Assembly (NCBI GenBank): GCA_043228905.1
Contig: JBHGNT010000020.1
Location: 12,958,001 to 13,022,000, forward strand
DNA length: 64,000 nt
Source: Azolla caroliniana
Lineage: Eukaryota; Plantae; Polypodiophyta
Direction: 5' to 3'
Shown here: positions 1 to 64,000 of the stretch, piece by piece
Position numbering within the stretch: position 1 is the first letter of the stretch
Layout of the letters: each line of letters opens with the position of its first letter
The notes under the pieces: generated by a model
What the model was told of the DNA's origin: nothing
Database searches by the model: none
What the model saw: only the letters and a program-made list of their open reading frames with translations
Program-made: the position numbers and the translations under genes

Positions 1-665
1 TCGCCCTTCTTTTTGCTTTTTGCTTTTTTTTTTTAAGCTTTTCCGTCTCCAGCAGATCTTCGCCGCCGGGATGTGGGTTCTCTTTAAAAACTCTGAAGAC
101 GACGTTTTGGTGGAGCTCTCGACACGATGCCGATCCGTGAATTATAAACTCTGTTAAATTTCTAATTTTGTAGGCCGATTAATGTCCGCCATGCCCATCC
201 CCTCCTCCTCTCCTGCTTCTGCTCAAATCGCAACAGTATATTAACTCTTAATGCTGCAGCATCGATCTCGCCTTTTTTAATTTCTTTTTAACTTCAGATT
301 ATAAAAGGAAAAACCAAAAGTACAAACATATATATGTATAATTCCTCAGTTTTTTTTCTTCTAATTCCGCTGTCCACATTTACGTATGAATTATTCACTG
401 GTTCTTTTTTCTTTTTCCTGTTTGTGTACACAAGAGCTTACAAAATTTGAATCTACGTGTGGAAGAGTAAGAAGATCGTGGTGAAGGAACTATCTATTAT
501 AACTGATTGGCGCACTCTTCTTTTTAGCTCGAAGATCCGCCTTTCGTGACAGATTTTCCAGTTTTGTGTTTTGATTTTAATCTGCATTCCGATCAATGCA
601 TGCTTTAGACGACGTAAATCTGCATGGCGCTTTCAAAAGGTGGCAAATCCGTTTAATGATCATGT

Positions 666-1238
666 CCATGTTATATTGTGTTGTGATAATATGAACAGTA
701 AAAACGTGTTTCAACAACCCTAATCACTTAAACCCTCTCCATGTTATATTGTGTGTCGATATATGAATGGTAACGTGTTTCACAAAACCCTAAACCCTAA
801 ACCCTCTCCATGTTAGATTGTGTGTCGATATATGAATGGTAACGTGTTTCACAAAACCCTAAACCCTAAACCCTCTCGAAGTTAGATTGCGTGTCGATAT
901 ATGAACTATATGAACGATAACGTGTTTCACGAAACCCTAAACCCTAAACCCTCTCCATGTTAGATTGTGTGTTGATATATGAACGATAACGTGTTTCACG
1001 AAACCCTAAACCCTAAACCCTCTCCATGTTAGATTGTGTGTTGATATATGAATGATAACGTGTTTCACAAAACCCTAAATGCTAAACCGTCTCCATGTTA
1101 TATTGTGTCGATATATGAACGATAACGTGTTTCACAAAACCATAAACCCTAATCCATCCCATGTATATTGTCTGCTGATATATGATTGTTAACGTGTTTC
1201 AACAACCCGAAACCCGAAACCCTCACCATGTTATATTA
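666..1238. repeat. Minisatellite, about 8 copies of a 69-bp unit, central units containing AAACCCTAAACCCTAAACCCT (plant telomere motif)
   Basis: The CCATGTT anchor or a variant recurs at 666, 739, 808, 877, 955, 1024, 1093, 1159 and 1226 (mostly 69-bp spacing, one unit with a 9-bp internal duplication). Central copies are near-identical and the edges decayed. Confidence 0.95.
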
Positions 1239-4200
1239 TAATTCTTGGGTGGCAATAATCAAACCTTGTTTGGTTGTGTATGTACAATGTGCTCGGATGC
1301 TCGCACGAATCATTCATGGAATTAGCACTTCTACAACTCGGTCTAAGTTAAGGCTCCTAGATTTGGTGTCCATCCAATGACAATACAAGTCTTCACTTTA
1401 GAAGATATCCATTCCTAAGCCCAATAATTAAAGGAATACTGTTTAAATAGACGAGAATAATTGAAGAGAGGCACACTTCCATGGCATGGGCAAATTCCTA
1501 ACAATATTAGAAAAAAAGAGACAAATGGACATTACATCTATATATATCATGAACCAATTATATACATAAATCTTTTGGGGTAAATCATAATCAATATTTC
1601 ATATAGATCAAACGTCATCTATAGGGTGATATTCTGCATAGATCACATTATTAGTTAGTATCGTTATCAATATCAATGTGTTGTGCCCTCAATAAATTCG
1701 ATGTTGGCAGAGTAAATACCATGCAATTCATGTTCCAAATCTATAGTATTAGAGCAACCTCAAGAATATTTTGGAAAAATGCATGTATTCTTCATTGAGT
1801 GATCTTGTGCATTAACTTTAATTGAGTCCTCGACTTTGGACATAATTCTCCTCCCTAATATTTTGATGCACGTGCATGGTCATCCACCATAATATCGGCA
1901 AACTGATCAGCGTGCAATTCATCATTCGATGACATCTTATGAGGCATCACATTGCTTAATCCACTAAATCTAGTTACTATTCTTGAAATGCCATTCTAGA
2001 GTTGGGGCTACTTGAATAACATATAACCAAGAATTGGGATTTACTTTGGTACTTGAGTGAAATGTAATTTGGTCCTCTATGTTATATTAAGTCCAATTCT
2101 TAGTGGATTACAAATTAGAAGCCATTGGCAACCCCGTGGGATTGTGATATTGGTTTTTTTATAAAGCACTAGCTTGAATATCAGCTTCACACCCAAGATG
2201 AACACTTGTAATCACCCATAACCAAATTCCATGATATAAACCAAAATACCACAATAGTTGAGCATGTTGTCTCTCGTAGATGTTAATGACATTCAAAGCT
2301 CTCGTTAGATATTGTTGATGATGGTAATTGTGATATTGATATTGTCAAATGCGAATCAATTTGACAAATGGGGAGAACACGAAAATGCCCACAATGAGAT
2401 TGAAATATGTTGACACATCTTTAAATAGAACGGAGGCAAGTACCTCATTCTCCTTTCTTTTTTATATAATTTTTAGATGGGCATAAAGCCATTGAAATTT
2501 CTAATGGTGGATTTGTATGCGGCTAAGGATACGTTACACATGATCTTGCATGGTGTTTTCTCCATTCCACGCAAGCGTCCATGAATGTTGATTGCTCGAC
2601 AATGTCATAATCCTCTCTCCGTTGCAATGCCTTTTCTTACTAGATTTCAAAAGGTAACATGAGACAAAATAACCTTTTTATTACATTTTGATAGCACTCC
2701 ATTGCCTTGGGGCATAATCATGCTCTTTTGCGGTCCATAATTTTGGCCTGTCTAAATCCATCTGACCAAAGTACTTTGTTATGTACACTTGATGCACCAA
2801 GTAGTATGTCTAGCCCTTTGTCATGCTTGCTTTTGGACAATGCTTTTGCCTTACAACTCCTTTTAGAGTACTCTTTAACGTAAATATCTCAAGATAGAAC
2901 ATCTACCTACTTACGTTCATCATCCTTCCAAGTTGTATTCATCCACCAAATGCATCATAAAATGAATTAGGATGTTCAATATGTTGATTGGGAATTAATG
3001 TTGCTCTTCAATAATTCGTTCTGTGACACACTTGAATGCACCTATATCCTTGCCTTCAAATTAAAGCATGATCAATTTGTTTATACAAAATCAATCGCTT
3101 CACCAATTTTTCAAGCAACACACACATACACACATTTTCACACCCAATTCATTCAAACTTTGTTGATAAGGGGAAATTTAGATACGAATATATTAAATCA
3201 CAATTGACAAATTTTCGTGACATTTCTAGCAGTTTCGCAAAATTTTGAAAATACTACGACACCTACAAAAGTGTTGAAAATATATATTTTAATTAACTGC
3301 ACATACTCTGGGATTTTTTTACAAAAATGCCTAAACTGTGGGTAGACATACAAAGTACCAAATTCTTTATGAGACAAGTGCCCATATTTTCAACATTAGG
3401 CTATGAAAGTTTTTTGGCTCTTTTTTAGGAGCATACTACATTTAAAAACTCGTAACCCTAATATCCCCCCCTCACAACCCTCATTGTGTTAGAATGAGAA
3501 CTAAGTAGCAAACTTATGAGAGTAATGTCATGATAAAAGCTTGGGGTCTAAATGAAAGACACAAATGTTGGAGTAGTAAAAGTGACTAAGATGGTCGATT
3601 GAAGACAAAGAGATCATTAGATGGGAGTTCTCATTAAATGCTCATTTGTCTTAAAAGAGCTTGTTCAAGAAAATGATAACTTATCGTTTTTATGTACTCA
3701 AAGGGGTCAGCCACAATATTGTGCATTAATGATCATCATCGTCCTCAAGGAAGGTTAGGGGTATTGTGATGCTACTTTCATAAGGTGTTTGAGTTTAGCC
3801 CTAAAAAGGGATGGTGGCCTATGCAAAGTGGATAACCATCAACTTCTGAGAGTGTTTCATTAAGAAACTAATATGTAGGTCATGAGATTAAGCTTGGCAT
3901 TAGTTAACTGTCCCTTGTCACACTAGTTTGACATCAAGGATCAAAGCCTTGCAACTACCTTACAATACTTTAAGTTGTGTTATCTCCATCACTGGAGGCA
4001 TCTTAAGTTGATGTTGGATACCAAGTCCATTTACTTGACCACATGGAAGCAATTTTTGTTGTTGTTAAGGACACACCATGGTTATGACAAATGTGAAGTA
4101 GGTAAAATATGATTGTTTTGATTTTATCCATGTTAATGAAGCCATCTTAATGAGTCTTTAGTATAGGCCTAACAAATTCACTACGTGAAAATTAGATGGT

Positions 4201-4595
4201 CAATTGGAAGTGAAAGAAGGATTTGTGGGTAGGAAGATTAATATTTGAGTGTATATTTTGCACAATTTGTTGACTCGACTAACTTCATCTCAGATTCCCA
4301 AGGTACATGTTCCTTTCACAAGACCAAACAACTTGATTGCCAAGTTGGTTTCCATGAGAAATGTGTTAAAGCTTATATGTTTGATGTCTTAGCTTGTAAA
4401 AAGCATGGTGCACTTGTCTCATGTCTCACGGAAACCACCATATCTATATATGTATTCATAAAATCATGTTCAATGTTCATAGAGGAGTAAGAGTATTAAA
4501 ATAATCTATTTGCAATACATTATCATCACATATTTTTCTAGTACCCTATTTTAAAGGGATTCCTTTTCTTAGACCTTATTACGGTTCAACTTAAG

Positions 4596-5650
4596 TTTTT
4601 TTTTTTTCCAAAATGAAGCTACTTTCCCATTAGTTAGGTAATATTATTACAAAGAGATTGTACAAGGAGGCTTAAGCATAGATCGGGGAATCCCCCTCCG
4701 ATCAAGTCCTAGAAATTGAGACTAGTTACATTGCCTTTCGGACGGACTACTTAGTGTAAGTACCTACAGCTAAAACAGTGCCTTGCAGTGATGGCTAGTA
4801 TGAGACAACTCTTGGTGTCGACAACAGAGGGAGGGTGGTAAGTGAGCCGGAAACAACCAGCGTGGGGACTGGTAGTTCCACCTCGGGCCACTTCCTCCTT
4901 GTGTCACCATAGGCGTGTTCCGCCATTTCTGCCAAAAGCGCAAACGGGCAGTATCCACGTTAGAGGAATGAATGCAAACCTCGTCCAATTGCCCTTGTAG
5001 GCAGCTAATAAGCGCAAACCATATGTCCATGATCACTTCCTCCGGGGGTCGCACCAGATCCTGGAAGACCTTTAGGCAGCGCGCTTTCCATACGTACCAC
5101 AGGGTGAAGCCTGCGATCAGCATCCAAATGTCCGGGAACCTAGGGGATGCGGACTGCAAGCCTCTCTCAAATCGAATCTTGGAGATTTTTCCTCGCATGC
5201 ATACATAGCACCAACTATCCGCATTGAAGATGTCCGTCCACCTATCACTAGAATGATCAAGCCATGCCGCAACACTCCACGATGCTGTTCCTTCTACTTC
5301 ACATGCCGCAAGGAGGCGAGTCACTCTATCCCATACCTTTTGAGCTAGAGGGCATCCCATAGACAATGCCTCAGAGTCTCAATAGGTGAATGGCAAAGTG
5401 GGCAGCCTAACGAGCCGTCACGTTTACCTAGCCATTCACCAACTGGAACCACATTATGGAAGTGGAGACGCTAGAGACCCTTCTAAAAGGTAATGAGCAC
5501 CTCATAAGGGATGCCCAATGTACGCCAGCCATTGTGTAAGGGGCTGTGTAGCTGTAGTTGAAAAGCCCGACCCAGTTTAGTGTTGTGCTCGAAGAAATGG
5601 CAAAATCTGCTATCATGTTTCCACCTGAAATCCCCTGGGTCCCATTGTTC
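4596..5650 (-). mobile_element. 5'-truncated L1-type LINE fragment (ORF2 C-terminus with zf-RVT region, poly(A) tail)
   Basis: T12 at 4596-4607 is a minus-strand poly(A). ORF 4770..5366 has CPLAQKVW and LWYVWKARC..VF, preceded across a frameshift by CPLCHSPIETLRHCLW. The 5' end is approximate and no TSD was found. Confidence 0.8.
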
Positions 5651-5964
5651 CCCTGGCCATTAGCATGTGCCTTAACCCAATAAATTCATTCTTCCCGATT
5701 AAAAAAGACATAAACTCTTAGCATTGACATTTGGAGTTTACTGTTTGCATATATTAGTTTGCTTACAAACAATCCCCCAAAGAGCTTAAGCTCCCATACC
5801 CTTTTTAAGAATTACATTAAACTTATGCGTATGTTTGTTGTCTTTATAATAGTACACACCATAATGAGACAACACATGAACAATGTCATAGGTAAATCAT
5901 TTAATAGTTAGTAAACTAAAACCTGGATATGGTTGTATGATTGATCACATCCAAACAAGTACGT

Positions 5965-6717
5965 TGTCGTGAAGATTTCCGACTATAGTGTGAAACCGGG
6001 GTGGAATAGGGCAAGTCGGTGGTGTGCTACATGTGCACATGTATAGTAGGAAACAATGTATAGAATAAAGGGGAGTATTTGTCCCACATTGTAACGCCCT
6101 CCCCTCCTTGTTCTATAAAAGGAGGGAGGGGTCCCTTGTTGAGGGGTTGCCCATTTTGAGTTAGGAGGGTATATCGTTAGATTTAGGGTTAGGTAGTTTC
6201 TTTCTTCTTCTTCTTCTTCTTCTTCTTTGTCGTCGTGTGGGTTGAGAGTTCGTGTCTGTTTAGGGTTTGCTTCTGCTCGGTCCCATGTGCAAGACCCCGC
6301 TCGGCGCGACGAGCCCAAGAGCTCCCCGATTGGCGGCTTGGCAGCAGACTGCCGTTGCAACCTACCCTACCTTGGTCCGACTCAAAGCCGGGGTCGTATC
6401 TCTTTCATTGTAATGTATACATACATATATGTTTGGTTGTGCACATCCGCGTCTCTGGTAGTATCGGGTGTTTCCACCCCTTTTGTTTCTTGTACATAGG
6501 AGGTGTGTGTTGAGTCGGTGTTGCGCGTGTGGTCTCTCTCTCTCTTCCTCTCTCGTGTTAGGTAGCTACCGGTACGCATCCGGAATCGCTCTGGTCTGCG
6601 CCACCACTAGTGTAGCCGAGACTGGAGAGAAGTCGGCTTCTCGACACCCATCTCTTCCTCGTTCGAGACCCCTGTGGTCCCGCCCCTTCCTACACGTACC
6701 CGCAGAATACCGCGACA
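5965..6717 (+). repeat. 5' LTR of the gag-only element
   Basis: Direct repeat of 10153-10892 with TG...CA ends, CTATAAAA near 6113, and CTT and CT microsatellites. Confidence 0.93.
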
Positions 6718-6721
6718 TATT

Positions 6722-6734
6722 TGGTGAACCCGAC
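6722..6734 (+). promoter_or_regulatory. Primer binding site, tRNA-Trp
   Basis: TGGTGAACCCGAC, 4 nt after the LTR, complementary to the 3' end of plant cytosolic tRNA-Trp (tRNA sequence recalled, not searched). Confidence 0.85.
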
Positions 6735-6754
6735 ACGAAGGGCGGCAAGGGAGA

Positions 6755-7426
6755 ATGAAGTTGGAAGAAGACGACTTTACACAACTTTTTGTTGAAGCGG
6801 CGAGGGAGTTTGGACGAGCAACAATGAGAAGAGAGGCGGCACAACAAGTTGTTGAGCGAGTGGTCGAAAGAGTCGACCGTTTCAACGGGAACAGAGTCCC
6901 ATTCTACTTGGAAGCCTACAACGCGGAAATGGAGGAGCGAGACGTAGACGAGGCGTTGAGGTTGGAGTTCTTTCATTGGGTCGTCGTCGTCCGTATGCAC
7001 GCGGAAGTGAAGGAGCTCCGAGAAGCTCATGGTTCATGGGAGGCCTTCGAAGAGACGCTCCTACAGGCATATGGAGGACGACGAAAGAGCCGGGGACGAC
7101 GCGGCTTCAACAAGTGGGTGGCATCGGTGAAGACCTACCGGGGCGCAATCAAGGCGTTCCGAGAGTTCGAGCGATGGCCTGCTCAGCTCCCGGAGCGGGA
7201 ACAAGGTTTGGTAGGGGTGGACAAAGTCCAATTGTTCATTAAGTCGATCGACCGAGAGGAACGGGAGGCCATCGGGATTGAGCTCGAAGAGGAGGACAGA
7301 GCGAATGGCCTTACGGAGGACTGGTTGAAGGTCGGATGGATGACGAGCGGGCCGAGAATGCTAGGAGGAAGGTGCGCGACGGTGTGCCATCATAGCGGGA
7401 AGAGGTCGAATGGCAAAGAGAGTTAG
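6755..7426 (+). pseudogene. gag-like ORF (N-terminal part, degenerate 3' end)
   Basis: RFNGNRVPFYLEAYNAEM and VQLFIKSIDREEREAIG..GLTEDW align with RFSGNATSYLASYRAEM and VLLFVKSVDERDQEQVG..GLTADW in the gag of element 23983-30800. Confidence 0.82.
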
Positions 7427-8679
7427 CAAGGCTCAGCTTCGGGGCCAGGATTGCGGAGGCATACGCAACTCTCGAGGCAATGCTCGAGGAAGAGGAAAGA
7501 TCGAGGCCGCAAGCTGACGCCGAGGAGATGGACTTGCCCCACGAGATGGCAGAAGATTGGTACGACGGTACCATGGGAGAGGGTGCGGAATAAAACGCCC
7601 TCTCGGATTGCGGAGATAGAACGGTCGAGGACATGGCCGAGATACCGATCGTAGAATCGGAACGTTGGGACTGACGATTTCGGGCACGACAGCCCGAGGC
7701 TCCGGACATTGGAGAAGCAAGCCCAGGCGGGGCTTGCGCGATTGGTAAACGGACGACCACCGACCATGAGGAGCCGGTGGCTACGGACAAGGGCATAAAA
7801 CGCATGGGCGATTCTTCGCGTCTTCCCACACTTGCTCCCGAGACGATGGCAGTCGGGCCCGAGTGCCCACGTGAGTCCCAAGAGGAGGAAGGCGGCGGCG
7901 TGAGACCGAGAATTGCCGGCGAGACGATACGAGGAAGGAACGGACAAAAGCCCTTGGATCCGATTCCGGAGAACTCGGCACTCGGGCCCTTATGCCCACG
8001 TGAGACCGAGGAGATGGATGACAGTAATGAGGAGTCCTGGCACGATGCCAATGAAGATGGGTGGGAAACGGCCTACGAGAAGGTCGAGGATGGAGCCGCG
8101 GCAGAGAAGGAGGGAATGAGAGCCGACGCCGAGGGGAGCGGAATCAGAAGTCAAACCGACCGGGGATCAGACTGGTTGGTATCCCGATTCGGGTGGAGCA
8201 CGATCCGGACGTGGATTGTGCGACTAGGGAAAGGTTCGGCATGAAGGTGCCGACACGGAAGAGGGTGTGGGACGAGCCACCCTCTTTTACATGGGAGAAA
8301 GACCGACCGGGCGAAGGTTGGGAATCGAAAGGAAGGTGATCAAGGGTTCAAAATGAGTCTGACAGGATCAACATCGGAGCCGAAACTCCGGACATTGGAG
8401 AATCAAGCCCAGGCGGGGCTTGGTTGATCACAGAGCGGATGCTATCCACTGACACCACTAAAAGGGTCGGTTTCCTGGGACGAGTCACCGAAAGACGTTA
8501 CGAAATCGGTTACCCCACATCTTGTTCGGAGACTTCGGCAGTTCGGCCGACGTGGCAATGTGAGACTGAAAGAGACAGAAGATGGAGCCAAGAGCGCAAA
8601 CAAGGAGAGCGACGACAAGTCCGGGAGAAGTACAAGGGACGAAGCGGAGAGCGAAGATCAGTCCTATGGGTCACCTCAC

Positions 8680-9620
8680 ACCAGATCTAGAGACTCCGGC
8701 GGTCGGCATTGGATCTGACGTAAGACCAAGATACTGACGGTACCCGACAGGAGAACGAGACCTGGCAATCCAGAGAAAGACGGATGGACCCGGACGAGAA
8801 CCGGGTGGAGCGGACTTCCAGATAATTGATCCGGGAGGGAGGAGAGAGTAGACCTATGGAGAGGCCCAGAACACGGTATGTTGGTACCACGGGAGAGGGT
8901 GTGGATTGAGCCACCCTCTTGACTTGCGGAGAAGGACGACCCGGGATAAGGGTCAGAGATACGGCAAGCCCGAGGAGGATCCTTCACACCGGTTCTAGAG
9001 ACTCCGGCGGTCAGCCTGAGAGCCGACATGAGACCTAGAGTAATGAACAGTGGCGGCAAGGGGACAAAGGCATAGGACTTCGGATCGATGGTCTACGGAG
9101 ATCCTCACACCGATTTGGCGGTCGGCCCGAGTGCCGGCGTGAGTCCTATAGGAAGGGACGGTGGCGACAGGTGAACGTGACCAGCACAAGAGGCCGACGC
9201 GAAGGTCGGGACTACGACGAGAGAAAAACGGCAAGCGGTGCTGCCACCACCTTACACACACCGGTTCTAGACACTCCGGCGGTCGGCCTGAGAGTCGACA
9301 TGAGACCTAGAGGGAAGAATGGTGGTGGCGGAAAGGCGAGTAACCGAGACGGAAAAAGGGGAGGTCCCACGAGATCCTCACACCGATCCGGTAGTCGGCC
9401 CGAGTGCTGGCGTGAGTCCTATAAGAAAGGACGGTGGCGGCAAGTGAACGTGATCGGACGATGGGACAGAGTGGCAAGGAGGTATCGGGCCGGTAAGGTG
9501 GCCACAAACCAAAACCGGACCTTACAACAGAAGAAGGAAAGGAAGACGGTCCTATGGGATCCTCACATCGATCTGGAGACACTGGCAGTTCGAGCCGACA
9601 TGGCAACATGAGACCGAGTG
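8680..9620 (+). repeat. Degenerate internal tandem repeats of the gag-only element
   Basis: A CACACCG..TCTAGAGACTCCGGCGGTC..GCCGACATGAGAC-like motif recurs near 8680, 8985, 9105, 9258, 9378 and 9563. Confidence 0.75.
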
Positions 9621-10152
9621 AGAAGGATGATGGAAGGTAAGAAATGGGAACCAACGATGTAGGAAGCGCGGACCGGGAACTGACAAAGCCGGAGTGGACG
9701 AGGGCCGAACCCTTACCGGTCGGTTACGATTTCGGAAGGAAGTCGGTGAAGGGTTAGCTGAGCGGAACAAGAGACGTGCGAGTGGCCATCCAGGGTTGAT
9801 GCAAGCACGAGTACGGGCGGTGTTCGGCACAGGCGGTGCCGAACAAGGAAGGCAAGAAACACCACCCGACACACGGGAAGAACCAACAGAGGGACATGCA
9901 CGACACGCAAGGTGCGAAATCCGGCGTACAACCGAAGTGACTAGGAGTGTTCGGGAGAACCGATCGGGGAGGAAGGCGCGGACGTCAGATGTGATGGATC
10001 AGATGGAGCCGACGGATCAGGGCCAGTAATGAGCCGACGAGACGGACGGGTGCCGGTAAGGCGGAGGACTTGGTTAATCACCATCGCCGAAATCTCTCAC
10101 TCTTTTTCCTTCTTGGCACATACCGGTGGATGTGTGGTTTGGTGGGGGTGGA

Positions 10153-10892
10153 TGTCGTGAAGATTTTCGGCTATAGTGTGAAACCGGGGTGGAATAGGGC
10201 AAGTCGGTGGTGTGCTACATGTGCACATGTATAGTAGGAAACAATGTATAGAATAAAGGGGAGTATTTGTCCCACATTGTAACGCCCTCCCCTCCTTGGT
10301 CTATAAAAGGAGGGAGGGGTTGCCCATTTTGAGTTAGGAGGGTATACCGTTAGATTTAGGGTTAGGTAGTTTCTTTCTTTCTTCTTCTTCTTCTTCTTCT
10401 CCTTTGTCATCGTGTGGGTTGAGAGTTTGTGTCTGTTTAGGGTTTGCTTCTGCTCGGTCCCTTGTGCAAGACCATGCTTGGCGCGACGAGCCCGAGAGCT
10501 CCCCGATTGGCGGGTTGGCAGCAGACTGCCGTTGCAACCTACCCTACCTATGTCCGGCTCGAAGCCGGGGTTGTATCTCTTTCATTGTAATGTATACATA
10601 TATGTTTGGTTGTGCATATCCGCGTCTATGGTAGTGTCGGGTGTTTCCACCCCTTTTGTTTCTTGTACATAGGAGGTGTGTGTTGAGTCGGTGTTGCACG
10701 CGTGGTCTCTCTCTCTCTCTTCCTCTCTCGTGTTCGGTAGCTTCCGGTATGTGTCCGGAATCGCTCTGGTGTGCGCCACAACCAGTGCAGCCGGGACTGG
10801 AGAGAAGTCGGATTCTCGACACCCATCTCTTCCTCGTCCGAGACCCCTGTGGTCATGCCCCTTCCTACACGTACCCGCGGAATACCGCGACA
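10153..10892 (+). repeat. 3' LTR of the gag-only element
   Basis: Direct repeat of 5965-6717 with scattered substitutions and small indels. Confidence 0.93.
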
Positions 10893-13099
10893 ACGTCAAT
10901 GGAAACCACTTGGGAGATGGATAGGAGCGTTCATACTAGGCTAAACAATTTCAATCAATTTGAAAGAAATACCCATAATATACAATTCCCATGGTGTTAT
11001 AATTTGGTTTGAATAAAATTACAATTCATGTTTATATAAAGTTTTGAGTGTCGCTAGTAAGAAAACTTTATCATTTGAAGTAGTATGGCGATCAATAAAT
11101 GAATGAGTAGACCACCCATATTTCCCTCAAGAAATTTAGGTCAAGTGCATTTGACATGTCATTTGTCAATCTTGTACATCTTTATTCTTTAGATTACAAG
11201 TTCTTCTTGGTCAACCTAAAGTATGTGTTGAAGCATGATGTCGAACAATTGCGTATGTGGAAGATGTTGCAATTGTAATGGAAATGACCAAGAGTGTCAT
11301 AAAATGGGTTTCATTTAATGATTGTGCATTTGTAATGGAAATATGAAGGATGTCATATAATGGGTTTAACTTAATGTTTGTGCTTTTAAATTGAAGGTTG
11401 TGTCGTAATGTCATACGATGGAAGAGGTTTATCTTTGTTGGAAATAGTTACAACTATTTAATAAAGTTTTTTCGATTAAAATGTATTGTTTTGAAAGATT
11501 ACACAATGCACACTACATAACATCCAAAATTTGTAAATGTTAATATTCTTTTATTAAGAATTTAGATAGTATTGTTCTACATTCACGATGTTTGCTTTCG
11601 TTTTCAAGAATTATGATAATTGTAGTCATGCACGTGTCCACTCTCATGTAATTGTCATTCATCATGTAATGCTGACTGTGGTCATGATTCACAATATGAT
11701 GAAAGGAACATAATGTTCATGCTTTATCGCACTCTAGGTACACCATGTAATTCATGTGTGTTTCCCCCAAGTGTGATGTACCTTCAATAATGGCAGAGTA
11801 CCATAACTAGAACAAAAAGAAGAGTAGACGTATTGATGCATGCAAAAGAGCAATTATTAGTATTTTGTATATTTTGAAATGTAGGTGAAATCGAAATTGT
11901 GAAAGAGTACTAAGTACGTCAATTCGCACTCCATCTTGGGCTTGTTAATCATTTAAAATATTCTATAATGGTTTCTTCTCAAGCAATTGAAAAGAGGCCT
12001 TTTTGCAGTTGCTTTTTAGAGAAAATTTCATTATTTTTACACTATGATTGTAAGTTTAGCCATCATTGGTGTCATTGATTCGTAGCACCAATATCTAAAG
12101 AAGTCCATTTCAATGTTCGATCCCCACAACAAAAGGTATGTAGTAATGTAGCTATAATTTATTATGTTAAGTTTTTTTTTTTCCATATTATATAGAAGTG
12201 CTAGGTCATATGATAGGGTTCTCATATTGTATACTTAAACCTTTACCTACCCCCAATACCGAAGCATATTGAATAATAGGCCCAATTTGAAGTCCACTTT
12301 GTGCTTAATTGAGTCTTTTATTGTATTTTGTTGAATAAAATATGATGGGCCCCTTATCAATTCCATTTGGCACAAAATCTATAAACGGTAGAACACCCTA
12401 CATGAACACGAATCTAGTGTGCTCTTTGGAAACCTCATACATGGGAGTAAGGTAAATCACATTAACTCTTGCTCAACCTATTCTCCTCAACTTTATACAT
12501 CAAATCAATAATATACTTGAGCATAACCTTGGATAGCTAAACTTAGTATTTGATCCTTTATGTGAATGAAGGCATGCTCACCATCAAAACTGTTGCTCAT
12601 CTTTGGTGTAATTGTGTATTATTCTAAAAATATGAATACCATAAATTCAGATAGTGATAGAAGTATAATTCAAACTAGAACACTACAATACGAAATGATC
12701 AAAATTTTAGTTAGATTTGTCCATAAACATTTCCCAAATTTTGGTCACTTCATTGATAAAAGTGTCGAAATAAGTACATGTGCAGATAACCTAAAGTTGG
12801 TGAAAAACATCACCATTACATGAACAGGTGTAGGAAATTTTGGCACTTCATGAATTGTTGATATTACCGATTGTCCCAAAAACATAAAAAACATTCCATG
12901 ACAACAAATTTTGAAACAGTTTGGCAATGTTGATATTGTGATCATTGTTAAGAAAGAAAAGAAAATGATGCACTTGATACATATATTGTGGCATTGTAAG
13001 TTTGTGCTTTAACATTCTTTTTGGAGGCAACATTTTATTACTAACAAAAAATATAAAAACAAGACAAGAAACGAGAAAATAAAAACTCATCAAATTATA

Positions 13100-14730
13100 A
13101 TGAATATATTAGACACATAGGTGCACTTACTTTTTGTAGGAATACAAAGAAGAATTGAATATGAATCTACACAAAGAATCATTAATATTGTACTAATTAT
13201 TAGGAAGCTAAACGAATTGATACATAGGTGCATTTACTTTTTGTAGGCATACCAAGAAAAATTGAATATGAATCTACACAAAGATTCATTGATATTGTAC
13301 TAATTAGGAAGCTAAATGAACAAGTAATTAGAAACTCTTGATGAGGTTTTGGATAGTATGTTATTGTACATGTATGGTAAATGTGCCGCAGCTGCAGAGG
13401 CACATGAAGTTTTTGGCAAACTTCAATCTCAGGACATAGTGTCATGGACTACATACATGGTTACAAAGATAAAGCCCTTAAAATGTTTGATGAAATGATA
13501 GTAGATAATGTTCCTCCAAATTCTGTCACATATGCAAGCGTCCTAAAATCTTGCAGCACCTTGAAAACCTTGCCCAAAGACCCAAAATTACACATGGAGA
13601 TTGCAGAAGAGGGTTATGATTTAGATTTTGCAGTAGCTAGTGCTCTAGTGGTTATGTATATGTATGCTAAACTTGGGTTGATGTCAGAGGCACAAGAAAT
13701 TTTTGATTCATTGCCAAATCGAGATCTACTCTTGTGGAACACATTGCTTTCAGGATATGCCAAGTTTGGGCCAGATAACAAAGTGCTACATTGTTTTACA
13801 CAAATTCAATTAGATGGTTTATTTCCTAATGTTATCACATTGGCATGTATAGTGAGAGCTTGTGTCAAATTGAAGTCAATTATTATTGGACAAAACATAC
13901 ATATCTAGATCTTATTGGGGGGATATGAGAATGATATGTTTATTGTTAGTATGTTGGTTGACATGTATGGCAAATGCGAGTATCTTCTACATGCATGTAT
14001 GGTTTTTGATAAGTCTAAACATGATGGCATCTCATGAATGCACTAATTACTGGACTCTTAGATTGTGGATATAGCTCATGTGTAGGAAATTGTATATAAA
14101 AAATGTATTTAGAAAATACACTTATGAACTGTGGCATATATGCTGCTATCTTAAAAGCATGTAGTAGCATTTATGCTCTTAATGAAGGTAAAAAGTACAC
14201 TCTAAAATCCTTCAAAAAGGGTATGAAAAAGATCTTTTTGTTGGAAGCAGTTTGGTAGTGCAACCCGTGAAGCATGGATTATCTTTAAGGGTCTCTCTAC
14301 ACGACATGATGTGTTATGGGATGTTCTACTTTCCGGATATGTTGATAATGGATTTAGTCAAGATGCACTAATGTGTTTACACATAATGTAGCTAGAGAAT
14401 CAAGCTGCAAGTGCTGCAACCTTAGTTTCGATCTTGAAAGCATGTGGAGGCTCATGAGCTGTAGATAGGCTACACGAAACACACATGAAAATCATTTAGA
14501 AGGGTTTTGAGAGAGAGATCCTAGTAGAAGCTTGTAGATACATATGACAAATGTGGCAGCATCAAAGAAGCACAAAATATTTTCAATGCTCTATCTACAA
14601 GGGACATTGCATCTTGGAATGCAATGATAAAAGGGTTTGGAATAAACCACGATGGATATATGGTTGTCCAATGTTTCAAATGTATGTTGAAATCAGGTCT
14701 AAAACCTGATGCAACCACATCCACGTGCAA
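13100..14730 (+). pseudogene. PLS-class pentatricopeptide repeat (PPR) pseudogene
   Basis: Repeated motifs MYGKC..EAHEVF..DIVSW, PNSVTYASVLKSC, SALVVMY.K.G..EAQEIFDSLPNRDLLLWNTLLSGY and ASWNAMIKGFG, across many frameshifts and stops. The longest ORF is 13444..13908, and there is a roughly 108-bp tandem duplication at about 13110-13320. Confidence 0.88.
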
Positions 14731-15217
14731 TATTCATTGTAAATTGTAAATAGTGGACTATTTTAATACCAATGGAGGATATTTTTTATGGAAAAAAAGA
14801 AATAATTAGAAACTCTCCACATCAAACCATAGTTGTGCACGAGAAGGCATCACAAAGAATCATAACCTACACTTTCATTCATTGGAAACACAACAGAAGC
14901 ACAAAAGGAGTAGACAAAGAGATAAAAATCAAGTGCATGTAAGAGAAGCATGGAAATACAAGAAAAAGAGAAAAGCATGGAATGAGGAAAGAGGGAAAAG
15001 AGTAAGAGATGATGGTGATGATATGTTAACATCCACATTGGACCAAAATGACATATGGGATTGACTCAAAGCCCATGATAGAGATATATTAGATTAATAG
15101 ATTTTATTACCGTATTTGGGGGTCAAGTGGGACCAAAATGAAACATTTTCAGAAGTATGTGGAGTTGATGACATAGATAAACAAGCTTTAAAAAGGGGAG
15201 GGTGGAAAAAGCACAAC

Positions 15218-17915
15218 TTTTTGTTTTTGTTTTTTTTTTCAAAGAAAGATGCACCTTAGTATATTACTTGAAAATTGTCCATAGAGAAAATAGAAGAAGA
15301 GATTTCATCTCACTTCTATTGTGATACAAAGGCTAGTATAAGCATCTGATCAAATAGATGATGTCATATATGAAACAAGTAGAACAATAATATAAGCTAT
15401 GCAACATAAAAGAAGGTATGGCATAATTCCACCTTAGACCAACAGTTGTATCTGAAAATAAGTGAAGTTCTTGCCGTCGATTCTTAAAGGCCACTTGCCG
15501 TTGCAACAAAACATTAGCAAAACCTTGTAAAGGGCCTGCAAATCATCATATTGACCACGTAGTGTGTGGACAAAAAACATCAAGAATTTAATAAGCATAG
15601 CGTAGAGATGTATGTGAACATTGTTAAAAACAGAATCACACCCCGCTTTCCATATTATCCAAAGAGCAAACGACATAATAATACGCCAAATAACCAGTTT
15701 TTTTATTTTGAACCATCCAATGGATGAAGGAAATGGCGTGAGAGAGAGGTGTCCATAGGAAAAGTGAAAGACATGAGAAGCATGAGTACCTTCATACCCC
15801 ATAACATCTCAATGGAGGACACCCCATAATACTGCACCCCAAGAGAAAATTGAATGAGAACATCTTACTCCAAAATTGCTTGATCTTGGGACATAACCAA
15901 AACACATACAAAATAGATTCAGTAGGTGCACCACAATGCATTCCACAAGCATGTCGTTGATGTTGCCTCAACCAATCACCAACAAGAAGAACATAATGAA
16001 TCAACAACCAACGAAACCAAATAACTTTTTTTTGCAACTACATACCCCACAACCATTTCCAAAATTTTGCAAGTTGCAATTACTGCACATTCAGTCTAGT
16101 GCTAACAATCGGCAATGGTTCGGTTCAATTTTAGGTTTTTTAGAACGGTTTGGTTTCAACAGTCAGGAACCACGGTTTTAACGGTTATTTATTTATTATT
16201 TATTTTTAAACAATCTTTTCATTTTTAGACCTTATTCTCACATTTTATTTAAAATTTTAAAAATTTTACAAAATGAAATATTATTATAAATTTAAAAAAT
16301 TTAAAATTTGATCTAAGTTGAAATCCGAAACCAAACCATGAAACCGCGGTTTTAACGGTTTGAAAAATGTTTAACAGTTCGGTTTAATGGTTTCGTGGTT
16401 TGGTTCAAGTTTCAAAAAATTTAAATGGTTCAGTTCCAAACCGGATCGCTTTTGACCCTCTCAAACCAAACCGTTGCCGATTGTTATCTAGTGCTTCATG
16501 GTAGCAGGGTATTTATACTTTGATTGCAACAACAAATTTCTACCTAGCTTAACCGAATATTGGAAAAACTCCAAATGTTGACCATTTCAACTAACACTCG
16601 ACTTTTTCCATTGAAGAGGTTGGATCCTAGTCCAAATTATGAAGAGGTTTTTTTTGAAAAACCCACAATGAGCAATACAACAAGCATTCTTGAAAGGGTG
16701 GATCCAAAAACCATTTCCCCCCGATCTTGCAACTACTCGAATAGCCGAAATATTGGCAGACATCCACACATCTAAGGTAGAGTATACATGGCACAACCTA
16801 CCATCACCATCAACATTAAAGTACATAAAATCACCAACAACATTTGTTACTTTAGCTCCTAAAATAAGTTTTAAAGGACCATGCAACCATAAATTGTCCC
16901 AATGTCATTTGCATATCATTACACATAATAACACCTCCTCAAACAAAATGCATTGACAATGATTGTAACGGTTGATTCATAACACAACACCCCCATGAAA
17001 GAACCTTACATGCAACTGATGCATCCAAAGACGCCCAATTCAACCTAGGACGACTACCAAGCAAAAAACCTCTCGCATCATAGAAGAGAAAATTCCAGGT
17101 CAAAGGTTGTCTCAACAAGTCATCCATTGTCAAAGGAATTTTCCGAACCAAAAATCTTTTAACAGTAGATAAACTTGTGAAGATTCCATTAAAAAAGCCA
17201 TATTTTGGAAAGGTTGTTTTAAACAAATGGAAATTCCCACCTTAATGAGGGTTGCCACACTCCACCTATCGTTGGACACATAGTAGACAACCTATGCATC
17301 ATCAACAGACTCCAAACACCTTGCATTGGCACCATAGCTCTACACACAAATTAAAAGAGCAAAGCCGTACATTGTGATTCTAGATCCACCAACCCCAACC
17401 CACCATTTGTCGCAGAGCAATCAATGCTGCCCAAGCTACTTTCGGTCTTTTATCCCGACCTATTTTTTCTTCCCCAAATGCAATTGTGAATAAGAGTTGC
17501 ACCTACAAAATACATGATCTAGCAAACAACATAGTAGAAGCAATATACCAAATAGTTGCAAGAAGAACTTGATTAACTACAAGTACACAACCTCCAAATG
17601 ACAAGTCAACTGAATCCCAAAGCAACAATTTTCTCCTTAACTTTAAAAGTAGAGGAGCAACTAACACATCCACATTAACATGAAGTTCCCACTTGGCAGC
17701 CCAAGTAACGAATAGTGGTTCCGTCATGAACCCATTTGAATTCCTACAAAGACATCCAAGTAGGCAACAGATTTTGTGATACCCAAAAACCAAGAGATTT
17801 ATGCCAATTTATCTTTGCTCAAGAGGTCAATCAGAATTCCTCCATTGCTACTTGTAATTTTCTTAAATTATCTCATTACCTTGAAGATAAATTGCAATAT
17901 CATCAACAAACTCTG
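15218..17915 (-). mobile_element. L1-type LINE, 3' segment (RT FVDD motif, zf-RVT, 3' UTR, A-rich tail), degenerate
   Basis: T-rich tract at 15218-15239, LWIIWKAGCDSVF, CGMHCGAPTESILYVFWLCP, LSFGGCVLVVNQVL, and EFVDDIAIYL near 17890-17913. Confidence 0.88.
16103..16486. mobile_element. hAT-type MITE (384 bp) inserted in the LINE
   Basis: TIRs TAACAATCGGCAA(T/C)GG, exact 8-bp TSD TCTAGTGC (16095-16102 and 16487-16494), subterminal AAACC/GGTTT motifs and an AT-rich core. Confidence 0.93.
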
Positions 17916-17919
17916 AATC

Positions 17920-20900
17920 CAACAATTGCTACTACATTGAGGGCAAAGACAAACTATGTCAGGAATTGAACATTATTCAACAGAGGGACATGTCAATTGG
18001 TAGCTACACCTTGAAGATCAAGGAGCTGTGTGATGCCCTCGGGTCGATCAATGTCAACATTGACAATGATGAAATGGTGTAGATTTGCCTCAGACACCTA
18101 GCACCTCGGTTCAACGCAATATAGCTGGTCGTCCCCGTGAGGGAGAATCCTCCCTCCTTCGATCTCTAGTCGATGCGACTGGTCAAAGAAAATCATGTTC
18201 GGACAAGAAGCAATGTGCAAGAAGCAATGTGCAAGAGGACAAAGTCGTGGAAGAAGATGCCAATTCAGTCAAGGCCGCCACAATCAAGAACAACCTCGTG
18301 AATAGAACTTCTACTACCCGTGGTGGAGCGTCTGGAAGAAGGGGGAGCAATCGTGCCGAACCCAACCAACAAAATTATATCGTCCAGTGCGGATACTGTG
18401 ATAAAATCGGCCACTATGAGGCAGAGTGTCGGAAGAAGAAGAGTGAGTCGGCCTTCACAAGTCAACAACTTACTTACTATGCCTCAAACTTCGACTACGA
18501 CGATCGTGGCGAAATGTTCATGATGCGACATAAAGCAAATTCGATAACGGCATCGTGCCCAACCAACACCTCTGGCTCAGAAAATGTATGGTTTGTTGAC
18601 TCGGGTGCATCCAATCACATGACGTCTTATGAAGAATGTTTCTGAGAGCTACGAAAGCTTGATCGACCCAGCTATGTGGAAACAAGGGATGACATAATTC
18701 ACCCCATTCAACATGTCAGTAATGTCCCATTCGGTGAAGAGGGGGTGAAGAGGGCAACCAAACCTACATCAAGAATGTCTTGCATGTTCCAACAATAATG
18801 AAAAACATGGTCTCGGTCGGCCAGATTGTGGAATAAGGCATGCAAGTTCGGTTCAACGACGGAGGATGCTACATAAAAAAGGAAGGCCGAATTATCGCTC
18901 GTGGACGAAGAGAAGGCCGAATGTTCATCCTCGATTTTCATGAGACGAAATCGGCAATGTTTGCCAAGGGCCATAAAGTTGATGCTGACATAGAGTTATG
19001 GCACAAAAGGATTGGCCACATCAATCTCAATAAACTCAAGGCAATGCAATCAAAAGGAGTCTTCATTGGGCTGCTGACCTTCAAAGAGAAAGAGATTGAA
19101 GGCGTATGTGCAGCCTGCCAATTCGGCAAGCAACAATGGCACCCATTCCCGAAAGAGAGGAACGTGAGCAAAGGCATATTGGATGTAATTCATTCCGACG
19201 TATGGGGACCCGCTCAGACAACTACATTCGGTGGATGCTGATATTACGTGACCTTTATCGACGACTTCTCTAGGCACACTTGGATCTTCCCCATGAGGCA
19301 GAAGAGTAAAGTGTTTGCACACTTCCGAAAATTCAAAAGTGGAGTCGAAAAGGAAACATGCCGGCATGTCCGATGCCTTTGATCAAACGATGACAAGGAG
19401 TATTTCTCCGATGCCTTCACAACATAACTTCGATAAGAAGGAATTCGGCGGGAGTTCACCTGCCGACACACACCTCAACAGAATGGAGTAGCCGAACGAA
19501 AGAACTAACATACACTTGAGGTGGCATGGGCAATGATGAATGAAAAACATCCACATAAATCATACTAGGCTGAAGCGGCGAACATGGCCGTCTATCTAAT
19601 GAATTGGTGCACAACATCCGGAGTGCAAGATATCACCCCCCACGAGAGGTTCTATGGAAAGAAGCCAGATCTATCCCATATTAGGATATTTGGCTCGGTC
19701 GCGTACATACATATTCCCGACGAGAAGCGTTAGAAGCTCGATCCTAAGTCAGAGAAATGTATCCTCGTGGGGTACTCGCTCGAACAAAAGGGGTATAAGT
19801 TCTTCAACCCCTCTACCAAGAAGGTACGAGTGAGTAGGGATGCCGTATTCAAGTAATCGGCATCCTGGTACACAACCGAATCAACCCCAACCGATTTCGA
19901 TATAAACTCGGATGAGGATGATCGACTAAGGCTCATAACAGAGGAAAGTCCAATCTCAACCATGTGAACTGAACCATAGGAGCCCCCGAGTGACCAAAGC
20001 ACGTCGCGGTCGAGTCTGAAGTAGGGCAAATGAAAGGACAAAATGCCTGAGTACAAAGAATCGGATGAAAACGAATCAGATCACTCACCCTACAGTGAGT
20101 ATGCTGGATTTGATGTGCCTATCATGAGGACATCTGGAGTTGAGAAAGAGCTCACATAGACAAGCAAACAACCACGTCGCTCCACCCGAGAGAAGAACAT
20201 AGTCAACTGATTCGGCTATAATGAATACATGGCATATCATTATGCATTCATGATGAAGGTGGCGAAAATCTGAGAATTGGAAACTTTTTCCAAAGCCACG
20301 AGGGGCCCGCGATGGGTTGAAGCTATGAATGAGGAGATGCAAGCACTCTCCAAAAATGAGACATGGGATCTCATTCCCTCTTCATCCCATCAAAAGGCAA
20401 TTGGTTGCTAATGGATATTCAAGGTGAACCCCTTGTGAACCACAATGTCGACGACACCGTTAATCGATACACGGGGTCGACTATGAAAAAACCTTTGCGC
20501 CGGTGGCAAAGATGACAACCATCCGAAGAGCGATCACGCTTGCCGCAACCAAAGGGTGGCACCTCCACCAAATGCACGTGAAGAACATACCAAGAAGCTA
20601 CTCTCCGGCCGATTCGAAATGACAAATATGAAGGAGCTACATTACTTTCTAGGCGTAGAAGTAATTCAGACTCCTTATGGCATCATGATTTCCTAACATC
20701 ACTATATCCTCAATCTTGTTTACAAGTTTGGGATGGCAGAGTGTAAGCTTGTCGCTACCCCACTCGATCAAAATCTAAGGTTAGATGTTGATTCTAGCAC
20801 ATAAGAGTGTGAGCCGAATTTCTATCGTCAACTAGTCGGAAGCCTTATCTATCTCACCATCACTCGACCCAACCTCAGCTACCCAGTCGGCCTCCTTAGC

Positions 20901-21945
20901 CAGTTCATGCAAACACCACGAAACATTCACTTGGATTGTGTTAAGCAAGTGTTACGTTATGTGAGTGGGACGATGGACTTCGACATCCTCTACAAATTGG
21001 CCACACAGATTCAACTAGAAGGGTATACCGATGCCGACTGGGCCGGCTACAACGCCGACAACTGATCAACATAAGGATTCATCTTCTCCCTCGGTAGCAG
21101 AGCCATATTGTGGAGTAGTAAGAAGCAACCAACACTCGCATTGTCAAGCACAGAAGCCGAATACAGGGGCACGGTCGTCGCCGCATGTGAAGTCGTTTGG
21201 TTCAAAAGAATATCGAAGGATCTGGGCATTCCCATTAAGGATCTAATTCTCCTGTATTGCGACAACATGAGCAACATCCACCTGGACCGCAACCTAGTCT
21301 TCCATGCTCGGACCAAGCACATTTAGGTGCACTACCACTTCATCCGAGAACGTGTCCTGGCCGGAGATGTCAATCTGCAACACATCAACACGACAAGCTA
21401 CGACAATTCACAACAAGCTTCGGTCTCTCGATCACTGACCAACCGAGCTTGAGGGGAGTATGGATAAGGAGCCATTCGACACAGAGCGAACACAGGAGTA
21501 AGATGACCATCCAAAGCCAAAGCTGGAGCCGAGTCAACACCGACCCGAAGACCACTCTGAACCAACTTTTCGGCGACCGGAAGTTGTGTTTGAAGAGGCG
21601 TGTTGAGAAACAAACTCAACTTCCCTAGTGTGGGAACACACCTTAGCATACCCTAGTGTGTGAACACCCTACCTCCTAATATAGTAACTAGTGTGTCATA
21701 GAACCTTAGGTTCTATGACACATATTTAGTGTAGTTAAGTCTCCACCTCTCATTAGTAAGCGGTGGTTGTAGAAAGAGAATATAGAGAGAAGGTGACTAC
21801 ATAAGTACTTTTCTCCTCCTTCTTGTAATGTGGGTTGTATTATTATTGTTAATACAGTTTTTTAGGTTTCGTGTTTAATTGTGTCTTTCTCTCTCTCTCT
21901 CTCTCTTCATTGTTTGAGAAATCTTAAAATCTTATAAACAAAATC
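17920..21945 (+). mobile_element. Decayed Ty1/copia element lacking its 5' LTR
   Basis: In order: gag (QELNIIQQRDMSI..YTLKIKELCDALGSI), zinc knuckle CGYCDKIGHYEAEC, protease WFVDSGASNHM, GAG-pre-integrase LWHKRIGH, integrase IHSDVWGP and TPQQNGVAER, RT remnants, RNase H ALSSTEAEY..HARTKHI. PPT at about 21590-21600 and LTR from 21601, its end approximate. Confidence 0.9.
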
Positions 21946-21978
21946 AAACAGGGCAGAGCTCTCATGGTGGTGCACACT

Positions 21979-21982
<4 letters not shown>

Positions 21983-22026
<44 letters not shown>
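21983..22026. repeat. (AC)n microsatellite
   Basis: Directly visible dinucleotide run. Confidence 0.95.
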
Positions 22027-22028
<2 letters not shown>

Positions 22029-22039
22029 TCTGCTACATA

Positions 22040-22608
22040 GAATCACTCTTGATTCTTTACTGATAGGAAAACCTAATCTAAAAAAACAAACCTTCCATGA
22101 AGTCCCAATTAATAACTCAATCATATGCCTTTTCAAAATCTAATAAAAAGACCGCAAGATCTTCTTTATTCTTCATTGCAATCCCTGTTAATTCCCAAAA
22201 CAAAAAAACATTATAAAAAATACTACATTCCTGCATAAATCCTTTCTGAGATGCATGCACAATGTCCAAAAGAAAGGGTTGCAATCGCAAAGCCAATAAC
22301 TTGGCATACATTTTGTAAATTGCATTCAATAGAGTAATGGGGCGCCAACCCTTAACCTCATCTATAAGTACATCACCTTTCGGAATTAGGCAAACCAATC
22401 CCTCTTTCCACATTTTTGGCATAATACCTGTATTAAACATTTCTTGAGTTGCTACAAGTAAATCGTCAGCAATCAAGTCCCAATACGTAAGGAAAAAATC
22501 TCTCCCCATTCCATCTACTCTCGGCCATACATCTGTCACGACCCCAATACCTTTGATAGCTTGCACTATAACAATGGAGGAGAATGGATGGAAAAGCTGA
22601 TTCAACAT
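22040..22608 (-). mobile_element. L1-type LINE, RT N-terminal segment
   Basis: ORF 22117..22608 has LIPKGD, WRPITLLNAIYK, Q.GF and LLDFEKAYD. It joins in frame to 56221 onward (..VTSW-MLNQ..) once the inserted LTR element is removed. Confidence 0.92.
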
Positions 22609-23191
22609 TGTGTACGATCTATGTATCGATCGAGTTAACTCCTTGATGTCATTTGCGGAGTTTGGACCAACGTATACCCTTTTGATGGCGAATTGGGTGG
22701 AGATGGTTGTCGGACACCTCCGAGCCTCACACTCACTTAACGATTAATAGATGATTAAGCACGATATCTCTCTCACTCTCGCAAGCTCGCTCTCATAGAC
22801 AATATGGTAATGAATATAGACAATAAAAGTAATGAATATGTTATTAACCCTCTTTGCTAAGAGGTCTAGCACCAACAAGGAAGAGAGATTAGTGCTCTCT
22901 AACTAAACACTTCACTAATCTCTCTTAAGCTTAAAGGTTACAAGAAGGAGGAGAGGAAGCTCTAGCTCTTAATCAATAGAGAAATCTTTACAAATGGAGG
23001 AACCATTACAAAGCCACCACTATGTGGTTTATATAGCATTCATGTTTAGGGTATGGACCTTTCACACTTGGACGTCCCTTAGCCTCTTTTCCTCTTGCCA
23101 TTTCCTCTTCGTAGGTCCTTCAACACATACTACGTCCTTGTTGATGCGCTCTTCTCCATGACTGGTTGTGGTGCAATCCAAGTGCTTAACA
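22609..23191 (-). repeat. 3' LTR of the Athila-like element (583 bp)
   Basis: Direct repeat of 55690-56213, which lacks about 59 bp present here. Confidence 0.92.
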
Positions 23192-23555
23192 TCTCCCCCA
23201 ACCTAATGAGTGCACACTCCTAGGTGCACTATGGGAGGGGAGCTTGGAGCGTCGGGGGCGAGAAGGATGGAGTAGGGGGGTTCATAGGGGGGTGGTCAGT
23301 GGCGAAGATGGTGGTGAAGACGTCAGATGTTGAGGGGTGGTAAGCAGATTTCTTGCATTTGATCGGTCGTTGGGCCAGCTATCCAAGTGGGGGTGTTGTA
23401 GCCGGCGAAGGGAGAAGGGGGGTTTCGATCAAAACTGATGTAAGCGGGAAAGAACCGTGTATCGATCATGGTTTAGAAATCCCGTTTGTAGATGGCGGGG
23501 AGCACGTTGACATGAGTCCAAAGGTCGACTAATTGACGACAAGTGGGGCCTTTAT

Positions 23556-23982
23556 TTAAATCAAATGCCAACCCTCACAGTCGGAATACTCGGTGTAGAT
23601 GGTGGGGATGATGTTGGGGGTGACACCGGGGGACCTCGTGGTGCGAAAGGGAATTCCGTCCACCGGCAAATGTAGGGTAGTGCAAACATCGACGATGTTG
23701 AACTGGAACTTGACAGGGGGAAAATCCGCAACGGCGTGGATGCGAACATGACTAGTCTCGAGATTGTATCCTGTGAGGAACCAGTCGACCAGCTCGGGAA
23801 GTACCCCCAAGGCCCAATCTCGAGGAAGAACTTGAGGCCTAGACGTGAAAGGGTGTCAAAAACATCAGGTTCGAGGTACTTGAGTTGCATGGTGGCCGTG
23901 GGTACCCGGTAGGTACAACGGGTGTTGTTGAACTCAGCTTGAATGACCAGGGAGCCACAACTATCGTAAGGGTAGTACACGT
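23556..23982 (-). pseudogene. Extra 3' ORF of the Athila-like element (C-terminal part; the N-terminus MAPTPFTKLLH lies at 30835-30803)
   Basis: Rejoined sequence reads MAPTPFTKLLHVYYPY...GYFPELVDWFLTGY...VCTTLHLPVDG with one frameshift. The PELV..F and L.LP..G pattern resembles Athila extra-ORF proteins (by-eye similarity). Confidence 0.6.
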
Positions 23983-24746
23983 TGTCGCGTTGCTACGCGC
24001 GTGCGTGGAGAACGAGGCGGGACCATTGGGGTTTTGGACCGAGGAATAGGTGAGGAAGCGAAAGGAGAGAGAGAGAGAGAGAGACGCTCACACACGGATA
24101 GACAAAGAAGCGCGCGGGAATGCAGCCCAATCAACACAAGAGACACAAGTTGGGCAGGAGATAGAGTATAAGAACGCGTATATAAATATATGTATGCAGA
24201 TGACCCGAATGGTTACAGCCGATCAGGTCGGCGAGACGGGTGTCGACGCCTGATCACCCATGCACACAGGGGAGCAAGATGGAGATTCTACCGGAAGCAC
24301 ACGGGCGTTCCACGGAGCAGAATCAACCTCACGAGAACCTGTGCAAAGAAAGCTATGGGGAACGACAGAGGAGAAGAGCTCGGTCCCAGTCCGACAGCAC
24401 TTCGTCCCCTCTAGCGCGCGCTCCCTCTCTCCCCCCGTCTCCCTCTCCTTTATAGCTCAAGGAGGGAGGCCGTTCACCCGTTTACATCACATTAATTCTC
24501 TGTCCTTTCGGATAGAGATACTCCTCGATTTCCCCTATAGAATATTGCTACCTAGGATTTAACCTTTGTACCTACCTATCTACTATACAACAAGGGGCGT
24601 GCCCACGTGTAAGGGCCGGCTCACACACATTATACATGGTTTGCGCTTGGGGACGGTTTTCTTCACGACATCCGCCCCCACCTAACCGCGCATCCACCGG
24701 TATGCGCCAAAATTGGGTTCCTACGGGAGAAAACCGATCCTTGCTT

Positions 24747-27700
24747 TTATTCCTCATTTACCGGTTCATCCTCCGCCTCGGGCTGCTCGTCGTCGCTGTC
24801 CATGCCCCCTAGCTCTGGCTCCCCGTCATGCCGTTTCTTGAACGCTTTGATCCTCTTCCCCGCTACCGGTATCGCCATTCTCGTACCGTCGAGCTCCGCG
24901 AGATGATACGTCCCATTGCCATTGGCGCCTGTTACTACGTAAGGCCCGAACCACCTCCTCGCAAACTTCCGCGTGGCCTTGTGCTGATTGTCGAGGCTGC
25001 TGTCGTAGACTAGCACCCAGTCACCTTCCTCGATCTTCCTTGGCCTGGTCCGGTGTGTTCGGTCGAACCGGGCTTTGTTCCTTATCCTCGCTACTCGAAG
25101 TTTCTCCGCGACTCGCTCTACGTCCTCCGGCTTCCGCTCGAGCTGTCGAATCCGCGCTGCCAGCAGTTCCTCTCGGCTCATCTCATCCCTCCAGTCCACC
25201 GTGGACCACGAGGAGATCGTTCGCTTTGTTGGCATGATCGGCTTCTATCTGAACATCAGCTCGGCCGGCATGAACCCGGTTACCGAACTGTGGGTAGTCC
25301 GGTCCGCCCACAAGGCATAAGGTAGCAGCCGTGGCCAGTCCCCGACTCGGCCTCCGCACGCCCGTACTAGCGCTTTGACAATTGGCCCGTGTCTGCGCTC
25401 CACCTTCCCGTTCGCCTCCGGATTGTATGCTGTGGTGAGCGAAAGTTTGACTCCTAGCCGGTCGAACAGCTCTTCGGCCTCTTCTGCGTCCAACTCACCA
25501 CGGTCAGCCACGATCTTCCCTATGCACCCGTATCGGCATACTACGTCCTCAATTAAAAACCGGCACACGGTTGCCGATGTCTTGTTCTATAGGGCTCAGC
25601 CTTCAACTTGGGTTGTTAGATCTTCCCGAGCTAGCACCAGATACCGCATCTGTCCTACCCCCATTGGCATTGTCACCAAATCCACCATCCACTTGAAGTG
25701 GACGGTCGGAGGGTAGGTCGGGTGAAGCTCGTCCCTATGTCGGATCATGGAGTGCACCTGACAGCTTTCGCAAGTCGTCACGAACCGATGCACGTCCCGG
25801 TATAGCCCCGGCCACCAGTACTTCCCCTTTAGCTTTTCGAACGTGGCCCACATTCCACGGTGTCCAGCCCACGGGCTATCGTGGTACGCCGCCAACAAAT
25901 CCTCTTGTTTCTCCTTCTTCGCCACCACTCGGAGCGGGATGCTGTTCCTCTTCTTCGGGTGCTTCCATATGTATCCGTCCCGGAGAAAGAATCGGTAGGC
26001 TTTCTTCTGAATCCGGTTGGCCTCGTCCGTTGTCCATGCCGCGTCCGGTGTCATTGTTTTCAGGAACCTGCCGATCTGCAACCACTCCCTGTCATACTTG
26101 CTCTCGTCGAAATCGTTAAGCGTTGGAGAGCATTCCTTGCCAGTTGTTACGTAAGCCGCCTCGAAGAAGTCCACGCCGACTTCCTCGTCCTCTGAAACCA
26201 TGCCGCCGTCGTTTTCGAACCTCGCCCTTGAAAGCATGTCAGCCATGACATTGTCTTTCCCGGAAATGTGTCGTATTTCCGGATTCAGGGACTTGATGTA
26301 CGCTATCCACCTGAGCATTGCCAGGTCCGGCGTCACACATCCGGAAACCATGCCAAGGATCGGTAGGCAGTCCGTCTCGATAACTACCTCTGTCCCGATC
26401 AGGTAGTCTTTATCGGCCTTTACCGCCGAAACGATACCCCAGAGCTCGCGTTTAACCTGGGCGTATCCTTGCTGTCGCTCGCTAAAGACCTTCGCGCCGA
26501 ACCGGATCGGGGAACGCATGCCGTCCTCGTCCTCTTGGTTGACGACCCATCCGATCCCGGTCGGACTCGTGTCTACCGTTACGTAAATTGGAGTGCTCTT
26601 TCCGTAGAAAGCCTTTCGGAGCGCCGGAGCCACGGCAAGTGCTTCCTTCATCTTCCGGACAGACTCCGTATGCTCGTCTCTCCACTCGAATTTTCACCCC
26701 TTTTTTAGCAACCCGTATAATGACTCCGAGACGTGAGCGTAATGCGGGATCCATATTTGGTAGAACGCGCACGCTCCCAAGAACCTCTGAACCTCCGTGA
26801 CCGAGCTACAGTCGTTCTTCATCGCAGAGATGGCTTCTACCTTAGCCGAAGACGGTTTTCGGCCGTACGGCCCGCATAGGTGTCCGATGACCATGATCTC
26901 TGATTGCCCAAAGGCCGACTTTCCCCCGGAGAAGGTGAGCCTCGTGCCCTCCAACCTCTGCAGCACCTTCTCGTAGTCATCGATGTGCGTCGCCACAAAT
27001 TTCCGGCATCCGTCCGGTCCGATCGTCTCGTCCCTTTCCTCCACCGGGCATCCCTTGATCGGGATGTCGTCCAAACACGGCATGGTGATGTCCAGGATAC
27101 AATCCCTCAGCACTTTGTTCATTGCGTTCACCATGTGAGCCACTGAGTTCGTCCCTCCTTGCGGCAGGGTACACATTCGTACTAGGCCGAGAGGAGTTCG
27201 CATTGTTGTGATGTCTTTGCTCTCTACGGCAAGCTGGAACTGATCGTAACCCGCGTAGAGATCACCGACCGAGTAAATCGACCTTCCGGCGAAGGCCTCC
27301 GCAAACTCGTCTATTTTCGGTCCGATTCCGGCGTTTCGAATGGTCACCTTGTTGACCGGCTACAGGTCTTGAATAAAGCGCAACGTGCCGTCCTTCTTCG
27401 GCACGGTAAACCACCGATTCGAGTACGGGGTACTCAATGGTTCGAGGATTCCCATCTCGACCTTCTGCTTTAACAGCTCCATCAGCTTCGGGATGTGAGC
27501 TCTGGGTACTGGAATCGGTTTGAGACTCCACAGCACATGCGGTACCGTGAATATCACCATCGGTTCCACGACTGTCGGGTCTACGCACCCGATCTCCTCT
27601 GGTGAGAATGCGAAAGCCTTCCCACGCCTTCCGAGCATTCCCCGAAAACGGTCCTCTTCCGCCGGCAGTAGGAAGCTGCCCCCACCGACCTTGAGCTCCC

Positions 27701-30069
27701 GTAGCGTTATGTCGGTGAACGTGTGTCCTATGCGGGCCGGATTTCGTAAACTCGGGTCTAGCGCAACCCCCTTTATTCGCAACTCGCTCCCCTCCGGCAA
27801 GGGAGCCGCGACTGGCCTCAGCTTCCGGTCCATAGTCTTGTACCTCGTGTCCACCCGGGCCGTCCGATCCAACTCGAGCCCCCTACTGAAGTTCGCGATG
27901 ACTTCGTACATCTTTTCCGAACATATCGGAATCGTCCGGTCCTCTTTAAGGACTCCTCCGACTACCTCCCGCAGCTCCCCCAAGGTATCGTCGAAAGAGA
28001 CCGCCTTCGAGGGTCTCGCGGTTCCTCTCATGGTTCGGTCTCACCGTCAGGAACTGGACCGAGTGAAGCCCATCCTGGCTCTTGACCCTTGCATAGGCCG
28101 AGCCGTTGTCCAGCACCTTGGTCTCCATCCGTGCTACTGTGATGTACGGTTCTCCTAGTATAACCGGATGTGAGGATGTCTCCTGCACGAAGAAGTGTTG
28201 GTCAATCTCGACACGTTCGGGCAGGCTCCATGCAGTTCTTCGGTGGCACGCGTCGCCGCCCGTATTTTCCACCCGTGCTTGGTGTTGATCGGCCATTTTC
28301 CCTTCTTATAGAAGTCCATGGACATCAAATTGATTTCTGAACCATGGTCCACCAACGCCACCACCGGTTCATGAACATCTCCGATCTTCACGGGGGTCTC
28401 CGTGGTCGCTCTGGCCCAGTGCGGCCTCGAATAGTGGCTCTCCGCCAACTCGTCTTCTAGGGCCATGTCCTCTATGTGCGTTGTTCACACCTCCACCGGC
28501 TTCTCCGGTTCTGTCTCCATCGACAACCTCTTCCTCTTCACCAAGTCTACGATGGAGTCGTGGAACTCCTTCTTGGCAATCCCGAGCACTTCCCTCCGCG
28601 ACAATTCCACCTTGCTGTCGAGGATTCGTTCTTCCAGGACCTTTCGCAGGTCCGTGGATCTTTCGATTTCTGTGCCCAGCCGGTACCCGCCCTTCTTGGG
28701 ATTATCCTGGGCGCCGGTTGCACCGGCCTCATTCCGTCTTTGCCCGAATCGAATTTCATATCGCTGCGAGGGCCCAGCCCCTCCGGTTTTCCCTACCCGC
28801 TTGTCCTCTACTAGAGCCTCGTAGTTTTGACAAGCGGCTTTGACGAAGCCCGTCTTTTCTTCCACCGGGTCACTCCACCCGGTTACCTCCCAGACCCGTT
28901 TTTCCGCGTGGTCCACCTCTTCTTTCCTGAGCCGTGCGCCAACGAGGCCTTCCAGCATCGTCGGCCAGAACCCGGCTTTGTTCGTCTTCGGGGCCTCGCC
29001 ACCTCCGACCCGAATACCAGCTGACGCCGAGTAGTGGACGGTCTCCGCGTGACGAGCCGCCGCCTCCTCCATCAGACTTTTCATACCCCCTTGCCCGACG
29101 TTCAGGTTCAGGGTCCTTCGGGTCTCGCTGGCGTGCACCCGACCGTTCCACAGGTACACCACGTTGCTTCTCATCGCCTCGGCCAAGTCCCCGCAGTCCT
29201 TCCGGATGTGCCCAACCGCGTCACACGACATGCACCTGTTTTCAGCCAGAGGTCGTTGGTCACGGGCCTGTTCGCCACCATCCCTCCGTGCCTGGGCGAT
29301 CTGGAGATCCTTTACCATCCGCGTCAGCTCCTCCAGAGTTGCTCCCCCGGACGAGCCCTTGACCATGCCGGTTGAAGCCGACCCGGTCTCGAGCCAATCT
29401 CGGGTCTCTTCCCTTCGCGTTGGTGGTGTTGGCTCGAGCTTCTTTGCTACGATAGAGCCCGCCCCTGTCGATCCTTTGTCAACCCATTCCCGCCGTTTGT
29501 CGAAACGGCCACAAACCCTTTTCACCACGGCCCAGTCGGCCGTCAGCCCGTCATCAGTCTCCAATAGCAGGCCTACCTGCTCCTGATCCCGCTCGTCAAC
29601 CGACTTAACAAACAATAGGACACGGCTTGTGTCTAGAACGGTCCAGTCAAGCACCGAGAAGCGCGCGAAGCGTTCCTCAAACTCCCGAAGGAGCATTGAC
29701 GCGTTCCTTCCTTTGTCGGGGGTCTCCACCCACTCCATGAATTCCCGCATCTTCAAGCCCGTATCTTTCGAGGAGCCGACCTTCGAACTCCTCCCAAGTC
29801 CGGCTCTCGGCCCGTACCTCGAGCACCTCCATATGGATGCCCGGCATCGCCACTCGAGGGAATCCGGCTAGACGCCTCTCTTCCTGAATGTCCCTCATTA
29901 CCATCTCAGCCCGGTAGGATGCCAAGTAGCTCGTGGCATTTCCACTAAACCGGCCGATCGTACCGACAACCGCCTGGATAGCCCTATCAAGGATGCCGGT
30001 GCCTTCGCGCGCACTCACTATACGGTCCACAGCCGAAGCCATGGCTTCTGCAAGGTCTGACCCCCTCAT
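24747..30069 (-). pseudogene. gag-pol of the Trp-primed gypsy element (frameshifts and stops)
   Basis: Zinc knuckle CMSCDAVGHIRKDC, protease LVDHGSEINLM, RT DLYAGYDQF..LPQGGTNS..CLDDIPIKG, RNase H VTVDTSPTGIG, integrase H..GH..CESC, ADRGE, YNPEANGKVER and WFGPY. Confidence 0.93.
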
Positions 30070-30090
30070 CTTCTACTCCTCTGCCGCCTG

Positions 30091-30108
30091 TTCACGTCGG
30101 GTTCACCA
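30091..30108 (-). promoter_or_regulatory. Primer binding site, tRNA-Trp (18 nt)
   Basis: Minus strand TGGTGAACCCGACGTGAA, 4 nt from the LTR. Confidence 0.9.
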
Positions 30109-31243
30109 AATATGTCGCGTTGCTACGCGCGTGCGTGGGGAACGAGGTGGGACCATTGGGGTTTTGGACCGAGGAATAGGTGAGGAAGCGAAAGGAGAGA
30201 GAGAGAGAGAGACACGCTCACACACGGATAGACAAAGAAGCGCGCGGGAACGCAGCCCAATCAACACAAGAGACACAAGTTGGGCAGGAGATAGAGTATA
30301 AGAACGCGTATATAAATATATGTATGCAGATGACCCGAACGGTTACAACCGATCAGGTCGGCGAGACGGGTGTCGACGCCTGATCACCCACGTACACAGG
30401 GGAGCAAGATGGAGATTCTGCCGGAAGCACACGGGTGTTCCACGGAGCAGAATCAACCTCACGAGAACCTGCGCAAAGAAAGCTATGGGGAACGACAGAG
30501 GAGAAGAGCTCGGTCCCAGTCCGACAACACTTCGTCCCCTCTAACGCGCGCTCCCTCTCTCCCCTCGTCTCCCTCTCCTTTATAGCTCAAGGAGGGAGGC
30601 CGTTCACCCGTTTACATCACATTAATTCTCTGTCCTTTCGGATAGAGATACTCCTTGATTTCCCCTATAGAATATTGCTACCTAGGATTTAACCTTTGTG
30701 CCTACCTATCTACTATACAACAAGGGGCGTGCCCACGTGTAAGGGCAGGTTCACACACATTATACACGGTTTGCGCCTGGGGACGGTTTTCTTCACGACA
30801 CCGTGGAGGAGCTTGGTGAATGGGGTGGGCGCCATCGGTTATGACTTGCTAGGACAAAGATTAGTACAAGGCGTATGGGAGTGTACCAACTCTTACACCC
30901 ACTTACTTATGTTGACGTAAGGTATTGCTAACGATATTTTATTAATCTATTGATGTAGGCTTAGTTATGTAGTTATTTATTCATTTATATGTTATTTTAT
31001 TTTATTATATATATATATATATTATTTTATCTTTATTTATTTATTTTTGTATTGAAATTTATTCTATTTGATTTGATTTGATTGATTGATTTATTTTTGT
31101 TTCTATTTTATTCTATTATTATTATTATTATTATTTTGAAACTAGGAGGCGGTGATTGAGGAATAACGTTATTTAGATATTATTTTATTTTTTATTCTTA
31201 TTCTTATTCTTTTTTACTTATTTTATTTTATTTTTTAGCGCGT

Positions 31244-33084
31244 TGTCGTAAAGATTTTCGCCCACGGTGTGAAAATTGCATGGAATGTACAAAATCGAGT
31301 GTGGTTCTTCACACACAATATGGAACAGTAATAATGAAGATATTATTTTATATCTTGGTACGAAAAGAAAAGATGGATGTCTTCAAGAGTTTTTGAATGC
31401 ATTTTACTACATGTGAAATGGACATATTAGTGTCAAGTTATGTGAATGTGAAGTTTGAGAAGAAGAAGAGAACAAACAAAATTGTGAGATATCCCACATA
31501 GATAGGACAACATCAGGATATAAGATTATATAAGTAGAGCCATATCTCTTTATATTTCATCTAAGTGCTAGGAGCACAGAAGGATTGGGTTGTGTAACAT
31601 GGATGAAAGGATGTGACCAAGTTATTCAAAATAGTGTTTTGGACTGAGTTAGAACCAGACGGACGGACGACGACAGAACCGACACCAGCATCGGACGGCG
31701 ACGGAACCGAAACCGAAACGGATAGACCAGATCACTAGGGATCGGCAATGGTTCGGTTTAGGCTTAGCCAGTTTGGCTGATCCAAGCCAAACTGGCTAAG
31801 CCTAAACCGTTTACGAGATCTTAAACCTGAGCCGAGCCAAGCCGAGCCAAGCCGGTTCACAAACCGGTTACCGGTTGTGAACCCGTTTGGTAAACGGCTT
31901 GGAAACCGGTTTAGAAACCTACCTCCCTCTCTCTCTCTCTCTCCCTCTCTCCCTCCCTCCCTCTCAGATGATCCACTATATACTATATAGTATACATTGT
32001 ACAAGCTTTCCCTCCCACTCTCTCTCACGTTTGTGGTCTCGACTCTCTCCCTCTCTCCCTCTCTCTCCCCTCTATGTAGTTCCTCTCTCTGTCTCTCTCT
32101 CTCCTCGTCTGTGTAGTTCTCACTCTCTCTCTCTCCCATCGTTAGTTTAGTCTCTCTCACTCTCTCACTCTCTCTTTCCCCTTGTCTGTTGTCTCTCTCC
32201 CCCTCTCTCTAAAGTTTATAAATGACTTAAACGGTTTAGTCGGCTTGAGCCGGTTTGGCGAGGCTTAAGCCAAGCTGAGCCGAGCTCAAACCGTCAAGGC
32301 AAGTTCAAGTCTAAACTGAGCCGAGTCGAGCTGCTAAGCCGTTTTCAAGTCGGCTAAGCCAAACGGTTTAGGCTTGAGCTAAGCCGTTGCCGATCCCTAC
32401 AGATCACCAGGTCGGAAGCAGACGGGATAGACGGATCGATCGGATAGGTTAATCGTGACGATTTTGGTGTGAAACGAACAAAATCATCTAGACTAAAAAA
32501 CCTATTAAAAATTTGTAATCAAAGGGATGCAAGCAAGGCTTGAACCTTGCACCTCTAAGATAGGAAGCAATAGACTTACCACTAGACTTAGTCATTTCCT
32601 TAGAAATGCTTTTTCTATCATTATACTTTTACATGTAAATTCTCATATTAGAGCTTGATTGAGTGACATGGTTATCATGCATCACATGTAATGCATGAGC
32701 GCCAAATGGCAAACATGCATCACATGCATTCCATGCATTGTATGCATGTCTTGAACCTTCACATGCATTATATGCATGGGGGTGTCTATAAAAGAGTGGA
32801 TGAAGAAGAAAAACAGGAGCGATGTATTAATCAAGAATTTAAAAGTAAGAAATTTGTTATCCAATTGATGTATCAATCTTGTTCTTCAAATCTAAAGTCA
32901 AGAGTTCAATCTTAATCTCTCTCAATCTAAAGTCAAGCATTCTATCTTATCTCAATCTCTCTCTCTCTTTCAATCTATCTTAATTCCTTTCTCGCTAAAG
33001 CTAGTGCAAACTTCGAGTCCTTCCAGTCTAGAACCCCGGCGGTTCCGCCTCACGATCCGCATGTAGTGATGGATCTTCACGATA
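31244..33084 (+). mobile_element. Probable solo LTR with TGTCG-type termini, containing a nested MITE
   Basis: Termini TGTCGTAAAGA...TCTTCACGATA, exact TSD GCGT (31240-31243 and 33085-33088), and CTATAAAA near 32786 followed by a CT-rich tract. Confidence 0.75.
31736..32399. mobile_element. hAT-type MITE (664 bp)
   Basis: TIRs TAGGGATCGGCAA(T/C)GG, exact 8-bp TSD CAGATCAC, subterminal AGCC/AAACC repeats and a CT-rich core. Confidence 0.95.
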
Positions 33085-33088
33085 GCGT

Positions 33089-33299
33089 GGTTCGAAGAGT
33101 GTCTAGCTCTTCGAAGAACCAGGAGTGGGGGGTTCAAAGAGTCTCGCTGTTTGAACCGGGGGTGCGTGGTTCGAAGAGCGCCTCTCTTTGAACCTGTGCG
33201 CGGTTCGAAGATCGCCACTCTTTGAACATGTGCGTGGTTCGAAGAGTCGTACTCTTCGAACCAGGGATGCATGGTTCGAAGAGCGTCTCTCTTCGAACC
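33089..33299. repeat. Array of six palindromic units GGTTCGAAGAG-N5-CTCTTCGAACC
   Basis: Units start near 33089, 33131, 33168, 33202, 33236 and 33273, with conserved arms and variable loops. Confidence 0.88.
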
Positions 33300-34655
33300 T
33301 GTGCATGAATTAGGAGGGAAACGGTTCGCTCGTTGAACCGAGGGTGGTTCGATGAGGGAACTATGGAGGCAACGAGCTTGCGAGTGGAGTTGTCCTAAGG
33401 GACCGTCTGTGGCGAGAGGACGGCAGAAAGATGTTGGAGCCATCGTGGTTGCTACAGGAGGCGGGTAAATTTGTAGTCAACGGGCTGCGTTGGGAGGGGT
33501 CGAGTGAGAGAGTGGAGAGAGAGGAGAGAAAAAAACAGATTTTAGACCTACCAAAGGGAGTGCGCGACAGGCGGAGGCGGTGATAAGCAACGACGCTCGG
33601 GAGGCAAGAAGGAGAGTGAGCAAAACAAGAGGGTTGGGTGTAACACAAAGGGGGGGAGAAATATTTGTGAGCCATGGCTAGAAGCGCCGTGCAGAGGGAG
33701 AGGAGGAGAGCGAATGGTCCTAACGAAGGCAGGAAGCGTGAGGGGAAAGGAGGGAGAAAAGAAAGGGTTGTGAGGGAGAAGAAAACAACAAAACAAAATG
33801 AAAGAAAAAGCACAAAAAACAACCAATCAAAAATAAAAAATAAAAAATAAAAAATAAAAACAAAAGAATTAAAACAAAAGAAAAGCAAAAGACAAACCGA
33901 GACTACCAAAAAAATAACGATCAAAACCAAAAACAAAAGAAACGAGAAAGAGAAACCGAGACTCCCATGTGACATAATACGAAAAAGAACGAGCTGAACC
34001 AAAAATAGAGCGATCGCAAGTAAAAATGATCGCCCATGGTGCCCCTAAAAAGTAAAGGGTAACGTGAAGATCAGAAGTACTAATACGTAGACCGAATGGG
34101 GGTTTATTGTCTACCAGGCGCGGTAATAGAGGCTGAGGGAGAAGACAGGTCGAGTGGTTGATGATCGGGATGGCAAAAGGTAGGAGGCAGATTTACAAGA
34201 GTGTGGGGTGGACTAAGATTTGTGTGGGGACGGTAAGGTTGGACGGGGATCCACCGAGGGTTTTGTGAGAGTTTGGGCAAGTTAGGGGTGTTGGGATGTG
34301 GATGAGGTGGTGGGGGTGAGGGGTGTATAGTTCGAGTGTTGATGGACAACTTTTGAATGCCTTTATGCACCCAGACCTGTGAGGTAGTTCTATGTTTACT
34401 CCGACTTCCTAGTCGCTGAGTCGGGATGAGGTCCATGGCCTTAACCTGGGCGGGGTATTTGGTCGATGTGCGTGGTTGTCGGGTGTCCCGTGCAATCGTG
34501 ATATGGTCACGATTGGGGAGTTGACTTCGTTTCGGGACCCAGAAGTGAGTGGCACCTTTGGGCCAACCCTGGGCGTTTGTGAGTTCTTTTCGGACTCGCC
34601 AAATAGCACGTTCTCCGCGGCGTGGTCCTTCGGCGAAAATTGCGTGGACGTTCAC

Positions 34656-35255
34656 CTATTTGCGTGGCGCGGATCTCTTTGTGCCGATGTTAGTGTTACT
34701 CTGAACTTGGTTGGCGGGTGGATGTACGAGCTCTTTTTGGTTGGGTAAGTTCACGCTGTGGAACTCCCCAAGCTTGGTGGGACATGGTTTGAGTGTTTTT
34801 GCGACGAGCTTCTCGAACTTCACACCATTTTCAGTTTGAAAGGAGACCATGTTCTTGCTCGGTGACAGGAGACATTCGCTTATGTAACACCAATCGAAAC
34901 CAACGAGGCATGGGGTGTACAACACTTTCGGTGGGAGGACCCGAATTCGAATCAAATGATCACTATGTTGTGTCTTGATTTTGCACATGAAGGCTCCCAT
35001 GCAGCATGATGTGGAACCATCGAAGCCAAGGAAGTTGTAGTTGCATGCTTCAAGGTTTGGGGAACCCAGATGTTCCCACGTTTCGAAGGAGAAAAGGGTT
35101 AGTGATGCTCTAGTGTCGATCACCGCTGTTAGAGGTACGTTGTCGGTGAAGCATGGTAGGTGCGTCGTCACGTCATTAGAGGTGCATTGTGGTCTCTTAC
35201 AAGCCACCGCCCTACTCCCTAGTTTATAGAGTTTGAATTGTTCCGGGAAGTCCAC
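34656..35255 (-). pseudogene. Second retropepsin-like protease domain of the Athila-like element
   Basis: AVIDTRASLTLFS (DTR, codon AGA, one transition from DTG), flap-like FLGFDGS, and C-terminal CLVGFDW. Confidence 0.75.
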
Positions 35256-35699
35256 CTCTGTCGAGGTTTGTCGAGTGGTCGCATCATCTTCCTGGCGCGT
35301 GATTCGTTGTGCTAGGCTTGCGTCTCTTATGTTTGCCTAATTTCGTCGGGGTACGAGAGTGGTGACATTAAAACACGAGATCGTGTCTCCATCCTTATCG
35401 CAACACTTTGTACCAATAGGGTACATTGCATCGGTCGTGGCGAGGGCTGCACCCAATTCATCTCTGACGCATTTGAGGGCCCTACGAATTCATCTTCTAT
35501 TTCTCTTGCGTTCTCTGACTTAGGATTAGTGGATTTTTGAGGAAACGACTGACTGCTAGCCAAGCTTTGGATTGTCTTTGTAGGGTTACATGCTAGGAGG
35601 TTGGTCTCGAACTCGGTGGTTTTTGACCAGTTTTCCACGAGAGGGTTTCCTTCTTGTTCGTGCACCTTTTGTGTGTATGCTTTAATGTGGAAGGTTTTG

Positions 35700-36060
35700 T
35701 TGTTTTTGCGCATATAGATTGTATCATTCCCAAAATCCATGAAGAGGCGGCTTACACGTAGGAATGGTCTCCCTAGTAAACACTCGTAAGCTACATGATT
35801 GGATGATCTTGTGACGACGAAGGTGAGATTGAACTCGACCCCGTGGATAGTGAAGTGGTGTGTAGGGATCATGCCTTTTGGTCGTTGGATAGACCCATCT
35901 GCCATCCGGAGTTTGACGTCTGACGGAAACATTTTTGGGCTCCCCCACTTACACCAACCTTCGTAGTTGACTATACTTACCCCCACTCCAGTGTCGATGA
36001 TCGCGTCACATGTCGTGCCATTGACGCAGACGGGGAGAGTGAAACTAGTGTCGTCGCTCT
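35700..36060 (-). pseudogene. First retropepsin-like protease domain of the Athila-like element
   Basis: TLPVCVNGTTCDAIIDTGVGVSIV...LRMADGS...LLGRPFL, with DTG at 35995-35987. Confidence 0.88.
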
Positions 36061-37949
36061 CGAAGTGAGCTTCACATACATCGATTGGCGTTCCTTTGGG
36101 TTGTTTGGAGACTGTGGTCGTATGAGGGATGAGTGTGTGTATCTTTTCTCCATAACCCGCTCACAGGCCTCCATTGAGGCGCCGAAGGACGTCGTGCCAT
36201 GGTTGGATGTCGAGTTTGAGCAGATCTTCAAGTGTGAACTCTATTTCCTTGGCGAGTATAGGTTGTAGTTGGGGGTTGGCAGTCACGAAGCTGCCGGTGT
36301 AGCTCTGTACTTCGCATAATGTGAGTCGTAATTTTAAATTTAATATTTGTTGGAGCAGGACTATGTTGACTTCTTTGATTGGGGTAGATTGGGAGATGGG
36401 AGTATCGGTTGGTGTTACGACGAGGGGGGGTGTACCCGTGTGTTGGGGTGGAGGATTTAACCATTCTTCGAGTTGGTTGAAGTTTAGGCTCGGGAGACTA
36501 AGCGATCTTTTGCACGGTTCATGTCAGATGAGTTTGATGTACTCTTCGACCTTTTGTTTTTCAGCCACTGGGTTTGGGTATGCTGCTAGGTTTGCCGACG
36601 GCTCTTGGTTAGGGTTGACGGGTATTGTTTCTACGTCTCCCTCCGGTTCTTGTTCTTGCTTTGAGGCCTGCGTGGATGCATTTTTTTGGGATTTTTGTCT
36701 CTTATGCGTAGTCGTGGGGAGGCCTTGGTCTTGACACTTTAAGTTATGAGCTACTCTTTGAGCTCGTGTGATGACGTTGGCGCGAACCATTGATGGTACG
36801 ATAGATAACAGATTTGCGCCAATCCTTTTCTTTTTTTTAGGGCAATCGGGTACTAAGTGATCTTTACCACACCCTGGGCATGATGCTTCTCTTTGGAACC
36901 ATTCGATAAGGTCTTGTGACTGTTGGGTAAGACTTTGCACCCGTGGTTGTGGGGGTGTTTCGAGCACTAAGGGGTGTCGTGGTCGTTGTGCCATCTAGTT
37001 GTAGTATTCATGTTTGGTTGGGCACTCGCTAACCATGTGTGGGCCTTGGTAAATGAAACATTTCAATTCTGACCTCCTTAGACCACTATTGTTGTGGTAT
37101 CCCATCGACGACCCCTCAGTGTTACGGTGAAACAGAGTTAGACCAACGATTAATCAGACCTTAATCGGTTACTTAAGCCACATATCCTTAATCTTAATAC
37201 ACGCGTAAGATAGAAAGTAATTAGCACAGAATGGTAATCAATACACAGAGATAAGAAAATAGAGCTTTATTAATTATCCGTCATCATTTACAATGTAACC
37301 GGCCCTTTTTATAGATCACCGGCTCTGCCTACAAAACGGTGCCAACCGGCACATTAATATGAACCGGTCCGGATCCGTATCGGCATACCTATTTCGGTCC
37401 GTCCGTTCACTTCTCTAAAATCTACTTAATTACTTAATATCCTAATAACAACCTTCGATTATTCCTGCCCTTTCATATTCTGGACTGTCCTCCACTCCTT
37501 GCCGGCTGGCTAACACATGGCACGCCCGTGGGACAATACCTTGTACGTCGAATCCCACTATCCAGCCTTCAATCCTCGTCTAAAATGTCCAGAATACTCT
37601 GATCGAGTGGCTCTAAGGGTTCTTCAGAAGGCTGATCGGACTGCTGCTGCTGTTGTTACTCCTCCGGTTGCTGCTCCTCCTACGGCTGCTCCGTTGGCTA
37701 TTGCTGTGATTCCTGCTGCTGCGCGGTCTCCGGCTTTTCTGGGCGTTGCTCCTCCAATGGCTGCTGCGCAACTCTCAATGTCGGTGGTGTTACGACGCTT
37801 CCTCCCTTGGCTGCTCCTCCTGAGTTACATCCGGTTGGCTTGTCCTAGCCTTGGCTCTGTCCGTCCCTTGCTCTGACGATGGCTCTTCATCACTGAGATT
37901 GATTGTTGTCGTGCTCTTCGTCGCCTCTTGCCGTAGCCTCTCCTTTTCG

Positions 37950-40633
37950 TAACTTTCAAACTGGATTTGGTTATCTAGCCGATCATCGTCCAGTTATGCC
38001 ACTAGTTGCCGGACCACCGTTATTTGTTCATCAGCCAACGCTACGAAGTTCTCCGCCAATTCGTCTTTCACGGCAACAAAGTCTTCCTTTTCTGGTTTAT
38101 GGAACTCATCGCCTTCTTTCTGCCGGTTTTCCGCATCCGCCCTCAGCAACTGTAGCTCGGTAGCGTGCTTCGCCCATTTTGACCACCATAATACTGAGTT
38201 GTCTTCAATCAAACATTTCGTTTGATTCTTGCATGCATGTACAATGCACCGGATCCGCTCTAGCCCCATCTTTGATTTGTCTTCAGTGGCCTGTCGGTCA
38301 TCTTTCAACTGTTTGATCAGGTTTGCCGTTACCACCTCCTGGTCCTTGTAGCGCACCAGTTGATTCTGATACGTTGTCTGCAGTCTTTGTAAGACCATGG
38401 TAGCGCGTTCCGTTCCCCCCTGATGTTGCATCTAGAGTTCCGTGCGTTCCTTCGCCGCTTCAGCTCGTATGGTTCCTTCTCAGCCTGTTCTTCCGCTAGT
38501 GCCTTCTCCGCTCGTTGCACTTCATTCTGGAGCTTGAACATCTTCTCTTGCTGCCGATCACTGTCGGTGATGAGCTTCTTGTATTCTGACTCAACATGTT
38601 TATAATCCCTGTGCAGGCGGTCAAACTCTTCTGATTGATCTGGCGTCGAGCTCGGTCTTCCCTATCCTTTTGTTGCCAAAACTCTTCTTTGAGTCTCTTG
38701 ATCTCTGTTTCCGCCATCCTTCGGAGTTTATCCTTCTCTTGCAGCACTTTTTCTTTCTCTTCCTTAAGCTGGTCATAGGCTTGGTGTCCCTTCCGTAGAC
38801 TTTCTTCTACTCGTCGAAGATTGTCAGCAGTCTTCTGTTGTTCCTCCTCCGCATTTTTAATTCTCTTTCCCTGGCCCGTAATGCTTCCTGTGTGGCCAGG
38901 TCTTCTTTGAGAACAACAAGCTCTTGCACTTGCGCTGTAATTATATCCGGGTTTGTTCCCGGCACTAGGGTCGTATTATTATGTACAGTTGCTGGTGTTT
39001 CATTATTCTGTACATGTACCAGAGCCACTGGTTCCTGCTCCTGGGGTCCTGGGATGACCTTCTTAGCCAATTCTTCCTTGGCTATTTCCACTTCTCGTTC
39101 CAAGCTCCGGATCCTTGACCGAGCCTTCTCTAGTTCTCCGGTTGTGGCTAGCAACCGGTCCACTTGTGCTTTTTCCTCTGCCTCCATATAATGGACCACT
39201 CCGGCTATTTGCTCACCGATCCACTGCAGCCATTGGCTACCGGTGCCTTGTGGTTGTGTCAGCACAGAGGGTTGATCGATTTCTGTGCTTGCTAGTGTCC
39301 GATCTGGTCTGGTTGACATCTCTGGTTCTGGTTGGGTACCACTTGGCAATACCGGCTCTGGTTGTGCCTGAGTCGGCCGTTCTAGCTCTGGTTGGTCCTG
39401 CTATGCTGGTGATGTAGGCAATTGAATCACCGGCTCCTGAATCACGGGTCTTGTCATGCTCTGACCTGCCGGCGGAGCCTGCGGCGCAAGGACTTCTGTC
39501 ACCGGTTCTGTTTGAACCGGTTCCACTTCCACCCTTGGCTCTAGGCCCTCAGTGCAGGGTATCGGTGTCCTATCCTTTTCTAGACCCGATTGCTTCCCGG
39601 CATGGTCTACAGTGCTCTTCTTTTGGCGCCGCTGGAGGTGCTCGATGGGCTCCTCCGCCGTTTCCTCCTCCTGAGTCCCAAGATTGATTTTCATGGCCAA
39701 GGGATCTGGCTCCTGTTGACCCGGTCGACGAAATGTAATTTTTATTGGCCGTGCCGGTGTTGCCTCCCTCGTCTCCGCTTGGCTAGGCCACTCGTTCGCC
39801 GTTTTCTTAGTGTTAGCCTCCTTCCCCTTGGTTGCCTTAGTAGCCAATAACTGTTGCCGTTTCGAAGCCGGTTTGGAGGTTCCTTCGGCTGTTCTTCCTC
39901 ATTTCTTTGCCGTGTTGCGCTCCAGTGGTGGTGCTAACAGTGTGAGCCATTGCGCCATCGCCGACCATATTTTTCATCCATCCTTCCTTCTTACCGAGTC
40001 GATGGCCGCGCGCAGTCCGTCGGTGATCAGCACCAACCAATCCACCTGTATACCTTCATATGTGGCGATAATTAACCCGGCTCTGTTCCTAGGCATTGTT
40101 GGGGATCGAGGGTACACATGGCCATACTCGTGCAGTACACGACCAATCTCTCGAAATAAACCATCCTCGCCGCCCTGTGTGCGATATGCCTTGCGGGCCA
40201 GAGAATACTCACCGAAGTATTTCGTGAGCTGCTCCGGGGTAGGGTTGTCGACAGTGAAGATGCTGCCCTCGGGTAGGCCCGTCAAGGCACAGATGGCCTC
40301 CTCTATGATTACTTTTGTATCAATGGTTTTGACAACCCTTTCTGCCTCTTTGTGTGGTGGTGCCTCAATGATCCTCAAGAATCCTTCCAATCCGTGCTGC
40401 TTTAACCACTTCTTGGTTGCCTCTGAGAGCGTCATGCAGTCCATTTCTCCTTCATATTCAGTGGTTGTTGGTGAGGTAGATGCTTTAGGGGGCTCTGGGT
40501 GCTCGCGTCTGATTATCTTCAATCGACTGTGTGCGTTTGCAATTCTCTGTTCGCGAAATGAGAAGGCCTCCATGTGGTGTAGGTTTTCTTTCTGCATGTT
40601 CACACCTTTCTCGATTCTTGCGCATGCGAACAT
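37950..40633 (-). pseudogene. Extra ORF downstream of pol (globular N-terminus, P/E/T-rich linker, long coiled coil), fragmented
   Basis: Consecutive same-strand ORFs 39974..40633, 39401..39847, 38807..39349, 38496..38747, 38329..38541 and 37994..38431, with motif IIEEAICALTGLPEG and an E/K/Q/R-rich helical C-terminal half. Confidence 0.7.
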
Positions 40634-40824
40634 CGTGTACTATAATGGCAATGAACTGGCACGTGGCAACGATTTAATGCGCTATAAATAGCCCACTACT
40701 TGGCTTTTCAAAGTGCCCGTTCACCCCTCCTTTTCATTGCATGTGGCCGTTCGCTCCTCACCATCGCACAGTTTGGGTTTGATTTGATTTGATTTGATTG
40801 ATTGATTTATTTAATTCGATCTTG

Positions 40825-43800
40825 TTAATATGTATCCGGCCCAAACGGACCCTTCTCCAGATTGTGCTTGTCGATTGCATGACCGGTTGTCGTCTCGTCG
40901 TGCTTACCGGTGTCAACCTTTGTCTGCTCAAACGGGATCCTTGGCATGGGTCCATAGTATGGTTTGAGTCGAAACCCATTCACCCGTTTACCCATAACTT
41001 TGCCGGCGAGGGTCCCTAGTTGGTAAGAACCGTTGAACTCCCGTGTAATCCAATATGGTCCGGTCCACCGAAACCATAGCTTCCCCGACATCTTACGCAT
41101 ACGGGTCTGGAATACAAGTATTGGCTTGCCGATCCCGAACCTTTTTTCGTTACCTTTCCAGTGTCGATCGACTAATGGTTTCCCTCTCTATTGCTCTAGT
41201 TCCATGTGCATCAGGCTGGCGATCCGGTGTTCCTCCAGTTCGCATAGTGCTGCTAGCAAGATGGTTTCTGACTCCTTGTTCAGGCGTTCCCGAACTTGTA
41301 ACCGCAAGCTGGGAACCTGGAATTCGATCGGCATTACCGCTTCCAATCCGAATGCCAATTGGAAAGGCGTTGTCCAGATACTTGTCTTATATGTTGTCCG
41401 GTAGGCCCAAAGTGCACTATGCAGCTTTGTATCCCAATCCGTCTGGTTCTCATTGACGATTTTTCGGAGGATGTTTTGTAGTGTCTTATTTGTGGATTCG
41501 GCTAATCCGTTGGCTTGCGGATAATACGGAGTGCTTCTCTTGTGCACCACCGCATAGAATGTCGTCAAGCTCTCCACCACTTGTCCTAGGAAATGCCCTC
41601 CTTGGTCGCTGATTAGCTCGATCGGACATCCATACCAACACCAGATATATTCATATAAAAACTTTCTCGTGGATGCCGCGGTGTTGTCACGTAGTGCTTT
41701 GGCCTCCACCCACTTGGTGCAGTAGTCTGTAGTGGCAATCATGTATCGGTTGCTGGTTCTCATTGCTGGTGGTTTAAATGGGCCGACGAAGTCCAGCCCC
41801 CATTTTCGAAATGGTTCCAATGGTAGCATCGGCTAGTGAGGCATTCTTGCCTGTTCCGTTGGTTGGCCCATCCGTTGACACAAATCGCATTCTTTAGCAT
41901 ACCGGACGACGTCTTTTAATGTTGTTGGCCACCATAGGCCACTCTGCCATATTTTCCTTGCCGTAGTGTCCCCAGCATAATGCCCTCCGGCAACACCGCA
42001 GTGTGCTTCGCGCAGTATTTGGTCTTTTTCGTCGCTACACACCGCGCGCCACCATATGTCGTCCGCGCCTTTATGGTACAGTGTGTCCTATAGTTGACAG
42101 AAGTGTCGGCTTTGTACTGCTAATCTTTTCCGCTCATCTCTGTTCATCTCCTCTGGAGGTAATCCAGTGCTCAGGAATTGGTGCATGTTAGTGAGCCACT
42201 TGTCCTCCTCGGCGATCGTACCATTTGTTGTCGTTTCGGCTGTGACCCTAAACAAGTCTACATCCGGAAATTTGTCTGTGATACCATCATCGGTTTCTCC
42301 GGAGTCTAACCGGCTCAAATAATCCGCAACCACATGTTGTATGCCTGGCCAGTGAAATATCTCGAACTCAAATTCCTGTAATAATAGCGTCCACCGGGCC
42401 AGCTTACCCGTGAGTGATGCTTTCGAGACCAAGTAAAGTAGCGCCGAATGATCTACATGAAAGGAAAATTTCCTCCCCAACAGATAGTGTCGGAACTTAG
42501 TGAAGCTATAGATCATGCCCAAGGCTTCTCTTTCCGTTGTAGAGTAATTCTGTTCCGCCTGGGACAGCTTACGACTGGCATAATACACGGGCCAGTACCA
42601 CTTGGGTTCGGTAAGTTGCATTAATGCACTCCCTATTGTTATGTCGGACGCGTCTACGAATACGTGGAATTCCTTAGACCAATCCGGAGGTTGCACCACT
42701 GGTGCTTGTGATAGTAGTACTTTTAATGCCCGATAAGCCTCCTCTTCTGTGTCCATCCATTGAAACGGTGTCTAGTGCACCGTGGCATGCAATGGTGTGG
42801 CGAGGTCTGCTAGATACCAGAGCATCCGGCTATGCCACCGGATTTGTCCTAGGAACCGACTCCATGCTTTTGCCGTAGTGGGTGCCGGTGCCTCCAAAAT
42901 TGCTTTGACCTTGTCCGGGTCTACTGCAATACCGTCCTTGCTAATGATGTGGCCTAGTAGTGCACCGCTTGACACACCGAACACGCATTTTTCCGGGTTA
43001 AGGCTTAACCGGTAAACCCTACATTTCTCAAGACATAGTCGGAGGTATTGGAGGTGTTCCCCTTCTTGGTTGTACATGGCAAAATCGTCTAAGAACACCT
43101 GCATGAATGCTGGAATAAATTCTCCGAAAATCTCCATGATTATTCGTTGAAAGGTTGTCGGTGCCGTTTTAAGTTCGAACATCATGACTACGGCGACAAA
43201 TACTCCCCATTCGGTAACAAAAGCGGTTTTCTCCTGGTCATCGGGGTGCATCCGGATCTGATTGTAGCTGCTGAACCTGTCCAAGAAACTATAAACTTCG
43301 TGACCGGCTACTGCATCCAGAACTCCATCCTTAAAATAGACTAGGAAGGCGTCAATTACTGTTGCTGCATTTAATTTCTGGTAATCGACACATACCCAGA
43401 TTTTTCCGTTCTTTTTCGGTACGACGACTATCGGGCTCAGCCATGTCGCCTTTTTGACCAGTCGGATGAACCCTACTCATAACAATTTGTCGATCTCGTC
43501 CTTTACTTTTGCTGCATAGTTAGGATTCATCCAGTAGCGTTGTTGCACCACCGGCTTGGCATCCTTACTCAGATGTATTTGGTGTTGATACAACTGAGGA
43601 TCTAGCCCCTGCATGTCCTCATAAGACCACGCGAACACGTCCCGGAACTCCTTTAATAAGGTGATTGTTGCCGTCTTCCTTTCGAGAGTCATTTCTTTGG
43701 CGATGTGAAGCGGTCTTGCGTCTTCTGCGGTGCCTAGGTTTACCTCTTCTAGCTGGGAGGCTTTTACGCGTTGAGATACTGCCAATTCCTTCTCCAAAGC

Positions 43801-44218
43801 TTCCTGCGCTTGCTGTAACTCTCTAATGGCTTCTTTATCCGGTTCTTCACCGGCCTCCTCTAGTATTATGTATGGTACCACTGCTTCGGCGACATCAACT
43901 TCAAATAAGGGTACAATTTTTGTATTCTCCTGTAAGTATTGATCGACCTCCTCATCAGCCAATCCTTCAAGCATGTTGACACATTCCGCATACAACGGTG
44001 TCAGCTCCTTGCCAGTACTTGAACGTGGTTGTGTAGGTACCCGCACTTTCGCTTTGCCGCGCAAAGTGATTATGTTTTTCCACCAGTTTTGCTTGATGCG
44101 CGCTGTTTTTAACCATGGCCGGCCCAACAACAGTGGGTATGCTCATTGTGCATTGAGCTGGAGGACTACTGCCGAAATGCGGAATGCGTGACCTCCGATA
44201 GTCACTTCCAAATCTTGT
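40825..44218 (-). pseudogene. pol (protease C-terminus, RT, RNase H, integrase) of the Athila/Tat-like element
   Basis: LLGRPWL, YNQIRMHPDDQEKTAFVTEWG..VFLDDF, FHVFVDASD..NYSTTEREAL, AHCGVAGGH..CDLCQ, WGLDFVGP..ISDQG..YYPQANGLAE and WTGPY, with several stops. Confidence 0.93.
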
Positions 44219-45003
44219 TGTTGTGAAGAATTTCGGCCAGAGGCGGAAACCGGGAAATATTGGCTACATCGGCGGGGTGCACCATGTTTACTCACCCTCG
44301 TATAATTGTGTGAATAATAGGAGTTAAGTCGGGACGAAGAATCCCATGTAAATCGGGATTTATCCCACATTGTAACACATCCCTCTCCTTGTTCTATAAA
44401 AGGAAGGGATGGTCCCTTGTAGAAGGGTTGCCCATTTTTGCATTCGTAGGGTATACCGTTGGATTAAGAGACACCATCTCTTTCTCTTCCTCTTGTTTTA
44501 GGGTTTCGTTTCTTCTTCTTTCCTCTGCTTCTTCCTCTTCGTCGTTCTCTGCACCGAGCCGGGACTTCTAGTGTTTCTATTTGCTGCCTCGTCCCTTGTG
44601 CAAGACCCTGCTCAGCGCGACAAGCCCAAGAGCTCCCCGACCGGTGGCTTGGCAGTAGACGACTGTTGCAACCTGAGCTACTTAGGTCGGGCTCGATGCC
44701 GGTATTGTATCTTCATCTTGTAATATATGTGCAGAGGGTTCTGCGTATCGGTGTCTGTGTGGGTGTTTTGGCGTCCTCTTACCTCTATTTCTGTACATAA
44801 GGGCATGAGTTGGGTCGGCATTGTGTGTGTGTGTGAGTCGGTGTCAAGCGCGCACACTCTCTCCTCCTCTCTCTCTCTCTCTCTCTCCCTCGTTCGGTTG
44901 CTTTCGGAACGCGTCCGGAATCGTCTTCTCGGCTTCCCTTCTTCCCTCGTCCGAGACCCCCATGGTCCCGCCCTTCTACATGCGTGCACGTAATAACGCG
45001 ACA
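44219..45003 (+). mobile_element. Solo LTR related to the LTRs of element 5965-10892
   Basis: Termini TGTTGTGAAGA...CGCGACA. It shares blocks such as TGTGCAAGACCC..GCGCGAC.AGCCCAAGAGCTCCCCGA and CGAGACCCC..TGGTCCCGCCC. Removing it plus 4 bp restores the host frame GLI-x-DLEV. Confidence 0.9.
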
Positions 45004-45197
45004 TCTTATCAATCCGGTAGGTCTTACTGAACTTGTGTCTGCCATCCGGAGCCAAAACGGGCACGACTCCCAATCTTGGATTCCCAGGGTATTACAAGTT
45101 CGGAGGCTAATCATATTCATGCCAGATCCTCCGTCTATAGTCGTTCCGGGTAGCTCTTGTGCCTTGACGATGGTTGTGATAGTCGGACTGCAGGTGT

Positions 45198-48100
45198 TGT
45201 AAGGAATAGGCCCTTCTATCCACCTTCTTATCTCGGCCACAACCGATTAATCGCGGATCAATGGAGCAGAAAATAGGAAACACACGTAGAAACAAAACGA
45301 AGAAACGCGAGTACACAAGGATTAACGTGGAAAACCCTAAACGGGGAAAAACCACGGGAGTACAAGACTCCAAACAACACTATACAGAGAAGTATACAAT
45401 GACGAGCTCCAAGGCGACGACCTTGAGCTCGCTGTCCTCGCCACAGGCGGCGGAAATACACAGAGGCGTCTACCTCTTTCTCTTCGCGCTCTCTCTCTTT
45501 CTCTCTCACACGGCTGCTCTCTCTTCACTCCTCTAAAGTGGAAAAACAGAAAAATGAGAAGCAACAGAAAAACTGTTTGCCCTAAGTCATATTTATACTT
45601 ATATGACTTTGGGCTATTTACAACTATAGCCTCAGGGGGCTCGTAGCGAACATATTCACGGATATGTCCCTGCATCCGGATCGCTCTCCGGGTACATTCG
45701 TCATCCGGCACCGAAGCCGGGGTCTTCGTCATCCGGATCCGAAACCGAAACCGGGCTTGTCGGCATTCATCTCCGATATCCGACCATCCCATCCGAAAGG
45801 GACCGAAATCCCAACAAACTCCCCCTTCACTTCGGCATGGGATGTCTTTCCAATCCGATCCTCTTCCGGCATGCTTCCAGCTTGTCGGGTGTGAGCACCT
45901 TGGTCAGCATATCCGACCCGTTCTCGTCGGTGTGGATCTTCGTCAGCACGAACTCCTTGTCTTCTATCCTTTCCCGGATCCAGTGATATCTTCGCTGGAT
46001 GTGCTTCGTCCGGGAGTGATAGGCTGCGTTCTTCGCAAGGTGGATGGCACTCTGACTGTCGCAGTAGAGTCGGTACTCCTCTTGCCGGATACCGAGCTCT
46101 CTAATGAAGTCCTTCATCCATATTATTTCCTTGCCGGCTTCAACAGCCGCCATGTACTCCGCCTCCGTGGTTGACAACGCAACCGTCTTCTGCAGCCTCG
46201 ACTGCCACGAAACAGCTCCCCCTGCATACGTCATCACATACCCTGATGTGGACCGGCTGGTATCTGCATCAGCCGACATATCAGAATCAGTAAAGCCTTC
46301 GAGTTCGGGCTTACCGGAGCCGAATCGGAGGCACACGTTTGCCGTGCCCTTCAGGTATCGGAGTATCCACTTGACCGCGTTCCAGTGCTCTTTGCCGGGA
46401 TTGCTCATGTACCGGCTCACCACTCCGACTGCATATCCTATGTCCGGTCTCGTACACACCATGGCGTACATCAAGCTCCCGACGGCTGAGGCATACGGCA
46501 CTTCCATCATATCCTCCTTTTCAGCCTTTGTCTTGGGACTTTGCTTGCTGGTCAGCTTGCAGTTTGCCGGGAGGGTCGATCCGACCGGTCTTGCTTCCGA
46601 CATGTTGAACCGTTGAAGCACCTTTGTCACGTACTTCTCCTGTGACAGCCACAACTGCTTCTTCTTCCGGTCCCGGATGATGTGCATCCCTAGTATTTGC
46701 CTCGCCGGACCCAGGTCCTTCATTGAGAAGGTTCGGTGAAGAGCCTTCTTCAGCATCCGTATCTTGACCTGGTCCCGTCCGACGATCAACATGTCGTCCA
46801 CGTACAGGAGGAGTATTAGGAAGTCTCCTCCTTCAAACTTCTTCACAAACACGCAGTGGTCGGACTGCGTTTTGAGGTACCCTTCGTCGGTCATGAAGGA
46901 GTCGAACTTCCGGTACCATTGCCGGGGAGCCTGCTTCAGTCCGTAAAGGCTCTTCTTCAACCGGCATACCAGGTGCTCCTTCCCTTTCTTCTCGAATCCT
47001 TCCGGTTGCTGCATGTAGATTTCTTCTTCGAGGTCACCGTGAAGGAATGCTGTCTTCACGTCCATCTGTTCTACCTCGAGGTCCATGCTTGCCGCTATGC
47101 TCAGCACCGTCCGGATGGAGGTCATCTTCACTACCGGGGCAAATATCTCGTCGAAGTCGACGCCCTTCTTTTGCTGAAACCCCTTCACCACGATCCTGGC
47201 TTTGTATCTCGGGGGGTTTCCGGCATCTCCCGGTTTCAGCTTGAACACCCACTTGTTTCGAAGTGCCCGCTTTCCCTTCGGCAACTCCACAAGTTCATAT
47301 GTGTGGTTCTCATGCAGGGAATCCATCTCGTCCTGCATGGCACTCAACCACCTGCGGCTCTGGGTGTCATGCTTCGCTTCTTCAAAGCTCTCCGGCTCCC
47401 CCTCGTCGGTTAGCAGCACGTGCTCTGGTTCCGGAAATCTCCGGGGGGCCCTTCTCTCTCTTAGAGGATATCTCCGTTCCGGAGCTTCGGTAACCGGTTC
47501 TTCCGATTCTTCTTCATCCGAGACCATTTCGGGATCGGGGCCGGTTCCGGTATCATTTTCATCTTCTTCGGCCGGTTCCTCGAGTGCTAACCGGTCCCTT
47601 GCCGGTCGGGACTGCTCCTCGTAGAGTTGATCCTCACCGGTCGACTTGGAGCTCTTCATCTTCTTCTCCGACTCCCAGTCGGCGAGCGTCTTGTTCTCCA
47701 TGAAGATGATATCACGACTCCGGAATATCTTCTTGTCGACCGGGTCCCATACTCGGTAGCCGAACTCGTCGTCGCCGTAACCGAGGAATATGCATGGCCG
47801 GGTCTTCGGATCTACCTTTCCTCTCCGGTCCTTTGCCACATGCACGTATGCGAGACACCCGAACACCTTCAGATGCCGGTAGGACACTTCCTTACCCGTC
47901 CACACTTTCTGCGGCGTGTCTCCGTCCAAAGGTACTGAGGGTGATCTGTTTATCACGTATGTCGCCGTCGACATTGCCTCAGCCCAAAACCCCTTGGGTA
48001 ATTTCGCATGCGCCAGCATACTCCGGACCCGCTCCATTATGGTCCGGTTCATCCTCTCGGCCAGCCCGTTCAGTTCCGGCGTCTTCGGCACAGTAAACTC

Positions 48101-50521
48101 GAGTCGGATTCCCTTCGAGCGACAGTACTCCTGGAACTGCCCCCGGTATTCCCCTCCGTTATCCGCTCGTATCGCTTTCAGCTTCTTGCCGGATTCCCTT
48201 TCCACTCTCGCGTGGAGTTCTTTGAAGACGGACAACACTTGGTCCTTTGTCTTCAACGGTGCCGTCCACAGCTTCCGGCTGTGATCATCAATGAATGTCA
48301 CGAAGTACTGGGCTCCGCCATGTGACTTCGTTTCTACCTGACACACATCAGTGTGCACCAACTCCAATGGTGCGCTACGTCTCGTCGGTGGCCTTGAGTG
48401 GAAGGAGGTTCGGTTCTGCTTACCGGCCAGGCAATCGGTGCACTTCTCCAGGTGCACGTGCTTCACTGGGATGAGGTTGTCTTCTGCAAGCCTCTTCATC
48501 CCCTTCTCACTCATGTGGCACAGTCTTTTGTGCCACAGCTCACCGGCAGTGTCGGCTGCCACATTCAGCTCTTCCGGACATAACCGGGCATTCATCAGGT
48601 ACAGTGTGTTGACCTTCCGGGCCCGAACCACTATCAAGCTCCCCTTGCTGAACTTCATGACACCGTTCCGGATGCTACCCGTGTAGCCTTCATCATCTAG
48701 CCTCCCGGCCGAAATCAGGTTCAATCGGACCTCCGGAACGTGTCGGACATCTTTCAGCAGCATTTTGCATCCGGTCGGGGTTGTCAACCACACGTCTCCT
48801 ATGCCGGCAATCCGGCACGTACCTTCATTTCCCATCCGAACACAGCCATGCTCGCCGGCTGTGTAGGATGAGAAGTATCTTCTCTCCGGGGTCAGGTGGA
48901 ACGATGCTCCGGAATCGACCACCCAGGTCGTCTCATCGCCGGCAACGTTTAGCTCACCTTCTTCGGTGATGAGCATGATTTCTTCCTCACTTGCCGCGAG
49001 TGCCGTTGTTCCTTTCCGGTCTTGCCCTCGCCGATCCGAACCGCTCCGGTCCGTGGCTCCCCGGTATGCACCGTTTCTCTCCGGTGACTTCTTCGAGTCG
49101 GTGTCGTCGGCTCCGTTGTCTTTTCGGTAATGCCGACAATTCTTTCGGAAGTGCCCCGGCTTCCCACAGTGGAAGCATGTGGGCCTTCCTCTTGACTGCG
49201 ACCGGGTCCCCGACTTCTCCCGTCTTTGCGGACTCCGGTTCCATTGTCTTCCCCGATCCGATTCGGTAAACAGCATCTTCGGGTCGGAGGCCGGTTCCTT
49301 ATCTCTCCGACGCGCTTCTTCATTCAGAATACTTGTCTTTACAGTTTGTAAGGACAAGTTATCTTCGGTGCACGAGGTGCTGAGAGTCACCACCAAGTTC
49401 TCCCAGCTTTCCGGCAATGTACACATCAGGATGATGGCTTGCATTGCATCCTCCAACGGGAACTTGATCGCCGCAAGCTGGTTCACGAATCCCATGAACG
49501 TGCTTACGTGTTCCACCATACTCTCGCCGTCCCGATACTTGAGATTCACAATCTTCCTCATCAGGGAGGTCCGGTTCAACGCATTCTTCCTCTCATAGAG
49601 GCCAGACAGCTTCTTCCACATCTCGTATGAGTTGGTGTCGTTCGCCACATGTTGCAGGACGCTTACGTCGACATATTGTCGGATCGTCGCTACGGCTTTC
49701 CGGTTCAGGAGCTTCCACTCCGACTCAAGTACCCCCTTCGGTATTTCCGACCTGTCAATCGGTTCGTACAGGTCCCGAACAATCAGAAGATCCTCCATCT
49801 TGATCTTCCAGTCGGCGTAATTCTGTGCATTCAGCACCATCATCATCGGCTGCCCGCTGCCGCCGCCTTCCATTTTCTGCAACAGTCGCTCTGATACCAG
49901 TTTGTAAGGAATAGGCCCTTCTATCCACCTTCTTATCTCGGCCACAACCGATTAATCGCGGATCAATGGAGCAAAAAATAGGAAACACACGTAGAAACAA
50001 AACGAAGAAACGCGAGTACACAAGGATTAACGTGGAAAACCCTAAACGGGGAAAAACCACGGGAGTACAAGACTCCAAACAACACTATACAGAGAAGTAT
50101 ACAATGACGAGCTCCAAGGCGACGACCTTGAGCTCGCTGTCCTCGCCACAGGCGGCGGAAATACACAGAGGCGTCTACCTCTTTCTCTTCGCGCTCTCTC
50201 TCTTTCTCTCTCACACGGCTGCTCTCTCTTCACTCCTCTAAAGTGGAAAAACAGAAAAATGAGAAGCAACAGAAAAACTGTTTGCCCTAAGTCATATTTA
50301 TACTTATATGACTTTGGGCTATTTACAACTATAGCCTCAGGGGGCTCGTAGCGAACATATTCACGGATATGTCCCTGCATCCGGATCGCTCTCCGGGTAC
50401 ATTCGTCATCCGGCACCGAAGCCGGGGTCTTCGTCATCCGGATCCGAAACCGAAACCGGGCTTGTCGGCATTCATCTCCGATATCCGACCATCCCATCCG
50501 AAAGGGACCGAAATCCCAACA
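45198..50521 (-). mobile_element. Intact young Ty1/copia retrotransposon (Tnt1/Tork-like)
   Basis: 619-bp LTRs at 45198-45816 and 49903-50521 with only one difference noticed, exact TSD GGTGT, PBS TGGTATCAGAGC (tRNA-iMet) at 49888-49899, PPT at 45817-45829, and an uninterrupted ORF. Confidence 0.97.
45827..49873 (-). CDS. Copia Gag-Pol polyprotein (1348 aa from MEGGG)
   Basis: Zinc knuckle CFHCGKPGHFRKNC, protease WVVDSGASFH, LWHKRLCH, integrase VHTDVC..ADNGGEY..NGLAERMNRT, RT MDVKTAFLHG..LYGLKQAPRQW..LYVDDML, and RNase H ALSTTEAEY. Confidence 0.97.
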   Translation of the reverse strand: MEGGGSGQPMMMVLNAQNYADWKIKMEDLLIVRDLYEPIDRSEIPKGVLESEWKLLNRKAVATIRQYVDVSVLQHVANDTNSYEMWKKLSGLYERKNALNRTSLMRKIVNLKYRDGESMVEHVSTFMGFVNQLAAIKFPLEDAMQAIILMCTLPESWENLVVTLSTSCTEDNLSLQTVKTSILNEEARRRDKEPASDPKMLFTESDRGRQWNRSPQRREKSGTRSQSRGRPTCFHCGKPGHFRKNCRHYRKDNGADDTDSKKSPERNGAYRGATDRSGSDRRGQDRKGTTALAASEEEIMLITEEGELNVAGDETTWVVDSGASFHLTPERRYFSSYTAGEHGCVRMGNEGTCRIAGIGDVWLTTPTGCKMLLKDVRHVPEVRLNLISAGRLDDEGYTGSIRNGVMKFSKGSLIVVRARKVNTLYLMNARLCPEELNVAADTAGELWHKRLCHMSEKGMKRLAEDNLIPVKHVHLEKCTDCLAGKQNRTSFHSRPPTRRSAPLELVHTDVCQVETKSHGGAQYFVTFIDDHSRKLWTAPLKTKDQVLSVFKELHARVERESGKKLKAIRADNGGEYRGQFQEYCRSKGIRLEFTVPKTPELNGLAERMNRTIMERVRSMLAHAKLPKGFWAEAMSTATYVINRSPSVPLDGDTPQKVWTGKEVSYRHLKVFGCLAYVHVAKDRRGKVDPKTRPCIFLGYGDDEFGYRVWDPVDKKIFRSRDIIFMENKTLADWESEKKMKSSKSTGEDQLYEEQSRPARDRLALEEPAEEDENDTGTGPDPEMVSDEEESEEPVTEAPERRYPLRERRAPRRFPEPEHVLLTDEGEPESFEEAKHDTQSRRWLSAMQDEMDSLHENHTYELVELPKGKRALRNKWVFKLKPGDAGNPPRYKARIVVKGFQQKKGVDFDEIFAPVVKMTSIRTVLSIAASMDLEVEQMDVKTAFLHGDLEEEIYMQQPEGFEKKGKEHLVCRLKKSLYGLKQAPRQWYRKFDSFMTDEGYLKTQSDHCVFVKKFEGGDFLILLLYVDDMLIVGRDQVKIRMLKKALHRTFSMKDLGPARQILGMHIIRDRKKKQLWLSQEKYVTKVLQRFNMSEARPVGSTLPANCKLTSKQSPKTKAEKEDMMEVPYASAVGSLMYAMVCTRPDIGYAVGVVSRYMSNPGKEHWNAVKWILRYLKGTANVCLRFGSGKPELEGFTDSDMSADADTSRSTSGYVMTYAGGAVSWQSRLQKTVALSTTEAEYMAAVEAGKEIIWMKDFIRELGIRQEEYRLYCDSQSAIHLAKNAAYHSRTKHIQRRYHWIRERIEDKEFVLTKIHTDENGSDMLTKVLTPDKLEACRKRIGLERHPMPK

Positions 50522-52560
50522 GGTGTCCACTACCGTCAGTCCTTTCTCTGGATTAGAAAAGAATGTCGGAGCCGGTGGCGTGCCGACCATAGTCATTCCC
50601 ATCTTCAGTCCTTCCATAAACCGTGGCACTAACTTCAATAGCCGACCTAATGGCAGCGTGATTTGGCATTCTTGCAACGCCTGCCATGTTCGGTTTTCCG
50701 CCTGGCTATTGCCAGTGGGCTCCTCTAGATTCTACTTTTGTTGCTCCAGTTCTGCCACATTCGGCTCATTTGCCTTCTTTACCCATTCAGTGGCCTGCTT
50801 CAAGATGGCTTCTTGGGTTTCCCATTCCGTTGCTTTTCCTTTTGCCCTCGTGGTCACTTGTTGTATGTCCACGACCTCCACCACCACCATGTTTACTACT
50901 GGTCCCTTATCGTAGCTTTTCGCCAGACATTGGTTACTGTAGTGTCCCTCTTGTCGGCAATAGTAGCAGTATGCCTTTCAAGTGTTGCTGAATTCTATTT
51001 TCGCCCCGACACCCGGTTAAGGTCCTGTGGTAAGTGCTTGGCCTTGGTCCGGTTGGCTGCTTGATGTACCCTGTTCCGGCTCCTGTTGGTGACCCCCTTT
51101 TTTAGTGAAATGTTGTTTTTTGTTGAAAGGCTTTTTGTTTCAGAAATCCTGTCAGAGCCAGTCGTCGTACTTGCCATAGTCCTCCCTTTGGGGGTTGTAA
51201 CCGGGGGAGTGATCCCGGTTGTAATGCTCATTCTGTTCCCCATTATAGTCCCGATATCTGTCATATCTATCATACCGATCGCAGTCATAAGCGTTTCTTC
51301 AATCACCGTACCAGACATCTTGTGCCAGCCAGTAACGTTCCTCTCGCCATCAACGCTATTCCTCCTCCTCCTAGTTGCTCCTTGGTTCGATTTGCCGGAC
51401 CGGTGGTGCTTGTCGATTCAGCAAGTTATACTCGCACCGATCCATTGTGTGATTTCTAGAATGGCAAAGCAGGCATTGAGAACGCATGGTGCACTCCAAC
51501 GCCGAATGTCCGGCATTCAGGCAAGTCGTACATTGAACTGCTTGTTGAAAGCGGAGGTCTTCATCAGTCGGTAACGTTCGTTGGAGTGCCCCCATCGTCA
51601 GCTACGAGCTGGAGTTTTCCATTTCCTTGACTCAGTCTATGACCTGGTCAACGGAACTCGTGCGGAAATCAATGACTATGCACACCTTTCATAGGGGTTC
51701 CCAGAGTGCTGCTAGGAATATCGCCTTAGTCTCTTCCTCCAGTGGTGCCTGACTAAGCTGGTTGTGCATTCTCTGGAATCAGATTACAAATTGTTGAATG
51801 TTCTCTGTGGGCTCCTGCCTGATGGTATAGAATAGGCCAGCCATTTCCCACTGATCCACTTCTTTGTGAAAAAAATGTAAGAATTTAGATTTCAAGGCCT
51901 CAAACGTCGTGATGGTACTGGGATCTTGCATCAGGCGCCATCTAGCGGCGGGCCCTTCCAGGGTCATGCCGAACTCCGCCATCTTTGAGCGTTCTGCTTC
52001 GGCCGTGATTAACCGTTGTGACACATGATTTGCTTCCCAGGTCTGATGAAATGCATAGACGTGGGCCTCTACGTCCGGATCATCCCGGTACTTGGGATAT
52101 TGAAATGGCATGTCGTCGTCCGGTGTTGGAACGCGAGCTGGCGGTGTCGGAGGTCTCTCCGCCTCCTTTGTCAGAGGTCTTTCTTCCTCTGTGGGAGGTA
52201 TTTTCGCCTCTGCTTCGGTTGTTGGGGTTTGCTCAGTCCTTGGCCGATCTGTGGCTTCCAGCTCTGTCAATTCTAGTTCCGGTGTCGGTGAGGTCTCTGA
52301 TTCCTCATCTGCCGGTTCGTCTGGGGTGTCGTGACTGTTGCAGTAATTAGAATGAGCGCTATATTCGCCGTCTAAGTCTGATTCAAAGGCCGAAAATGGT
52401 TTTGAATCGCCATCTCCTGCAGCTAATGTCTGCAGTAGGGATTCCGTTTCCCAAAGACTACTCAAGCTGCTTCCTTCATCGGGCTGGAAATCTTGTTGCA
52501 AACGGAGTGACTCCTCAGCCACTCGCCGGATCACTTTGGAAAATGATTGGTCCGAACGAA
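50522..52560 (-). pseudogene. gag of the Athila/Tat-like element
   Basis: FGMTLEGPAARW..TFEALKSKFL (retrotransposon gag) and twin knuckles CTTCLNAGHSALEC and CLLCHSRNHTMDRC, interrupted by stops and frameshifts. Confidence 0.85.
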
Positions 52561-53453
52561 TTTCTTCCGCCGCTTACTGGAAGGCCTCTCGCTTCCGCAG
52601 GCGCTCAGCGAGTCTCCTTGCTCGATCCGTAACGGGTCCGCTCGTTGGTCTAGTCATCCATTCCTGTCGTTGTTCACGGCGTTTATGCAGGAATCGTGGT
52701 CGCCAAAAACCGTGTTATTCCTTAGGGCCGGACAATAGCCTAACACAGGGTGTCTACAGAAGACACTTCACCAAAGGGTGTTACGGTGAAACAAAGTTAG
52801 ACCAACGATTAATCAGACCTTAATCAGTTACTTAACCCACATATCCTTAATCTTAATACACGCGTAAGATAGAAAGTAATTAGCACAGAACGATAATCAA
52901 TACACAGAGATAAGACAATAGAGCTTTATTAATTATCCGTCGTCATTTACAATGTAACCGGCCCTTTTTATAGATCACCGGCTCTGCCTACAAAACGGTG
53001 CCAACCGGCACACTAATATGAACCGGTCCGGATCTAGATCGGCATACCGATTCCGGTCCATCCGTTCACTTCTCTGAAATCTACTTAACTACTTAATATC
53101 CTAATAACAGCCTCTGATTATTCCTGCCCTTTCATATTCTGAACTGTCCTCCACTCCTTGTCAACTGGCTAACACTTCAACACCATACCCTCGATATGCT
53201 TCATATTCGGGGGTGCCCCCCCAACTTGAGTTTGGTTATTAGTGGTATATTCTAGTTCGGCGAGGCGAGTGCCGATACGCGGTAGTGGGGGTTGTTGGGG
53301 AAGTATTGTTGGTAGTTGTGGGCGGCTAAACAGTGGAGGTGAGCGTGGGTGCTCTACCATTGGTGTTTGGCTATACCTTCCGTTTGGGGCTTGCCAACAG
53401 TTCTCTTGAGAATGCATCACGAAAGCTTTGCACCACTTACAGTATTGCGACCG

Positions 53454-54287
53454 TCATTGGTGGAGGAGGGGGCACCTGTGCCCCGTGTGATGGCCATGGC
53501 ATACTGTACACCTTACATTTTCTCTTTGGGCGTATGCTTGGGGTCTTTCTATACAGGATGGTCTCGGTGGCGTGGGTAGAGTGGGGTCCGAGGGCTTCTC
53601 ATGGTTGTTCGTAGGCGTTTGAGTGGGTATATGTAACCCGCTCATTGAATCCTCGAAGGCCATCACTACCGTGCAAGTTTCAGCGAACGACCAAAACATC
53701 CTGGCAATTAGGAAATTTTGGAGCGTCGGATCGAACAACCCATTGATGAAGCGGCTCATCAACTTGTCATCCGTCATCTTGTCACTCAGGCTACAACAAT
53801 GGTGTAGGCTTTTTGTGTGGCATATGTAGTCCCTAACCGTCTTGTTCGCTTCTTGCTTGAGGGCGAAAAGTTGGTCGATTGGGTTCCATTTATTCCCTAG
53901 ACGAGCGAAGTTTATCAAGAAATCTTTGATGACATACTCGAAGTACGCGACGATGTCCTCATTCAAGGTTCTAAACCAAATTCCAGCTTGGTCATCGAGT
54001 GTAAGCCCAAATGCAGCTACTTTGGTGGTCTCTGTGAGGGGTTCATAAGCGCGACAGATATGTTTGAACCTCTCGACGTGATCATAGGCGTCACCGAAAC
54101 CGAGAAAACGGGGTACTAATTTAGAAATGGAAGCACTCTTCCCACTGCCATTTGTAGTGTTTCTCGAATGGTCCGTGGGTGCTCGCTCCTTTTCCATCAA
54201 TGCCACGAGGGTTTGGATGGATTGTAACGCTAGTGCGAGTTCGGTGTTTGGGGATGTCGAGGCAGTTTGGTGGTGTCGAGTGTCCAT
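53454..54287 (-). pseudogene. gag of the Athila-like non-autonomous element (continues at about 37118-36500 beyond the nested element)
   Basis: F.G..DAYDHVERF, FGLTLDDQAGIWF, LKQEANKTVRDY and FINGL, with knuckles CTVCHGHHTGHRC, CFIYQGPHMVSEC (degenerate) and CPGCGKDHLVPDC. Confidence 0.88.
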
Positions 54288-54829
54288 ACATCGTGGTGTC
54301 GAGTGTCATTGCGTGTGGGCTTCGTTTGGACTGTCGCCCATTGTGCTCGAATCCGGCGCGGGGCTGCGCTCACAGCCTCGACGATGCGTATGCAATGATG
54401 CTTCTAGGAGGTGAAGTTTTTGTTGCACTCGTGCGAATCTGTCTTTCCTTTCTGCCAAAGAGGCTTTGATATCTCGGGTGATGTTTTCCGGTTGTCCTCC
54501 TTTCGCGAGTTGTACCGTCCATATATTGATTTCTTGTTCTATCACGCATAATTCCTGTGTGGCATCCCATATGTGTCGTTCTATGCTGATTGGGTCTGCC
54601 ATTGGGCTCTCTTGTAGAGGGGGTGTGTTGAGAGGTGCTTTAGTTGTTGGGCTCGATGGGAGGTTTATGTTTGGTAACGTCCCCAGAGTTAACCACCCTC
54701 CATGGAATCGAGTTGGTTTAGATGGGTTAGCACCGTGCGTTTGGTCAGTTTGGGTGGACTCCTCCTAGTGTGTGGGTCAGGTTTTGAACATCTCTGTCCA
54801 TGAGGATCCGGCCATGTTCTCTTGCCAAG

Positions 54830-55302
54830 CTTTGCGGGTTCGTCGAAATATGATCCTTCATCGAACTTTTTGGGTTTGGTAGACTCTAATCTTTCGTCTA
54901 ACTTTGTGGGTTTGGCAAACTTTGACCTTTCATTGAAAGATGTGGGGTTCATTGAACTTTGATCTTTCGTCGAAGGATGTGGGTTCGTTGAAAGATGTGG
55001 GTTTGGCAAACTTTGATCTTTCGTCGAAGGATGTGGGTTTGTCGAACTTTGATCTTTCGTCGAAGGATATGGGTTCGTCGAACTTTGATCTTTCATCGAA
55101 GGATGTGGGTTCGTCGAACTTTGATCTTTCGTCGAAGGATGTGGGTTCGTCGAACTTTGATCTTTCGTCGAAGGATGTGGGTTCGTCGAACTTTGGTCTT
55201 TCGTCGAAGGATGTGGATTCGTCGAACTTTGATCCTTCGTCGAAGGATGTGGGTTCGTCGAAAGATGCGGGTTTGGCAAACTTTGATCTTTCGTCGAAGG
55301 AT
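54830..55302. repeat. 36-bp tandem repeat built from two 18-bp subunits, in the 5' internal region
   Basis: TCGTCGAAGGATGTGGGT plus TCGTCGAACTTTGATCTT, with 12-aa periodicity in the overlapping ORFs. Confidence 0.93.
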
Positions 55303-55665
55303 GCTTCCCTTATCGAACTCCAATCTTTCGACAAACTTTGAGTGGGAAATTTGAATTTGTTGGCGCCAATAGTTGTTTCGTGTCCCGTAGGATTATCGTA
55401 CTCAGTGAGAATTGTGGCGATTATTCTTGCCTTGCAATGGCTAAATCTCAACAATGCTTAGCGTTAACTGGACGAATAGTTTGCTAATGTCCGGGCGATT
55501 AAGGGTAAATTAAAACTAAAAAACATAGAAAATTAACTTAATTAAAATGTGAAATAGGGAGCATGAAAAATGGAAAATAGTGGTTTCCTTTTGATTTCTT
55601 CCCTCGTTAAGTGGTTTGCCTATGAGTGTTTGACCACTCGAAATCGGCTTCAAGCGTCGGTCGTA

Positions 55666-55683
55666 TCCCCGACAGCAGCGCCA
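55666..55683 (-). promoter_or_regulatory. Primer binding site, tRNA-Asp-like (Athila type)
   Basis: Minus strand TGGCGCTGCTGTCGGGGA versus the expected TGGCGCCGTTGCCGGGGA (3 transitions), 6 nt from the LTR. Confidence 0.78.
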
Positions 55684-55689
55684 AATAGA

Positions 55690-56213
55690 TGTGTATGATC
55701 TATGTATTGATGGAGTTAACTCCTCGATGTCATTTGCGGAGTTCGGACCAGCGTATACCCTTTTGATGGCGAATCGGACGGAGATGGTTGTCGGACACCT
55801 CTGAGCCTCACACTCACTTAACGATTAATAGATGATTAAGCATGATATCTCTCTCACTCTCTCGAGCTCACTCTCATAGACAATAGGGTAATGAATATAG
55901 ACAATAAGAGTAATGAATATGTTATTAACCCTCTTTGCTAAGAGGTCTAGCACCAACAAGGAAGAGAGATTAGTGTTCTCTAACAAAACACTTCACTAAT
56001 CTCTCTTAAGCTTAAAGGTTGGAACCCTTACAAAGCCACCACTATGTGGTTTATATAGCATTCACGTTTAGGGTATGAACCTTTCACACTTGGACGTCCC
56101 TTAGCCTCTTTTCCTCTTGCCATTTCCTCTTCATAGGTCCTTCAACACATACTACGTCCTTGTTGATGCGCTCTTCTCCATGATTGGTTGTGGTGCAATC
56201 CAAACGCTTAACA
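55690..56213 (-). repeat. 5' LTR of the Athila-like element (524 bp)
   Basis: Direct repeat of 22609-23191. Confidence 0.92.
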
Positions 56214-57074
56214 TCAACATCCAAGATGTTACCTTGACCGAAGTAGCAATCCAAACTTTTTGACGCATCTGTGGGACTTTAGCACTCAAAATATCTGCTG
56301 ATAACAAAGTCTCATAATAAGCGGCTACAATATGCCTCATTTCAACTCTATCGGTTGTGACAGAACCGTCACATCTTTTCAACTTCACAATCTGAATATT
56401 ATTTCTTTTGGACATAACATTTTGGAAATTTTCTTTTGACATGGCGTCACCTTTTGCACACCATCTTGTTGCAAATGCTTGAAAAGAAAATTGAGCACAT
56501 TTTTGTTGTAATGAAGAAAACAACATCATAACATTTTGCAATTCAGAATGAATATATTGAGAATGAGGTTGTTTTTCTTGCAAAATTTGAAGAGAAGCCA
56601 AACCTCTCTTAGCATTCAACAAGCCTCTATTGATGTACAAAGAAGTTGGAGACTGCAATAAAATCATTCAGCAATTTCTAACAATTAGAATCACTAGTAG
56701 CCATTCTCCAAAGTGAAAAAACTGAATGTTGCAAAGTCATATCAACAACAATAAACCTTGGCACATACAATCGAGAAATAGAAGTATGATGGTCCATACA
56801 GAATTTAAGCAGAACTGAAGAATGATTAGAGAATGAAGTGCCAGATACAATACCCCTCCGTGATCCCAAAAAAAAGAATCCAAGTAAAACCTATCTATTT
56901 TGAACAACTTGAGAGAAAGAATTCTTCGATTGGAACTTGAATATAACAATGAATCATGCATGCAAGAGAAAGTAGGAATATGCCCAAATTAGTAACTTCA
57001 TATTTGAAAATTAGTTTTTCCCACTCACGCAATTCCAAACCCGAAATAGTAACAGAAGAACCACCTAATCTATC
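56214..57074 (-). mobile_element. L1-type LINE, endonuclease C-terminus and linker segment
   Basis: KIDRFYL, FSNHSSV (degenerate SDH motif), RWCAKGD and YYETLLS. Confidence 0.85.
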
Positions 57075-60000
57075 TGCAAAGATTTCATGTGGAAGCTTTA
57101 CACACATAACTAACTTCGCCGGTTACCAATAGAGAAATTTTGAAGGTTTAATGAAAGCTTTACACAATACACATACAGAGAGTACACGGGAGAGACAGAG
57201 AGAGCAAAACAGTAAAAACTCAAATTCAAAAATACTCAAAGACTCTTTACATATAATGCGCTCAATGAGCACTTTTATTGAAGTCCATAAAGGGTGGATA
57301 GAAGTAATGACAAGTACTTCAATCCTCGTATAGAGCATCAGACACTGACTCCCAAAAAATGTCTACGTACTAGGCTAGAGTTGTAGGCCTCCAACGGCCT
57401 ATCGGTTTCAATCCGATCGGGGTTACGATCTGGCTCTCCGATCCGCCTCTTGGTTCTAGATACCGATTCAGATACAGATCCGGATCTTCATTCCGGACTC
57501 CGATCCGGATCCGGTTGACCTCAACACTCCCCCTCAAGTTTAACTTGAGGTCGGATTGTGGTGTGAATGTTTGTCGGTCCTTCCATCTGGCTCTTCCTGG
57601 TGTCTTCCCGCCTTGCTAGCACTCCTCGACCCGTCTGGTTCCTTGCACCTTGACCCTCTCGGCCGGCTTGCCTACTCATAAGGCCCAACTAAGCTCCCTC
57701 GCTACCGTGACTCTAGCGCTTCTCAACTCATTGGCTCCTTCGTGCCGGTGTTGACTTCTTCTACCTTCTTGTTCTCTTGGCCTTCAATTGATCCGGCTCC
57801 TTCGATTCCCGAATCAAACTGTTGAACCGAATCCGCTACCTCCAATTCGTTCTTGCTCTTGTCCGAGTTGGTTGTCTCCAACTTGTCCTTGATCTTCAGG
57901 CCCTGCACAACATCAGACCATGTCCGGGTCTTGGCCTTCTTCTTCTGGTCGGCTCTGTCCTTCTTGACTCTGCCTTCGTCGCCGCTTGTTCTGACTTGTT
58001 CGGATTCGACTTCGTTTTCATCCTTGTCTCCCCTTGTTTCGGTTGTTTCCTCCTCTCCAACTAATTGTCCAGTGCCTTTACTTGTTCCAGTTCTCCCCCT
58101 CAAGTGCAGCATGTAGAGATGTTGTAGCCCAATCATCTTCAAAAAATGATGCAACTTGTCTGATCCAAGTGGCTTGGTGAAGATGTTGGCAACCTGCCAA
58201 TCTGTGCGAACATACTGGAGTTTGACTTCATCGCTTAGGACTTGCTCGCGCACAATGTGATAGTGCACCTCAATGTGCTTGGTGCGAGGATGAAACATGA
58301 GATTCATGGCAAGCTGCATACTGCTCATGTTGTTGTAGTAGATTGAGATCAAAGTCAATACTTCGATCTGGAGGTCATGCAGCAGCAGCTGAAGTCAGAT
58401 GGCTTCACAGGTGACGATGGTAGCGCCCCAATACTCAGCCTTAGTGCTCAAAAGAGCCATTGTCGGTTGCTTTTTGTTGCTCCATGCAACAACCGTGTTA
58501 TCAAGAGAGAACATAAAACCGAGAAGTGAACCGACAATCTGACGCATCACTGGCCTAGTTGGCATCTGTATAACTGACTAGCTTTTCGGTTATACCGTGT
58601 CGGTATAACACTCCCCGATCCTTAGTGCTGCACACATACCTCAATAGTCGGCCTCTACATAAATTGGTTGATCGCTCCAACCGAAAAGCTGATGTCGGGT
58701 CAGGTGATTGTTAAGTAAATAAGGCTTCTGACAATTTGTTGGAACCGTCTCTCGTTGTAGGCCGGTCTGGAGTCGGGACGAAGCTTCAGGTTCTAGTCCC
58801 GAGGTGTAGAGATTGGTCGGCAATCCGTCATGTCGAACTTGTACAACATATTCAACACATAGTGTCGTTGTGAGAGCAATATGTCATTGGGGGTATGGAT
58901 CACTTCAATCTTGAGGAAACAATGAAGGCCCCCCAAGTCCTTGATTTCGAATGCATCTGACAGCTGGGACTTCACTCGTCCGATTTCACCGAGTTCGGTT
59001 CTAGTGATGACTAGATCATCCACGTATAGAAGATGCACACCAGACCTTTTGGACCTCTCCAGATGAACAACAAAGAGTCGGACTTCGAGGTCGCAAAGCC
59101 CATCTTACACAAACGGTGCGTGATCCTCGAATTCCAAGCTCAAGGGCTTGCTTTAGGCCATAGAGCGACTTCTTGAGTCGGCACACTGCTAACGTGTTCA
59201 TCTCCGATTGAAATCCAGCGGGTTGGATCATATAGACTTGTTCTTCAAGGTCGCCTTGAAGAAACGCATTCTTCAGGTTCATTTGTTGAAGATGTCACCC
59301 CCTTGCCACAACAATTGCCACCACCACACGAACCGTCGTCATCTTCGTTGCCGGTGCGAAGGTCTCGTCGTCGTCGATTCCATGGGTCTGTGCATATATT
59401 TTGACCAGTAATCAGGCCATGTACTGGTTGACCGAACCTTCAATGTTGTAATTCACCTTCTATACCCACTTGCAGCCAATTGGTTTACAATGTCGAGGAG
59501 GGTCAACCACGTCCCATGAGTCGTTGGCATCAAGTGCCTACATTTCTTCCTCCATCGTGGCATGCCAATTTGTGTCCTTTGCCGCTTCTACGTAGCTCTC
59601 CGGCATACGCACTTCCGCCACTTTCGATGCACTCATTATACCCATACCGTTTGACGGGGTTCTTATGGCGGTGTCGCAAATTTTCGCATGCATGTGTCAC
59701 TTGAACGGAACCGTCGGGGCCTTGGACCGGGGAGACAAAAGTAGTGAGGAAATGGGAGATTAAGAGAAAGACACAAAGAAATACACATAATTTTTTATAT
59801 AAATTAGGGTTTTTGTTTTTATTTTTTTATAATTGTTAGGCTTGACACCACGATTTCGGTGGTTATTACAGTAATTGGTTATAAATAAACCAAATGGCTA
59901 AAATAAACCGGTGAAGGCGAGTCTAGTCGGCTCCGAGTCTGACTACTTCCGACAGCTATGTTGCCTTGATTCGGAGTAGCTCTCGTGCCACTACAACCTC

Positions 60001-63000
60001 CCTTACACCACCGGCTACCGAGTTGACTACCAATGAGATGCTGAAGAAGTTGATGTATAAGGAACCCAAACCCTAAAATCTTGAGTAAGAAGTATAATAG
60101 AGGCAAAACTCACAAACCTTAAAATCCTAAGTCCTCTAATATGTTGAGGAGAAAAGAAAAAAAGTAGAAAGAAGCTCTCAAACCCTAACCCTTGAAGGAA
60201 AAGATAAAATAGAAAGTGATAAGGAGAAAGGGAGGCTACCAAACCCTAACCCAAGAAAAGAGGAGAAGATGAAACCCTAGTGGTACACCCAAATAAGCCC
60301 TATCCCTCCTCTCTTATAGAGGAAAGAGGCGCCTATTTTAACATTACATGCTTCTTTTTTTCCCTTTACCACAAAAATGGAACGGGAGCAAAATACTCCT
60401 TAATTCATCACAAGAGATGACTTGAACTCTACACCTCCCCATGTATACTTATAAGCCCTAACCACTAAGCTACTGCAACTTTATTCTTATTATTATATTT
60501 TCATTCATATATTACTTCATGAGATGTGCGTGAAGCTTCACTTTTTCTCACACTACACATGCCACACCACGACATCGGGTAGATCGGCGTAACCTCTCGT
60601 TAGCCGATTTAAGGGCCCTCTTAGCCGATTCGAACTTTGTCCCCAAAGGTCCATCTTCGTTCTCTCCGTAGTCGGATTCATTGCGATCTGACTTGTCTCT
60701 ACTGGTGTTGTATTCCGGCTTCTTTGTCTTCCCCTTCTCTTTGCGCATGAACCGTCTCCTCGATTCCTTGCGCAGGGAGAGCACAATTGAGTTTCCACTA
60801 CTTGCGGCTCATCATCCTGTTGGTCTTTCCAACTCAGCTCTTCATTTGCCCTGCTCTACCGGAATGAGATCAAACTCTCATCGAGAGTACAAAATCTTCT
60901 TCCTCTTCTACCCGGATTGTTTCGGGCTCACTGGCCTCATCTTCCCGAATCGGGTGGTTAGAGTGGTCAAGGTTCAGAACGGGAGTAGGTAAGGAGTACC
61001 ATGATTCCGACTCATGGAACTCAACATCTCGACTTATTCGGACAATCTTTGTCTGGCGGTTATAACACTTATACCCCTTTTGCTCATGTAAATAGCCGAC
61101 TAATACGCACTTCTCTCATTTCGTATCTAGCTTCCTCATCTTCTCATCCGGTACATGCACATAGGCCATGCTACTGAATACCCTAAGGTGTCTTAAATTC
61201 GGTTTCTACCCGAAATACAGCTCGTCTGCTGACATCTTCTCCCTGATCCGATTCTGGATGTAGACGGCCGTCCGGACCACCTCGGCCTAGTAGAACTTGG
61301 GCATGCTTTTGTCCTCAAGTATTGCTCATGCCGCCTCGACGATCGACCAATTCTTCCTCTCAAATGTGTCGTTCTATTCCAGCATGTATCGGTAGTTGAA
61401 TTCCCGTCAAATTCCTTTCTACTGCAAATAATTGTTGAATTGTCCGGAAAAGTATTCTTTTCCACCATTCAACCGTAGGCACTTGATTTTCCTCTTCATT
61501 TCCCGTTCGACTAAATTATGTAAGTTCCGAAAACAATCGAAAACTTCGCTTTCATTTTCAATCAGGTAGATCCATGTGTGCCGCTTGTAGTCGTCGATGA
61601 AGGAGACAAAATATCGACTCCCGCCAAGACTACCGTTCTATGTCGGTCCCCATATGTCCGAATGTATTAAGTCGAGCTTGTTACAGCTCCGGTTTCGTTC
61701 GGTAGGGAATGGCAGCCTTCAAACTTTTGGGCCTTCCGGCCACTAAATTTCGGTAGTCTGACCACCACCTGTTTCGATTGTAGGTCCTCAAGCCTTTGGT
61801 AATTGACGTGGTTGATACTCTTGTGCCACATGTCGATATTCAACTCGACCTTCCATCCTTTTATGAATAAAGTGGTGCCTACGTCATTGGTGTCGAGGAT
61901 GAACATCCTCCCGTCTCGGCGCCCTTGTGCGGTGATCTGGCCCTCTTTCTCGATGAAACACCCGACTCCCAAGGTGCGTAAACCACACTTGCATGCCTTG
62001 ATCAACGATCTGTCTGACTGACACCAGGTTCTTCGTGATTGTTGAAACATGTAGTACGTTCATCAGCTTTCCCTTTTGACTGACATGACTCAAAGGGACT
62101 TCTCTGACATGATCGATCGGGTGCTCCGGTTTTCCTAGATATGAGAACCACTCTTCGTGGCTCGTCGTATGGTTAGACGTTCTAGAGTCAACGTAGCACA
62201 CTTCCTCTGATTTAGAAGTGGTCTTCTTCATCGAGTTCACCTTGTGCTTCATCGCAAAGGTTGACCCTTTTCTGGTCTTTCCAGTTCCAGATCCTTCTGA
62301 TCCTTCTGCGTACTATGAGCTCTGACAATTTCCTTGTCTGGCCTTGCCGAATCCGTATTTATCCGAATTGGCCCGCTTCTTCCAGCACTCGCTTTCCTTG
62401 TGACCTTTCTTGCCACAGTACCAACATTCCGTATCGGCCTTCGATTTCCAGTTTCTGGTGCCACCTTCACTCCCCCTCCTCATGGAGGTTCCAGAAGTGC
62501 TATCGACACTATCTTTGTGCCTCCGATTTTGCTCTTGTCGGTCGTCATTATTGCGTGCCGACCCACCTCGTCTTGCACGCCCACGGGGCCAATCCGCATC
62601 CGTGCACACCACCCGATTGTCTGATTGAGTGGTCCCTGAGCTACTCATGTGGTTTTCTTCGACCATTAGCATCGATTGCAAGTCGAAGAAGGACGGTGGT
62701 TTCTCCCGGGTGTAAATCTCCATCCGGATAGGCCTATACTTTTGCGCTAAACCACTGAGGAGATCTGGACCATCTCATCTTCGTCCACAGTCATGTTGAT
62801 GAACCCCGGCGCATCGTAGATCTCCTTTATTTTGGTGGTGTAGTCCGTAATTGTCATGCCCCTTTGCTAGATGTTGTTGAGCTCTTGTCGGAGCTACAAC
62901 TTACGGGTTGTGATACTGGTGGAGAAAATCTTTTTCAGATTTTCCCAGGCTCCTTTGAATGACTTCGCATCATTGATGTAGCCAAGCATCTAATCGTGCA

Positions 63001-63802
63001 CACAGGATGCAAGGCAGTACAACACCCTGCTCGCTCCTTGTTCCCATGCCGGGAAGTCCTTGTATGCCGACTCCGGCGCTACTTCATTCGCTCCATCGAC
63101 ATAACTCCAGTACCCGTGTCCCAGAAGGTATTGGTCCATCTTGTATGACCAAGATGCATAGTTGTTCCTATCGAGTTTCTCACTCGGAAGCAAGCTTGCC
63201 ATCCCTCTGTCCATTTCTTTTCTTTTAGGTCTGTTCTTACCGGAAGTTATGTTTCCTCTAGTCTTCTCAGGCTTCATGTCGGCAGCAGAGGATTTTCAAC
63301 CCTCACACTCTAATACCATGTAAAGATTTCCTGCGGAAGCTTTCACACATAACCGACTTCATCGATTACCAATACAGAAATGTTGCAGGTTTAATGGAAG
63401 CTTTACACAATACACACAGATAGAGTACACGGGAGAGACTGAGAGAGCAGAATAGTAAAAACTCAAATTCAAAAATAATCAAAGACTCTATACATACAAT
63501 GTGCTCAGTGAGCACTTTTATACAAGTCCATAAAGGACTAATAGAAGTACTGACAAGTACTTCAATCCTCCAACAAAGCATCAGACACTAACTCCCAAAA
63601 ATATGCCTACGTACTAGGCTAGAGTCATAGGTCTCCAACAGCCTACCGGTTATAATCCAATCCAGGTTACGATCTGGCTCTCCGATCCGGCTCTTGGTTC
63701 CAGATACTGATCCGGACACCGATCCATATCTTCGTTCCAAACTCTGATCTAGCTCTAGCTTATACAATCGATCTGTATCCAGTTGAGCTTGTCCGCTCAA
63801 CA
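57075..63802 (-). mobile_element. Decayed full-length Ty1/copia element, related to 17920-21945
   Basis: LTRs at 57075-57526 and 63319-63802, TSD CTATC/CTATT, degenerate iMet PBS TGGTATTAGAG, PPT at 57527-57537, gag KLDRNNYASWSYKM, knuckle [27 protein letters not shown] and LYVDDL, RNase H HPRTKHIEVHYH. Confidence 0.93.
59672..60574 (-). mobile_element. Solo LTR (903 bp) with TGTCG-type termini inside the Copia
   Basis: Plus-strand ends TGTCGC...CACGACA and TSD GCGG/TCGG. Removal plus 4 bp restores the host frame RRSTR-HKNPVKRYGY. A minus-strand CTATAAGAG near 60315 is followed by a CT-rich, TAGGGTTT-containing tract. Confidence 0.85.
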
Positions 63803-64000
63803 CTATTAGTAGGTCTTTCAATCATCTTCAAATCACCACACATACACCAACGTTGGGCCATTGGAAGATCTTGCAATAACATATTCCACAAATGAAATCT
63901 TCTAGTTGTAGAATTCAAAGCATAGACATTTAAAAAAACCAATCAACTTTCCATAAATAAGAATAAGCATATATTGAACTCTACCACCATGCAAGACTCC
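63803..64000 (-). mobile_element. L1-type LINE, endonuclease segment (continues beyond the window)
   Basis: FLNVYALN...WCMCGDL (NVYAP and GDFN motifs). It rejoins 57074 in frame as MIERPT-(N/D)RLGGSS. Confidence 0.87.

What the first reader, a model, noticed from the sequence alone, without database searches (positions are those of the whole stretch)
5961..60578. LTR retrotransposon group that appears to integrate into CpG-centred 4-bp targets
Seen: five independent insertions with TGTCG...CGACA-type termini have 4-bp flanks ACGT/ACGT (5965-10892), ACGT/CCGT (23983-30800), GCGT/GCGT (31244-33084), TTGT/TCTT (44219-45003) and GCGG/TCGG (59672-60574). Four have CG in the two central positions on both sides. 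The fifth reconstructs to TCGT, which restores an Arg codon in the host protease. A net 4-bp duplication also restores host reading frames at three sites. Two sites adjoin very AT-rich DNA where CG is scarce. Known: most plant LTR elements make 5-bp TSDs with weak sequence preference. Inference: this integrase reads CpG, possibly methyl-CpG, which could steer the family into other transposons without a chromodomain (none is visible after the integrase GPY motif). The lineage may already be catalogued among non-chromovirus elements of seed-free plants.
Basis: partly seen in the sequence, partly recalled or inferred. Interest (0 to 1): 0.85.

Follow-up and report, generated by a model that had tools for sequence, protein, structure and literature searches.

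The report
Plant retrotransposons that insert at CG
Five copies of a jumping gene in this plant DNA, and nearly all related copies found elsewhere, sit at four-base sites with CG in the middle, a preference already published for the moss Phygy lineage, to which they likely belong, so the pattern is real but mostly known.

Summary
The five insertions (two with paired LTRs, three solo LTRs) belong to one Ty3/gypsy group with one primer-binding site, and the CG-centred 4-bp target is real. In metagenome contigs, 17 of 18 independent 5' flanks are NCGN against about 4% background. The consensus of 283 junction reads from a related organism ends in ACGT, and empty-site reads confirm a net 4-bp duplication at 23983-30800. 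It is not new: REXdb lists Phygy as '4 bp (100%) (NCGN)', tRNA-Trp primed, with no extra domain. Every Phygy feature I could test is met. Tree placement against named Phygy sequences could not be tested. Nothing here supports methyl-CpG reading or steering into transposons; neither was testable. Modest additions: a strict NCGN rule in a non-moss host (likely a fern), a weak C one base further out (11 of 17, post hoc), and Glu/Asp in 99 of 99 integrases at or beside the position that contacts target bases in retroviruses.

The parts
5965..10892 (+). E1: non-autonomous element with paired LTRs (5965-6717, 10153-10892; 5.2% diverged), flanks ACGT/ACGT; gag remnant 6731-7348, no pol
6722..6739 (+). 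E1 primer-binding site (16 of 18 identical to the E2 site), 4 nt after the 5' LTR
10140..10152 (+). E1 polypurine tract abutting the 3' LTR
23983..30800 (-). E2: near full-length 6818-bp Ty3/gypsy element (5' LTR 30113-30800, 3' LTR 23983-24670; 2.9% diverged), flanks ACGT/CCGT; broken by stops, frameshifts and a deletion at the gag-pol junction
   Evidence: empty allele
30091..30108 (-). E2 18-nt primer-binding site; its complement is the plant small RNA filed as miR894, ending in CCA; tRNA-Trp isotype recalled, not shown by a call
28009..30102 (-). E2 gag-protease region (61-91% identical by piece to the intact ORF1 of L021, which carries DUF4100)
24750..28007 (-). E2 RT-RNaseH-integrase region, 77% identical to the intact pol of L021; 63 residues after the GPY motif, no chromodomain, no second RNase H
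24671..24683 (-). E2 polypurine tract
31244..33084 (+). E3: solo LTR, flanks GCGT/GCGT; head and tail match LTRs that precede the same primer-binding site (L047, L072, L070); lengthened by an inner MITE
44219..45003 (+). E4: solo LTR about 70% like the E1 LTR, inserted in a host gypsy protease; flanks TTGT/TCTT
59672..60574 (-). E5: solo LTR in a host copia; flanks GCGG/TCGG; only its last 65 nt match a PBS-adjacent LTR tail (L068, 78%), the weakest family link of the five

Best explanation
These are five insertions of one group of non-chromovirus Ty3/gypsy retrotransposons, likely the Phygy lineage, that make a 4-bp target duplication centred on CG, and the choice of CG is likely made by the integrase reading the DNA sequence itself. 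Shown: shared termini, primer-binding site and polypurine tract; 4-bp net duplication; NCGN in 17 of 18 outside flanks; no chromodomain. Inferred: the integrase cuts the two strands 4 bp apart and kinks the central step, as the foamy virus enzyme does. Bendability alone would accept TA, CA and TG too, so base-specific contacts must add the CG filter, with the acidic residue in the loop after the second catalytic Asp as a candidate. Inferred: mismatched duplications and decayed termini are later mutations, and the solo LTRs arose by LTR-LTR recombination.
For:: flanks; joint 23977 to 30802 with 2 letters between, in one contig each of X1, X4, X5 and 4 reads of X21, which is the length expected for a net 4-bp duplication, with CG kept; 283 loose read ends before 30113 in X21, consensus ends ACGT, agreement 0.38 (diverse flanks); of 121 PBS matches, 101 have a CGACA-type LTR end, 27 gave a 5' LTR head, 9 of these follow a PPT, and 17 of the 18 genomic flanks are NCGN (the miss, ATGG, is what CpG decay gives); homology boundaries found without a head motif give 12 NCGN of 14 non-PPT boundaries with support of 2 or more; background CG 4.1%; CG is 17% of pyrimidine-purine steps, P = 1.6e-12 if any such step were accepted. 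Phygy is 4 bp NCGN, tRNA-Trp, no extra domain; no chromodomain or second RNase H; the model ends in a beta-rich C-terminal domain and a short disordered tail; central flexible step and base contacts by Ala188/Arg329 in foamy virus integrase. Glu (84) or Asp (15) in 99 of 99 aligned homologs at D+3.
Against: No named Physcomitrium Phygy protein was obtained, so the lineage name rests on features, not on a tree. E2 (6818 bp) is below the Phygy range of 7656-9968 bp, although it has a deletion and L045 spans about 7.86 kb. Only 2 of 5 window duplications are perfect. The outside flanks are single ends, from 7 assemblies of unnamed plants that may be one campaign. The read consensus gives no per-position frequency and appeared among the listed rows for only 1 of 4 runs. 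Outer 3' ends were NCGN in 4 of 6 calls; the two misses look like internal junctions (L020, L062). The acidic loop is one residue shorter than in foamy virus, so its register is uncertain, and in retroviruses that position contacts bases three outside the cut, not the centre. No experiment separates reading of CG from reading of methyl-CG.
Confidence: 0.7

Rival explanations
1. The integrase reads methylated CpG, which sends the elements into already silenced, transposon-rich DNA without a chromodomain.
For: The preference is much stricter than bendability predicts. At least four of the five window sites lie inside other transposons. Phygy-into-Tcn1 nesting is common in Physcomitrium, and Phygy domains are enriched at liverwort centromeres. 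A 1992 paper on CpG methylation and retroviral integration exists (title only, seen in a reference list).
Against: No methylation data. The window is mostly transposon DNA, so nesting is the default. Flank CpG observed/expected ranges from 0.12 to 1.5, with no sign of one target class. ZAM-group elements target CGCG in Drosophila, which has essentially no CpG methylation (own knowledge). No methyl-binding domain was found by Pfam in the intact pol proteins.
Confidence: 0.2
2. The group is a sister or convergent lineage, not Phygy itself (for example related to TatI or to fungal DUF4100-bearing elements), that shares the NCGN rule.
For: TatI also has a 4-bp duplication and a tRNA-Trp primer. 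The gag's next-best Atlas clusters are mostly Basidiomycota with DUF4100. No named moss sequence was found among the hits.
Against: TatI always has an additional RNase H, and none was found in 4 pol proteins of relatives. RT-RH is only 25% identical to the other gypsy in the window and 62-83% identical within a group that includes liverwort (Riccia) elements. REXdb names Phygy as the only plant lineage with a sequence preference.
Confidence: 0.2
3. The pattern is ascertainment or chance: the reader picked ends that look like TGTCG..CGACA, and CG next to them by accident.
For: Only five sites in the window, three of them with mismatched duplications; the window statistic is post hoc. My LTR-head motifs were chosen after the flanks had been printed.
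Against: 17 of 18 independent flanks, P about 4e-23 against local background; the motif-free boundary search gives 12 of 14; the read consensus and the empty allele agree.
Confidence: 0.01

Closest known systems
Phygy clade of non-chromovirus Ty3/gypsy elements (REXdb, Neumann et al. 2019, PMC6317226)
   Same: 4-bp duplication with NCGN; the same kind of primer (tRNA-Trp in 81% of Phygy; isotype here recalled); no chromodomain, no additional RNase H, no extra ORF; compact element.
   Different: Described from Physcomitrium patens as species-specific; the host here is unnamed, likely a fern or other seed-free plant (closest named hits Riccia and Adiantum nelumboides). E2 is shorter than the published range. 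ORF layout was 'ND' in REXdb; intact relatives here have gag-protease and pol in overlapping frames.
TatI (club-moss Tat subclade, REXdb)
   Same: 4-bp duplication and tRNA-Trp primer.
   Different: TatI has an additional RNase H between protease and RT, and no NCGN preference is reported; none found here.
Selgy (Selaginella, REXdb)
   Same: Compact non-chromovirus, 4-bp duplication, two overlapping ORFs.
   Different: tRNA-Ala primer, about 5 kb, no sequence preference reported.
Drosophila ZAM-subgroup errantiviruses (review PMC5408687)
   Same: Sequence-specific integration at a CG-rich 4-bp palindrome (CGCG).
   Different: The central step is GC, not CG; insect lineage; no relationship tested here.
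Prototype foamy virus integrase (PMC4422553, PMC4005685)
   Same: 4-bp stagger with a pyrimidine-purine step at the centre; best structural and sequence match of the integrase core.
   Different: Weak preference for any pyrimidine-purine step; a compact Ala at 188 where this group has Glu or Asp at or beside the position.

Membership tests
Phygy (REXdb) | Clusters with Phygy in RT, RH and INT trees (the primary criterion) | not testable with these tools
   The REXdb FASTA is too large to read; no named Physcomitrium member among the hits. The quick tree of 46 rows only shows a tight group with Riccia elements, far from the window's other gypsy.
Phygy (REXdb) | 4-bp target site duplication | tested here: met
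Phygy (REXdb) | NCGN target preference | tested here: met
   4 of 5 window sites; 17 of 18 outside 5' flanks
Phygy (REXdb) | Primer-binding site for tRNA-Trp | tested here: inconclusive
   A sharply conserved 18-nt site whose complement is an abundant plant small RNA ending in CCA. The Trp isotype is recalled; no tRNA gene was found in 32 viral loci with a partial match.
Phygy (REXdb) | No chromodomain or other extra domain in the polyprotein | tested here: met
   Pfam on E2 pieces and 4 pol proteins of relatives; 51-97 residues after GPY/F in 84 of 85 homologs; model
Phygy (REXdb) | No extra ORF; coding region fills the internal part; 7.7-10 kb | tested here: inconclusive
   Coding fills the internal part of E2 and of intact relatives. 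E2 is 6818 bp with a deletion; L045 spans about 7.86 kb.
TatI | Additional RNase H (aRH) between protease and RT | tested here: not met
   No RVT_3 or RNase_H hit at E 0.05 in 4 pol proteins of relatives, nor in the E2 pieces at E 0.001
Chromoviruses (Tcn1, Galadriel and others) | Chromodomain after integrase | tested here: not met
Selgy | tRNA-Ala primer, about 5 kb | tested here: inconclusive
   The size does not fit; the primer isotype rests on recall

The most novel reading that the evidence does not exclude
Phygy-type elements are a widespread lineage of seed-free plants whose integrase is a strict CG reader (C-N-CG-N-type sites), built with an acidic residue at a target-contact position where acidic residues kill retroviral integrases, and it prefers methylated CG. 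That would give a chromodomain-free route into silenced DNA and a natural CG- or methyl-CG-specific integrase.
Probability: 0.15. Interest if true: 0.75.

Novelty: new member of a known kind. Interest (0 to 1): 0.3.

Why it matters
The target rule itself is published for moss Phygy elements, so the finding as stated is largely a rediscovery. It still shows that the rule is strict and shared by several subfamilies in another seed-free plant group. It also points to a specific residue and a methylated-versus-unmethylated assay that would tell how the only known sequence-specific plant LTR integrase picks its site. If methylation mattered, it would be a new targeting route; if not, it is a rare sequence-selective integrase worth a structure.

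Tried and rejected
No genome is held for this window, so there is no genome-wide census of paired flanks. PBS-type patterns in viral contigs gave only chance matches: 7 loci with no pol hit, and 1 and 31 loci with no tRNA gene. I considered that the mismatches at E2 and E5, both at the base next to the element's 5' end, come from a retained polypurine-tract base. Rejected as a rule: 0 of 18 outside 5' flanks have A there, and E2 has G. The host frame test was uninformative at E2 and E3. A search with the PPR remnant at 13408-13905 did not identify the host group (best hits 25-36% to seed plants). The careful tree did not finish; only the quick tree is used. Cluster look-ups gave no moss names. 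Literature: 'NCGN' with 'retrotransposon' gave 2 papers, one relevant; 'Phygy' 18; Phygy with fern 3, two read in passages with no fern Phygy data; DUF4100 none. The RLG2/RLG3 passages gave no target-site data, and the tandem-LTR paper has no Phygy mention. The look-ups in the scan's own notes found nothing relevant.

Full report
Scope. No whole genome is held for the window, so outside evidence came from public runs laid on the window, a pattern scan of metagenome contigs and protein searches. The window is a nest of plant retrotransposons.

The observation. The five pairs of flanks are as reported. Two are perfect 4-bp duplications, two differ at one base and one at two bases. Four have central CG on both sides; with local CG frequencies of 1.1-5.7% the post hoc chance of at least 4 of 5 is 1.2e-5. 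The copia at 45198-50521 has an ordinary 5-bp duplication. Host frames need a net duplication of 1 modulo 3 at E4 and E5, and spacing against the window's other protease picks 4 at E4. The third frame claim was not confirmed. At E2, all four runs laid show the empty allele as a joint from 23977 to 30802 with two letters between, the length expected for a net 4 bp, with the CG present.

One group. E1 and E2 share the LTR ends, a 4-nt spacer, the primer-binding site and the polypurine tract. Their LTR pairs are 5.2% and 2.9% diverged. E1 has a gag remnant and no pol. E4 is about 70% like the E1 LTR. The head and tail of E3 match LTRs that precede the same primer-binding site in L047, L072 and L070. 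E5 has only a 65-nt tail match, to L068. So the solo LTRs are not unrelated lineages, although they are different subfamilies.

Test outside the window. After dropping one duplicate locus, 101 of 121 matches had a CGACA-type LTR end. Of these, 27 reached a 5' LTR head; 9 heads followed a polypurine tract (tandem copies or collapsed assembly) and were set aside. Of the 18 genomic flanks, from 7 assemblies, 17 are NCGN and the other is ATGG. Background CG upstream is 4.1% of steps. The head motifs were chosen after flanks had been printed, but a search that uses only shared homology boundaries at TGT gives 12 NCGN of 14 non-PPT boundaries with support of 2 or more; the misses are ATGG and one boundary inside an LTR. 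Outer 3' ends were NCGN in 4 of 6 calls, the two misses looking like internal junctions. In raw reads of a related organism, 283 loose ends at the LTR terminus give a consensus ending in ACGT with agreement 0.38; the three contig runs did not list that row. One more junction, CCGG before an E3-type head, appears. CG is only 17% of pyrimidine-purine steps in the flanks, so bendability alone does not explain 17 of 18 (P = 1.6e-12). A C one base further out is seen in 11 of 17 CG sites against 63 of 252 background CGs (P = 6e-4, post hoc).

What is known. Neumann et al. 2019 (PMC6317226; I saw passages, section 13, and supplementary files 2 and 5; files 1 and 3 were too large, and bear on membership) state that Phygy elements have an insertion preference for NCGN. 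They tabulate 186 Phygy elements as 4 bp (100%) (NCGN), 7656-9968 bp, tRNA-Trp 81%, with no extra domain or extra ORF. Jedlicka et al. 2019 (PMC6911290, passages) report GC-rich centres in 4-bp duplications and frequent Phygy-into-Tcn1 nesting. Phygy is also named in a liverwort genome (PMC12885004, passages). I found no paper in the held library with Phygy target data from ferns or a mechanism (passages of PMC13469084, PMC8282616, PMC9002660, PMC7466625 and PMC11899658); subscription papers are not covered.

Membership. E2's pol is 77% identical to the intact pol of L021. Four pol proteins of relatives show RT, RNase H and integrase only, with no chromodomain and no additional RNase H, which excludes chromoviruses and TatI. 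The tail after GPY/F is 51-97 residues in 84 of 85 homologs. The predicted integrase (mean pLDDT 70, pTM 0.45) ends in a beta-rich domain and a disordered tail, and matches foamy virus and Ty3 integrases best. The complement of the primer-binding site is an abundant 18-nt plant small RNA ending in CCA, filed as miR894 (PMC5846777, passages); that it is the 3' end of tRNA-Trp is recalled. A quick tree of 46 RT-RH rows shows a tight group (62-83% identity to L021) that includes 10 Riccia proteins, with the window's other gypsy at 25%. No named Phygy sequence was available, so the primary criterion is untested. I put Phygy membership at about 0.8.

Mechanism. Retroviral integrases with a 4-bp stagger kink the central step and favour pyrimidine-purine steps there, with base contacts from Ala188 and Arg329 in foamy virus (PMC4422553 and PMC4005685, passages). 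The strictness seen here needs more than that, so base-specific reading is inferred. In 99 of 120 homologs that aligned over the motif, the loop after the second catalytic Asp carries Glu (84) or Asp (15) at D+3. That lines up with foamy virus Ala188 in a loop one residue shorter. That position is normally compact, and acidic substitutions there abolish strand transfer in Rous sarcoma virus integrase. It is a candidate determinant only: the register is uncertain, and the retroviral residue contacts bases outside the duplication. Methyl-CpG reading remains possible but has no support here; Drosophila ZAM-group elements choose CGCG (PMC5408687, passages) in a genome with essentially no CpG methylation (own knowledge).

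Verdict. Real, strong and mostly known: a new member of a known kind, interest 0.3. The open and testable part is how the integrase reads CG and whether methylation matters.

Noticed in passing
window 31737-32397: A MITE with terminal inverted repeats and an 8-bp duplication (CAGATCAC), hAT-like by that length, sits inside solo LTR E3; in another copy an E3-type LTR appears inserted into this MITE after CCGG.
   Followed up: partly
window 45198-50521: Very young intact copia: one 1374-codon open frame, LTRs differ at 1 of 619 bases, perfect 5-bp duplication.
   Followed up: partly
window 22609-56214: The outer host gypsy is flanked by a 7-nt direct repeat, or by a 5-bp duplication plus two retained bases at its 5' end; the two readings cannot be told apart here.
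   Followed up: no
window 37119-53175: A second host gypsy with 398-bp LTRs that begin GTG and end CAC, possible 4-bp flanks CTCA/TTCA (not CG-centred), and no clear polypurine tract next to the 37119 LTR.
   Followed up: no
L021:3140-3149, also L023, L025, L029, L045, L060: In 6 of 8 relatives checked, gag-protease ends at a conserved GGATTTT just before the stop, with pol starting in an overlapping frame: a likely ribosomal frameshift between protease and RT. E2 has lost this junction.
   Followed up: partly
window 30091-30108: The primer-binding site is the exact complement of the abundant 18-nt plant small RNA filed as miR894, so that 'miRNA' is likely a tRNA 3' fragment able to pair with these elements.
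   Followed up: partly
L021:984-3146: The gag carries DUF4100, and its next-best Atlas clusters are mostly Basidiomycota: a possible link of this plant lineage to fungal Ty3 elements.
   Followed up: no
L012, L022, L023, L044, L047, L056, L062, L064: 9 of 27 LTR heads lie between a polypurine tract and a primer-binding site: tandem elements sharing an LTR, or collapsed assembly.
   Followed up: no
L018:35-3214 and L021:7395-10688: Shorter single-ORF relatives behind the same primer-binding site: one runs from a short N-terminal part straight into RT-RH-integrase, the other has no Pfam hit in 1098 residues.
   Followed up: no
window 634-1177 and 54821-55361: Tandem arrays with periods of about 69 and 18/36 bases; the second lies in the 5' region of the outer host gypsy.
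   Followed up: no
window 13408-13905: Remnant of a PPR gene in the AT-rich stretch.
   Followed up: partly
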